From: Squalus acanthias
Taxonomy: Eukaryota
Reading direction: 5' to 3'
Length of the DNA: 64,000 nucleotides
Assembly (NCBI GenBank): GCA_030390025.1
Contig: CM059428.1
Span: 164,734,001-164,798,000 of the forward strand
The notes under the pieces are model-generated. The model saw nothing but the letters and a program-made list of their open reading frames with translations. It was not told the DNA's origin and did not search any database. Of the stretch, positions 1 to 64,000 are shown one piece after another. How positions within the stretch are numbered: the first letter of the stretch is position 1; the number at the start of each line of letters is the position of its first letter. Position numbers and translations under genes: made by a program.

Positions 1-3000
1 GCCAAGTATACTGCATGGCACTGTATAGTGCCGTACAGACCATAAAGTTCTCTGGTTCAACCGTAAGTCTCTGCTGAGTTCACTCCTTTCAGCCAGGTTA
101 ATGGTAGTAACACCACATTTGACCTCAATATTCCTGGTAGAGAGAAAAAGAAAAAAGCCTGATGTCTGAGATCATGGTTCAAACATTTTATCTGCTACCT
201 CTCATTTCTTCCATTGTAAAGGAAGTATCATTTGGTTGATGCTTTCTGTGCAGATAGTACAAAGTTTAAGCAAATCTTGAACTATTTGTTCCATAGCGAA
301 ATAAAACTGTGTAAATCACCAAACATGTCAATGAACTGTTAGGCAAAGTAGAAAGGGATGTATTCGACTGTCCGAGCAGGACTCCCCAAAGAAGATTGAA
401 GCCTTGTGTTTTCATGAAGTGGCCACTTCATGAGCCAGCATGTGTAGGGTTTCTCTCAAAACTTTCTGTAAGGCAGTTACTTAAGAGTTTATATGCTTTC
501 ACCAAGAATTAGTGTCTTGACTGGTTAGCTAAAGATGATGTGTTGCATTGCTCCAAGTTGACCTGAACATGGTAGAGCCCCTCTGCCAATTTCTGTACTA
601 CTTTGGTACTATTATTTGTGTGTGAAGGTTGAATGAATGAGAACAATGTTGCAATGGGTATAGTTTTACTGATTCTTTGAAAGAAGTCCAAATTCCTAAT
701 ACAAATATGTCACTCCATTCTGTTTGACATGCAGCTATTTTAGATTGAGTTACAGTATTGTTACATTCAAAATCTCAATGCTGTCTGCCCCAGTCAAAAA
801 ACTAAAAAGCAGTGCACAATGGGAATCTTTTATACAGTAGTGAGGAAGATCAAAATTGCAGGGCTAAGATAGACATTTCTTGCCATTGCCATCCCAGTGC
901 AATGGCAGCAGTGAACGCGAACTTCTATCTAAGGAAATGAGGGAGACCAAACATTTAGTAAATGATGGAAAAAAATTTACTGAGACATTAAAATTAGAAT
1001 TCAGCCTTTAGTGTTCAAACAGAAGATGACAAAAATACAAACAGTAAATTTAATGTACTTAGAAATTGATCATTTCTAATTAATATGGTAAGCTGTGTCT
1101 CTTCAATGTGGTGCATTTTATTTAATCTCTTAAAGTGACCACTTTACTCGTGTAAATTATTTAAACTTGTTTGTCCCAGTTTTTTTATTCCTACTTGTCC
1201 CATCCCAAATCTATGAAGCATTTGTCAACTGCCCTCTTGCTTAAAACTGAAACTTCACCTTGGTATACTACTAGCCAATGAGAAGATTCTGTAGTAAATA
1301 TTCCTGACATTTAGCTGGCAGATTGCTGTTGTCATTGACACAACACGTTACAACCATTCCAGAGGACATTCTTCTATTAGCTGCTTTAGGTCAATACATC
1401 TTCATGCTGACCAACGTCATTTAAATTTATTCACTGTCTGACTTCAGTTAATTTGTTCTTGCTAAAACTACCTTTCTTGTGAGATATTTAAAAAGAAAGA
1501 AGTGCACTCATATGCTGCCTTTGCTGTAAATCTTAGGCAATTGTATTTTTTGAAGTTAATGTTTTTTTTTGCATAGTTGACATTTAGAATTTCAGATTCT
1601 AGCTTAATATAGAGCTGTGCTTCTCTCTCTCGTTTTCAACCTATACTAGAATATGCCCAAAATTCAGTGGACCCCAGCAAGAGCGTGCTAATCTCTAAGG
1701 GGAAGTAGCTTCTGACCAGTCCTGCATTTTTCTCTTGTCTCAGTGCTTTGTTACTGTACAGTGAGCAGAGTTGTCGGTTATTCCAATTTGTAACCATAAT
1801 CTTGTTTTCAGTGGGGTTTTTTAAACCTCAACCAGTAAAAGAAGTTTTAGTGACAGCATATTTCTCCACACAGTGGGATGTATTATTGCTTCCAATTTAA
1901 AATACCTTGGCTTAAAAATTGTAACATCCTTCTCAAATATGCTTACTGCCCATTTCAAGTTCTGTACATCCAGTCATAAACACTTGTAGAAGTTGTTAGG
2001 TATTTATCAGTTATTATCTTTAAACTTACCTTCATCTCTTCAGAAAGGCATATTGAGAAGCACTAAAGCACTGGAAAGTGATTCTTGAAGGCAGGGTGTC
2101 TGCTCAACAGATCTCTGTGCACTGTGATGGTCTGTACTTCAAATAGTTGTAGGACTAATTCCATACAGGAGCACCAGTCGGGACTGATTCTGTACCAATT
2201 CATGTGGCTGAGGAGAAAACATAAGGCTATTTTACAACCTGGCAATCATCTTCATTTCTTGTCCCAAGAACTCAGTAATGAGATATCTCAAGTGCTGGAT
2301 CATCTGTCTCAAAGTTCTCTACTACAAAAGTATCGATCTTGTCTTGGATTACTACTAAAGTTATATTGACCGATATCTTGTCCAGTCAAGTGTCTGCTAT
2401 CACAAGAAACCAAGAAGCTTTACTTGCCCAGTGCTGCAGTGGCTAGAACAAACTGATAGTCAGTTGTGGAAAGTCCTTTGATGAAGACCTCTTCCCCAAT
2501 TAAATCCATCATTGGATTGATTTTGTCAGCTATCAAGATCTTGGTCATTCATCCCATATGTCTTTGGTAATGCAACTAATGTAGACACCTACTTTAGTCT
2601 AGGCTCTGAAAGGGTCATTCTTGTTGACCTTGCCTGGTGTCCAGAGATTGTTTTCAATGTCACTATTAACCAGTGCTCCTATTGTGGTCACCGTTATTAT
2701 ATTCTAAGGTCTTGAGGCATTGTTTTTGGTACTTATCTTCAGAACCGTTCTCTTAATTACCTCAATATCTTTTTTTGAGACACACCAGTGCTTCTGTCAA
2801 TAAAGTTGCAAGTTGTGATTCAATCCTGAACCAGTTGGACAATGTTCTCTGAATTTTCCCTTGTATCTCCTTAGTGGCTTGTGACATTTAGTTAGGAAAA
2901 GTTGAGCATACTTACCACATCGCTGGCCAGAATAGAGAATGTCTTTTGAATTTGAAACCACTTTGTTTCATCTATTATAGGATGCTCAGTGATAATTCAT

Positions 3001-3311
3001 GGGAAGTCCCTGTCCATTTTATGGTGAATTGTGCATCTCTTTGCTTCTTGTGAGGAATTCTTGGTATCTGTTGTTTGCCTAGTAAGAGCTCAAATCCATA
3101 CTTTCAGTTGTCAAACTAGTAATTGTTCTTGGGAAGTGGAAGTAAGTGTGGGCTCTTTGGTCTTCAGTTGGCTCCAAGATGATTTGCATTGAATGGAGTC
3201 AAACTCTGGCAGATTTAGCAATCAGATATCTGAACCACGCAAAGGATCAGCCAGAATGGCTCATTAATGGGACTTGACAAGATAGGCCTATTACTGGGTG
3301 TTGAAATTCTT

Positions 3312-4270
3312 TACTCAGTTGGTTGCACTTTCACCTCTGAGTCAGAAGGTTGTAGCTTCAAGCACCACCCCATGACTGGAACATATAATCTAGGCTGACA
3401 CTTCAGTGCATTACTGAGGGTGTGCTGCATTGCTAACTTCCAGATGAGATATTAAACCAAGGCCATCTGCCTGTTCAAGTTTCTTTTTAATTCACTCTCG
3501 AGATGTGGCCGTCGCTGGCAAGGCATACGCTTATTGTCTATCCTAATTGCTCTTAAGTTGGTGGTGGGCCTTCTTGAACCACTGCAGTCCATATGGTGAC
3601 AGTGCTCCCACAATACTGTTGGATAGGAAGTTCCAGGATTTTTGATCCAGTGATGAAGGAGCAGCGATACATGTTCAAGTCAGGATGATGTATTACTTGG
3701 AGATGATGGTGTTCCCATGCACCTACTGTCCTTCTAGGTGGTGGAAGTCGCAAGTTTGGGAGGTGCTGCGGAAGAAGCTGTGGCTACTTGATGCTGTGCT
3801 TCCTGTAGTACATTCTGCAGCCACGGTATGCCGGTGGTGGAGACGGTGGATGTTTACGCTAGTGGATGAAGTTCCAATTAAACAAACTGCTTTTTCCTGG
3901 ATGGTGTCAAACTTCTTGAGTGTCGTCGCAGCTGCACTCATCCAGGAAAATGGAGAATATTCCATCACACTCTTCTTTAGTGCATTATTGGTGGTGAAGA
4001 AGCTTTGGGCAGAGAAGACCCAGTGGCACTTTTTGAAGAAGGGCAGGGAATTCCCACTATGACCTGGCCAATATCCTGCTCATAACTAATACCACCAAAA
4101 AAACACATCAATGGTTATTCATCTTATTTACTGTTTCTGGGACCTTGTGTACAAAGTGGCTACTATGCTTGTCCATATAACAATGGTGAATATACTTCTA
4201 AAGTAATTAATGAGGCATGAAGCAATTAGGGATGTCCTGAGGATGTAATGAGGCATTATATAAATGCAGT
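3312..4270 (+). mobile_element. Degenerate Deu-domain SINE split by a LINE fragment
   Basis: Head 3312-3480 and body/tail ~4020-4270 match the intact copy at 25269-25727. Confidence 0.75.
3481..4015 (-). mobile_element. 3' fragment of an L2/CR1-group LINE (RT C-terminus plus 3' UTR)
   Basis: ORF 3723..3968 MEYSPFSWMSAAATTLKKFDTIQEKAVCLIG resembles the non-LTR RT thumb region; 3' end is shared with the SINEs at 32876 and 56010. Confidence 0.7.
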
Positions 4271-4271
4271 T

Positions 4272-4790
4272 TGAGTACAAGACTGAGGCTGCCATGCTGA
4301 AGCATTATAATCTCATTAGGTTGCATCCGAGAGCTGCAGTCAGTTGAAGCACAAGGGAAGGATGCAAGCTCTGGAAGCAGTGCAGAGAAAGTCTACAAGG
4401 TTGATCCCTAATGTCAGAGAACTGAGTTATGAGGGAAAGATTAGAAAAACTTAGACTCTTCAGCCTTGCAAGTGAGACTGGGCTTCATAGAGGTATAAAA
4501 GATACTAAGTGGAATAGAGAGGTTAATCCAGAGCAATGTTAAAAGTTACTGATTGAAAGACAATGGGATATTAGGTACAAACTAGTAAAAACCCACTTCA
4601 GGATGATGTCAGGAAGCACTTCACATAGTGTGATATCTTAATAAAGGTTGATTTAATAATGGTTTTCCAGGTAGAATACTTGAGGCAAAAACTCAAATCA
4701 TTCAAGAGGGAGTTGGATGCTATGATAGTGAGACCATAAATTTCTATAGAAGGATAAGTTGAATGGCCTCCGTCATCTGTACTTGGTGAT
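4272..4790 (+). mobile_element. Old CR1 LINE 3' fragment
   Basis: Degenerate LEAVQRKSTRLIP...SYEGRLEKLRLFSL-type coding sequence. Confidence 0.7.
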
Positions 4791-6933
4791 ATTGGAGCTC
4801 TTTTTAAAAAAAAAACACAAGTAAATTTTAAAAGCCATCACACATCACAGGAATGGGCTCTAGGGTGGTCAGCTTCTAGTGCAGTCATTTGTGCTCGATG
4901 AAAGTCAATTTGTTTTACAGCCAAATGGACTCTTACGTACGAAAAAAACAATGAAATGAACATGGCAGCAGGAAATAATTCTTACCCCATTCACGTCATA
5001 CCAACCAACCAACCCTTCACTGACTAGGAGTTACTTGCTCTTCTATCTTTGATGCATTTACCCCGGTAATGGAGAACAATCAAATGCTTAGTGAAGCATC
5101 TTGGATCTCAGATTTTGACACTTGGACAACTAAGACTGTCGATGAAGATCTCGCATCTTGGTGAACATTCTGTCCGATTCCAGAAAGTTGGTTATGCTAC
5201 AGTATTTTGCCAGGGATGGCCGGTTTCAGATTAGCTCTCATCTGGCCCAAAGTTTCGACTTAGTTACTTTCCAAATATTTATGTACCCAAGATGACTGTG
5301 GAGGAAAGTAGAACTACAGAATGTCAGTCTCATGGCCTGAAAATAACCTGTACAATCAACAGTATCTGCTATTACTTTTCATCATTTTTTTTGAAGAGGA
5401 GATGGGAAATTACTTTGCATAGAAAGTAACACTTTGAGTTTCTTATTTGTGCTGCGGTACCAGTTTTGACCGTTTGATTCAATGACCTTCATGCTCTTCT
5501 AGTAGTGCCATCAAATTTTGTTTTGTAGTTAGAGCAATCCTTGGAGCCCATCCAAGATTATTAACTTTAAAATTGTAATCTGTACCATCGTTTCAAAGAG
5601 ATAATGTGGCAAAGATATTTTCTACCACTGCATCCTTTAAAGATTGAATGCAGATTTCACTTGGAGGTATTTTTAGATCTCTACATACCATATTGATGGG
5701 ATGGAGCATCTGCATAGCTATGCAGTAATTTTTTTTTTGATTCTTCAGTCCCTTTTTTCCCTTTCAAACAGCAATATACTTTGCGTGACATGTGGGAATA
5801 TTATGAACTGCTTGGCTAGAAACTATCATAAGTAAAAGCCCATTCATATTATCAACTGCATTAATTCATCATCATCAACTGCACAAACGGACGCCCTTAA
5901 TGCAATATAGCCTCCAAAAGTATATTCCACCCAAGCATTGTTGCTTCTGGACCAAGGTTAGACTCCTAGGTTAGGGAAAGAAAAATTTGGTCAGGGACCC
6001 TGCCCCGATTGCTATCCAGTGACCCTGCTTGAAGTTCAGGACAGATCGGGCGTGGTTGTGGTGCTTGCCAAGAGTAAAACGGTCTGCTAATACTTGGCGT
6101 CTGAACTTGCGTCTGAAAGTGAAGAATGTGCATTTGTGCAAGGTCCTGGAGAGCGACTGAAACCCGTGGAACTATTTCTCCTCTTTCCCCGCCCCCTCCC
6201 AGACAGGAATAAATGACTGCAGGCTTACTATTTACTGAAAAGATAGGTGGATGGAGGCAGCAGTCTTATTTTTAAGTTTTATTAGTAGCACAGCCTTGTG
6301 GAGCAATTCTTACATTTTTTTTAAACTTTAAGCCTTGAGGCAGGCCTTAAGTTAAATATTTTTTTTATAAAATCTATTTATTTGGTAGTGCCATGGATAT
6401 TAATCCTTTTTCCTTGAGTATAGTTCCCAATTCCTCTTCACTCCACTATTTTATCTCTGATTTGAAGTGCTTTGCATGTTGATATTTAATTTGCAAGCAT
6501 GGCCCATCAAAAAGAACTAAAAACTGGTCTAAGTGTCGCATCTAATGAGCAGCATGTGTTTGGGAGAAAATCACATCGTTTTGCCAGCTGACAGCATATA
6601 AAGCTTTTAAAGGACACTGTTCTTGTGATTACCATCGTCTCTATTGAAGATGGATCTATCCTAATGTATTTAAAGCATAAACTGTGTTTAAGGAATAAGG
6701 AAGGCAACACTGAAGGTAGATAATCCAGCTTTGTTTTTAAGTTATTGACAAAATGTTTACTTGGTAAATTTATTTTTAATATTACATAATCACCAGTAAT
6801 TGTCATTTAAATTTATTGCAAAGTAAGTCGAGGCAGACAAAGCAAACACTCAATATGCCGTCATTAGTCTTGAGAAATATTGTGGGTGCATTGTATTCAA
6901 AACAGGACTTTTCTGAAGTGTTTCTTTCAATAG

Positions 6934-7050
6934 GGTCGTGGTGCTGGCTTTCCTGGAAAGAAGAGGCCACGTGGTGCAGGACATCCTGGTCGGGGAGTTA
7001 GAGGCAGGTCTAAACTTAAAAATGGCATTGGCGCTGTTATACCGCCAGGA
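6934..7050 (+). CDS. KMT2C: KMT2C exon (human ex16 equivalent), 117 nt
   Basis: ttcaatag|GGT...GGA|gtaagt; GRGAGFPGKRRPRGAGHPGRGVRGRSKLKNGIGAVIPPG. Confidence 0.95.
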
Positions 7051-8269
7051 GTAAGTGTACATCTTGTTTCTATTTCTGAATATAAAGATGGATTTTATTT
7101 ATCTAAGGGAAATTAGTCTACCAACTAGTCTGTTTTCTTACTGCTGATAATCGTGTTCTGGTGTAACTAGTTATTTGCCACATCGATCCTGGCCATGTTG
7201 CTCTGTTTGAAATGCATTTTATTTGCTCTGTCAACTCTGTGTTCTGCTACACTCTGCTTTGTTGTTGTTATTTTATGTCCAGGTCCCTTTTGCTTGTTTT
7301 GTAATATCACTTGACTCCACTCTGCTGGAACATTTTCGGACTCTCTGCATTCTTAAAATGATACTTTCCCGACGCGTAGTTGGGAGAAAGGGAAGCCTGT
7401 CTTTTTTTTTGAAAATGGGTGCTTTACAGATGGATATTAATTTCATCCGTTAAATACCTTTTAATTTACTCCTCGCCAATTGAGTTTAGTGACCCGAACT
7501 TTTCATTGATATTACTGGAAGGAAGTGAGGGTGATCACAGTACAAATAATTAAGGAGAAAGTCCCCCCGTTCTCTCTCTCTCTTCCCCCCCCCCCCCCCC
7601 CCCCCCCCCCATTTTTACCTGCTTTAGCAACGCAATTTACTTGAAAGAATTCTTTTGGTGGTTTTCTGTATCTTTTGGTTGATTTTAGAAATATCGTTTG
7701 AAGGAGTTTTAAGAAGGAGTTTAACTAGAGAATTGAATTGTTGTGATAAAAATCATGGAAGCGTTTTGAAGTAATGAATTTCTGTATTGAGTGCAATTGG
7801 ATCCCCTTGCATCATGAGATAGCAGAATTATCCCTAGTAGATGCACTATTCCAAGATGTTTACTTCTCCAGGACAAGTGTAACACCATTAGGTCCCAGTT
7901 GAAACAAAAAATATTGAAACCAGAAAGGATGGGTTAAAAATACCTTCTTAAACTTCAGTATTTATCTGATGTTTCATGTTTTAAAAAGTATCCCCTTGTT
8001 GATCTTCCATATTATACATGAACCTTGGCTGGGAGATGGGCATGGAAGCTGCTCCTGAGTGTCAGCCTGCTCTTGAGCTGGTTTTCAGCTTACTAGATTC
8101 TCACTAAGGCAGCACGTTCTGATTTTGACGAATGCTGTTTAGATCAGGATTGGTAGGTACTGGTGTGAATGCCAAAATCTTGCGCAGAGAAGCCTGATAG
8201 AATCACGTTCAGAAATGGATAGTGAAATAATGGGAGAAATTGTAACTGACGACTCTGGTTAAACTGCAT

Positions 8270-8600
8270 GGAGTGAGTGGTGTGGATCATACAGTCAAAT
8301 AAGGGTTCAGCTTCGGTTCCTTGTCTGTGTTGAGTTAACTGTTCTCAACTACTATGATACTGGGTGGGGTGGGGGGCTGGCTACAGGTGGGTGTACAGTG
8401 TCCTTGGGCTAGGTTATTGCTCTTAATTGTTGCCCAGCAGCCTCTACTGGAAGTGCATGCATGTGTGGATACCAGGCGAGGGCAGCTTTGGGCTAGGCTG
8501 CAATTGCCCCATGTTTAAATAAGCTGCTGATACTCACCATTAAGAAAAGTCATTTGAATGAGGTGCTGAGGGTTTATGGGGAAAGCACTGAATCATGACA
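8270..8600 (+). mobile_element. Ancient tRNA-head SINE, AmnSINE2-like (other copies ~1-150, 5960-6170, 12230-12400(-), 18885-19210(-), 28730-29025, 49105-49215, 51040-51280)
   Basis: Recurrent motif (gg)tctgtgctgagttagctgatctcagc and downstream blocks shared among copies; family name from recalled consensus. Confidence 0.5.
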
Positions 8601-9127
8601 TGTATGAGTTGAGTTAAAAAATTTAGTGATGGGGTATATTGAGCCGTACGGACCAGGAGTGTTCCAGCGTGACATTGGAGCTTCACCAGTTTCCTCACTA
8701 GATTGAGGCCATGATGCAGCAGAATGTTGGTTTGCCATCTGACAATGATTTCCTTAAGAGAGTCAGTGGCCCCGATGATTGCTCTCGCATGGGATTATGG
8801 CATTCCTATTAGTATATGAATATTCAACCTGTTTAAAGAATTAATACAATGGTAAGTAATCTACCACTACTGTTTATAAAAAAAAAAATGCAAAGCCTGA
8901 GGGTAGGCCCAAGAACCAAAATGGAGCAACTCAACACTTGGAGTGGTGTGGATCCTATAGTCCAGTAAGGGTCCAGCTTCGATTCCTCGTCTTGGAAAGG
9001 TCACTGCCAGCTCAGTACTTTTCCCTTTGAGTGATGCGTTTTAAAGAAGGGTGTGAATTAAAGAAAGGGTGAGAGTTTATTTAATCAGAAAAGATGGCTA
9101 ATAGAAATTGTGCACTTTCCATTCTAG

Positions 9128-9229
9128 GCTGGTGCCATGGAAATGATCGTTAATAAGGATGAGGATGAAAACTCAATGCACAACACCGTTGTTTTGTTCT
9201 CTACAAGTGACAAATTTACTTTAAAACAG
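9128..9229 (+). CDS. KMT2C: KMT2C exon (ex17), 102 nt
   Basis: attctag|GCT...CAG|gtaaga; AGAMEMIVNKDEDENSMHNTVVLFSTSDKFTLKQ. Confidence 0.95.
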
Positions 9230-10011
9230 GTAAGAAATATTCTCAGTTAAACAGGAAAACATTGGCGTAGCAGAAACCTATGATAGACTACAGCATAGTC
9301 CCTGAAAGCTCAGCAGTGTGAAAAACAATCTATAGTCTGGTAGGTAAAGGATTGACGCACTCTTTAGTTTGCAACTTTGCTTTAATTTTTTGTTCTCTCA
9401 TTGATTTCTAAACAATATGACCAACGTTTATGATTTTAATAGAAGATTACAGAGTGCAATCCCCAATACATCAGTAAAAATCTCAAAACTTCTATGCAGC
9501 AAAAAATGGAATGTAACTTATTCAGTAACCGTAAACCTATGGTCTGAATTGTAAGAGGGTGGAATTAAAGACTGGGATATCCAAACACTGAGATCCAAAA
9601 ATACCAGAAGCCCATGTGATAAAAATTGTGCTTGACTTAACTCAGTAATCTTGGCAACAGTAATTTCTTTGCAGCATATAACAACTTACAGTTGTAAAGC
9701 ACCCTTAATGGAAAATAAAAATCTGAATTCATACTAAAGGTAGATAAAGGAATGGATGCTGAGCTGAGAGGGTATTAGGAGGGGCGACTGAAATGTTGGT
9801 CAAAAAGGCTGTTTTTGAGAAATTTGTAAAACTGTGGCGAGACTGAGCGGGTGTGGAGGTTATTGGTCCCTCCATAGCATAGTAACTGCTTTTTAATCCC
9901 CTGCATCTAATTAACATTGTTAACTGAAAGTACAGGTTTGATCTGATGCTTTCCTCTCCATAAGCAAGACTAGTTGGGCATTGTTTGACCTGTTGATTAA
10001 TTTAATTTCAG

Positions 10012-10116
10012 GATATGTGTGTTGTTTGTGGGAGCTTTGGGAAAGGTTCAGAGGGACGGCTGCTTGTTTGCTCTCAGTGTGGCCAGTGTTATCATCCCTA
10101 CTGTGTCAGTATTAAG
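10012..10116 (+). CDS. KMT2C: KMT2C exon (ex18), PHD finger, 105 nt
   Basis: tttcag|GAT...AAG|gtaaga; DMCVVCGSFGKGSEGRLLVCSQCGQCYHPYCVSIK. Confidence 0.97.
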
Positions 10117-10495
10117 GTAAGAGATGTTTCTGCTTGCCTTGATGAAGCTTAGATTACAAAATTTCCCCATGAGTATGTGTTGCTTACGTTAGGTGAGTGT
10201 TGATTCCAATTGATGTTGCAGAATGGTATGTTCTAAAATAAGGAATCTGGAAAAATTCTGAAATTTGCTCTTGTAAAATTACAGCTAAGATCAGTCTGAA
10301 TTAAATAATCAGCAGTATGTTAAACCTCTAGTGAAAAACTGAGAATGTGATTGCTCTTGTTTAAAACATGTTCATTGACCCAATTTCTCTCTCTTTCCCA
10401 CCCAAAAAATATTTGAATTTGCTTAAAAGTTGTGATTAGAAGTAAGACAGTGAGTTTGAGCATAAACATTCTTTAGAAAATGTTTCCATTTTCAT

Positions 10496-10972
10496 ATAGA
10501 AATCATAGAAACTTTCAGCACAGAAGGCGGCCATTCGGCCCGTCGTGCCTGTGCCGGATCTTTGAAAGAGCAGTCGTGCTCAGTCCCACATCCCTGCTTT
10601 TTGTCCGTAACCCTGTAAGTTCCTCATCCTTGAGTACCCGTCCAACTCCCTTTTAAAATTATTTATGGAATCCTCTTCCACCGCCTTTTCCGGTAGAGTG
10701 TTCCAGATCCCGACAACTCTGAGTAAAAGACTTTCTCATCATCTTCCCTCTAGATCTTTTGCCAATGATTGTGAATCTATGGCCTCTGGTTATTGACCCA
10801 CTCACCAGAGGGAATAGCTTTTCTCTCTCTACTATCAAAACCCCTCATCATCTTGAAAACTTCTATTAGGTCACCTCTTAACCTTCTCTGTTCCAAGGAG
10901 AGCAGTCCTAACTTTTCCAACCTCTCTTCATAACTGAAGTCCCTCATCCCTGGTAACATCCTGGTAAACCTC
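10496..10972 (-). mobile_element. CR1 LINE 3' fragment
   Basis: ORF 10777..10959 MLPGMRDFSYEERLEKLGLLSLEQRRLRGDLIEVFK; (ttctatga)-type tail. Confidence 0.9.
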
Positions 10973-12821
10973 CTTTCTAATGAATTAAAACAAAAAATTG
11001 CTATTGATTTTGAACAAATGTATCTTTTTCAAAAATTCAGAATGGAAATTTAAAAAACTGAGTATCTTCGAACTGCTGAGGTGGGACTGAAACGAGCACA
11101 ATTTTAGTGCATGGTCAACATTTGATATTTGCTGCTTGCCCCAGTAGCCTGACACCTGAGTACTAGATAGAGAGAAAATGAAATCCGTTCTGTTACCTGC
11201 ATCTGAAATAATTACGAATCATCACCTGAGGAGAAATGATTAGAACCAGTCTTGTCCATAAAAGATGCGTATCCATTGCATGCTGCATGTAATTTTCTTC
11301 AGCACTGGATACAGATCAGTTCACATTCTTCCCCACTTATTCAGCCGATACATGCAATACTAATTGCTGTAGTCCCATGGTTGTATGTTATCTCTTTAAG
11401 AAATTAATTAATTAAGCAGTTCAATGTTATTCCTGGAAGAAGGGAAAATTGGATACATATTTGAAGCAGCGAAAGATACAGGGCTATGGGGAGAGAGAGG
11501 AGGGCAGTGGTATTTGCTTTGGATTGCTCTATCAAAGAGCCAGCACAGACACAATAGGCTGAATGGCCTCCTTCTGTGCAGTAAATGTCAATAGTTCTGT
11601 AGGTCGCCACTTCACTTTCATTTCTGTCCATTTACGTACTGACTTAGCAATTCATGAATACAATCCAGCTTCAGAACAATTTTCTCTTCAGAAGTCTGAT
11701 TATTCTTGAGCTGGCATATCATGTCAGGAACTACGCATGCTCATAAATTGGTCAACAACACTCAATCCAGCCTGTAGAAGACATGATCACTAGGCGTAGA
11801 GATTGCTGGATAACATTCTACTTTTCCAAAGCACCCCTGATTAATGACCTGGGGTAACTTATCAGTAACTTAGAATAGTACTCCAAGGTGCTTGCTGTGC
11901 GAGTGTCTTCATTGGACCCCCTATAGTACTGCTCTGATGGCACCTTGCGGAAAGGTCTTTTCTTGTATATATTCTCAGTGCAGAAGCAAGTACTACAACA
12001 TAATGGACAAATATGTGTGCCCGCATAAATGGTTTTATCAACTCTGAACCTTTTATAGTTTTATTTTTAACCAAACTGCATCAGTAGCTTCTCTGCTATT
12101 GCTGAAGTGCATTTAAAGCACATTTATACTTAACTTTTTATAATATATTCAATTATTGTTAAATAATTGAATATACGGATGTTCATTTTTCCCCACTTTT
12201 TTTTCTCAATTTTCTTTTATTTTTTTCTTCCTTTTCTGAAGGTGATGACTTATGCTAAGGTACATTTCCACAGGCTCTGACAACTCTGAGGATGCTGAGT
12301 CCAATTCTACTGCCCTGGTTAAGATCAACTGACTCCGTATAAATCAGGGATTGAACCTGGATTACTTAGTGCCACACACCATGCAGTGTATTGGCCCACT
12401 GAAACATTGCAGCACATTAATGAATGTATTCCAAACAGAGTATATTCAGCATGGCAGTATTTCTGCATATTATATTCTCACATTTCTAGTACTTTTTTTT
12501 CTCCCTATTTATTTAATTAACATGTTTGAAATTTTCTCTGGCGGTGCTCTTTGCACAGGCGATTTTTGTAAACGTAGCTTACTTCTCCTGATTCCCATCA
12601 AATAGGTCAGCCAATTGTCAGCTCTAATTGCTAGTAGGTGGAAACATTTTTAAATTGGTGCTTGTGTGTGGGTAGTCAGCTAATGAATGATTGCAATGCA
12701 ACAGGGTCTACTCTGTTCTACTGGGTACTACTTCATACTATCCGATAAGAGGCTTAGGGTGCTGACTGCACATAAAATTGATGTGGAGGATGGGCATTGA
12801 GACTATTTTTCTCCTGGACAG

Positions 12822-13003
12822 ATCACTAAAGTGGTGCTGAGTAAAGGCTGGCGATGTCTGGAATGCACAGTGTGTGAATCCTGTGGGAAAGCCTCTGATC
12901 CAGGTCGTTTGCTTCTCTGTGACGATTGTGACATCAGCTATCACACCTATTGCCTGGATCCACCTTTACAGACCGTTCCGAAAGGTGGCTGGAAATGCCG
13001 ATG
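12822..13003 (+). CDS. KMT2C: KMT2C exon (ex19), PHD finger, 182 nt
   Basis: ggacag|ATC...TG|gtaagt; [60 protein letters not shown]. Confidence 0.97.
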
Positions 13004-13539
13004 GTAAGTTCATTGGCAAAGATTTTTATACTTGTAACAGTGCAGTCGAGAGCAATGCATATAGAAGAAATAACAAAAAACAGGCAAATAAGAGCTTATT
13101 TGGAAAATATCCTGTATATTCCTGCTGAGACATTTCTAACAGCAATATGATTGAATAAAATAATATTAGTAAAGAGAAGATAGGCAAAAACACGAGTTGC
13201 AGCACTCCTAAATTTGCAGCACTTGGGGCATTACTAGTTTTTTTTTTTAGTGAGCCCTCTTGTAAAGAAGCCTATTAATCTGGTGTGTGTGTGTGTGTGT
13301 GTGTATATATGACTCTGCTCTCTCCATATAGTAGCCCACCTACAATTTGAAGTGAGCAACCCATTTTATGAAACTTGTCACAGATATTAGTTAACGCAAA
13401 GTTATTTTACATCATTTCAATATTGCAATTGAAGAAAACTATAAATATAATTTATTTTACACATTTTCAGCAGATAGCCTGACACAACACAAGGAAAAAA
13501 ATAAGTAGCAAGTTTAATGAAGGTATTGCAGTGCACACT

Positions 13540-14050
13540 GGGGATTATATTCTGGCATAGAGGGTGCAGCTGAAGTAATTTTAGTGAAGTCTGATTGATT
13601 TGATGTTGGAGAACAGAGGAAGATATGGAGCTGGCTCTTTGACACTGAATGTTGGAACAGCTACACTTGGTGCCTTTGACAGGAGAGACATAGCTACTTG
13701 TGGATGTGCAAACTGGAGGCACAGGCATGTTTCTACAGTGAGGGGCAAAATCTGATGTGGGGCTTCATTTTGTGCTTGGCATCGACCAAATCTTTCCACT
13801 TCTGGGCCATGAGATTGTGTGCCAGAACTGGACCCATTTTGGTGAAGCCAAATTGATGACCAGATGGCAGGTTACTGGCTTTAAGATATTGTTGTTTCGC
13901 ATTCATATGGTTTCTATACATTTTGACATGATTGGCAATAAGGATAGCGGTAAGTAGTTATGCGGGTCTAACTTGATCATCTTGTGCTTTCCAACTGGAA
14001 GGGGCTGACCCAGTTGCCAGACAGTTGAAATGGATGAGCCATGGAAATAG
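13540..14050 (-). mobile_element. Highly degenerate non-LTR RT fragment
   Basis: ORF 13733..13921 contains YLKASNLPSGHQFGF...AQKWKDLVD, resembling the LINE RT QFGF region. Confidence 0.4.
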
Positions 14051-15368
14051 CTAGTTCCTTGAATAGTGTTTTGAGAACCCGAGCTTCTATGCTAGAGGTT
14101 CCCAAACTGGAAGGGGGGGGAGGCACAATGAGGTAACTGGGTGGGGGGTGGCACGTGGAAATGGCTAGCTGTAACTCGGTAATGCCTGCGTTTATGTATT
14201 TTCTCCATTGTTAGCACTGTAGCACTCCCCTCAACTCTGGCTGATTCCTGACTCTGCTCTCTCCAAAACTCAGGAATCCCCAGCTAACAGTTCCAGCTTA
14301 CAGATATTTCCAATACTCCTCAGTTTAAATATGTTTCAGTTTATATTAAAAACAAATTGTTTGCCTTCTGGTCTGTACCTCCTGTGCAGCGTAAATTTCT
14401 TTTTGGAAGTGCTCATGAGCCCTGGGGACCTCGCTGCCGTAGAGAAATAAAGTAGCAGCTTTCCCCCCCCCCACCCCCCCCCCCCCCCCCCCCAACGAGT
14501 CTGCTTCAAAGGTCTGTTAAAAGGTTCCATCCTCAAGGAGAGCGAGTTAGTTGGGGACTAATTCTGGAAACTGATTTTGACTGTCTCACCAGTCCTTTTG
14601 CGCCTGTCTTGAGAATCATGTTTGGAGCTGTTGATGGGGTCTTTTCGTATTAGAACTTTGCAGGATGTCTGCTGTTTCCTTCTGTTTGTTAGGTCATAGG
14701 CTTGTAATTGGGCAACAAATGCCAGCATGCATAGTAGGCTGCACTGCAATATAAAGTAGGCTAAGAGGCTCTGTGATGTTAAGGTCATGCAAAAATTTGA
14801 AAATATTAAAAATGAAAGATTATTTATAATGTGACTAGTTTGATTTTATTTATATATTACAGCAGTTAAACAGTTACATCTTCCAATTTATGTGAAGCTC
14901 AGGATACATTATGAAGGCCTATCCAGTATGATTTTATATTCTAAGGATAGCAAGTTAGCTTTGCTCAGGCTCACAACTAGATTATCGATCATAACCCACT
15001 AGTTTTCATGTTGTGTTCGCTTTATGTCCTGTGTTAAAATTAATGTATGTAAAAGAAAACTGATTTAATAATGTTCAAGGTTCCTTTATAATTTGGTTTA
15101 GAATGTTTGAATATTCCCGTTTAAACAATTATTCAAAGATGAAGTAGCTCTCGTTATTAGTGTGACATCCTTTCTCTGAAATGTGATTCTTTGAACTAGC
15201 ATTGCATACACAACAATAATTTGTTGCTGTGGCTGGGAGATCTCGCCTCTTTGAACATTTTAATGTTCAATCCCTAAACATTGGAGCATTGTAGAGATAC
15301 TTCAAGATATGTCGGTTGAGGTCGAACCATGTTCTTGTGATGCAATCAGCATTCTCTTTGTTTTGTAG

Positions 15369-15533
15369 GTGTGTTTCTTGCATGCAGTGTGGGGCAACCT
15401 CACCCGGTTTCAAGTGTGAATGGCAGAACAATTATACGCAGTGTGCTCCTTGTGCCAGCTTGGCTGTCTGCCCAGTCTGCAATAAGAGCTACAGGGAGGA
15501 GGAGTTTATTATACAATGCCGGCAGTGTGACAG
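15369..15533 (+). CDS. KMT2C: KMT2C exon (ex20), PHD finger, 165 nt
   Basis: ttgtag|G...AG|gtgggt; CVSCMQCGATSPGFKCEWQNNYTQCAPCASLAVCPVCNKSYREEEFIIQCRQCD (inside ORF 15316..15603). Confidence 0.97.
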
Positions 15534-15861
15534 GTGGGTGCATCCAATATATTCTCAGCATACGGACTGTATGAAGCAGAAGACTGAGACCAGTGAATTA
15601 TAATGAGTACACAACTATAATTACATACATCATGAACTACATACATCATTAAACAAGAATGCTGTCAAAAAACTAGTGTCAAAATGTGCATTAATCTATC
15701 TTAGGGCGTCAATTGGACAAGACATTTGGGCTAAGCAGGGCAGGTGTATCATTAAAAGTGTTGTGACATGCCTTGACAGAACCTGATAAAATATTTCTCT
15801 CTCAAACTTTTAGAATAAAAACCAATATAGAAAAGAAAACTACAAAATAAAATGGAAAACT

Positions 15862-16047
15862 GGAATTGCTGTAAATCTGAAATAAAAACAGAAAATGCTA
15901 GAAATACACAGCTGGTCAATCAGCATCTCTAAAGAGAAAGAGCACGTTATGACATTTTTGGGTGTAAACACTTCATCAGAATGTCATAACTTGTCTTTTC
16001 TCCTTACGGATACTGACTGACCTGCTGTGTATTTCCAGCATTTTCTG
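15862..16047. mobile_element. Old fold-back Penelope-derived element
   Basis: Inverted arms (cagaaaatgctagaaatacacagc...gttatgacatt / aatgtcataac...gctgtgtatttccagcattttctg); homologous to 45405-45627. Confidence 0.75.
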
Positions 16048-18423
16048 CATATTTTTTGGAAAAAAAATTGATTTCTGTAATTTAGCAGCAATAACTTCTG
16101 TGCAAATGCACTTGTGGCAGAGTGAAGCTTGACTAGACCTTGGCTTTATATATTCCACTAACTGCACTGAATGATTAAAAAGCAGTGCCAATGGCAAGAG
16201 GTCACCTACTACTCGTGCTGGACAGTGATTTTTGCAATCTAGAAGGACCAGAAAAACAAACTAATGGGTCAAATTGTGGCAGAAACGGCGACTAAATGGT
16301 GATATTAAATTGCATTGGATTCTAGAATTAAAGATAGTGGGCCAATTAACCTACGGGTTCATCTTTCATTTTCCTTTACCTATTTTCAGTTCTCCAGTAC
16401 AGTGGAAGCAGGTGTCTATTATTACTTAAATTAAGGGCACCAGTTTAATTGAAAGATCCTCGTCTATAGTTTCCTCTTCCATCAGGCTGATGGTCTTCAA
16501 TTACAGCTGGTGCACTCCTGTTCATTCATTTGGATTAATTGATGTCTTAGGGACGCAACAAAGGCAGACAACTTACTTTTTAACTGTTTAAACTCCAACT
16601 GCTGTACCTTCAACAGATCTTTTATGGTTATCGGCAACAGCCAGTCTGAACATACTCGGGTATTGTTTTTGCCCCCTTTCTTTAAAATTTTCCACTAAAT
16701 TAGAAGCTGGTAAAACATCTAATAAAACCATGGCTGCAGATATGGGGTGGGGGTATTTTTTGGACTTTAGGGAATCAAGGGATATGGGGATCGGGCGGGA
16801 AAGTGGAGTTAAGGTCGAAGATCAGCCATGATCTTACTGAATGGCGGAGCAGGGGCGAGGGGCCGAATGGCCTACTCCTAATTCTTATGTTAAAACCTAT
16901 TGAATGTTGTTTATAAATGTGAAACTTGTAAGGTACTGCTTAAAATGCTAATGACATTGTTTCTGTATATAGAAGAAAATCACTTGCATGTGAATGGGAA
17001 AACAAAGAAAATTGCACTCTGAATTTTCATTAAGATAACAAGTCCTGTCCCAACTTGTAATTCATCCTCAGAACATAGAGATGTGGTAACTGTGACCCAG
17101 TTTGAATTGAGCAGTAGGATACAAGGGAATGTGCAGGACTCGGAACAGACTATTGGAGTCTATCTGACCGGTCCAGTGTTTAGAAGATGTTGTGTACTGC
17201 TCTCGTACTCCTCAATCGGATACTTGCCAACTTAGAAAACTAAGCAAAAGCTGACATAAGCCCCAAATGGGTGACACCCGAAGAATGACCCTAATTATGA
17301 ACCAATGATGTGTGAAAACAGGTAGTTTCATGGCTTTGTAACTTATGCTGTTGGTGTATACAACATTGCTTCACTTGTATGGGGAAAAGCATAAGTACAT
17401 AAATGCATTTGTTTGGGGCCAAGCTCCCCTGGAAGATTTTTATTTTTTACATAAAAATTACGTATTCTGGTTAATTTTAAGCACCTTTCTATTCCACCAA
17501 AAATTGACATTTTGAATTTTTAATAGTTAAGCCAGGTCATCACTTCCTCAAAGGTTACATTCCCTCATCTGAACTGCCACCCCAGTTCAGAGGCATTCTA
17601 TCCTCGCCAGATCTAGTTCAGAGAGACCGCACCCCATCCAAAATCCCACCCTTCCACAGAGACATTCTCTGCTCCTGTAGCACTCCCCACTCATACTGAC
17701 ACACCTCTCCCTCCCCCAGTTCAGCCTGGCACTCTTCTCTGCCTCTGACCATGCCAATGCAAACTGTTACTTGTTTTCCCACACCCAGTTTATGCTGTCA
17801 ATCTTTTTCTGTCCATGCTCAGGCTGACCCTCTTTTTTCTCCAATTAATGTCAACACTTTGTCCTTACTCCATTAATGCTGGCGCACTCTTCCCCAAATA
17901 CCATCAATTAATCCTGGTGTCCTCCCCCACCCTAAAGTGCTATTCCTAGATTCTGCCCCTTCCCTCTCCCCTTCATTGCTGTTCATTGCCATCCATTTCC
18001 CTCCCTTTCTTTTCTCCTTCATTGCAATCCCTCCCCCCCGCACTCATTGCCATCCATTCATCTCCCCAATGCCAGCCACCCCATCTTGTTTCTACAGGAG
18101 TCCAGTTGCTAATGACCCCAGATATTCTGGCAGGGTAAACTGATGAGAATAATGCTGGTGCGCAACTGCACCTGTATGGGTTCACACTGAGGGGTGGGGA
18201 GGGGAAGTGAGAAAAAAGAAGCACTGGCAAAACGGCTGTTGCTACTGGTTCCAAAGCTTGTGGGCTTTTTTTGGTAGTGGTGGGGGGGCACGGACGGATG
18301 AGCCAAGTTGGTGTCCATTTCGTCTATGTGTAACCCCTTTGGATATTTGTTGTGTTGAAGGCACTATACAAATAAGTATCCTTTTTTTTGAAATATAATT
18401 TGTGAACCTCTTTATGTTCTCAG

Positions 18424-18533
18424 GTGGATTCATGCTATTTGCCAGAATCTAAACACAGAAGATGAAGTAGAGACTGCAGCAGACAATGGCTATGACTGTT
18501 TCACATGTAGGCAATATGCGACGACAACTCCAG
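18424..18533 (+). CDS. KMT2C: KMT2C exon (ex21), end of PHD cluster, 110 nt
   Basis: ttctcag|G...G|gtaaga; WIHAICQNLNTEDEVETAADNGYDCFTCRQYATTTP. Confidence 0.95.
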
Positions 18534-18751
18534 GTAAGATTTGAAACATTAGACCAGTTTGCTCAAAGATTTTATTTTTAAAGAATCTTAAAATTGCAAC
18601 CCATGACAATGATGATTTTATAAACAAAAACTTGTTAAATTTTTGAAGCTTAATTATGTGCTGAATTCACTGAGTGACTGCAATTACAATTTAATAATTA
18701 ATCCCCAAATATTCAAACTTTCTAACAGGTTTCTAATTTCTTTTACCTCAG

Positions 18752-18820
18752 TGACTACCTCAGAAGGGACTGATTTGTCTTTGGTAACACCTCAAGTTAT
18801 TGTAAAGACAAAGGAACCAG
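18752..18820 (+). CDS. KMT2C: KMT2C exon (ex22), 69 nt
   Basis: ttttacctcag|TG...G|gtaaat; VTTSEGTDLSLVTPQVIVKTKEP; phase 1-1 fits both neighbours. Confidence 0.85.
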
Positions 18821-19559
18821 GTAAATTAGCAGACTTGGTAGCCAAAGATTCGATCTGTCCTTTCCTTCCCCGTCCCAATTTTCTACCCTCCTGTCATGAA
18901 GGTGCTGAATCGCATGGTTCCAGAGGCACGAGCAGCAATATGGTGCTTCACCAAAGTGGCCATTCTTCATTTGTGAGCCGCGACGGTGAGTGTTGGTGGG
19001 CATTTGACAATTAGGGCATTGCAGCCAAGCTTATTCCTGTCTTCATCTGCATATGTCCCCTTTATAGCAGGCGTCGCTGGATAGTGATTGGAAAAATAAG
19101 CTGCTTTTACTTTTCCTAGCTTGGGAATGCAAGTCACTCAGATCAGGCACAGACCAAGGATCAGACCTGATCTCTTCCTGTTATGAATGGCTCAGTACCA
19201 CATTTAGTCAGAAAGCTATTCGGGGATCTCTGAAGACTCAAACTCTTTAACAAGCTTCACAATTTGGGTTAAGCACACCATAAACCTCATATGGACTGTG
19301 CAAAATAGCTTATTTGCCAGATGTCTGATGCAGAACAGTACCACTGTCCATGCAGAAAAAGCAATTAAAGCATATGGGGAGGATTTAAACAAAATAGGCA
19401 GGGGAGCGGTAAACAGCAAACCGAGAAAGAGGGAAAAGCAATAGTGATGGCGGTAGAAAAGGCAACGGAAGCTAGATGCTGTGGTACAGGTCAGAGTAAG
19501 AGAACATGTTGGCGACAATGGTCACAATAGTGTGGAGTTTAAGGTGAGGCTTATGTACA

Positions 19560-20760
19560 GAGCAGGGACTGGTGCATGATTGTTTGAGTGCAGACACTGA
19601 CAGGAAACTAACTATGGCATCTGCTATAGACCGCCAGGTCAGGAGGATGGATGGGACCAAGCAATTTTCTAGTCCAATAAGGGAAACCGATATACTTGTT
19701 ACGGATGACTTCAGTTTACCAGGGATAGATTCAGAAACCTTAAAAAGATGCAGTAGGATTGAAAACATGATTATAGCTACAATATTGGATTGTTACGTGG
19801 AGCAAGGGCATTGTAGAACCCGTCAGGAGAACATTGAGCAGGTCAGAGTAAGAGAACATGTTGGCGACGGGTCACAATAGTGTGGAGTCTAAGGTGAGGC
19901 TTATGTTGAAGAAAAAATTGATTGCAATAGAAACATTCAACTTTAGAAAGGCGGATTTTGAGGCATGAGTTTAGGAAACTGGACTTGGGGCACTTCTGAG
20001 ACGTTTAATCATAGACTAAGGGAGATGTTGAATAGAGCCCTGGGGGCCAGAACTTGGACTCCTGTATCTAATCAATGTTAATGACTTTGATTCTGAAACC
20101 AGCTGTAACGGGTCCAGTTTATCTTGAAGGTATAGTCAAAAGGTGCAGCAACAGGCCTGGATTAATTATGTAGTTGTACTGTGTAGTTAAATTTAACACA
20201 AAATTGCACATAGGTTGAAAAATGTGGAACGTAAATATACAATAAATGGAATCCAGTTGGTATAGAGAGATTTAGAATTGAAGCTGGAAGTAATAGTAGA
20301 CTTATCACCTTCAGTATCTGGACAATGTGGCAAAACAATTTAAACAAAACTAGTAATGGAACGCTGCAAAATATTGCCAGCATAGTAGAATGCAGGTCTG
20401 CAGAAGAGATCCCAAGACTTTGCAATGCAGTGGTTAGACCACACTTCAAATACTGTGTTCAGTTTTAGTTAGCAGGCCACAAGAAATATACACTTAGAAT
20501 TGAAAGTGTACAAAAAGGAGCAACAAACTTGATCCCAAGACGCTCCTTAATATCTACCTCTTTGATCAAGCTTTTGGTCACCTGCCCTAATTTCTCCTTA
20601 TGTGGCTCGGTGTCAAATTTTTTGTCTTTTAATACTCCTGTGAAGCGCCTTGGGATGTTTTACTACGTTAAAGGCGCTATATAAATACAAGTTGTTGTTG
20701 TAAAGGGGATGAGTGCTGAGCAAAGATTAAAGAAGTGTAGTCTGCAAACAAAGTTAAGTG
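19560..20760 (+). mobile_element. Old, deleted CR1 remnant (endonuclease CYRPP and DFSLPGID motifs, RT tail) with a nested L2 3' end at ~20540-20701
   Basis: tgctatagaccgcca, gacttcagtttaccagggatagat, gttagaccacacttcaaatactgtgttcag; the L2 tail ends aaggcgctatataaatacaagttgttgttgt. Confidence 0.65.
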
Positions 20761-21220
20761 GGGCGGGGAGGAAGGGAGGAAAAAGTTACTTTCAAGTTAA
20801 ATTTTGAAATCCTATAACAAGCAAGATAATAGAAGCAAAAGCATTAGGATTTTCCCAATACAATTAGGTGCCAGGATGCGGGAGTCAGTATTCTAAAGGA
20901 ATGAGCTTTGATCGGCAGAATGACCTTTTCTCATCTCTGACTCAGTTTTGTGTGCACTGGCATATTAACTGAAACTAGCAACTGGTACATCATAGACTTG
21001 CGACTGATTCCTCGTGTGGTAAATTGGCTAGCCTCATCAAAGCTGTGTTAAGGCGGGGATGTTAATGGCGAGTATAAAAATTGGTGAAAATAGTGAACAG
21101 CTCTTGGATGCCTCCTACAGAAGTTTTTAGAATTGGGTCAGTAGGAATTTCCTATCTCATTTGGATAAGAAAATCCTTAACAGGTCATTCAGTATAACCT
21201 GTGTTTTTCTCGGAAAACAG

Positions 21221-21439
21221 AACCGACACGGACGTATACACAGGATGGTGTCTGCCTGACTGAGTTGGGTATGTCACAGCTCCAAAGCCTCAGTATTGCT
21301 CCACCACGTCGGAAGCGACCCAAGCCAAAGTTGAAGCTAAAGATCATAAATCAGAACAGTGTGGCTGTTTTGCAAACTCCACCTGATCCCCAGTCTGAAC
21401 AGTCCAGAGACATGGATGGAGATATGGATGATAGCAGAG
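21221..21439 (+). CDS. KMT2C: KMT2C exon (ex23), 219 nt
   Basis: aaacag|AA...G|gtacaa; PTRTYTQDGVCLTELGMSQLQSLSIAPPRRKRPKPKLKLKIINQNSVAVLQTPPDP...DDSR. Confidence 0.95.
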
Positions 21440-23602
21440 GTACAATATTACGGCTGATCCCCTTCATTACTTAAGTGAAGGGAAGAAAAAGGTTTTCTTG
21501 TTGAATGTTTATATGTCACTTGTGTATGTGCTTGTCCAAATGAGATAACTGAGTAGAGGAAATGCCTGAAAACATTTGCTATAATGGCCCCATGCATTTC
21601 AAATAACAAAACCTCTGACCAGTGCATTGAAATACCAGTCTCATGCTTTACTGCACCAGCATGGCTTTACCACTTCCTACTTAGTCTGGCTTTTCTGAGT
21701 GGAATTACTTAACTCTGATTTGCAGAAACTTCAGTCAAGGAAATTTAGTTTGTAGCCTCCTTGGTTGGGAGCAGACTAATTGTGATGCTGCATTTTACTG
21801 GGTTTCATAAACATTCAAGTGCATACATTTACGGGAAAAGACTAATTGAATAAACGAAAAATTGTTAATCCTAATCTTAGTCACTCCCAGCCTAAACTTG
21901 GTTAATGCCATTTCTGTCATTCAGGTCTCAGTTCTCCTCTCCTGAGATGCCAATTAAGATGGCTTCTAGGGATTAGGGCTCCTCTCTTTTCTATGCTTCA
22001 CGCAAAATCAGATCGCTCAAAATCAATTAATTGCGTTCAGTTGTTCGCTACACTTGTAGCCAAGTGCAGTTTATATGAAGTTATTCCATGTTTTTCTATA
22101 AAAGTTATCTTCGCCACATTTGCAGTCACTTTCTCTTTTTCTCGCTCGCTTCTCTTTCTCGCGCGCCCCTCTTTTGCGCGTGCTCTCCCCGGCCCCCCTC
22201 ATTCCTGATACCTTTTAAAACTTGTTGTTTAGATCCTTCATAAAGTTGTAAGATGTTCAGCAAATTAAAAATAGTGGGATCTTCAAGTGAAGCTGAGATT
22301 ATTTTAATGTGGATCAGAACTGAGACCGATTTAAAAATGACATATTGCAGACTGGCCTCAGCTCATGCATCAGAAATGAATAAATTCCTAAGAATATTAT
22401 GCTCTCTGTTGTCCAGACGCAGTTGCCATTGAATGAGAATTATCTTGAAAAGGAGTTGCACTCGAGTATTTATACTACCCAGTGAGTGCCCAATGGTGCA
22501 AATCCAGATGAGTGTATTCATCCTGATTTTGCCTTGTAATTTGAAATATTTATTTCACTAAGTAAGAAGATTTGTTTGCAATGGTGCTTCTTCCATCTGT
22601 ATCCATATGGGGCTTCTGTGGTGGCAACAACTATAGCAACACAAGCTGAAACTCATTGGCCATATAAATTGGATAGTGCTACATCCCATTCTCTTTTTAC
22701 TTTTATTAAAAAAAACTATTTTGTCCAATTCTGTTTGCTTTTCTCTCTGTTCCACTGTACCGTTAGTTGAACTTGTATATGTCTTGCAATGTGACCTCAT
22801 TGTGATGAATGTGTCTTTTAATGTCCAGCATAAAAAAACTATAAATGTTCTAATTAAGACCTGATTGCTGTCTGCTTGAATCCTAAATCTGCAGTGCCAT
22901 AGTAAACCTGTTCTAGGTTTATAATTAAGTTTTACCTGAGCACTGCACAAACTCCAAACTTTGAAGTCTAAAATTTGAAGTACATAACTATTAGTAATAA
23001 TCAGAACATTTGTTCTTTCTATGTGTAATTAGTAGCTTTTAGTAACATAATGAAACCACAACCCAAGTTAAATGTAAAATGATTTGGTGAAACAAAATTG
23101 GGAAATCGGGTTTGCACAATTGGATCCAAATTGCTGTGAATTCAAAACTAATTAGTCCTGAGTGAAATTAGTTTTGTGATTCTCCAATTAGTTTTCAAGC
23201 CATAGAAATCTGTGGCAAAAAACTTTTCCTCAATTCCAAACTAAATACAGTGTTGGCCTTTGTGTAGTGCAAAACCAGTAACATTTTGGATTCATTCTGA
23301 AGGGAGCTACTTTTAGATTATTTCCTTATGCTTCTCAGTCAGTTACTTCACAAATTCATATCCCTTTAAGCTTAAAACTATAATTATTTGCAGCGTAATT
23401 GTACACCTGCATAAATGTACAATCATTTGTGTAGTGTAGTTCAGAGATGTCCAACTTTTTGGAGATAGGTGGCCGTCAAAACCAGTGAGTGGGCCATACA
23501 ATTACGCTGAAAGGTGAGAGTTCATAAACAAAAAAATCCAAAAACCACTGTAAACCCCTATACACAAAGAACAATGCAAATAAATAGATTGTTTTGAGCA
23601 CA

Positions 23603-23972
23603 GACACTACAGTGCAGTACTGAGGGAGTGCTGCACTGTCAGAGGTGCTGTCTTTTGGATGAGGTGTTAAACCGAGACCCCGTCTGCTCTCTCAAGTGGA
23701 CATTAAAGATCCTATGGCACTATTTCGAAGAAGAGCAGGGGAGTTCTCCCCGGTTTCTTGGTCAATATTTATACCTCAACCAACGTCACTAAAACAGATT
23801 ATCTGCTTATCACATTGCTGTTTGTAGGAGCTTGCTGTGCGCAAATTGGCTGCCGCGTTTCCCACATTAAAACAGTGACTACACTTCAAAAAAAAAACTA
23901 CTTCATTGGTTGCAACGTGCTTTGGGGCGTCCTGAGTTTGTGAAAGGCGCTATATAAATGCAAGTCTTTCTT
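23603..23972 (+). mobile_element. 5'-truncated Deu-domain SINE
   Basis: Collinear and highly similar to 25367-25727. Confidence 0.85.
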
Positions 23973-24946
23973 TAATAAACATATACAATCAAGGGATTCC
24001 CCCACATAAAAAACGAAACCCCCATATACACAGAAGAATTCTCACACAAAATGCATCACTTCCAACGCCCCTTCTCGCATGGCAGTCAGTTGGCTCCAGA
24101 ATAAGTGTTGACTGGAATATCAAATCTCAGCTGACCATGGCTTTAACCACAGAACTAGCAGGGAGTTTGGAATCTTCCCTACAACACTGTATAAAACAGT
24201 CTCAAGTTCCAAGCAGCTTGGCTGGTAGTGAACCATTTTGCGGGCTAAATAGACAGCAGTGCCTAAGGAGGTGAGGACTGATGACGAAACTCTGCTCTCT
24301 TACCCTATTCTGCCCTTCGCCCCTGTCCTCACTGACCTGCATTTACCTCCAAGTCTCCTAACGTCTCAAATTTGAAATTCCCACCCTCGTGTTTAAACCA
24401 CTGCATGACTTCGCCCCCCATCCCCGTAATCTTCTGCAGCCCACAACCTTTCTCCCCTCCACCCCCTAAACTGTTTGTTCACCATATTTCAGTGGTTTTG
24501 CCCAGGGAAGATTTCCTCGATGGGCTGTTAACAAAATCATAAACCCGTTCTTTAGAAACAGGTTTACAATTTTAATATGTACAGTACACTGGAGAAATCT
24601 CCCTCACTTGGCTTAGAGCCTCAGTGCTGCCTCCTGTGAGCAAAGAAAGTGAGCTCCCTTAAAGAAGCCTTATATACAGCAATGGGAAAAGCTAACCTGA
24701 CTTGTGCAGGGCACAGATTTCTTAGAGACGTTATTGCAGGTGATTTGCCTTCATGAGATGACTAATTCATACTTGCATGTGGAGTGTGGACTTCAGTCAA
24801 CTAATGAGGGCTGCTTCGGTGGGAGGTAATCTAACATCACTTGCTCTGGATACATGTGCAACCCAGTTTAATACTATGTTGAGTAAAAATGATATAAAGG
24901 TTATCTATTCTACATTCAGTTAACCCTTCAATCTTAAATTTTACAG

Positions 24947-25081
24947 CAGCTGATCTAATGGACTGCGATGCAAAGTCTGATGCACTTACTAGTCCAGAAA
25001 GGGAACCAGCAGATGATGACTGTAAGGGAGCCGAGGGGTCTGACCGTCTAAAGAAGAGAAAAAGGAAACCATACAGACCTG
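24947..25081 (+). CDS. KMT2C: KMT2C exon (ex24), 135 nt (132 nt if the second AG of the NAGNAG is used)
   Basis: tttacag|CAG...G|gtaaag; AADLMDCDAKSDALTSPEREPADDDCKGAEGSDRLKKRKRKPYRP. Confidence 0.93.
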
Positions 25082-25268
25082 GTAAAGAATCTGATTAAAA
25101 CAGACATATCCACCATGCTCTGAAGTAGAACTAGATCAAAGAATATTTTCTGTGTGCTGGTGGTGGCTTGACTTGAGACCTGTGTAAATTTTTTACACAT
25201 TTGATGTAAATTGATATTTTACTACAACAGAAATGTTTAAAGTTTAATCTAGCCAAAGTATCTTTGTA

Positions 25269-25727
25269 GGTGTCAGCTGTGGCTCAGCGGTAGCACTCTT
25301 GCCTCTGACTCAGAAGGTTGTGGGTACCAGTGCCATTTCAGAGACCTGAGCACAAAAATCTAGGCTGACACTCCAGTGCAGTGCTGAGGGAGCGCTGCAC
25401 TGTCGGAGGTGCCGTCTTTTGGATGAGGTGTTAAACCGAAGCCCCGTCTGCTCTCAGGTGGACGTAAAAGATCCAATGGCACTATTTCGAAGAAGAGCAG
25501 GAGAGTTATCCCCGGTGTCCTGGCCAATATCTATCCCTCAGTCAACATAACAAAAACAGATTATTTCGTCATTATCACATTGCTGTTTGTGGGAGCTTGC
25601 TGTGCGCAAATTGGCTGCCACGTTTCCTACATTACAACAGTGACTACACTTCAAAAGTACTTCATTGGCTGTGAAGTGCTTTGGGACATCCGGTGGTCAT
25701 GAAAGACGCTGTATAAATGCAAGACTT
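25269..25727 (+). mobile_element. Full-length tRNA-head Deu-domain SINE (SacSINE1/AmnSINE1-related)
   Basis: A-box TGGCTCAGCGG (25280-25290), degenerate B-box, Deu-type core, gtttgtgggagcttgctgtgcgcaaattggctgcc block, L2-like tail. Confidence 0.85.
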
Positions 25728-26354
25728 CCTTGTAGCGCCTTAAAATACTTAGCACAAGTTGGCAGACACTAGAGAATAATAAGTCACCCTTTTCCTCCTC
25801 TGTTTTATTTGATATGTAAAAGCAGCTCAACAAGTGCCAGACAACAGTGAGATCTGTTGGGAGTTTGCAGCAGTTCCTCTTTCTCTTACTCACTTTCTTT
25901 CTAGCTGACTCCCACTCCCTTCTCCATTTATGCTACTAGGCCCTGAATCCAAATCTACTTCGTATCTACTGTCTGCACTTGTGTCTCTGTAATTTTGTCA
26001 TGATATCATTCGATGATTCCTTTGTAACATCCCGACTACCGCCCTCCAAATTTTCCTATTTTAATTTTCACCCTTTCCACAATTTTTTCTTGAGCACAGA
26101 AACCATCCCAATCGATTGTTATTTTTGCGTTACTTTTATCTCACCAACTTTGCACCCATCTGACTAAATTATAGACTTTGATGTGCGGTGACATTTTAAT
26201 TACCAAGTGCTGCAAAACAAGTATATTCTTGCTAATGTGATATTAATCCTCAATTAACTTCTTTCTCTCGAGAGCTACTCCTGGAGTGGCTTAGTGTACT
26301 GGAGCGTCAACACAATAGACCACAGAATAATGAGATGTGTATTGCAATTTCTAT

Positions 26355-27103
26355 GGCCCGGATTTTCCGATCGGAGGCTTCCTGCGTGCGGATGCCTCCA
26401 ATCTGGAAAAAATCTACAAACTTACCTGCTGGCTTCGTAGGTCCCGACACTTCCGCTCCTGGGCCTCTCCTGGTGCGTGCGCGCACAGAGGCCCAGGTGT
26501 CCCAGAGGCGCAGGCAGTTCGCAAGTGTCCCTGGGATCACGTGGGCCATGGGGAACCAATGGAAGAAGGGAATCCCCCTTCACACTTTTGACAGGTCTCT
26601 CCGGATAGACCTGTCAAAAGTATGAATGGGGATCACTCAAAAAAAACACACTAAAACATTAAATACTTTTTTTTAAATCACGTATTTAAAATTAGTTAAA
26701 ATTACATTAAATTACATTTTAAACAAAAATTTAATTTTTGGAAAGAAATTTTTTTACGGGTCTAAAATAAAACTTTTTTTAAAACTATGTTTAAATTATA
26801 AATGAGTGAGGGGAAAAAAAATATTATTTTACTTTTTTAAACTCTTATGCTGGCCTTATGCCTGCTTTTACCAGGCGTAAGATTATTAAAGGTTTTCAGC
26901 CGGCGGAGGTTCTGCAGAAAGCGGAACTCTTCACCCGCAGAGGCCCTTCTCCCAGGCAGGCGTCCGATCTGTCAAGATAATTCTTGACAGATCGGAAGTG
27001 CCGGTTTTCAGCACATGCACTTCGCATGCCTGAAACTGGCACTTGCGAGGCCCCTACGGGTGTGTACACAGCTCGTACACAGAGGGATCGGAAAATATGG
27101 GCC
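26355..27103. mobile_element. MITE-like non-autonomous DNA element, ~750 bp (PIF/Harbinger-like ends)
   Basis: TIRs ggcccggattttccgatc / gatcggaaaatatgggcc (16/18 match); GC-rich ends with an AT-rich centre; second copy at 52582-53325. Confidence 0.8.
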
Positions 27104-29837
27104 ATTATGTTGCTGTGCAGAGGCTGCCAAACAAAGACAATTAACATCTCCACCGAGCATTGGAAATTAGCTGAGCAAATACTGGGTGACGTTTAACGCC
27201 TCTCTGCAGCTCAACTAGAGCAGCATTAGTAGAGGCCTGGGATTTCAAGTTTCCTATCGACTATGGTTAGTGTAAGGTCCAGGGTGAGCAGGAAAAAGGG
27301 TAACGTTACAACAAAAGTTAGCCCTGCTGTGTCATTATACTATCACTTTTACATTGGGAACCGTGGGATGGGATATGTTGGGGGGAATTAAATGCGTGGG
27401 GTTACGGGGGTAGGGTGGGATATGTGTACTGTGGGGATTAAAGCAGGGACAGGGTACTGGATTTGGATGATCAGCCATGATCGTGTTGAATGGCGGAGCA
27501 GGCTCGACGGGCCGAATGGCCTACTCCTGCTCCTAGATTCTATGTTTCTATGTTTCTATGTTAAATCAGCTTGTGCTTCCCAACCTTGGATCGAGGACAA
27601 ATATCCAATATCAAGGCATTTTAATTTGTTCTATTTAGTGCCATGAATAATCAAATAATGCAATATTGTCATTTTTTGTAATATATCTGCCGTGCTCTCC
27701 TGTGGTGGGGGGAGGGGGTTCCCTGCCTCCATCATTCACAAGCTTCAATTTATACAAACCTCTCTGTCCCACATAACTGTGAAACACATTTTTGTGAAGC
27801 TCCGCTGGCTCCCTATGCTCCAGTAAATCAACTTTAAGATACTTGTTTTCAATTTCTTCCTCCCTATCTGAACAGCCTTCTCCAGCCACATGTCCCTACC
27901 AACACCCTCGCTCCTCGTAGATTGACGCTTGCGATCCACTCTACTGTCAGGCTGAGCCTGTAGAAATTATATTTGAGCCCTCTGGAATTCTGTCCCTAAA
28001 CCATTTTGCCTTCCTATCTTTCTCCCTGCCTTCAAAAGCCTCTTAAACCCATATATTTGACCAAGCCTTGGGCATCCTCCCTTTCCCCATGTCCCCCACT
28101 AAACCAGTCTCCTACTTGGTAGTCCACATCACTGTTCTAAGTGCTGTTATACGTCCTTTTACATGACTGCAATATAAATGTAGATGATGAATTGAATGTT
28201 GCAGTTTCCACAGCTACAAAAAAAGCCTAGTTTGTAACGATCAGTTAAAACAAAAATAAATTCAGCCCAAGTTTATGGTTCAAAAATTAAAAAGTCCCAG
28301 AAGTCTTTTGAGTTATGCTCTGATAGCAAAAGCAACAAGTTAAAGTAAGGAAGCTTGTGTCAGAAATGTGCTTGGCTTGTCCTTTTCCCCACACTTCTCA
28401 ATCTGATGGATCAACACCTTAATTGTATTTTGATGGTATATCAAGATTAAGGGAGCTTTGCTCTGGAATATGCTTGATTTTCTTTTTTAATTTACACACT
28501 CAATCGGGTGGATTAACACCTTATATTTTGATGGTGTATAATTTAAGATATGTGCAGTCAAAGTACAATAAAATGTTAATCCCTTTGATTGTGAAGTATC
28601 TAAACAAATTAAACACATTTCCCAATTTCCTTTATCTCTAAACTGTAACTACAAAGAAATTGTACAGTACCAAACAAAACAGCTCGGAGGGCATGAGCTA
28701 ATTTTTAAAATTGAGGAAGTCAACTACCCTGGTTACTCAGTAAGTTTACCCATTGAGTAGCTCAGCCATAAAGACCAGAAGTTCCTAGGTCACATTCTGT
28801 CCTGAGTTAGCTGGTCTCAGTCACAACGATGATGGAATCACAATTGTAATGATCTTGCTGGAAGTGTATTGGGTGAGCATGAGATCCAGCTCAATAGCGA
28901 TACTTTTTGCAGTAAAGGAACCTGCCATATTTCACTTTAACATCATGTGTTAACAATGGGCACTTGAGAGAGTGTAACCATACCTGGGCAAAAATTCAGT
29001 TCCTTCAGGAGAGGATTGGAGAAAATTGATGATTAAAATAATATTCTGGACCGAGGGAAGGAGTGAAATTGAGAGATCCTGTTTAAACCGCAATAGCTGA
29101 GTTATTAACTTTGGTATTAAGAGATGATCTGACTGCTGAGTGTACTAATGCCAAGACGTTTGACACCACCTCCAGGAGCTAGTGTCTCATTGCTTGAGCT
29201 TTGCTTGGTGTAACAGCTAAGTTTTAAAAGTTCCCAACTTTTTAAATTAATTTTGCCAGCCACGTTCTAACTGTATTAAGTTCCATTCGTCCATCATCCC
29301 AGTCGGCACTGACCTTCACTAACTTGCGATCCCCCAGCACATTAATTACAAAATGCTCTCATATACAAATTCCTCTGGTCTTGTCTCACTTTGACTCCAC
29401 TACATCTTCTACCTGCTAACTTGTACTCTCCATTCCATGATCAGTGATGGGCCCTTCAGTTATTTGGCCTTGCTCGCTGCAATACTCTTAAATTCCTCTG
29501 CCATTTTCCAAAACTTCCTGAAAACCTATGTCCTCGACCTCGCCTTTAGTTTCCTCTCCTAACTCTTCTCCTAGTTCCTGCTCCGTGTCAGAATTTCTCT
29601 CTTTTCACCCCTGTCCATCCTGTGAAGTATGTTGGGGTGTTGCACTGTATAAGCATAAGTTGTTGAAAGTCTTAGTCTTAAGGCAATGTGAGCTCGTTCG
29701 CAACATAAAAATTTAATCCTTCACCAAGTAATTGCATTCTTAAGTATAGGTTTGAGATTCCCAACTATAATATTACTGTGATTAGTTTCTACTCAGAGCC
29801 GTGTTTGCTATATTTGCTTCTTGTCTTGCTTTGATAG

Positions 29838-29957
29838 GAATTGGTGGGTTTATGGTGCGCCAGAGGAGCCGGACAGGACAGAATAAGACAAAGCGCTCAC
29901 TGTCCAGGAAGAACTCCACTGGCTCAGTCGCTGAAATGATGGCTGGGAAGGGGGATG
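29838..29957 (+). CDS. KMT2C: KMT2C exon (ex25), 120 nt
   Basis: tgatag|GA...G|gtaagt; GIGGFMVRQRSRTGQNKTKRSLSRKNSTGSVAEMMAGKGD. Confidence 0.95.
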
Positions 29958-30652
29958 GTAAGTGATATATCACGTATACAGGAAGTTGTAGTAAGGAAAT
30001 ATCCTATCTTAGTACTCTTTATTCCAAATATTTTGATTTTTTTTTAATGTGCTGCTGTGTTTTGGAGAAACCTATCTTGTAATGTTGCATTTAAAAAGGG
30101 GAAATGACATTATTGCTTATAAGCAACAAACAGCATGGGCATCCAGCATATTTCATGGCAGGTACCAATGAGGCCCAGTGGATCATCTAAAATCACCAGT
30201 GGTGAGTTGGGAAATCTGCATTATTTAATGCACAAAACACCTCTGACCAGAAGTTGTGAACCTTGGGGCTCTCTTAAACAATGTAAACAAGATTTCCCAA
30301 GTCACTATTACACACATCTGAAGGGATAACTCATATCCTGCATGCTGAACTATGGTACGGAGGGTCATATGTGCAGAGTTAAGTTTCTTAACTGGAATAA
30401 GTTTAGCAGAGGGAAACACTCCAAATAAAGGTGTTGCATGATATACTAGCGTACCAGTTAAGCATTAAACAACTGATTTTAGTTAAAAGCCCCAGGACTG
30501 CTAGGTTACATATAATGAGTACAATTCTGTATTTGCAATTGTAGCTGTGCTCAAGTTGAGACTTCCTTTTGCCTTACAGATAGACTTCGGATCTCCCAAA
30601 ATTAAACTAGAAAGGAAGCAGCTAATAGGTTCCTTTGGTTTGTTTGTAATAG

Positions 30653-30783
30653 GTTGGGTTGAGCAACTACCAGAGGTGCCTGTCGATGAGGCAGCTGCTG
30701 TCCCTGAGATTGTAGAGAAAATGAAAAAACGATACAGGAAGAAGAAGAACAAATTGGAAGAAATTTTTCCAACATATCTGCAG
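30653..30783 (+). CDS. KMT2C: KMT2C exon (ex26), 131 nt
   Basis: taatag|GT...CAG|gtatag; GWVEQLPEVPVDEAAAVPEIVEKMKKRYRKKKNKLEEIFPTYLQ. Confidence 0.95.
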
Positions 30784-32022
30784 GTATAGTTACTCGGCAA
30801 GTGTTACCTCATCTGCCCTCTAAACAAAATTTTAATTTGTTCTTGAGAGCATTACCATTTGGAGAGTGGACTTTACTATATACCGATCATTGTTTGTACA
30901 TATCTGATTGGCTGCAAAGAAACAGGGTTTCAGTGAAGGCAAGTGAATTTTGCTGCTTCTGTGATGGGAGCTTCTTACCATAGGGGCTTCATACAGTGAC
31001 CTAGCCAAAGCCTAACTAAATAAATTCTTCTGAGTGGTATCAATGGTCTTAATTCTGACCGGTTCTAGTTAGGACACAGGGACACCACTGCCTGTACTAT
31101 CACTCTGCCTCTATTGATAAATACATTTCTTTTTAAATATCATCCTGTACCCTAAAAACATATTTCCAGATTTGAAAGTATCGTCAATCTCTCAGCCGTT
31201 TTGAACCAGTAAGGTCAGAAGAAAAATCAAATGAAGGGAAAGGTAGAAAGAGCGTAAGATTGTGTTAGCAAAAGATGAGAGAAGTTTTGTTATTGTCCTT
31301 AAGAATTGTTGCTAAGAGACAAAGAAACTGAAATTGGTAATGAATAAGGCACAATGCAAATTTAGCTGGAAAGACAGATGACACAGCTGATGACTTCAAA
31401 CGAACTGCAGGTGGGTTGTATGCAATGTTTACGCAGGGAAGAACATCATTTGTGGTTTGAGCAGAAATTTGGATTGTAAAATGTTGGATTGAGGGGAGTG
31501 AGTAACATGGCGCATTAGCGGACAGTGCTACCTCCAGGATCTGTTTGAATTCACATTAGACTGATGGATCAAAGCTCCCCTAATTTGTTGCAAGGTTCCT
31601 CCAAGAAATAAGCTTAGATAGTTGCAATCCAATTTTCTAGTAGTTACAGAGCTGCAAGTGCTCAAAACTAAACACAAATTGACAGTAAATTGCTATTCTT
31701 GATCAGAAACACCATAAGAATGCGTGGTGTTAAGCGAGTGGAAAAAGTCATACTGGTGTAGTAAGATGGATTCTTTGAAGGTTGTACATTGTTGCAGAAT
31801 AGAAGCTTTACTTTGCATAGTGCTATATTTTTTTGATTGCACTTGGTAGTTAGTGCCTCTTGCCAACGCTGTAGCCCTGTTGCGATGAGATGCCCCTGAT
31901 GGTGTGGAGCTTTATTGGGCTGAATTAGAGTTGAAAAGTCAGGCATGTCAGCACAGCACGCCGCATTTTGCAAAGAAATATAATGTTGGTTATGTTGAGG
32001 CTGCACTGGTGACCAAAGCACA

Positions 32023-32257
32023 AGAACATAAGAACTAGGAGCAGGAGTAGTCCATATGACCCCTCCAGCCTGCTCCGTCATTCAATAAGATCATGGCTGA
32101 TCTTCAACCTCAACTCTACTTTCCCGCCTGATCTCCATATCCCTTGATTCCCCTAGAATCCAAAAATCTATCTCAGTTTTGAATATACTCAACGACTCAG
32201 CATCCACGGCCCTTTGGTGTAGAGAATTCCAATGATTCACAGCCCTCTGAGTGAAGC
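32023..32257 (-). mobile_element. CR1 3' end
   Basis: aagaacataagaac tail; reverse complement of the 41530-41749 region. Confidence 0.85.
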
Positions 32258-32875
32258 AAGCCTCACTCTACCCACAAATTTAATTTAAATTGGTTGCATA
32301 CCAGATTCTGCAGCTATCTTGCTGCCAGAAGATCTGCTCACTCATATAATGGAGATATTGCAGTGTTTGAATGGCCCAACCTATAGGATTGAGCTTCTTA
32401 AAGGTCAGTATCACTTTTTAATTGTTGGTTGGAAAATTATAAATGGTCCCATTTATTTTATGCTTTCTATGTATTTTCATTGGTGCTTTAATTTTGTTGC
32501 TGGTTAGACTTGATTCTTTGCATTGCAAGGCTTCTATTTACAATACAATTTCTTACTAGAGTCTTGCTTCCAGCTATTGTTTGCAGCAATTAAATTAGGC
32601 GTGATGGGAATTTTGTTGGGGATTCCAGTTATTGGCAGGGCAGGACAGGAAAGGTAGGTATAAATATTTCTCGTGTTCCTAACGCATTCATCCTTGTGCC
32701 ACTCCCCACTTTCAGTATATCAGGCAGTCGTTTCCTGGACATGTCAGAGAAACTTGCCCGTTGCAGCTACTTTTCACAAAGGAGGCTGCCACACAACTAT
32801 GTTCGCTCCAGATCCAGCAGGCAACTTGTACCACTATTCTCATGGGTGTTAAGGTCACCAAAAAAAAAAAAATTA

Positions 32876-33190
32876 CTCAGGATATGGGCATCACTGGCAA
32901 GGCCAGCATTATTTCCCATCCTTAGCAGCCTTGAGAAAGTAGTGGTGGGCCAACTGAGTTGCTTGCTAGGCCACTTCAGAGGGCAGTTAAGAATGAACCA
33001 CACTATTGTGGGGCTGGAGTCATGTATTGGCCAGACCGGTTAAGAATAGCAGGTTTCCTTCCCTAAAGAACATTAGTGAACCAGGTAGGTTTTTAATGAC
33101 AGTCTGACAGCTTCATGGTCTCTCTTACTGATACCAGATTTTTATCAACTGAATTTAAAATATCAAACAACCTTGGTGGGATTTGAACTG
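32876..33190 (-). mobile_element. tRNA-head SINE (second copy at 56010-56290, + strand)
   Basis: B-box-like gttcaaatcccacca; shared core with the 56010 copy; tail similar to the 3' end of the LINE at 3481. Confidence 0.7.
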
Positions 33191-34684
33191 CAGTAAACCT
33201 TCTTGCCACTAAATCCAGGCCACGACCAGAGAGACAATGAATTGACAGTTCATAGATGTATCAAACATATGAAAGAAGCCGTGTTTGTAACGCATAGTAG
33301 GTACATTATTTTCCTGTGGAAAAGGGGCATCAGCTAGACAGGCATAGAACTTTTTCTGGGTAGGTAAGATCCCAAGAGTACAGAACACTGCAAATGGCAC
33401 CCATGTGTTACACAGACTGCCTAGACGAGCTGCCACCTTCTGACAGGCAATGTGTACTGCTGTGCTGTGGGGGAAAATGCCCTGGAATGCCAAACAGGGC
33501 ACCGCTACTCCAACCCAACTTTGAGGAATCATATCTACTTTCCCAGCCATCAAACAGGTTGTTGCAATGCTCCGACGCTTGCTTACTATTTCGTGTCTCC
33601 ACATTGGGTTTTGTTTTGCTTAATTTTTGCCCGATATTTATTTTCCTCCCCTTCCCTCCGACCAACAGCTGCCACAGTCTTGGGTAATACTGACAAAGTT
33701 AAAATCTGTTTTCATCGAGTCTTACAGCACAGAAAGAGGCCATTTGGCCCATTGTGCCTGTGATGGCTCTTTGAAAGAGCTATCCAATTAGTCCCACCCT
33801 TTTCCCCATAGCCCTGCAATTTTTTTCATTTTCAAGTATATATCCGATTCCCTTTTGCATCTTTATGGAGGGTAAAACAATATTTGTTCCCATATGTAGC
33901 CCCTTACTTTTTAAGTGGCTGTATCCTTTTGAATTTGAGCTACTGGGTAGATTTTCTGTAGCTTCCATTAGGCTAGTTGCTGGCATAGGGCCAAAGCAAA
34001 GCCGTGTGCTCTAGCTAATAATTCAAATAAGCTGGCACTGCAAAATTGAGCTCAGTCACCTTCGTGCACTTTTGGCTAGCTTTGTGCTGGCAGCTAGACA
34101 TTCCTGGCGCAGATTTTGCTGAAGTTTCAAAATCAGGGCATAGGTGCCCAAGGTAGGGGAAAAAATGCATTCCTTAGTACTGACTTCCATTGCCTTAATG
34201 AGCACAAAACAAGGGAGGATTTATGATCTATGACTAGCAACCTACCCCCAGGATCAGCCATGCAACGACAGTGTTCCTTTAAACGATCTTCAAATTCTTG
34301 TATCCTCAAGCAAATGAATGTAGCAGAATGAAAGGTCTTGACCTTCCTGAATTTCTGGAGGTGGTATTTCCTGCTCCTTTCCCTACTCTAAAACATTCAG
34401 TTATAGATCATGGAATGAAATATTCAGAATTCTGCTTTCGGTTCACCTTTGGAATCTAACGCTGGTGAAATATGAATAGCCAAGCCACACTTGCTTGGTT
34501 GATTCAGCTTTCCGAAGGCAGAGGAGTGGAACATTTATATAAAAAAAAAAAATTGGCTTTGCCCAACCAAAGCCAAGCCACTGAATGATCAATCCCTACC
34601 AGAACATAACCATGATCTCTGTTTATTCTGGAGTACAGTAGCTGTAATTGGATTAGTTATTTCCTCCATTCATTGCTTTCACAG

Positions 34685-34880
34685 GAAGCCTTCTTCGGAA
34701 AACATTTGCTGCATACAAGTCGACAGAGCAAGCTGAGTCTAGATGCTCTGTCCGATGAAGAATCATCTCAACTACCAAACAGAGTACTGCATGCAAATGT
34801 AAATTTCCTGGATCCTTCCTCTGATCCACTGTTGAGTTCAGCCACAGCTCAGGTGGCTACAAAACAACAGGGAGGGCAAG
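34685..34880 (+). CDS. KMT2C: KMT2C exon (ex27), 196 nt
   Basis: tttcacag|GAA...G|gtatgt; EAFFGKHLLHTSRQSKLSLDALSDEE...FLDPSSDPLLSS...QQGGQ. Confidence 0.95.
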
Positions 34881-35049
34881 GTATGTATGGGGCACACAAC
34901 ACTAAGTCCTAATGTGTTTACCATTGTGTGCTTGTAATATATCAAGGACCACTACTTCTTTCAAAGATCTGATGCTGGTCATAATGTTGCCAGGATACAA
35001 ACTAATGCTGAGTTTGGTGCACTTGGGTAGTACCTTATTACAAAGTTAA

Positions 35050-36260
35050 GTACAGATGAGGGAGGTCACCTGCCCCATTCGGCTCATTCTTCTATTAAAA
35101 CCTATTGTCTCTCCATCGCAGCATTTAATTGTGTCTCAAATGACTCCAGAGTTTTTGCCCCCACGACCCCACTTAGAAGACCATTCCACTGGGTATCAAT
35201 TATTCTGTGTGTGCCATAAGTACTTCCTTATATCATTCTTAAACTTGCCTTTTACCAGTTTGTGCGTACGTTCCCTTATTGTGTGATAGCGGTGTTACCT
35301 GAAGTAGTGCTCACAATTAACCTTTTCCATTCCACTTAGTATCTTGCGTAGCTAAGGTCTCCGATCATTCACCTTTTTAGGGCTGAAAATCTGACATTTT
35401 GCTAACCTTCCCTCATAACTCAGTCTACTGATACCAGGAATTATGGCTCTTCTCTGCTTCCAGAGCTTGGGTGTTTCCCTTATGCTTTGATGGCCAAAAC
35501 TGAATGCAGTATTGGTAGTGTGCTCGACTGTGCTTCAGTGTGAGGGCTTCAGATTATCTGCTGATTTGGCAGTATGCCTCACCAATTTGCTTCTTTTGCT
35601 AATTGCTGCAGTACAATGGCCGGATGTGGTCAGTGTAGAGTCCACTATCGTGCAGATCTGACTGTTTCTTTCCTAGCTATTTCAACACCATTCATTAAGC
35701 AAGTATGTCTCCCATTTTTTTCATTGTGTAAGGCTATATTAAATTGCATCTCCCATTGTACTGCCAGCATGCAAGTATTGCCTAGGTCTTTCTGTAATTC
35801 CTTAGCTACGATATCAGATTCTGCTGCAGCCCCAGTAGTTTTTTTCACCTTTATCTCTACATCCTTGTAGAGTTTATTTTTCTTATTTATTTCTCTATGT
35901 ATTGTCTTATTAATCCATTTAGGGTCACATTTCTTCAATTACATTTGCTAGTCCTAAGTTTTATGTCCTTAAAAGTATTTCATTGGTCCTCAGCTGGTTT
36001 TCTTCACTGCCAGTCCCTAGTTGATTTATTTAAGCACTTTCCTCATTGCCTTGAAGCTGTCCCTTTCAAAATTGCATAACTGAATATTGATTTGTGTTAC
36101 TGGTTTACCTAATATCCTGTCACATTTAATCATGTTGTAGCTGCTATCACCCAGGATTGCCCATACTTCCATTCCCAGAATGCTAAACTGTCACTTGTTG
36201 TTATCATATCAAGATGCATGTTGTCTTGTTGCATCCTTTAATCCACTGGTTCAGAAAGCT
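35050..36260 (-). mobile_element. Old degenerate CR1 remnant
   Basis: ORF 35645..35938 contains PKWINKTIHREINKKNKLY and QWEMQFN, both CR1-like segments. Confidence 0.6.
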
Positions 36261-36763
36261 GTCATGAATTACATTGGCCAGCTCAGATTGAAAGACTACT
36301 TGGGCAGTCTTAGTACTGCAATTGTAAGGGCATTCCCGGTTTATGTTAGGTTGGTCGAAGTTCTCCTTTTGTGTGACCTTTCTGTTTACACCTATCTTTC
36401 TTCTCTGCTCAGAGCGTAACCTGTCGTCCTGTTTATTTTTGACCCAGTGGTCTATAGCAAAATCACATTATTGAACCATCTCAAAATGTTGCACCTAATA
36501 ACTTCTGTAGTGTGCTAACTGTTATGTAGGCATTAATATCCACAAACACTAATGAGCTGAGCGACTGGTTGAATTTTTCCGTGGTACTGTATTGGTTGAG
36601 GGAGTAATGTCACTCAGGATCCAAGGAGAGCTCCTGCCTTTCTTTGAATAGCATCATTGACGTAGATCTTTGACATCCAACTGAAAAGGTGCTATATAAA
36701 TACAAGTTGTTGTTGTTACGCTGTACTATTTCCTGAAAAATTTATGAGCTGATTGTTCTGCAG

Positions 36764-36868
36764 GTAACGGAGATGATCCACTAGCTGATCTCTCGGAAGT
36801 CCTTACCACAGAAGATGATATCCTTGGAATACTTTCTGATGAACTGGGAAAAACAGGAGATGAGTCAG
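36764..36868 (+). CDS. KMT2C: KMT2C exon (ex28), 105 nt
   Basis: ctgcag|GT...G|gtatat; GNGDDPLADLSEVLTTEDDILGILSDELGKTGDES. Confidence 0.93.
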
Positions 36869-37271
36869 GTATATTGGGACACCATTGTGGAGCTCATGAA
36901 GAGCCCCAGTCAATTCCAGTGCTCCTTGTAGTAGAAGAATAAGTGGTTTCCTGTGAAGTTTGAACGTGTCACTTTACCTAAGTTTCTCTTGCTTCTATTC
37001 TATCTCTTTATTTGCAGCAAGACATCACTTTTGTGCCTAAACAGCAACTATTTGAATTTTTTTCAAGATTTCTTTTGCTGTAAAGTGCTTTGCTGCTTGG
37101 TGCAGTTACCTAAGACATTAACAATCAATGATTATGCTACTTTATGCTGTACTGCTCAATGCCTGTCGCATGCTGTTGAGTTGCGTATTCTGTGTGTGTG
37201 CTTTTTGTTTTGTTTTTTTTGGTCTTTATTTCCCAGTTATTCATCCATTTTATCTGGTTTGGGTCCTGTAG

Positions 37272-37319
37272 GTCTTGATTTATGCACTTTCCAGGTCGAG
37301 AATTCACCTTCTCCATTTG
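37272..37319 (+). CDS. KMT2C: Candidate alternative 48-nt cassette exon of KMT2C (between ex28 and ex29)
   Basis: cctgtag|GT CTT GAT...CCA TTT G|gtaaga; phase 1-1, no stop, GLDLCTFQVENSPSPF; lies in a TE-free, U/UG-rich intronic block. Confidence 0.65.
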
Positions 37320-37450
37320 GTAAGAGACTAAATGGTGGATAGCAGTAGTCCCATGTCTGGTGCTTTTGTCTTTATCGAAAACAATTGTGTTCATGCCTGT
37401 GTGTGTGTTTTTCAGAATCTTTGTTTTCTAAAGTTTCATCTGTTCTGTTG

Positions 37451-37474
37451 CACTAACAAACTTTGATGGTTAAC
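37451..37474 (+). promoter_or_regulatory. Bipartite QKI-response-element-like motif downstream of the candidate cassette exon
   Basis: cACTAAC (37452-37457), 13 nt spacer, TAAC half-site (37471-37474), about 130 nt after the donor. Confidence 0.4.
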
Positions 37475-37890
37475 TAGTTTGCTTGAAGTATTAGCACACA
37501 AATGACAAAACTGCATTTTGCATCATGATTAGAAAGTAGAATAACTAGGATTTTAAACTGCGTTACTGATATGTTGACCTTTAACCTCATGATCCTAATA
37601 TCCATTTGAAAATATAGCCAGATGGATGTTACAATTCTAGTGAATTTGTAGTTCGTTTCCCTGACCTGGATATCTGTTTTGAGAACTTGGTGCAAATAGT
37701 GACACTTGTACAGGAAAAGAAGCAAATTAATGGCAGTCTTCTGAGTCGAATGTGAGGAGGCATTCTATAACTATATATACCTATAACTGGGGTGAACAGT
37801 GTCGATACAGCTGAAGGTGCGGAAGATAGGGGAAACTATTAAGATACTTGAAAGATTAAAGGAAACATTTTTCAAATTGGTTTTGGATAA

Positions 37891-38623
37891 TGGGCCAAAT
37901 CTTGCTGAAAAACTAACCGTGTTAACAACACACGGCGTTATTAATGTACAAATCGGCCAGCAAGTTCAGGGGATTAAGAGATACGCTGTGAGTTATGAAT
38001 CTCCAGAACTTGCTGGTCGATTTACACGGTTTGTTTTGCACAAATAGCATCTTGCCTTTAGCCTCCCTGTTATTTTTAAGAATTTGCTGGATTTGCACAT
38101 TAAATGCCCATTAAACTCGCTACAGAAAGTTAGGGCTGGTGATTAAGAGCGTAACTACCCTTTTAACTACACGATAATTGTTAATGCAATGCCAATCAAC
38201 CTCTCTGGCCAAGAAAGGGAACAATTTAAAGTGTTCAATCTCATTCCTGCGTGTAGTAAATTGTTTTTAGAGATTTTGTAAATTTTAAATTGTTTAATTT
38301 TTTTCTTACTTTTCCTTTCTTCATTTCTCCTTCTCAATCCAATCTTTCTTTCTCTTTCTGTACCTGATTTAACTCTAATTCACCCTCTTTCTGAGTCGTT
38401 CCTCTGTTTCTTTCTCAATCCTTAAGTCTCATTGATTAAGGAGCTACACTGTTGATCCTGCCGTTCATTAAGGTCCCCAATGCCCCATTGCCCTCGCCGC
38501 GCTGTTATCAGCTCACACTTCCAGCAAATTAGCCACAAAACTTTTTCAAGCTGAAGGATGCAACAAAATGTCTAATTAACAGCATACGCCGTGAGATGCC
38601 CCACTCCAACAAGATTTAGACCA
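37891..38623. mobile_element. MITE-like element, second family
   Basis: Imperfect TIRs tgggccaaatcttgctg / caacaagatttagacca. Confidence 0.55.
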
Positions 38624-40039
38624 TCACAGAGATGGTTACAAAGAAGATATCCAAAGAAACTAAAATGAAATGGAGCTAGATGAAAAATTGAAAGGGAGAG
38701 AAAGAATAAGGCTATATAGGCATGCATGCTTCTTATCACTGCTTATCTGATTATCGCCAAGACTGCAACTTCCTTGGAACAAAGGATCCCTAGCTCTGCT
38801 ATTGAAGATATGAAAAATAATGTCATGGCGAGAGGAGGCTCAATGTTTAACAAGGAACTGTGACTTAGTGGGATCATTTGCCTATAATTCTTAGTCACAT
38901 TTTCTTGCTTAGTGCATGCGGATTTTATATGGAGTTATAAAAGCAGTTGATACCACATAAGGGACATGGCAAAGATAATGGCACGTGAAACTAAGGAGAC
39001 TTTGGCCACATGGTTAGAGAAATGGTTGGAAGAGAGGAAGCAAAGGGTTGGGATAAAAGGAAATTTCTCCAAGATGTGATGTGATATGTGGTGTTTCACA
39101 GGGGTCTGTATTGCAGCTGCCCTTATTTACTGTACATAAATGATGCTTACGAATATTGATAGCACTGCTGAAATTTGCTGATGATGCCAAATTAGGGGTA
39201 TGGCAGATTTTAACATGAATTTTTGAAAGACTCCAGAAGGACATAGACTAGAAGATGGGCAGATAAATGGCAGATGCAGTTCAATGTGGAGAAATGTGAA
39301 GTCATGCATTTTGGAAGCAAGACTAGGGAAAGCCAATAAAAAAGGCAAATTGAACCCTTGCTATTTTATTCAGAGGTATAAAATAGAAAAGAAAGAAGGT
39401 AATGTTGAACTTGTACAAGACTTTAGTTGGAGTAATGTGTATAGTATTGAGCACTGTGTAGTATGAAGGATATAAAAGTAGTAAAAGGGGCAGTGTAGAT
39501 TCAATAAGATGTTCGTGAGGATGAGGGGTTACAATTATGAAGAGATACTTGAATAGTTAAGTCTTACAGAAGTCTTCAAGATTATGAAGGGTTATAATCA
39601 TAGAACCATTGAATAGTATAGCACAGAAGGAGGCTATTCAGCCCATCGAGTCTGCGCCGGCACTTTCGAAGAGAATTCCAGTTAGTCCCACTTCCCCTGC
39701 TCTTTCTCCGTATCTCTGCAATTTTTTTCTCCTTCAAGTATTTATCCAATTCACTTTTGAAGGCTACTATTGAATCTGTATCCACCATCCTATCAGGAAA
39801 TCCATTCCAAATCCTAACCACTCGTTATGTAAAACAGTTTTTCCTCATGGAATTGAGGGTAATATATTAGCATGGATAGAGGATTGGTTGAAGGACAGAA
39901 AACAGACTGTCGGAATAAAGGGTAATTTTCAAGTTGGCAGGCTGTTACTGGTGGGGTACTGCAAGGATCAGTGCTGGGGCCTCAGCTATTTACAATCTAT
40001 ATTAATGACTTAGATGAAGGGACCAAGTGTAATGTATCC

Positions 40040-40833
40040 CTTACACCTCCCCTCTTCCCACTGTCCAGGGCCCCAAACACCCCTTCCAGGTGAAACAGCG
40101 ATTTACTTGTACTTCCTGCAATTTAGTATACTGTATTCGCTGCTCACGATGTGGTCTCCTCTACATTGGGGAGACCAAACGCAGATTGGGTGACCGCTTT
40201 GCGGAACACCTCCGTTCAGTCCGTAAGGGGGACCCCGAGCTCCCGGTGGCCTGTCACTTTAATTCACCGCTTCACTCCCACTCTGACCTCACCGTCCTCG
40301 GCCTATTACACTGTTCCACTGAAGCGCAGCGTAAGCTCGAGGAACAGCACCTCATCTTTCGTTTAGGCACGCTACAGCCCTCTGGACTCAATATCGAGTT
40401 CAACAATTTTAGATCATAACCTCAGCTCCAATCACATTTATATTTTATTTTTTCCACCCTTTTATTTGGCCCCCCCCCCCCACCTTTTTTTTTTCTCCTA
40501 GAAGCTGGCAGCTGTCCTTCATTCTGCCAGTGGATTTCACACTTCTTTCAGCCTTAATCTGTCACATTTACACCACCTCTAGCCTTGCATATCTCTTAAT
40601 GTCTCTTAATGTCTCTTCATCTCCCCCTTTGTTCTTTTATCCCCCCCCTTTTCCCAGCTTTACTCTGGCCTTAAATCTATTTGATTTCCGGCTCTTCACA
40701 GTTCTGATGAAAGGTCATCGACCTGAAACGTTAACTCTCTTTCTCTCTCCACGGATGCTGCCTGGCCTGCTGAGTTTTTCCAGCGTTTTCTGTTGTTATT
40801 TCAGATTTCCAGCATCCGCAGTATTTTGCTATC
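40040..40833 (+). mobile_element. 5'-truncated Penelope-like element (GIY-YIG endonuclease C-terminus plus pseudo-LTR with hammerhead)
   Basis: ORF 40090..40419 FTCTSCNLVYCIRCSRCGLLYIGETKRRLGDRFAEH...GLNIEF; 13-bp TSD GTGTAATGTATCC at 40027-40039 and 40834-40846. Confidence 0.92.
40700..40736 (+). ncRNA. Minimal type-I hammerhead ribozyme motif (PLE-associated)
   Basis: AGUU-CUGAUGA-A-AGGUC(AUC)GACCU-GAAA-CG-UU-AACU; palindromic AACGUU stem III. Confidence 0.8.
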
Positions 40834-42334
40834 GTGTAATGTATCCAAGTTTGCTGACGATAAAAAGCTTGGTGGGAAAGTAAGCTGTGACAAGGACACG
40901 AAGAGCCTGCAAAGGGATATAGACAGGTCAAGTCAATGGGCAATAAGGTGGCAGATGGAGTGTAATGTGGGGAAATGGGAGGTTATTCACTTTGGTAGGA
41001 AGAATAGAAAAGCAGAATATTTTTTACATCCTGAGAAACTAATGTTGGTGTTCAGAGGGATTTGGGTATCCTTGTACACAAAACACAAAGTTAACTGCAG
41101 GTACAGCAAGCAGTTGGAAGGCAAATGGTATGTTAGCCTTTATTGCAAAGGGATTGGAGTACAAGAGTAAGGAAGTTTTGCTGCAATTGTACAGGGCTTT
41201 GGTGAGACTACACCTGGAGTACTGTGTATAGTTTTGGTCTCTACCTAAGGAAGGATATACTTGCCTTAGAGCAGGTGCAATGAGGGTTCACTAGATTGAT
41301 TCCTGAGATGAGAGGGTTGTCCGATGAGGAGAGATTGAGTAGAATGGGCCTATACTCTCTGCAGTTTAGAAGAATGAGAGGTGATCTCATTGAAACATAT
41401 ATAAGATTCTGAAGGGGATTGACAGGGTTGATGCCGAGAGGCTGTTTCCCTTGCTCTTGAGAGTCTAGAACTAGGGGCATAGTCTCAGGATAAGGGGTTG
41501 GTCATTTAAGACTGAGATGAGGAGGAATGTCTTCACTGAGTTGTGAATCTTTGGAATTCTCCACCCCCAGAGGGCTATGGATGCTCAGTCGTTGAGTATA
41601 TTCAAGGCTGAGATCGATAGATTTTTGGAGTCCATGGGAATCAAGTGATATGGGGATCGGGTGGGAAAGCGGAGTTGAGGTCGAAGATCATCCCGGAGCA
41701 GGCTCGAAGGGCTATATGGCCAACTCCTGGTCCTATTTCTTATGTTCTCATTGTCACCTCTGGTTCTTTTGCGAATCACCTTAAATGTGAATAGTATATA
41801 GATTCTTTGTGTTGAAACAGTAACAAAAGGGCACAAATTTTAGAGAATCACAAAGAATTAACGAAGAGGTTACAAACAACTTCTTTACACTACTTAGAAT
41901 TTTGAATTCTCTGCCATAAGCCATTGTTGAAGCAGAGTCCGTAAATAGTTGCTTGAAAAAGAGGAATAGTAAAGGGGATGTGAGTGCGCAGAAGAATGGG
42001 ATTAGACTGGGTCGCATGTGAAGAAAAACATCAGCAATGCCTGGAATCATAGAATGTTACAGCACAGACTTGTTGCTTGTATGTCTGTTTCTGTGCTGTA
42101 GCATTCTGAATCTAGGCATTGCAATACTCTGGTCGCTTCTAGCTGAGTAACGATCTGCACAGGACTTTCGCAAACCAGAAAGTTTTATTCAAGACGAGTT
42201 ACTGACAATAGATCATAAAGTTTCTCATTTCAAAGCCATAAGGCAACTAATGAGTACCCCCAGCTTCATGAAGCACAGGTTTCCAGTGTATTTACTGATT
42301 TCTGTCAAATTAATACAACTAACTTTTTGTTTAG

Positions 42335-42472
42335 CTGGACTGGATATTGGCCCCATTTCAGAGGATCCATCTACAGTTTCTCAGTCAAGTGGAGGCCAAG
42401 GTTCACGATCTTTGACTGAGGAGCAACTAGACCGAATACTTAGCCCCGATCTTGAGAAAATCGTCACAGATG
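42335..42472 (+). CDS. KMT2C: KMT2C exon (ex29), 138 nt
   Basis: actaac branch point, tgtttag|CT...G|gtaaga; AGLDIGPISEDPSTVSQSSGGQGSRSLTEEQLDRILSPDLEKIVTD. Confidence 0.93.
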
Positions 42473-42568
42473 GTAAGATATTTTGTCCCTCTCCCATGCA
42501 TTTTATTTTGTGTCAAATTGTGGGAAGTTTTTTTGACAAATGACTGAAAACTTTATTTTGTTGTACAG

Positions 42569-42601
42569 GTACAATTCTAAGTAAGCTGTACAAAATTCCA
42601 G
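42569..42601 (+). CDS. KMT2C: KMT2C exon (ex30), 33 nt
   Basis: gtacag|GT...G|gtattt; GTILSKLYKIP (human GAILGKLYKIP, recalled). Confidence 0.92.
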
Positions 42602-42701
42602 GTATTTATTTTCAACTATTTAAATAGTTTGATAAATGATCTATATTTCACCTGAGTTTTAATTCCTACTAACATTATCACCTTTGTTTTTTCAAATAAA
42701 G

Positions 42702-42803
42702 AACTGGAGGGGAAGGAAGTGGAAGATCTGTTTACAGCCGTGTTAAGTCCTTCAGCTAACCAGGCGCCACCGCCTTTGCCTCCTTTGCCTCCACCTAACC
42801 ATG
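42702..42803 (+). CDS. KMT2C: KMT2C exon (ex31), 102 nt
   Basis: TACTAAC branch point 42667-42673, ataaag|AA...G|gtatag; ELEGKEVEDLFTAVLSPSANQAPPPLPPLPPPNH. Confidence 0.92.
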
Positions 42804-43973
42804 GTATAGTGTCTCTTCATTAAAGTAATGCTATAAATTTTCACTGTCCCAGACTGCCCCAAAGCTCCATGTGCAACTTTGCATATGTTGATCTATTGCT
42901 CTTAGTTTCAGTAAATAGATTATGAATATTGACAGATTTGAACCAGTTGCTTGCTTTACTCAGATTCAGTTATACTTTAGAGTCTGTCATCTTTTTCTTC
43001 CCCACCCCCCCAACACCAAAAAAGGCATATTGGTAATAGCAGCTGAAATTTAAACACTGCAAAATTTGAAATACTACACGCTTTTAATGACATTTATGTT
43101 GCTGTTGTACCCCCTACCAATGGATTAGTTTAGTGTTCTCCGAGTGCATCAGAGTTGGGCTCTTCACACTGTCTCTTCAATCCATAATTTCAAAGGAGCA
43201 ATTAAGATTCCAATTCTATGTTACATTTTACTATTAAATTTAAAGCTTAGATTGAAGAATTCGAACTTGGGTTTCAAAAGAGGGATTTGTGAACCATCAG
43301 AATTTTGAAAGTATGCTTTTAGTGCAGAATTTAGTTTTACATGCTCAGTAGAAGTGAATAGATAGTTTTAATGAAATGTCAGTGTTGCTCTTATTCTGAT
43401 CATTTGGCATCTAATTCACACTGGTATTGGTGTAAATTTGGAGATTGATTCATAGCATCGCCTAGACAAATTCAAAATCAGCACAGCTGTATTATTTTAG
43501 GTGAGGCCCTCTTAAATGGATGTTCTGATACTGAAATGCCTCAGTAATAACACAGGGGCTACCATAGTGGTCCAGAGCACACATCATAACATCAAAATGT
43601 GAACAAAAACTGAGCTCTCTACTTACCAGTGCAAATCCAACCTCACTCGAGGAGAGGGAGATTTAAAATGGAAAGTATCGCTGCATGTGCACAGGTCCTT
43701 AAGCATTACACATGTATACCTACACATGCTTGGAGGCACTGGGAGTTTGAGAAAACTGCAGTGCCACTACCCCTGGTGAGAGTCAGCATTGTTTAATGGG
43801 CCTCACGCATCCCACTGAGGTAGACAAGTATAAAAGCAGCATTATTGTATCTATTTGACGAATCATGATCATATATATAATTTATTGCCTTATTTTTCCT
43901 GTCTCAGTTCACCATATTAATCCAGAAATTCTATAATTCATTTTCTGGACTTCACTATTTTCCATTCTAAATA

Positions 43974-44338
43974 CAGGAAACTCTTTATTAACCGGGACCG
44001 GCGTGGTGCCGGTTTATCGAAAGTACCGGATAACGGAGAGTTATATCTACCGAGGCTATTTTTAACAAAGAAAAATAAATAAATCAAGAAATGTACAGTA
44101 TACAGTATTTGGGTACTTTTGAAAACTACCCCTGCTGACTAAATCGGCGTTCTCGGACTCGGGATCGGCAACATTGCCGGTTATTTGAGAGGAGTTTTCG
44201 GAGTACTCGGCGTTCGCAGAGACTCGACTGCGACTCGGCAACATTGCCGGTTATTTGAGAGGAGTTTTCGAAGGATGATTTTTGCCGGTTAAGCGAGAAT
44301 TGCGGATATTTGGGTGCCGGATAAACAAAAGTTTCCTG
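43974..44338. mobile_element. Tc1/mariner-pogo-type MITE, 365 bp
   Basis: TA|caggaaactctttattaaccgggacc ... ggtgccggataaacaaaagtttcctg|TA; internal 36-bp direct repeat at 44165-44200 and 44235-44270. Confidence 0.8.
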
Positions 44339-45404
44339 TATAAATATGTACTTCAAAAATCACTCAAAATATGGTAAAGGTCTGTCATGTCTGTAAATTC
44401 AGACATCGATTTAATATGGCACTTGAAAATTTGTATTTTAATTATCGGCATAGTTATAGATTGCACAGAATATATTAAATAATTGGAAGGCATGCTGTTC
44501 TTTGTACTCCAGTTAGGCTGCAGCTGTTTTCAAAATATACAAATTTAGTGTGTAATCATTTGTGGTTTTAGTGAAGGATATAGCATATAATGCTATAAAT
44601 TGTATTTGCAGTGTTTGTGCTTTATAACCATTAATGAAGAATTTCACTTTTTGTATGAGAAATTCCAACTCGTCATTTTATTTTCCACTTCTCCCCATAA
44701 CCAAATTCCTTTGGGGAAAGTTCTTGGTGCTCACCATTGGTCATCCCTAAAGAAAGGCCCTTTCCTTAACCACACTGCAAACCGCAGACTGTTCCTACAG
44801 TAGGGATTAGCACATTAAATCTGATTTTTGGTTCTTGGAATGCAAGGTTGGGACTTGAATAACTTAAATCTGTAATAAGTTTTGTAAGCAACTGCTGTCA
44901 CAGCACTTACTGAGATGGACAGTGGTAGTCAGAAGTCCAAATTAATCTAAACCAGGGAAATTATGGGATAACCTAAATTGGACCAATTTCAGTACAAACC
45001 GAATTACATAGCACACCTCTTCCCCCTAGGGAAATTCAGAGTGAGAGTGTCAAAAATAGGGCGGGAGCTCAGATCTTCTGGTTGAGAATCCATGAAAATG
45101 TTTGCATTACAACTACTTGGCTCTCATGCTACAATCCTTTTATAACAAAAATGAGTTGTACTGGCCAACTGATTTGCAAAATAAAGAGGAAAATTGGCTT
45201 CACCTATTCAAATAGTGTTCAAGACTGAAGGACAAAAGCATTTTTAAATCTTTTTTCTGGTAACTTGCAACTATAAGGGTTACCATTTGAAATTTGCCCT
45301 TTGAGGTTGGATGTGTTTTCCAAGCACATCACCAGAGTTTGGCAGTACTCCTGTATCATTTCAAGAAAGCCCAAATACAAATAAACCAGATGCTTTATTA
45401 CCAT

Positions 45405-45627
45405 ACAAAAGCAAAATACTGCTGATGCTGGAAATCTGAAATAAAAACAGAAAATGCTGGAAATACTCAGCAGGTCAGGCAACATCTGTGGAGAGAGAAA
45501 CCGAGTTAACGTTTCAGGTCGATGACCCTTCGTCAGAACTGGTCAGAAGGGTCATCGACCTGAAACGTTGACTCTGTTTCTCTCTCCACAGATGCTGCCT
45601 GACCTGCTGAGTATTTCCAGCATTTTC
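45405..45627. mobile_element. Fold-back Penelope-derived mini-element
   Basis: ~84-bp inverted arms (45448-45531 / 45546-45629); 14-bp TSD TGCTTTATTACCAT at 45391-45404 and 45628-45641. Confidence 0.9.
45504..45540 (-). ncRNA. Minimal hammerhead ribozyme motif
   Basis: Reverse complement: AGUU-CUGACGA-A-GGGUC(AUC)GACCU-GAAA-CG-UU-AACU. Confidence 0.8.
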
Positions 45628-45963
45628 TGCTTTATTACCATGTTGTGAGTTCAAGTTTTGCTCCAGGACTGGAGCCATAATCTAGGCTAAAACTTCAGTG
45701 CAGTACCAAAGTTCCATCTTTTGGATGAGACAGTAAATTGAGGCCCCTATCTGCCTATTCAGGTGGATATCAAAAAAAACCATGCCACTTTTCTAAGAGC
45801 AGAGTTCTCTGTGTGCATTTCTGCCTCCATCGCCACCACTAAAACACATAAATTAGTCATCCATCTCATTGATCATGATGCGGAGATGCCGGTGTTGGAC
45901 TGGGGTGGACAAAAGTGAGAAGTCGCACAACACCAGGTTCTCATCCAACAGCTTTATTTGAAA

Positions 45964-46000
45964 TCACAAGCTTTCGGAGCGCTGCTCCTTCGTCAGGTGA
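45964..46000 (-). ncRNA. Minimal hammerhead ribozyme motif (antisense copy)
   Basis: Exact reverse complement of 46799-46835. Confidence 0.8.
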
Positions 46001-46574
46001 AGTGAAGAAATACAAATGGGCACAGCATATATAGACAGAGAACAATGCCTGTGCAGAGAACAATGCCAGACGACTACAATTAATCTTTCTAACTGCCCTT
46101 TATCACACCTCGGCAGAGAGACAATCACGGCAATCAAATCCAACCAGGTCAGTCAGGAAGACATTACATCAAAGACGATAGCAAAATACAACAAGTTCCG
46201 CACCCATGAGGACGGCCTCAACCGGGATCTTGGGTTCATGTCACGCTACATGTAACCCCACCTGACGTAGAGTCATCCAGACTCGAGTCGTCGTTGGCTT
46301 GTTCACAGATGCGGCCGGGCCTGCTGTGATTTTCAGTAAAAAAAAAAGTTTAAAGTTTTTGGTTTTCCATACAGACTGTAGCATCTGCCACATTAGACCC
46401 CCTGTGACCCCACCTCATTGTCTTTGTTGTATTTTGCTATCGTCTTTGATGTAATGTCTTCCTGACTGATCTGGTTGGATTTGATTGCCGTGATTGTCTC
46501 TCTGCCAAGGTGTGATAAAGGGCAGTTAGAAAGATTAATTGTAGTCGTCTGACATTGTTCTCTGCACAGGCATT

Positions 46575-46752
46575 ACATAGAAACATAGAAAATAGGTACA
46601 GGAGTAGACCATTCGGTCCTTCGAGCCTGCACCGCCATTCAATGCGTTCATGGCTGAACATGCTACCTCAGTACCCCATTCCTGCTTTCTCGCCATACCC
46701 CTTGATCCCCCTAGTTGTGAGTGTTATATCTAACTCCCTTTTGAATATATAT
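46575..46752 (-). mobile_element. CR1 3' end inserted in the right arm of the fold-back element
   Basis: acatagaaacatagaa tail; absent from the left arm; flanked by ATT on both sides. Confidence 0.85.
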
Positions 46753-46798
46753 ATTGATCTCTGTCTATATATGCTGTGCCCATTTGTATTTCTTCACT

Positions 46799-46835
46799 TC
46801 ACCTGACGAAGGAGCAGCGCTCCGAAAGCTTGTGA
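46799..46835 (+). ncRNA. Minimal type-I hammerhead ribozyme motif
   Basis: UCAC-CUGACGA-A-GGAGC(AGC)GCUCC-GAAA-GC-UU-GUGA; palindromic AAGCUU stem III. Confidence 0.8.
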
Positions 46836-47250
46836 TTTCAAATAAAGCTGTTGGACTATAACCTGGTGTTGTGCGACTTCTCACTTTTGTCATCTCATTG
46901 ATGTTTACGGGACCTTGCTTTGCACAAATTAGCTGCCATACTTGCCTGCAAAAAGAATAGTGAGTATATTTCAAAAAGTAATTCATTGATCATAAAGCAC
47001 TTTGGGACATTCGGAGAACTTGAAAGGTGCTATATAAATGCAGATTTTTTTTTTCCAGATTGGCTGCCGTTTTTGCCTACATAACAGCAATGACTGCACT
47101 CCCCCCCCCCCCCCCCAAAAAAAAAATGGTTCTAAAGTGCTTTGGGACTTTTTGAGGCTATTACACTATGTAAATGCAAGTCATTAATTACATGGCATAA
47201 TAATAGTTTGACGGTTGTTCATTTTTCTTTCCCCTGCCCCTTTCATAAAG

Positions 47251-47398
47251 GAGATGGTGGATTTACCAGGGTGCCAGCAATGAATGGCGTGATTGGGCCA
47301 CACCCACAACACCAAACATCTTTAGCACCTGGAGGTGGACGCTGCCTCACCAGCACTTACTCTTCTATCCCTCAGTCACCATTCTCTGATAGCAGCCG
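47251..47398 (+). CDS. KMT2C: KMT2C exon (ex32), 148 nt
   Basis: ataaag|GA...CG|gtgtgt; GDGGFTRVPAMNGVIGPHPQH...SSIPQSPFSDSSR; phases fit neighbours. Confidence 0.88.
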
Positions 47399-48229
47399 GT
47401 GTGTATGCAGCATTATTACATGCTTGATGCCATTATTGCAAATGTATTTTCACATGTCAAAAAAACAGTAAATTTAACCTGTAGAAATGCTTTTAAACTT
47501 TTAAGAGTGAAATAAATTTTATTGAAATGATTGCCCTATTTTTTTAATAGTAGCTATTTTGATAACTTTGTCTTGTGGAAATTTAGCTTAAAAAATTTTA
47601 GGGCATTTTTTTCCTCTCTGCGTTTATGATTGCCACTGCAAAAAGATTGTAGGTGGGACATGTTAATGAGAGTACACCGATGGGAATCTCTGCCACCTTA
47701 CAAATCCTAGGATTACTATCTATTTAACAGCTGTTTCTCAAGTTGTGGATTCTGGTGGTTTGCAAACATTCCAATTTAAATAGGCCAAAGTATCCTCTCA
47801 AAATTCAGCTATCCAGTGCAAACACACTGTAACTAGGATTGGTCGGACTCTGGTTTACACCTCCGAGATCTGCACATGCTGAGTTCCCGATCTCGCATGG
47901 GGAAGTCTCGGACATGCCAAGCGGAGGCAAGGCATCTTCCCTACAGGAGAGAGGAATAATTACACCGGAGAATTGATCCTCATCACTGGTGTGCACCAAT
48001 TGCAGAATGTTGTTAAATGTAATCTGGGTTTGCGGTTGCACGAAAGTTGGGCTGAAAAGAGATTTTTAATGCAAGGTTTTATATCCATAGAGATGACAAA
48101 TATATTGGATATTATGTATTCTGAATTTTTTTCCTATTATTTAAATACATGTATTTAGCATTCGCAACTAATTGGATGATTCTGGCAGAACTTTTAACTA
48201 CTTATGTTTGAACTGGATCAATTTAACAG

Positions 48230-48444
48230 AGACAAGAACCATACGTTTAGTCAAGTTGTTGCTGACCCACCCAGCCCATGGGTTCCCTCTGCTCCTGCTG
48301 TGGAGGTGGAAGGAGACACACTAAACTACACACAGCGGAGTACTCTAAAATGGGAAAAAGAAGAAGCTCTGGGAGAAATGGCAACGGTTGCCCCCGTTCT
48401 GTACACAAACACGAACTTCCCCAACCTGAAAGAAGATTTTCCAG
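48230..48444 (+). CDS. KMT2C: KMT2C exon (ex33), 215 nt
   Basis: taacag|A...G|gtaatg; DKNHTFSQVVADPP...QRSTLKWEKEEALGEMATVAPVLYTNTNFPNLKEDFP. Confidence 0.96.
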
Positions 48445-50492
48445 GTAATGCCGACGTATAGTTAGATCATATTTCTGGAAATGTCAGTGCGTTCTTGTAA
48501 ATAAAATGAAAGATGTACAGTACACGCGCGTTAAAAAATATATATATTCTCCTAATTGCACATAGTATGAAATTATTTAAATATTGATGGCTTGATTTGT
48601 TTTCAAATATTTTACCTAAACACATCACTGTCTCTTAATCATATCTTCGTCTCGCCTCCAAGTTCAAGAATTTGCACTTGATAAATTCACAGAAAACATA
48701 TTTCAAAAATGACAGACAATCGCCGTGTAAATTTAAGTAGCATTGAGGGCATTGTACTGCATGTCTCAAGTAACTAACTGATTTTTCTGAGTTAAAATTC
48801 ACTTATTTAAGGCAGATACTGAAAGGGATGTTCAATAATGATATCATACATGTTTAACAACACAGAATGTAACAATGTATGCCGATTTCTTCATAACAGT
48901 TCTACAGTATCATAATCATCTGATTGTCAGATTTCAGTTTAACAAGTGCCCCGTTTGTGCTGAATCTCCAGAAAGTAAAAACTAGGTCCAGGTATTTCTC
49001 TAGTTCAGATGCGACGTTGACACCGATTCAACTCTAGCATCAAATCAATAAAGAGTTATTAAACTGACCCATTTGGATGAACAGTTAGCAGATAGCACCC
49101 CCTGAGTGGATCACTAGGTAAATCACTAGCTGTCTGGTATATTGTGCACCCAGTCCGGGAAGGTCCTAGGCTCAATCCTTGGTCTGTGCTGAGTGAGTTA
49201 GTTGTTCTCGGCAGAGGAGGGTTCCAACATTTTTTTCTAACCTCTTTAATTCTTTTGTGATTAATTTGTATCCTCTTGTTGCTGTCTGTCTAGCCAATTG
49301 AAACAATCTATCGGTATTTACTTTATTATAACTTTTCATAATCTTGAAGACTTTGATCTGGTCACCACTCACCGTTCTTAACTTGTGGAAAAAGTTCCTA
49401 AGTCTCTTATTAACTATAACTTTATGCCCCCAGTAACACACTAGTGAATCTACACTGAACATTTTTCATTGATTCTTAAATTAATCACCTCATTACTGGG
49501 AAAAAAAAATGTTTTTGAAGGAGCTGAATTCTTTGATTCCCTATGTCATTTATTCCAATATCAGCCAGGACCTTCCAGCCAATCCTCCTCCCTCTCCAAG
49601 AACTTCTGAACATGTTCTGGTAGGTCCCTTACCTTGGTGTCACCAAGGAGGCAACTCACCATTCTGGGCTAAGGTTGATGCAACAGAAGCAACTGTCTAC
49701 TTTCACTATTAAAGCTCCCACTACCACAGAATTCCTGCACTTATCTCTCTTCCCTTGGGTAATCATGGTGACATGGTGTTGTCAATAGCTGCCATCCTGC
49801 AAGTCACCACCTTGAAACAAGTATTGTAAATGTCTTTGCCAAGGCTTTCCCTTCAGCAAACCTTTGCACTTTCTTCCCATCTTGATGGATGATTGCCTGC
49901 ATCCAATCTCTATCCTCTATCTGCCTATTCATCTCCTGGAAAAAGTGTGGCAGGGACCCCTTCACCTCCTGTGTGTGATTGAGTACCTGCTGCTGTTTGT
50001 TTACTTTGATCTTGAGTGATTCTTACTGCAAAATGTGTTTGCTCTGGATTTTCAGCCATCCAGGAACTCCGATGTCTAGCACGGTTTGCACAACATATAT
50101 TCTACCATTAAAACTAATTTTAAACATTTACCATATATGCAACATGTAAAAAAACAAAAAATTAAATTTAAATAGGCCGTATAAAAATCTAGAGACCATA
50201 ATGTTTACAATACAAACATAAGGGCCTGTCTTGAAAATGAAGCTATATACAGTACAGTGCCACTGAAACCAACATTAAGAACAAATTGAATATATTTAGT
50301 TCACTGTTACTCCAGTTGATTGCACCAGATGCATCAAAAATTTGTACACTCCTAACAGTAATTGTAAAATTTAAGGTATGAATATTTAATTGTCACCCCC
50401 TCAGATGCCAAACTTCAATGGTTCAACAGTCCCAAAAAGCACACATCCTTTGCACTCTATAAAGCAAGGCTTCAGAAATTTTTTAATGAGTC

Positions 50493-50644
50493 TCCTTCGG
50501 TGAGTTTCTCCCTCTGTCTCTGATCCTTCAGTGAGTTTCTCCCTCTGTCACTGGTCCTTCAGTGAGCTTCTCCCTCTGTGATCCTTCAGTGAACTTCTGC
50601 CTCTGCATTGATCCTTTGGTGAGCTTCTCCCTCTGCTTCTGATT
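50493..50644. repeat. Intronic minisatellite, ~27-31-bp unit, 5 copies
   Basis: Repeats of tccttcagtgag(c/t)ttctccctctg. Confidence 0.85.
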
Positions 50645-50659
50645 CCTCTGTAAATTACT

Positions 50660-51000
50660 CAACAACAACTTGTTTTTATAGCACCTTTAACACAGTAAAA
50701 CGTCCCAAGGCGCTGCTTAGAATTAAAAGATAAAAAATTTGACGCCAAACCACAAGGAGAAATTAGGGCAGGTGACCAAAAGCTTGGTCAAAGAGGTAGT
50801 TTTTAAGGAGTGTCTTAAAGGAGGAAAGAGAGGTAGCGAGGCAGAGTGGTTTAGACAGGGAATTCCAGAGCTTTAGGGCCTAGGCAACAAGGCACGGCCA
50901 CCAATGGTTGAGTGATTATAATCAGGGCAGAATTAGAAGGGGGGGCGGGGGGAGATTACAGAGATGGGGAGGAGCGAGGCCATGGAGAGATTTGAAAATC
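50660..51000 (-). mobile_element. L2-type LINE 3' fragment
   Basis: Reverse complement of the 20540-20701 tail (aacaacaacttg...ttagggcaggtgaccaaaagcttggtcaaagaggtag). Confidence 0.75.
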
Positions 51001-52082
51001 TTCAGTCTTCCCAATATTTAATTGGAGAAAATTTCTGCTCATCCAGAACTGGATGTCGGTCTGTGGACCTCAATTGAGCCGATCCCTCAGAGCGTTTCTC
51101 CTTAATGGGAATAATGTGTACATCTCTGGTCAAAACAGGACCGTGCTTGACTGTGATGTGCACGTAGCTTGCCAACTGTCTAGGCTTACACATGAATGAT
51201 GGCCACTTTGGCACAATATCAAAGGGCACTTTATGGAACTGTACCAACCATGAGTCACTGCATTCAGAAGAGAGGGTAAAACAATTAACTAATTGGAATC
51301 TGCAAAGGTGGTAATTTGCTCATTAACCTGTATTTCAAGAAACTTCACAGTGTGTGAACTGTGACATTTATTCTTATTTGTACAATTAACTCTGCAAAAA
51401 TTGTTTTCAATGCTACAACAATTTAATATTAAAAATTTGTGGAAATCTGTTACATGGTCTGTATTCACCTATCCTATTATATAAAAAGAATGCAGTTGTC
51501 TGGGCTTACCTTGTTCAGACCAAGTTTGCGCTCTTTTATCCAATCTTAGTGTGTTAATCCATGTTGCCGGAAGACGAGAAGCCTTGTTTACACTGTTGCC
51601 TCTGATTCAGGCAGTTCCAGAAGCATACTTTTCAATTTTCCATAAGTCAGGTGCACATGATTGCATTTTTTCCATTTTACTAATATATGGTCGGCAGATG
51701 CAGCAGCTAATCTACTGACTATGTTTGCATTGTATTACTTCCAAATTAGTCCTGGTGTGCAACCCAACTCCAAAGCTGGGTTTAATTTATACCAAGCAAT
51801 TTAGAATGCAGAATTCAGCTTACACTGGTGATCTGAGGTCAGACTTTGGCAGGTGTTGGATCACCAATTGCCAGTGTAACCAGGATAGAAGTGTGAGATT
51901 CTGCAGCCAGTTTAAGCCGTTGCAGGGTTTTCAGAGACTTTAATAAGGTGTACACTCAAGTGGAGCTTACTATAGGTTTTATATATCACATATTGTATGC
52001 AAGCTCATATTTCAGAAAATTACTTTGCTTACCAAGTTTTTGAAGTCCCCAAATCAGACACTATTATCTGTTTGTCATTCAG

Positions 52083-52156
52083 ATTGGGCTACCAGAGTGA
52101 AACAAATTGCTAAACTGTGGAGGAAGGCAAGCTCCCAAGAGAGAGCCCCTTACGTG
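52083..52156 (+). CDS. KMT2C: KMT2C exon (ex34), HMG-like box, 74 nt
   Basis: attcag|AT...GTG|gtaagc; DWATRVKQIAKLWRKASSQERAPYV. Confidence 0.97.
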
Positions 52157-52581
52157 GTAAGCATAATTTTCTGTACATGATTTTATACACTGAATATTGT
52201 GGTTAGGTAAGGAATGAAAACGCGTTGATTTATTTAACTGTGCTATTCAATTCATAAGAGTTTCCACCAGTGTATTTTAATAGATTGGGATATCTACTTT
52301 TAAGTTTCTCAAGTCTCAGAATGAGACCAGTAACCTAACATTGAATGAGCAGAGTCCTTTTTAAAGATTTTTACTGCATTATGCCAAAGCATTTTAGTAC
52401 TTTATATAATATAGATTTTCAGGTACTTGCACTACAAGACAGAGAAAAGCTGCAGATACTGGCAATGGTAGGTTTTGAGGCTGCTTTTACAGGTGGACCG
52501 AGTTTTAACAGGGCAAAGGTGTTTTGGGAGAGAATTTCAGACATCAGGGTGGTGATGGTTGAAGGCTAGATTTGAAATATT

Positions 52582-53325
52582 GGGCTGGAAATTGCGTCGG
52601 AGGCTTCCCACGGGCAAATGCCTCCAAACCGCAAAAGAAGTCCGCACCTACCCGGTGCCTCCGTACCTTCGGACTCTTGCGGTCCTGGGCCTGCAGGCGT
52701 ATGCCTGCGTAAAGGCCCACACATCCCAGGGGCGCATGATGTTTGCAAGCAACCCTGGGATCACGTGAACCGGGCCCAAACAATCACAAAGGGGGATTCC
52801 TATTATGCTTCTTGGGATTCCATTTACATACGGAATCCCCATAAGCATAATAGGAATCCCCTAAAAAACACTTCCATCCCACTTAAATAAAAAATAAATC
52901 ATCACGTTAAAAATGAATTAAAACACAATTTAATTAAACATTTAAAACAAAAATTTATTTAAAAAAAAATTTAAACATTTTTAAAGGGGCCAAAATAACC
53001 TAAACTAATTTTAAAGGTTTTTGAATGTTTAAATCATTTTTAAAAATGTATTTTAATATTTATTTAGACCCTTACGCTGGTAAAAGAGAGCCTTACGCCT
53101 GCTTTTACCAGGCGTAAGAGTTTCGTGGGCATTCGCTGGGCAGCAGTTGGGCAAATAGCCCAACTTTCCGCCAGCAAATGTCCATTTCCTGCACATTCGT
53201 ACAATCTGTCAAGCTGAAACTTGACAGATCGCAAGTTCCGGTTTTCGTGCATGCGCATCGCACGTGGAAACCCGGAACTTGGGCACTTAAACGTACGCGG
53301 CCATAGGCCTCGGAAAATCCAAGCC
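52582..53325. mobile_element. MITE-like element, same family as 26355-27103
   Basis: ATT|gggctggaaattgcg ... cggaaaatccaagcc|ATT; shared blocks tcggaggcttcc, ctgggatcacgtg, gcctgcttttaccaggcgtaag, cttgacagatcg. Confidence 0.8.
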
Positions 53326-53876
53326 ATTGTGTGCAACTGTTAGAACTTATATTTATATTGTACCTATAATGTAAGAAAAAGCATCCAAATAAGTTTCACA
53401 GATAGAGGTAAATACCATTTAAGTTTCCCAACATTGGGACAACCAATTTCAATTGAGAATACTTTGCTTCAGTGAGATGTTCGTGACGAGCCATGGTTGG
53501 GTTGCACAGTCCTCCATTATGTCTATAACCAATCCTCTAATCTTAAGTATGTTTGAGAGGAATGTAATATTTTTTTAAAGTACTGAAAATGTCAGTGCTC
53601 TTCTCATCCATGCAAACTGGTGTTCTCTGCCATGTGTTGTGGAGAAATCCACTGTGTAATGCATTTATCAGATACCATTAACTCTGCTTCATAAAGCTAA
53701 TCTTAGGTAATGTTCCACAGAAATTATGGACAACGCATTGCATAATTTTTCATAAATTGTGTCTCCTAAAGAAATGTTTCTGGTTTATTGGGCCCCATTT
53801 TCTTCAAAATTGTTAATATATGCATATTTGATCTTGTCAGTTTTCTCCCCCACCCCCATACGCAAGTTTAGATCAC

Positions 53877-53896
53877 GTGTGTGTGTGTGTGAGAGA

Positions 53897-53952
<56 letters not shown>
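53877..53952. repeat. (TG)n microsatellite, interrupted (shorter one at 13283-13303)
   Basis: Direct reading. Confidence 0.95.
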
Positions 53953-53954
<2 letters not shown>

Positions 53955-54783
53955 AGATACGGGCATAAGCACGCACAACAAACTGCAATAAACACAAAAC
54001 TGACATTAGCTTCTGAGTGTTGGTCTCCCCACTGCCTAATATTACTGTTATTTGGAAGGGACCAGCAATCAGATTGTGGACCACAAAGTGCTGACCCACA
54101 TAGTGTTTAGCACACTCACTCAGTAGCTAGCCACTGTGATACTTCCATGGTACCAGGGCAAACTGGACTAATAATAACTAGTAGTAGCTGCAAACTCTGC
54201 ATTGGAACCTAAATTAAATCGTAACAGAAAAGAAGGGTGCCCATTTGCACCATTGCATCTGTGCACGCTCTGAAAGAGCTAGCGATGCAGTCCCATTCCT
54301 CTGCCCTTTCCCCATACAGTTTACATTTTTTATTTTTCAAAAATTTCCTTTTAAACATGTGGATTCTGGTTTCACCGTTGTTTCTGGTACAAAATTCCAT
54401 GTCCTGTCAGTGCTCTGCTTATATTAAAAAACAAAAAATCCCTCCAATTGTAGGGGAATCATTTTGCCTAGTTGGGGGGAAAAAAAGTCAGAAAAAAATG
54501 GGTTATGGTCTCCTGAGGGGTGAAATTCTTGTAACAGAAAATGCCTGTTTTTCACCCAAGTGACCTGCTAACAAAATTGCATTCTCAGAAATTATATTTA
54601 AAAGCCTTGTTTTCATACGGTTTTGTGAGTGGGTAATTATTTAAAGAAAACAGGATATTCAGAGTTTTTGGGCCTTGGATGATATCCTAAAGTTGATAAC
54701 TATCAAATTCACCGTTTGTAATGTTAAAATAGTAAAATAATTTTCATTTGCAAATTGAAAGTTAATTCTAATACATTTTTCAG

Positions 54784-54966
54784 CAAAAAGCAAGAGACAA
54801 TCGTGCAGCACTGCGTATAAACAAGGTACAAATGACCAGCGAGACTTTGAGAAGACAACAGCAAGAATGCATTGATTCTGTATCTCGCCCTGATATTGAC
54901 TTGCCATTTAAGGATCAAATGAAGCAAAAGGAATCGGAACATGAACAGGAATGGAAGCTTAGACAG
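54784..54966 (+). CDS. KMT2C: KMT2C exon (ex35), 183 nt
   Basis: ttttcag|CAA...CAG|gtaatc; QKARDNRAALRINKVQM...KQKESEHEQEWKLRQ. Confidence 0.96.
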
Positions 54967-57582
54967 GTAATCGGATTCATACGTGTTGCTGTTGATAATT
55001 TGTGAGGCTCATATTTGTAGAATTTTGTTAGCTAACTGTCTATAATCTGTGGCTAAAATATGCACAGAATTTCAATGCACATGGACAACATTATTTTTGT
55101 TTAAAAACCCATATTAACCAAATTTAGGCTGTCTGGAATGGCAGTAGTTAACTAGAAGATTAAAGGTTCAAATTCCTGAATTTGATCTTGCCACCATTAT
55201 ATTAAGTTTCATCTAGACTATGAGATGAAACACCAAGTGTTACAGGACAGTTTTAGGGGATGCTGTCCATTTTGCCCAAGTTAATTTACATCTTCTGGTG
55301 GTTAGCCATGGAGCAACATTGATACCAGCCAAAGAATTCCATGGCACAGACTGTTGCTCATTGATGAAAACTAACAACCCATTTAATTTTTAATCTACCT
55401 TAAAAATGGATCCACATTTTCCAAAGGCACATTCCGTTTTTTTAGAAAGAAAACCCTACCTTCTCTGACCTTGTTAGACATTCCCTCTTGATCCTGGATA
55501 AAGAAAAAGACGCAAATCCAATGTTTTTACAGGGGAAGAAGGAAGACAGCATGACAAGAAATATGTCAGTCAGGAAGGAGGTATGAAATGAGCAACTTTT
55601 TAAAAGAAAATACTTATTCTGCCTCCAAGAATCAGAAATGCTATGTTTAACTATAAGCTCTAAATAAGCTAGATTATATGGGAGAAAAGGGGTTTGCGAA
55701 GGAGAACTAGTCCCTTAAGTCTTTCTGCTCTTCTACTCTGTTCAAAGATTTACTTTTTAGTGTATACGTAAAATATATTGTTACATTTCTCTACATCAAA
55801 TTTCATCTGCCCAATCTCCTATCTATACCCCCCTGAAATTCCTTGTAGTCCTCTCCACAGTTAACTGCACTCCCTATTTTGGTGTTATCTGCAAATTTTG
55901 ATATTGTGGCCCTATACTTAAGTTTACATCACATGCGTGTGTGTTGTAGTACTAAAATTGACACATTTGGAACACCAGGGTTGATATCCCATCATTATGA
56001 AAATGCGTACAGTAGCCTAGTGATCATGGTAATGGACTAGCAACAGAGGGGTCCTGAGTTCAAATCCCACCATGGCAAGTTATGAAATTGAATTTAACAT
56101 ATCTGATCATTTGTGGGCTAGCACCAGGACTGCTAAAGCTACTGGTTTGTTGTAAAAACCTAACTGCTTCATTAATGCCCTTCAGGGAAAGGAACTTGCA
56201 ACCCCTACCCAGTCTGTGTGATTGACTCTGAATGCCCTCAGGGAAACCAAAGATGAGCAATAAAAGTAGCCTTGCCATATCCCAAAAACAAATAATAAAA
56301 ATCCATTAACTACTACTGTTTTCTGGCCTTTAGCTAATTTACTGTTGATGCTGCCACGTTCCCTTTAATAATGTGCACTTTAATTGCATCAACAAACCTC
56401 GTGTGCAGCATCTTATCCAATGCTTTTTGAAAATCAATTTATCTGCTCCCTTTTTATCTCATTGAAATTTGCTTTTTTTCAACTCGAGTACCTTTACCTT
56501 TTTTTATATTAAACTTAATTATGTCATGGTCGTTGTTTACGAAATGTTCCCCATATCCTGACATTACCAAATTGCTCTACTTCTTTTCCTGGAACCAGAT
56601 CTAGCACTGCCACTTTCCTTATTGGACTAAAGATGAAAGGAATCCTGGACACATAGAAGCCCCCTCCCCTTTTTTGCCAAATACATTACTTTTACCCCTG
56701 TCTATCTTTGAATAATTAAAGTGATCCACTATTTATAGCCCTATTGTTTCTGTATTTTTGTCCACGTATCTCTTCCTCTATCTCCTTTCCACTTGCAGTA
56801 GTCAATAATAAATTCACAACAGGTTAACAGTTTCCTACTTATTCCTTAACTCTAACCAAATACATTCAGATTTTTCCAATTCGTCTCCTATATTATCCTT
56901 TTCTTCCTACTCTAACCCTCCTGAATATTTTGTAACTAGGAATGTTAAATTTCAAAATCGGGCTATTCTCTGTTGACGTTATAACATTGTTAAGCGACTC
57001 AAAACATTTCAAATTAATTTTTTTAAGTTAAGATGGTAAATGATACAAAAACTATCCATATATAAGTATAAAATACAAACTATTATATTTCCTGCGGCAT
57101 TGCATGCAACTTAAAGATGCGTCTGGGCCGTGGGGAGGAATGGGGTGGGGGGGCAATGGGATACATCTGTATTGATGAATTTATAGAGTCCCAGGTGTCT
57201 TTGTCAGCCTGCTGATAAATCAAGTTGCAGGAATAATTATATTTAATGATAGCACTTATCTGAATAATAGGTATTTGAGTATATAACAATAACAGTAGTA
57301 TGTATTTATATAGCACCTTTCACATAGAAAAATGCCCAAAGTGCTTCAGAGAGGCATAATCAAATAAAATGGATGTGGAGCCAAAGGAGGAGATGATGGA
57401 AGGGGAATTTGTGAGGTGACTGGGGGGTGGGAGGCAGGAAGAGAAGCCATTCCTAGAAATGCTGTGGCTACCCTTAGATAGATAAGGGTGGAAACAAGCA
57501 AGGGCAATCATACTGAGCTGAACAGCAGAGAAGAGGCATTGGAAAATGATGTGGTCAACCATCTTAAAGGCTGCAGAGAGGT

Positions 57583-58959
57583 CATAGAATCATAGAAATT
57601 TACAGCATAGAAGGAGGCCATTCGGACCATCTTGTCCATGCCGGCCGACAACGAGCTATCCAGCCTAATCCCACTTTCCAGCACTTGGTCCGTAGCCTTG
57701 TAGGTTACTGCACTTCAAGTGCATATCCAAGTACTTTTTAAATGTGATGAGGGTTTCTGCCTCTACCACCCTTTCAGGCAATGAGTTCCAGACCCACACC
57801 ACCCTCTGGGTGAAAAAAGTTCTCCTCAATTCCCCTCTAAACCTCTTACCAATTGCTTTAAATCTATGCCCCCTGGTTATTGACCCTTCTGCTAAGGGAA
57901 ATAGGTCCTTCCTGCCCACTCTATCTAGGCCCCTCATAATTTTATACATCTCAATAAGGTCTCCCCTCAGCCTCCTCTGTTCCAAAGAAAACAACCCCAG
58001 CCGATCCAATCTTTCCTCATAGCTAAAATTCCCCAGCCCAGGCAACATCCTCGTAAATATCCTCTGCACCCTCTCTAGTGCAATCATATCTTTCCTGTAA
58101 TGTGGTGACCAGAACTGCATGCAGTATTCTAGCTGCGGCCTAACTAGTGTTTTATACAGTTCAAGCATAAAGCTCCCTGCTCTTATATTCTATGCCTTAG
58201 CTAATAAAGACAGATATTCCGTATGCCTTCTTAACCACCTTATCTACCTGTCCTGCTACCTTCAGGGATCTGTGGCCATGCACTTTAAGGCCCCTCTGAT
58301 CCTCCACACTACTCAGTGCCCTACCATTTATTGTGTATTCCCTTGCCTTGTTAGCTCTCCCCAAATGCATTACCTCACACTTCTCTAGATTGAATTCCAT
58401 TTGCCACTGTTCTGCCCACCTGACCAGTCCAGTGATATCTTCCTGCAGTCTACAGCTTTCTTCTTCATTATCAACCACACGGGCAATTTTTGTATCATCA
58501 GCAAACTTCTTAATCATGCTTCCTACATTCAAGTCCAAATCATTGATATATACCACAAAAAGCAAAGGACCCAGTACTGAGCCCTGCGGAACCCCACTGG
58601 AAACCGCCTTCCAGTCACAAAAACACCCTTCGACTGCTACCCTTTGTTTTCTGCCTCTGAGCCAATTTTAGATCCAACTTGTCACTTTGCCATGGATCCC
58701 ATGGGCTTTTACTTTTGTGACCAGTCTGCCATACGGGACTTTATCAAAAGCCTTGCTAAAATCCATATGGACGACATCAAACGAACTGCCTTCATCGACC
58801 CTCCTTGTTACTTCCTCAAAAAATTCAATCAAGTTAGCCAGACACGACCTTCCCTTAACAAATCCATGCTGACTGTTCCTGATTAATCTGTGTCCTTCTA
58901 AATGAGCATTTATCCTGTCCCTCAGAATTTTTTCCAATAATTTTCCCACCACCGAGGTT
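57583..58959 (-). mobile_element. Relatively young 5'-truncated CR1 LINE (RT domain to tail)
   Basis: ORFs 58668..59018, 58197..58565 and 57665..58168: QHGFVKGRSCLANL, DFSKAFDKVP, FADDTKI, LVRPQLEYC; tail ttctatgattctatg. Confidence 0.95.
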
Positions 58960-59237
58960 GAGTATGTAACGGGCTCAAATCTGTTCACAAGCTCCTGGCA
59001 AATTGTTGCTATAGGCACTGTAATGGTGGATTTATTTTTTGGATATACTGCCCCTGCCAGTTTGGCAAATGCCCTTATGTCACGTCCCTCACTTCATTGG
59101 TCCACAGCCCTGTTGCTGAAACACGTCAGACCATTCATGGTCCTCTTATGACATCCCCATTTTTGTTTGTTGATGCACGGTCAGTGAAACACATTGGACC
59201 ATCAACTAACATGCCACAATGGACACAAAAAAAAAGA

Positions 59238-61270
59238 TAGAATCATAAAGAACAGAAGGAGGCCATCGGCCCATCATGCATTTGCCGGCTCTTTGAAAGA
59301 GCTATCTAATTAGCCCACGCTCATCAAGTGTTTATCCAATTCCCTTTTGAAAGTTATTATTGAATCTGCTTCCACCACCCTTTCAGGCAGTGCATTCCAG
59401 ATCATAACGCTGCGTTGTTAAAAATCTCCTCATCCCCTCCCTCGGTTCTTTTGCCAATTATCTTTAAATCTGTTTCCTCTGCTTACAGTTGTCCTGCCAC
59501 TGGAAACAGTTTCTCCCTATGTACTCTATCAAAACCCCTCATAATTTTCAACACCTCTATTAAATCTCCCTTTAACCGTCTCTGCTCTAAGGGGAACAAT
59601 CCCAGCTCCTCTTGTCTCTCCACAATACTCAAGTCCCTCAACACTGGTACCATTCTAGTAAATCTCCTCTACCCACTCGTAGACCTCGATATCCTTCCTA
59701 AAGTGTGGTGCCAAAAATTGGACACAATGCTCCAGCTAAGGTCTAACCAGTGATTATGAAGGTTTAACATAACTTCCTTAATTTTGTTTATAAAACCCAG
59801 GATCCCGTATGCTTTTTTAACAGCCCTATCAACTTGTCATAAGAAATAGGAGCAGGAATAGGCCATTCGGCCTCTTTAGCCTGCTCCGTCATTCAATAAG
59901 ATCATGGCTGATCTTCTATCTCAACTCCACTTTCCTGCACTATCCCCATATCGCTTGATTCCCTTAATATCCAAAAATATATCGATCTCTATCTTAAATA
60001 TACTCAGCGACTGAGCCTCCACAGCCCGCTGGGGTAGAGAATTCCAAAGATTCACCACCCTCTGAGTGAAGAAATTTCTCCTCATCTCAGTCCTAAATGG
60101 CCGACCCCTTATTCTGAGACTGTGACCCCTGGTTCTAGACTCCCCGGCCAGGGGAAACATCCTCCCTGCATCTACCCTGTCAAGCCCATTACAAATTTTG
60201 TATGTTTCAATGAGATCACCTCTCCTTCTTCTAAACTCTAGCAAATATAGGCCTAGTCTACTCAATCTCTCCTCATAGGACAATCCCCCATCCCAGGAGC
60301 CAGTCTGGTGAACCTTTGTTGCACTCCCTCTATGGCAAGTATATCCTTCCTGACTTAAGGAGACCAAAATTACACACAATACTCCAGGTGTGGCCTCACC
60401 AGGGTCCTATATAATTTCAGTAAGACGTCTTTACTCTTATACTCAAATCCTCTTGTAATAAAGGCCAACATACCATTTGCTTTCTGTACCTGCATGTTCA
60501 CTTTCAGTGATTCGTGTACAAGGACACCCAGGTCCCTCTGAACACCAACATTTCCCAATCTCTCACCATTTTAAAAAGTACTCTGCTTTTCTATTTTTCC
60601 TACCAACTTCACATTTCTCCACATTATATTCCATTTGCCATTTTCTTGCTCACCTTCAAACATTTGTGTATGTGAACCTCCAGATCTCGCTTTAATGCAC
60701 CCCCTTTAAAATTGTACAATTTACTTTATATTACCTCTCCTCATTCTTCCTTCCAAAACGCCTCACTTCACCCTTCTCTGCATTAAATTTCATCTGCCAC
60801 GTGTGTGCCATTGCACCAGTCTGTCTATGTTCTCCTGATATCTGCTACTATTCTCCACCGTTTACTGCATTTCGAAGTTTTGTGTCGCCTGCGAACTTTG
60901 AAATTGTACCCTGTATACCTAAGTCCTAATAAAACGAGCAGTGGTCCGAATACGGACCCCAAGGGGACACCACTGTATACTTCCCTCTAGTCTGAGAACC
61001 AGCTGTTCACCACTACTCTCTGCTTCCTGTCTCTTAACCAATTTTGTATCCATGCTGCCACTGCCCCTTTAATTTCAGAGACTTTGATTTTGTTAAGTCT
61101 ATTATGTGGTACTTTTATCGAATGCCTTTTTGAAAGTCCATAAACACAACATCAGCTGCACTATTACAAGCTGCACTATCTTCATCAAATTCTTCGTTAT
61201 TTCATCGAAGAACTCAATTAAATTTGTCAGACACAATTTGCCTCTAACAATTCCACGTTAGCTGTCATTT
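59238..61270 (-). mobile_element. CR1 fragment with a second CR1 (~59839-60652) nested in it
   Basis: Two separate 3' tails (near 59238 and 59839); ORFs 59921..60379 and 60370..60558 are CR1 RT C-terminal; host element resumes at ~60653. Confidence 0.8.
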
Positions 61271-62714
61271 ATAGATGAATAAAACTTATAGTGGAAAGCT
61301 ATTTTATATGCACATGGTTTTCATGTGATAGGTTGGAATTGTTTTTAAAAACCATATCAAAAGCCCCCATAAAATTGCTTGATTTTTACTTTTATTTTTA
61401 GGTTTTTAAAAAAAAAAAAAATTATTCTCTATCCTCAATAGAACATTTTCCTGCAAAAATGGCCTTGGTGGTCATACTTTGTTGAGAATTTTGGATATGA
61501 ATTTGTTGGAAGGTGTTCAACCACTAGGGTAGTGTGTTATTTGTCTGACTTTTCATTACCCATCAAGGAGGTTCCAAGTTCGGTGTTCTCAGCCAAGGAA
61601 GTGGTGGAACAACTGATAAACCTCCTCCAGCAAGTCAGATAAGCTTGCCAACTATGCTTTCTTGTTTTTGTTGTTCTTGAAAATTGCCCAGAAAGATCAG
61701 GTACTCCATTCCTCATCACACAAGCAAAGTTCTTCCTCTTTGACGACCCATATCCTCCCTTGCCTTGGGTAAACAGATGCCCCTCCCCCAGCCAGCACCT
61801 ACTTGCCAACATATTCTTGCCAACATATTCTGGCTGTCTGAGCCACTATCTGTGTTGCAACACTCACCTACAGAATATTTTTTCATTGTACCACTATTTT
61901 TGCATTTTCAGGGCTACTTCAAAAAACCAACATAATCTCACATTTCCACGGAGGGAATTTGTGATATGATTACAGTGCCTTTTAGCAGAAGCACAATGGC
62001 ATAAATTGTTTAATATTTTCTCTTTGCTATGCAAAAAATTGGTAGGCTGCTTGCAGCTTTTTTTAAAGTCCCATTTATTATGGCTATTCCGTCTTTCCCT
62101 TTTCTGAACCATACGTATATATTCAGCACCATGCCTACTCCCCATTCCATGTCTCCTTATCCATTGTTGAAGTGAAACCTGATCAAAAACTTTCTGAAAG
62201 TCGAAGTATATAATAGTATTTCCGTTGTCCATTTTGTCAGTGATATCTTTGGAAAAAATGACAACAAATTTCCTACAGACTTCAAACAATAATTGGAACA
62301 ATGTGCATATAATTAGAGTAATCAGAATAGTATTGACTGGATATTGGGTCTAAAATGTAACTTTGTTTTTAAGACAAAACTGTTATCTGGTCTATTGATC
62401 ATACTGGTGTAAAAAGGCACCTGGGAAATTATTTATTACAATAATACATGTGTAGCATCCCAAGTTGCCAGGTTATACCTGCATGAATTGCAAATTGTGC
62501 ACCAGAGTTTACAGTAGGTGGATTTCTCAGCATTCAATTCTTGACACTTGCACATTTTAAGTGTGCCAGACAAAACAATATTTTGATTGTTTCAGCAATG
62601 GGAAAGTTTTTAAATACAATTTTAAGGTTTTTGCTTCAGCTTCCATATTAGCAATATTTGTCATTCAAGTTACATAAACCTGATCATTTTATCTTTCGTC
62701 TCATATCAAAACAG

Positions 62715-64000
62715 CAAATGCGCCAGAAGAGTAAGCAGCAAGCCAAGATTGAAGCTACACAGAAACTAGAACAAGTGAAACATGAGCAGCAGCAACAGCA
62801 ACAACAGTTTGGGTCCCATCAGTCGTCTGCAGGGGAGGATTCCAACAGCCCTAAAGCAGGTGAACAGGACAATGGGCACTTGTCTCCTCTGCAGCAATTG
62901 CCTAAAGAAGGGTTTACAAGGCCTCAGGTTGCTGGCACTTCTGCATCAACATCAACAGATGATGTCTTTCTAAGACCTCAGGCTCCTCCACCGACCCCAA
63001 CCAGGATACCATTGCAAGATCCATTTACACAGCCCCAGACTTCACAGTCACAGTCACCACAAATGTATTCTCCAGCTGCTAATGCATCAAGACCGTCATC
63101 TCCTTGGGACCCATATGCTAAAATGGTAGGGACACCAAGACCACCACCAGTTGTTAGAAGAAATTCAGTGTCCTCTTTAGATTCTTGTGCTGTTCCTCAA
63201 GGTGTAACCAGGCCATCCCCAGCTACTGAACAGATAGAGAGAAATAGGCCTTCATTAGCTAATGAGTCTTTTGGGTCACTATCACCAGTCAGCAATGATC
63301 CTTATGCAAAAGCACCCGATACTCCTAGACCCATCATGACAATATCAACAGATCATTTTTCAAAACCATTAGGATTGCCAAGACCACCTATGAATCCTGA
63401 TCCATCAGGGAATATGCAAGGAATTGCAAATGATCCCTTTGCTAAACCTGCACTTAGGCCTGATATGTTTCCTAGACTTCAGATGCCGCATAATCGAATG
63501 GTGCCTCATGATGTATATTTAAGATCTCAACGGGCACCAAGTCCAGCAGGTATTGAAGGTGGAAGTGGACACTTGTTTAAGACACCAATGCCACCACTTC
63601 AGTCGCCTCAAGATCCTTATGCATCCATGCCTCTAACCCCAAGACGTAATCCTGTCGATCCATATGAAAGAACTGTATTGACCCCAAGACCTATGGATAA
63701 TTTTCCACAGAGCCCAGTGCAGTCCCAGTCCCAGGCAATTGATCCTTACACACAGCAACCACATACGCCTCGTCCTGTGAATGAGCCATTTTCACACAGT
63801 CAGAGAATTCCCCGGCAGACCCAGGGTGACATGTTTGTTCAACCAGGGTCAATGTCAAGATGCTCTCCTCAGGATCCTTATTCACAGCCTCCTGGAACCC
63901 CTCGGCCTACAAGTGATCCTTATTCACAGCCTCCTGGAACCCCTCGGCCTACAAGTGATCCTTATTCACAACCTCCTGGAACCCCTCGGCCTACAAGTGA
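62715..64000 (+). CDS. KMT2C: KMT2C large exon (ex36), Pro/Gln-rich, open at the window end
   Basis: aaacag|CAA ATG CGC; QMRQKSKQQAKIEATQKLEQVKHEQQQQQQQFGS...DPYAKMVGTPRPPP...DPYSQPPGTPRP; absent from the ORF track, consistent with no stop in the window. Confidence 0.96.
63873..64000 (+). repeat. Coding minisatellite, 42-nt unit, at least 3 copies (DPYSQPPGTPRPTS)
   Basis: Units at 63873-63914, 63915-63956 and 63957-63998, with a fourth starting; one synonymous difference (CAG/CAA). Confidence 0.95.

Follow-up and report, generated by a model that had tools for sequence, protein, structure and literature searches.

Head-to-head Penelope-like ends in the introns of a likely KMT2C gene, probable products of single integrations

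In the available text of PMC8557442, insertions of Penelope-like elements (PLEs) are described as carrying an inverted 5'-truncated copy and a 30-40 bp tail at one end, and how PLEs form inverted structures is treated there as an open question. An inverted pLTR with a 31-bp tail and a 9-bp TSD is given in the accessible part of PMC3846280, and minimal hammerheads lying on opposite strands 100-700 bp apart have been taken as truncated PLEs (PMC4209133). The purified PLE protein showed nicking and extension of both strands in vitro and started at two internal sites bracketing the tail; it was predicted to be a dimer, ribozyme cleavage was not required, and the ORF start lies at hammerhead stem II (PMC11167929). 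These enzyme data come from a Poseidon element, not a Neptune-type one.

Fold-back inserts and a linear element in the window

In the window, that is, the whole 64,000-nucleotide stretch of DNA analysed, we found three fold-back inserts (A, B, and C) and a linear element (D). Each of the three inserts is composed of two opposite-orientation copies of an element 3' end, one tailed and one tail-less, which bears out the shared architecture with an unpaired tail that the initial annotation had described for 15862-16047 (A), 45405-45627 (B), and 45874-46890 (C). The features of A, B, and D are as follows.

15862..16047, minus strand: element A, an old head-to-head pLTR pair, with tail 15862-15888 and arms at about 15889-15956/15980-16047
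Start 15979, minus strand: decayed hammerhead core in the loop of A
40027..40039, no strand: left TSD of D, 13 bp, with the right copy at 40834-40846
40040..40419, plus strand: GIY-YIG-coding part of D (Pfam PF01541; 116 and 25 homologs)
40695..40833, plus strand: pLTR and tail of D, with an intact minimal type I hammerhead (core start 40704, ATG at 40707)
45391..45404, no strand: left TSD of B, 14 bp, with the right copy at 45628-45641
45405..45545, minus strand: tailed arm of B (tail 45405-45449, paired part 45450-45531, loop 45532-45545)
45546..45627, plus strand: tail-less inverted arm of B, beginning within the hammerhead core

The inverted-pair search gave arms of 77 nt at 15880-15956/15980-16056 in A (81% complementary) and of 88 nt at 45444-45531/45546-45633 in B (95%). 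The outer arms of C (45908-46046/46753-46891) span 139 nt with 97% complementarity, and its inner arms (46044-46194/46424-46574) span 151 nt with 98%. These pairs are the four longest among the 224 inverted pairs lying at most 1.2 kb apart in the window. The unpaired extensions, previously put at about 27-43 nt, were confirmed at 27 nt in A, 45 nt in B (43 nt if two shared bases go to the arm), and 35 nt in C. The arms of B differ by 3 mismatches in 82 bp, and those of C by 3 in 151 bp and 4 in 138 bp. The tailed arm of B is 90% identical to the D pLTR, and A is 76% identical to the pLTRs of D and B. The perfect TSDs reported earlier were recovered for B (14 bp), C (12 bp), and D (13 bp), and in a control, a repeat of at least 12 bp near both ends occurred in 15 of 5000 random intervals. 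No TSD was found for A, where the best repeat (7 bp) lies away from the boundaries and was rejected, so that the left boundary of A is uncertain.

The D ORF matched the Pfam GIY-YIG family PF01541 above the cut-off (E 5e-5), and its translation places the endonuclease C-terminally, with two Cys between GIY and YIG. All eight species-named homologs of D are from sharks or rays. D lies within the window without an RT part; one 828-aa homolog (45% identity) has PF00078 together with the endonuclease. A CX2-5CxxC zinc finger was seen in the RT-EN linker of 12 of the 25 longer homologs, one ending in Phe, and D is cut just after the position of this finger. The target of D looks like a LINE reverse-transcriptase remnant. 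The traits of EN+ Penelope-like elements found here are GIY-YIG (in D), a pLTR with a minimal hammerhead, and an inverted 5'-truncated copy with tail and TSD; the elements are Penelope-like and likely of Neptune type. No second PLE ORF remnant turned up in a tblastn search of the window with 116 GIY-YIG homologs, and a profile search of the window for further pLTR copies gave six significant matches, all on known elements.

Insert C is composite, with a LINE 3' fragment in its right arm and a likely ORF C-terminus and an extra pLTR (E) in its loop.

45862..45873, no strand: left TSD of C, 12 bp, with the right copy at 46891-46902
45874..46194, minus strand: tailed arm of C, a second PLE subfamily, with tail 45874-45908
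46195..46255, plus strand: likely ORF end in C (a PLE stop codon and the 20 codons before it), on the tail-less side only
46264..46402, plus strand: element E, an extra degenerate linear pLTR, 68-72% to A/B/D
46424..46890, plus strand: tail-less arm of C, with hammerhead core start 46803 on the plus strand
46575..46752, minus strand: nested LINE 3' fragment in the right arm of C, a later insertion

The arms of C gave no blastn or nhmmer match to those of A, B, or D, and C is placed in another subfamily than these elements. The stretch at 46195..46255 is likely a PLE ORF end, which we presume from its position and resemblance; a blastp search against 141 D-family homologs did not confirm this assignment, the best E value being 2.7. 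Element E is flanked by 13-bp direct repeats (46251-46263, 46403-46415) matching at 12 of 13 positions. The LINE 3' fragment, which we take to be CR1-like, has 11 other related matches in the window, 10 of them with E <0.05.

Hammerheads, ends, and junctions

The minimal hammerhead descriptor gave four matches in the window (+40704, +46803, -45996, and -45536), compared with none in each of 100 dinucleotide shuffles. In an Rfam scan of the window the hammerhead models were unmatched, and four weak miRNA matches falling on hairpin or repeat sequence were rejected. The hammerhead said to sit in or next to the arms is intact in B and C (in C one core per arm, at 45996 on the minus and 46803 on the plus strand) and decayed in A, where it fails the descriptor; the core of E is decayed too. 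Across the whole window, there is one intact core per strand per family. Folding predictions for whole B and C gave P(stem I) and P(stem II) of 0.000, which predicts a ribozyme sequestered by the fold-back in both inserts. The isolated cores of C and D were also poor monomer folders (P(stem I) 0.005-0.04), and co-folding them as dimers yielded inter-copy pairing, the minimum-energy fold showing no clean active dimer. Hammerhead cleavage was rejected as the origin of the 5' ends, since no arm of A, B, or E starts at a predicted cut site.

Counted from the hammerhead ATG position, the tail-less ends lie at +88 (A), +84 (B), and +85 (C), and the tailed ends at +115 (A), +129 (B), and +120 (C), with D at +127. 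The outer ends vary little in position (+84 to +88 and +115 to +129), whereas each insert has its own inner junction, A and B agreeing in the former and not in the latter; this comparison covers three fold-backs of different subfamilies or ages, and no junction is repeated among the three in the window. The B junction holds a 7-nt local duplication, and the B target matches the element continuation with one gap and one mismatch; target pairing is weak at the tail-less ends of C and A. In C, the tail is unique to the tailed arm and 229 nt of 5' sequence are unique to the tail-less arm, so that neither arm is simply copied from its partner. In A and B the loop is part of the tailed arm, and in C of the tail-less arm, an asymmetry of C that could come from a later deletion in its left arm. 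Leaving D and E aside, all three short, (nearly) non-coding tailed inserts are fold-backs. No more than about 25 nt separates the hammerhead core from the A junction, the B junction, or the 5' end of E; this clustering might reflect sites at which stalling or transcript initiation is favoured, either being an unproven explanation. Motif scans for stray copies in prokaryotic genome contigs gave 0 and 0 matches. Among 14 peptides matching the B junction translation, two without a pLTR match were dropped as unrelated, and none of the 12 pLTR-derived peptides has the sense-strand continuation; the test is weak, with the species unknown, the set clustered at 50%, and only eight peptides reading through the core.

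Origin of the fold-backs

A, B, and C are head-to-head 5'-truncated Penelope-like ends, each probably formed in one integration with both cut strands priming. By-products of individual PLE integrations were the first alternative of the initial annotation, and the published layout, the nearly fixed outer ends, and the differing junctions support it. The GIY-YIG endonuclease would cut the target with a 12-14 nt stagger. Priming by one 3' end would begin at the distal start site (+115 to +129) and so produce the tail, while the second 3' end would use the proximal site (+84 to +88). Early termination of both cDNAs would be followed by their joining, through microhomology of 2-3 nt or via a short patch of templated sequence. 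Since the sequences of the arms overlap, one stretch of RNA would have served twice as template: a possibly dimeric enzyme could have carried two RNAs, or a single RNA could have been used again. The hammerhead would be a pLTR passenger, predicted to be sequestered, and the inserts would afterwards decay and gather nested insertions.

Each arm of C has sequence absent from the other, which favours priming at both nicks over per-insertion self-priming, where the 3' end of a strand turns back and copies itself and the tail difference comes from resolution of the intermediate. We consider self-priming unlikely, although the available text of PMC3846280 proposes it for rotifer PLEs on the evidence of palindromes at their inverted junctions, the ownership of the loop by the tailed arm in A and B fits it, and the B junction could form a short fold-back primer. 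With the loop of C on the tail-less arm, the copy would outrun its template by 35 nt, while the copies in A and B would end 27-45 nt before the template does, at almost equal offsets; moreover, both strands were extended in vitro (PMC11167929). The headline of the initial annotation, a non-autonomous ribozyme retroelement system, found no support, as the junctions differ, no same-family hammerhead pair lies on one strand, and the ribozyme is predicted to be sequestered. The same points count against a self-propagating non-autonomous hairpin family whose fold-back transcripts the PLE enzyme would mobilise in trans, a reading that strikes us as improbable to a high degree; the B hairpin of 159 kcal/mol would also bury the proximal start site, and the peptide comparison, weak as it is, points the same way. 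Such a family would agree with the recurrent layout, the clean TSDs, the tail predicted to stay unpaired, the sufficiency of pLTR sequences for trans mobilisation (available text of PMC3846280), and the existence of non-autonomous PLE derivatives (available text of PMC8557442; bioRxiv 10.64898/2026.07.22.740005). Differing junctions are also expected if each fold-back has its own hairpin family, because the three differ in subfamily or age. There is little chance that at least one hairpin, most plausibly B, represents a shark and ray retroelement that propagates itself in MITE-like fashion, with a free tail recruiting the Penelope enzyme, an antisense arm silencing the hammerhead, a fixed junction, and long dsRNA seeded in introns; if such a fixed-junction family were true, it would constitute a class of hairpin retroelements distinct from the tandem retrozymes. 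A DNA-transposon MITE reading was rejected, the ends being asymmetric and the arms pLTR sequence.

As products of single integrations, the inserts are ordinary, expected outcomes of Penelope insertion and carry little annotation weight. In the young, short, TSD-bounded B and C, the two priming positions and the joint are preserved, which gives them modest mechanistic value, and a shark or ray genome would provide a natural setting in which to tell two-nick priming from self-priming.

Host gene and comparison with known systems

All the inserts lie within one gene, A, D, and B with C occupying three different introns.

6934..63998, plus strand: host gene, likely KMT2C, with collinear plus-strand exons

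The best PDB match of this gene was KMT2C (95 bits, versus 84.7 for KMT2D), and it is likely KMT2C. The long intronic dsRNA proposed for its pre-mRNA is supported as a prediction, with A, B, and C forming the longest close-range inverted repeats in the window. The self-cleaving motifs proposed for the same pre-mRNA were wrong for A and B, whose minus-strand cores are antisense to the host gene. The C motif is predicted to be non-functional; the claim stands, at the sequence level only, for linear D, whose core is the sole sense-strand core outside a local hairpin. Co-option of the inserts for regulating the host pre-mRNA, by editing, splicing, back-splicing, or cleavage, seems extremely unlikely to us: besides the inverted repeats themselves, the D pLTR and the tailed arm of B flank two exons in inverted orientation and form 131 pairs when folded together (-245 kcal/mol, versus -189 kcal/mol apart), but the core and arms of A are decayed, a LINE fragment interrupts C, B and C are young, and the same pre-mRNA has many LINE inverted pairs.

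Neptune/Nematis EN+ PLEs, as described in the available text of PMC8557442 and PMC3846280, are alike in the C-terminal GIY-YIG, the pLTR hammerhead, the linker zinc finger (here seen in homologs), and the inverted 5'-truncated copy with a single-end tail and variable TSD. Compared with the forms described there, A and B are the shortest possible, pLTR against pLTR and ORF-less, and the TSDs are 12-14 bp here versus 8-10 bp in the rotifer PLEs described there. Poseidon of Anolis carolinensis (PMC11167929) is alike in the start codon position at hammerhead stem II and in two ends bracketing the tail downstream of it; Poseidon belongs to another clade, and the available part of that paper does not tie its two start sites to head-to-head inserts. 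The minimal type I hammerheads of PLEs (PMC4209133) share the core, the unpaired base before stem II, the 5-bp stem II, the 4-bp stem I, and the 4-nt palindrome replacing stem III, whereas the cores here have no partner on the same strand and lie buried in an antisense arm. Non-LTR retrozymes (PMC7229834; bioRxiv 10.64898/2026.07.22.740005) are likewise non-coding and PLE-related with a type I hammerhead, but they are head-to-tail tandem units releasing circular monomers, with the ribozyme mostly free to fold, whereas the fold-backs here are head-to-head with the ribozyme predicted to be sequestered. Retrozymes require at least two head-to-tail units with complete same-strand hammerheads and a foldable ribozyme, and are marked by self-cleavage and by plentiful monomer RNA in linear and circular form; the window holds a single intact core for each strand and family, and in whole B and C the ribozyme is predicted not to fold. 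LINE-1 twin-priming inversions resemble the inserts in having a head-to-head junction inside one TSD pair and microhomology at the joint. In twin priming the two inverted segments are adjacent parts of one RNA, whereas the segments here overlap almost fully.

Fold-back inserts, hammerhead cores and host gene

The three fold-back hairpins described in the initial annotation were recovered at the same positions, together with two linear pieces from Penelope-like elements (PLEs):

A, 15862-16047: fold-back hairpin, about 320 nt downstream of an exon
D, 40040-40833: linear PLE copy with the end of a GIY-YIG ORF, in a later intron than A
Host exons near 42335-42472 and 42700-42770, between the D pseudo-LTR (pLTR) and B
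B, 45405-45627: fold-back hairpin, together with C in another intron
C, 45874-46890: fold-back hairpin
E, 46264-46402: extra linear pLTR in the C loop

Among 224 inverted pairs found at close range in the window, the four longest are the arms of A, B and C, two of these pairs belonging to C. Perfect target site duplications (TSDs) adjoin the ends of B (14 bp), C (12 bp) and D (13 bp), and in a set of 5000 random intervals just 15 had a comparable repeat near both ends. Four cores in the window (+40704, -45536, -45996 and +46803) matched a minimal type I hammerhead descriptor, which gave no match in 100 dinucleotide shuffles; an Rfam scan of the window detected no hammerhead. All four cores have a stem II of 5 bp, a stem I of 4 bp and a 4-nt palindrome replacing stem III, which is the form reported for PLEs (PMC4209133).

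Plus-strand exons across the window are collinear with fish and reptile proteins. A PHD exon matched KMT2C best (95 bits), followed by KMT2D (84.7), so on sequence similarity the host gene is likely, not proven, to be KMT2C. The D ORF had 116 short and 25 longer homologs; each of the eight longer ones with a species name is a shark or ray protein, and the linker zinc finger, a mark of Neptune/Nematis elements (PMC8557442), was present in 12 of the 25. These homologs make an elasmobranch host likely.

Other repeats were also observed. Two copies of a MITE-like element of about 770 bp with terminal inverted repeats (about 26350-27130 and 52580-53340) contain internal 30-bp hairpins (26572-26633, 52792-52861) whose sequence differs while pairing is kept. 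An element of about 370 bp at 43971-44341, bounded by terminal inverted repeats of 29 bp and carrying a 39-bp direct repeat internally, is likely a non-autonomous DNA transposon, and a 26-bp hairpin that occurs once and has a loop of 22 nt lies at 37950-38023. LINE reverse-transcriptase and 3'-end remnants occur in both orientations at 57584-60652, 40937-41748 and elsewhere, with a Pfam RVT_1 match at 58200-58667; one such remnant appears to be the insertion target of D.

Ends, junctions and insertion mechanism

A, B and D share a pLTR lineage (B/D identity 90%, A 76%), and C represents a separate one. In each of the three hairpins, the arm with an unpaired outer tail reads in the sense direction on the minus strand, and its tail-less partner does so on the plus strand. 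Relative to the ATG position within the hammerhead core, the tail-less outer ends lie at +88 (A), +84 (B) and +85 (C). The tailed arms end at +115 in A, where the boundary is uncertain, at +129 in B and at +120 in C, with linear D at +127. The inner junctions all differ. The tailed arm begins at the first core base in A and about 5 nt before the core in B; the tail-less arm begins at the core end in A and within the core in B, which has a 7-nt local duplication. In C both arms extend upstream of the core, by about 200 nt in the tailed arm and by several hundred nt in the tail-less one.

The structure of C is composite, with the right arm split by a LINE 3' fragment. A likely ORF end lies in the loop, as does E, which is flanked by 13-bp repeats that agree at 12 of 13 positions. 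With these repeats E spans 46251-46415, a degenerate pLTR immediately after the likely stop codon; it appears older than the C arms and so may have been carried within the template RNA. Arm divergence is 7/289 in C, 3/82 in B and about 19% in A, where no TSD was found, as expected for ageing after insertion. Three of the seven C mismatches fall within 4 nt (45940-45943 versus 46856-46859), reflecting either one complex mutation or different RNA templates for the arms.

We consider it very probable that A, B and C are per-insertion products of PLE integration, their layout being the published PLE insertion pattern (PMC8557442, PMC3846280, PMC4209133). That the hairpins arise by two-nick priming is probable. 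A purified PLE protein, a predicted dimer, is reported to nick and extend both DNA strands, to initiate at two internal sites bracketing the tail and to be indifferent to ribozyme cleavage (PMC11167929). A staggered cut of 12-14 nt would provide two nicks, each priming a cDNA from a different start site, and a head-to-head joining of the two truncated cDNAs would follow. Of the three copies it is C that is informative: either arm holds sequence missing from the other, and the loop belongs to its tail-less arm, whereas in A and B it belongs to the tailed arm. The arms overlap in sequence, indicating that this part of the RNA was copied twice. Fold-back self-priming at each insertion, proposed for PLEs in PMC3846280, would need these two opposite asymmetries to yield nearly the same end point, although it could be saved if the left arm of C had later suffered a deletion. 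A point against our reading is that the 5' ends of A, B and E group around the hammerhead core, for which stalling or a nearby transcript start may account. Titles and abstract openings of the Penelope literature on twin priming and head-to-head copies, subscription reviews of PLE structure being outside this scope, did not contain the case made here, which may already be in print.

A self-propagating hairpin family is improbable. Three hairpins of different subfamilies or ages could have unique junctions and still represent separate hairpin families. A peptide search with the B junction, a weak test, gave 14 matches, 12 of them pLTR-derived and none with a fold-back continuation. Motif scans of prokaryotic genomes for copies gave no matches.

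Predicted pairing and ribozyme function

The initial annotation held that the inserts place both dsRNA and self-cleaving motifs in the pre-mRNA; the dsRNA stands as a prediction, and self-cleavage was not borne out. The A and B cores are antisense to the pre-mRNA, that of A being decayed. The two cores of C lie on opposite strands, one on each, and therefore cannot dimerise in one transcript. Within whole B and C, the predicted pairing probability of stems I and II was 0.000, and no two cores of one family share a strand in the window. A lone minimal motif did not cleave in the sole case tested in PMC4209133.

D alone contributes an unpaired core to the pre-mRNA, and even its pLTR (40699-40833) can pair with the B tailed arm (45405-45541), 4.6 kb downstream; the two form an inverted pair (137 nt, 91%) flanking the two host exons. 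This pairing (131 pairs; -245 kcal/mol, versus -189 kcal/mol for the two apart, loop cost and folding order ignored) is predicted to be more stable than B's own hairpin, and the pair is a candidate to promote back-splicing or the skipping of exons.

Comparison with known elements

Retrozymes carry tandem same-strand hammerheads by definition (as described in PMC7229834, bioRxiv 10.64898/2026.07.22.740005 and PMC6765202). A, B and C differ in having none, and the proposed non-autonomous ribozyme retroelement system is not sustained. Elasmobranch-like examples such as these may be little described, one review being found on Penelope, shark and hammerhead ribozyme. A, B and C resemble endonuclease-containing PLE insertions in their working and belong to them, and are further examples of a kind of insert already known.

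Follow-up and report, generated by a model that had tools for sequence, protein, structure and literature searches.

What kind of element is the fold-back unit at 45862-46902 of this 64,000-nt stretch of Squalus acanthias DNA (hereafter the window): a recombinant non-autonomous element built from two Penelope (PLE) lineages, or the product of a single insertion? The original prediction, made from the letters, took the former view. We call the two lineages family A and family B, and consider in turn the anatomy of the unit, the origin of its loop, and the predicted fold of its RNA.

Anatomy of the unit and its surroundings

The fold-back unit consists of the following parts.

45862-45873, plus: left target-site duplication (TSD), CATCTCATTGAT, 12 bp, 12/12 with the right copy
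45874-45908, minus: Penelope 'tail', 35 nt, unpaired, on the left end only
45909-46194, minus: left arm, family-A 3' end as an inverted, 5'-truncated copy, 286 nt
45964-46000, minus: family-A minimal type I hammerhead of the left arm (motif scan)
46192-46194, plus: inversion-junction microhomology CAA, 3 nt, common to the left-arm end and the endonuclease frame
46424-46574, plus: right arm, first part, family-A 3' UTR, inverted-repeat partner of the left arm
46753-46890, plus: right arm, second part, tailless pLTR end, inverted-repeat partner of the left arm
46799-46835, plus: family-A minimal type I hammerhead of the right arm (motif scan)
46891-46902, plus: right TSD, CATCTCATTGAT, 12/12 with the left copy

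The predicted architecture held throughout. The 12-bp TSD was identical (12/12) at both unit ends, the 35-nt extension at 45874-45908 had no partner, and the loop between the arms had the claimed length of 229 nt. The left arm was the reverse complement of 46424-46574 joined to 46753-46890, and these 286-bp arms, described as near-perfect, differed by seven mismatches, three of them clustered within 4 nt. An eighth mismatch in the arm alignment was an edge artefact within the TSD, and the tail would measure 34 instead of 35 nt if the C at 46891 were assigned to the arm. Since only seven mismatches separate the arms, the fold-back unit is a young insertion. The tail sequence also followed 46891 in family-A contigs, as loose ends in two of the sequencing runs introduced below (X3 and X8).

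The mismatch cluster, holding three of the seven mismatches, lies at 45940-45943 against 46856-46859, and its left-arm version is complementary at 12 of 13 positions to the SINE flank at 45718-45730. The change at 45940-45943 is perhaps the mark of a template switch, or chance. We also observed an 18-nt tandem duplication at 46036-46067 that is present in both arms; the LINE piece of the right arm was inserted inside it, and the contigs showed several length variants nearby.

The unit lies within one older repeat and has itself received another.

45642-45861, plus: host SINE, left part, rejoining with 46903-47053
46903-47053, plus: host SINE, right part, with an alignment across the empty site
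46575-46752, minus: 5'-truncated LINE 3' end, 178 nt, in the right arm only, ATT on both sides

After deletion in silico of the element and one TSD, the flanks rejoined as a repeat, and two more copies in the window (near 25367-25731 and 23603-23972) aligned across the empty site. These flanks bear out the claim that the unit sits in a SINE, and we take the host repeat to be DeuSINE/SacSINE1-like. The LINE insert was restricted to the right arm, as had been proposed for a CR1 end; we presume it to be CR1-like. It matched the ends of all five other LINE copies compared in the window, and over 152 nt (46599-46750) it showed 0 differences from an X8 contig of high depth. A joint 46571-46753, which represents the form lacking the insert, was seen in three of the four runs. 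The LINE piece is probably young and would have arrived last.

Origin of the loop

Five features were assigned within the loop.

46193-46255, plus: end of a putative Neptune-type Penelope ORF, last 20 codons and stop (endonuclease C-terminus)
46251-46263, plus: inner 13-nt direct repeat, first copy, likely an old TSD, 12/13 with the second copy
46262-46402, plus: putative family-B 3' end captured from the second Penelope lineage, ~140 nt, with broken hammerhead core, downstream terminus and tail
46262-46287, plus: broken family-B hammerhead core (A9 = T; GAAA = GAGT)
46403-46415, plus: inner 13-nt direct repeat, second copy, 12/13 with the first copy

The last codons of a PLE endonuclease had been recognised in the loop, and we confirmed 20 codons and a stop. 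The 20-residue peptide was 19/20 identical to the C-terminus of P0001-P0003 from Heptranchias perlo and 65-90% identical to four further relatives, and all named protein matches were from sharks. Matching shark proteins of the P0003 type bear an RT, a C-x4-C-x2-C linker and a GIY-YIG-type end; the C-x(2-5)-CxxC linker is present in the nearest relatives P0003, P0004 and P0006, and the corresponding region is absent at the locus. A Pfam search of the locus, where just the last 20 codons of the ORF are present, gave 0 hits. Family A is probably a Neptune-type PLE, a class that rests on the proteins of its relatives and for which Nematis is a possible alternative. Exact-pattern scans with the loop or the endonuclease end returned 0 matches in viral contigs, prokaryote genomes and metagenomes. 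The family-A endonuclease segment is also included in shark gene models P0001, P0002, P0005, P0008 and P0010-P0015 (e.g. XRCC5, FAM204A and septin 5a isoforms), through either true exonisation or an annotation artefact.

Family B is represented elsewhere in the window by several copies, including the following insertions.

15867-16048: older and decayed fold-back of family B, arms 79% identical
40028-40847, plus: family-B sense copy with the last 128 endonuclease codons, 3' UTR, hammerhead, tail and 12-bp TSD, within a LINE fragment
45391-45641: family-B fold-back insertion with 14-bp TSD, ~39-nt tail, 88-nt arms and 14-nt loop

The endonuclease end of the sense copy gave a Pfam GIY-YIG match (E 5.4e-5). 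The fold-back at 45391-45641, ~220-250 nt left of the element, has two hammerheads, of which the minus-strand one is complete and the plus-strand one truncated. Loop positions 46259-46402 aligned along their whole length to family B with a local score of 59, against 25 ± 4.5 (maximum 48) in 1000 dinucleotide shuffles, and the likeness noted earlier between the sequence behind the loop motif and the other PLE family of the window was thus upheld. Families A and B are two distinct lineages, because their endonucleases are 40% identical over 105 aa; with the loop piece matching family B, the unit does contain two PLE lineages, as proposed. The third, decayed hammerhead-like motif of another type was found as well. 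It lacks the conserved hammerhead core, with T in place of A9 and GAGT in place of GAAA.

The captured piece is likely an old nested, 5'-truncated family-B insertion into an ancestral family-A master copy. None of 500 dinucleotide shuffles reached 12 matches within 10 nt of the inner-repeat places, which had been picked after the repeat had been seen. The AGCATC tail anchor lies 23 nt from the repeat in the loop and 24 and 25 nt from the TSD in two true family-B copies, and the family-B TSDs in the window measure 12 and 14 nt. Compared with the true copies, the captured piece has indels, an added A-run and the broken core. In the Heptranchias read-through models P0001 and P0002, the residues fit the first inner repeat and then other sequence, as judged from the protein. 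A different route, agreeing with this reading in all else, is that the B piece entered by template switch or RNA recombination and that the 13-nt repeat is incidental. Both lineages have the same orientation, and template jumps were proposed for PLEs in the accessible text of PMC3846280. Moreover, the 14 nt preceding the second repeat bear no resemblance to the ends of the family-B copies in the window, which keeps a template switch in consideration. We nevertheless regard it as unlikely, given a 12/13 repeat of family-B TSD size placed where B copies end, and a related Heptranchias family in which, as read from the proteins P0001 and P0002, the first repeat leads into unrelated sequence.

Whether the chimeric loop is local or shared was addressed with contigs from four of 24 sequencing runs, aligned to 46180-47095, a query that covers only 15 nt of the left arm. 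The runs comprised X3, a DNA run of organism A that contains 0.66 of the sampled words; X6 and X8, two runs guessed to be RNA, from organisms A and B, respectively; and X20, from organism G. Each of the four had loose ends ahead of 46192 that ran into the endonuclease frame (36, 3, 4 and 28 contigs in X3, X6, X8 and X20, respectively), so that family copies carry the ORF upstream where the locus has the inverted arm. Among the 32 pieces listed, the endonuclease-to-B junction at 46262 was bridged by at least five (four from X20, one from X6), with 31 or more letters per side and 8-13 differences each from the window, and the family-B end at 46388 by at least three (two from X3, one from X6). 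We read the bridging pieces as other copies with the same joins. None of these 32 pieces spanned the whole loop, the two junctions being on separate pieces, and no X8 piece among them bridged either junction; the best X3 piece across 46262, among the pieces listed, had just ~22 letters on the right.

In these contigs, the core letters disrupting the third hammerhead are those of the family majority and do not represent local decay. Position 46268 corresponds to core position 9, which is normally A; here the T of the window was the majority letter in 4/4 runs, with C as the other listed letter and no A listed at 5 in 100 in the four runs; at 46285-46288, no change was listed in any of them. In X20, the captured piece was nearer to true family B, with G at 46271 in 74 contigs and extra letters behind 46304. 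The capture is likely older than the split of organisms A and G, because the piece of organism G is closer to true B. Loose ends behind 46250 (eight contigs in X6, five in X8) led to relatives with a different UTR, hence not all copies of the wider family carry the captured piece. Loose ends at 46250 and 46275 in X3, X6 and X8 belonged to relatives that share the endonuclease end and have a different or shortened UTR. An X3 loose end before 46389 was considered as a sign of a sister subfamily lacking the B piece; this reading was rejected, since its last 11 letters are the family's own variants (agreement 0.68).

Summed X3 contig depth was 0.49-0.66 million over the loop motif against 6.67 for the right-flank contig, a contrast only and not a copy number. 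At 46539, both arms have T, while X3 contigs read C (320,816/324,814 of the summed depth); the shared T fits one template or later conversion. As to whether the chimera is multi-copy, the question posed by the original prediction, the joins of the loop recur in diverged copies, and the chimeric loop is multi-copy. On this contig evidence, an abundant family, apparently of Neptune type, has the loop as its ordinary 3' UTR, and the chimerism is old and family-wide, in at least two organisms.

Formation of the unit, predicted fold and possible host gene

The reading that we prefer, with a probability of roughly 0.85, is that an abundant Neptune-type PLE gave rise to the unit in one 5'-truncated insertion, made of the sense 3' end and an inverted 3' end with the tail, and that the UTR of this PLE already carried the family-B piece. 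In the accessible text of PMC8557442 and PMC3846280, an inverted 5'-truncated copy together with a 30-40-bp tail is typical of PLE insertions, and in the latter source an insertion of this plan has TSDs of 8-10 bp, a tail of 31 bp and microhomology at the junction, and a PLE-in-PLE insertion is described as well. Both target strands were cut and extended in vitro, the tail being the stretch between two RT start sites, according to the available part of PMC11167929. The features of EN+ PLE insertions found at the locus were an inverted 5'-truncated copy, a one-ended tail, a TSD with an empty site, and a pLTR hammerhead motif. The locus fits the published insertion product because contigs pass 46891 into the tail, the arms share the letter at 46539, and the neighbouring family-B insertion at 45391-45641 has the same plan of TSD, tail and inverted arm.

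The course of events may have been the following. A family-B element, cut short at its hammerhead, would have inserted just behind the family-A stop codon and duplicated 13 nt. The master would then have multiplied, the B hammerhead losing core letters and the piece spreading as ordinary UTR in at least two organisms. Recently, the family-A enzyme would have nicked the SINE with a 12-nt stagger, and two cDNAs would have been made from the two ends, one from the outer start site (with the tail) and the other from the inner (without it). Both cDNAs were presumably cut short and joined via CAA. The LINE 3' end would then have inserted into the right arm. The resulting copy has no enzyme and is likely inert.

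The two arm hammerheads are identical, 37 nt each, and contain the core CUGANGA / GAAA / UH. Of the claim that the unit holds two intact opposite hammerheads, the identical motifs with the conserved core stand. They are intact only in the sense of a minimal hammerhead, whose stem III cannot be closed. The Rfam search produced no hammerhead, with 0 matches at gathering in the whole window and, at E up to 10 around the element, eight matches that were all of other kinds and far below gathering. The full RNA was predicted to fold as a rod (about -627 and -650 kcal/mol), in agreement with the rod-like RNA proposed before. In the full plus-strand fold, the pairing probability of hammerhead stems I and II was 0.000, and the mean arm-to-arm probability over the hammerhead was 0.9996; by this prediction, the arm duplex of a full transcript sequesters the intact hammerhead. 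The idea of a ribozyme available from either strand survives as one minimal motif per strand in the letters, and is opposed by the 0.000 stem probability in the plus-strand fold and by the behaviour of single motifs. The accessible text of PMC4209133 reports no in vitro cleavage for a single minimal PLE hammerhead and low cleavage for dimers; opposite-strand hammerhead pairs ~100-700 bp apart were reported there in 2014.

The unit also lies among plus-strand features of a possible host gene, of which the last three listed here are tentative.

15295-15600, plus: exon matching KMT2C
21181-21471, plus: further KMT2C-like exon candidate
47251-47398, plus: further KMT2C-like exon candidate
62652-63998, plus: further KMT2C-like exon candidate

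The exon at 15295-15600 matched KMT2C in a database search (E 1.5e-28). The candidate exon at ~47250-47398 (plus strand) had no homolog (0/10 candidates). A long plus-strand open frame occupies 62652-63998, which we take to be an exon of the KMT2C-like gene. Given the KMT2C exon, the AG...GT stretch at 47251-47398 and the frame at 62652-63998, the element appears to be intronic in a KMT2C-like gene. In a plus-strand pre-mRNA, the antisense arm would be synthesised before the hammerhead and be available for pairing with it, and the element, if transcribed in host pre-mRNA, would form a long duplex hiding its one sense hammerhead. Another repeat occurs in the window as two diverged copies (26371-27026 and 52597-53262), with short palindromes near 26572-26633 and 52792-52861.

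It is quite improbable that the hairpin matters to the host, through editing of the duplex or an effect on splicing of the exon ~350 nt downstream. The plus-strand KMT2C match (E 1.5e-28), the AG...GT-bounded open stretch at 47251-47398 and the predicted arm duplex (mean pair probability 0.9996 over the hammerhead) would suit such a role, but the insertion is young, with seven arm mismatches, and the nearby candidate exon is without a homolog.

Very doubtful, too, is the proposal that the captured B terminus was retained as a working second RT start site, usable by the B or the A enzyme. Many diverged copies, from two organisms, have kept the piece, in which the B tail is complete, and in a related element RT starts at defined sites around the tail (available part of PMC11167929). 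However, the piece is decayed relative to true B (indels, A-run, broken core) and is not the same in organisms A and G, no loose end was seen behind 46390-46402 among the 24 listed, and the accessible text of PMC3846280 records no cross-mobilisation between the two PLE types compared there. Equal doubt attaches to the broader idea that a shark Neptune-type lineage domesticated the terminus of an unrelated Penelope lineage, with the captured tail as a second start site, giving one RNA that either of two RTs could mobilise.

Hardly credible is the view of the unit as a recombinant, non-autonomous fold-back element, mobile as a whole and offering a ribozyme on both strands. In its favour are the clean TSD, the near-identity of the arms, the stability of the predicted rod, the presence of two lineages and coverage of the family sequence in two runs guessed to be RNA (X6, X8). 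Against it, contigs leave at 46192 into the endonuclease frame in 4/4 runs, no strand-change joint 46194/46424 occurs among the 15 joints listed (the query holding only 15 nt of the left arm), the fold-back with its tail equals the published insertion product and the plan of the neighbouring family-B copy, the hammerhead stems have a probability of 0.000 in the full plus-strand fold, and single minimal motifs did not cleave in vitro (PMC4209133, accessible text). This part of the original prediction is not supported. It had itself named a loop that is simply the normal 3' UTR of a single catalogued PLE as what would refute it, and a normal UTR of an abundant family is in substance what we found.

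Comparison with known systems

Animal non-LTR retrozymes share with the unit a PLE-derived, non-coding nature and type I hammerheads (bioRxiv 10.64898/2026.07.22.740005, in the part available). Those described there are head-to-tail tandem units with a complete motif each, whereas here one inverted pair has one complete motif per strand. The two or more head-to-tail units with complete hammerheads that define a retrozyme are absent from the locus.

With the minimal type I PLE hammerheads in the accessible text of PMC4209133, our motifs share the 4-bp stem I, the extra nucleotide between 9 and 10.1, the G-C at 10.1-11.1, the palindromic 15-16 region (AGCU in place of a closed stem III) and the occurrence in pairs on opposite strands. 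Unlike those, they have a stem II of 5 bp, are ~800 nt apart (~620 without the LINE piece) and have a broken third motif between them.

The closest relatives of family A are shark Neptune PLEs from Heptranchias perlo (P0003), Mustelus, Scyliorhinus and Chiloscyllium, in which the C-terminal 20 residues agree with the loop peptide (19/20 for P0003). Besides an RT and a C-x(2-5)-CxxC linker, these relatives have a GIY-YIG core with two cysteines. In contrast to the locus, the read-through of the Heptranchias relative suggests a different UTR after the shared first repeat. Among the papers searched, we found no account of a PLE family with the terminus of another lineage in its UTR. The captured terminus marks a subfamily and offers a natural test of the specificity of a Penelope terminus for its own enzyme. 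Copies ending at this tail would demonstrate cross-mobilisation of two lineages whose endonucleases are 40% identical.

The best match is the canonical EN+ PLE insertion of the Pen2a_Av type, as presented in the available parts of PMC3846280 and PMC8557442. Shared are the variable-length TSD, the inverted 5'-truncated copy adjoining the 5' end, the one-ended 30-40-nt tail and the microhomology junction, and PLE-in-PLE insertions are known in that system. The locus differs in that nearly the whole ORF is missing and in that the nested PLE piece has itself multiplied as the UTR of its host family. The locus is a teaching case of four stacked insertions, and the element is a dead Penelope insertion of the ordinary sort, whose UTR contains a family-wide fossil.
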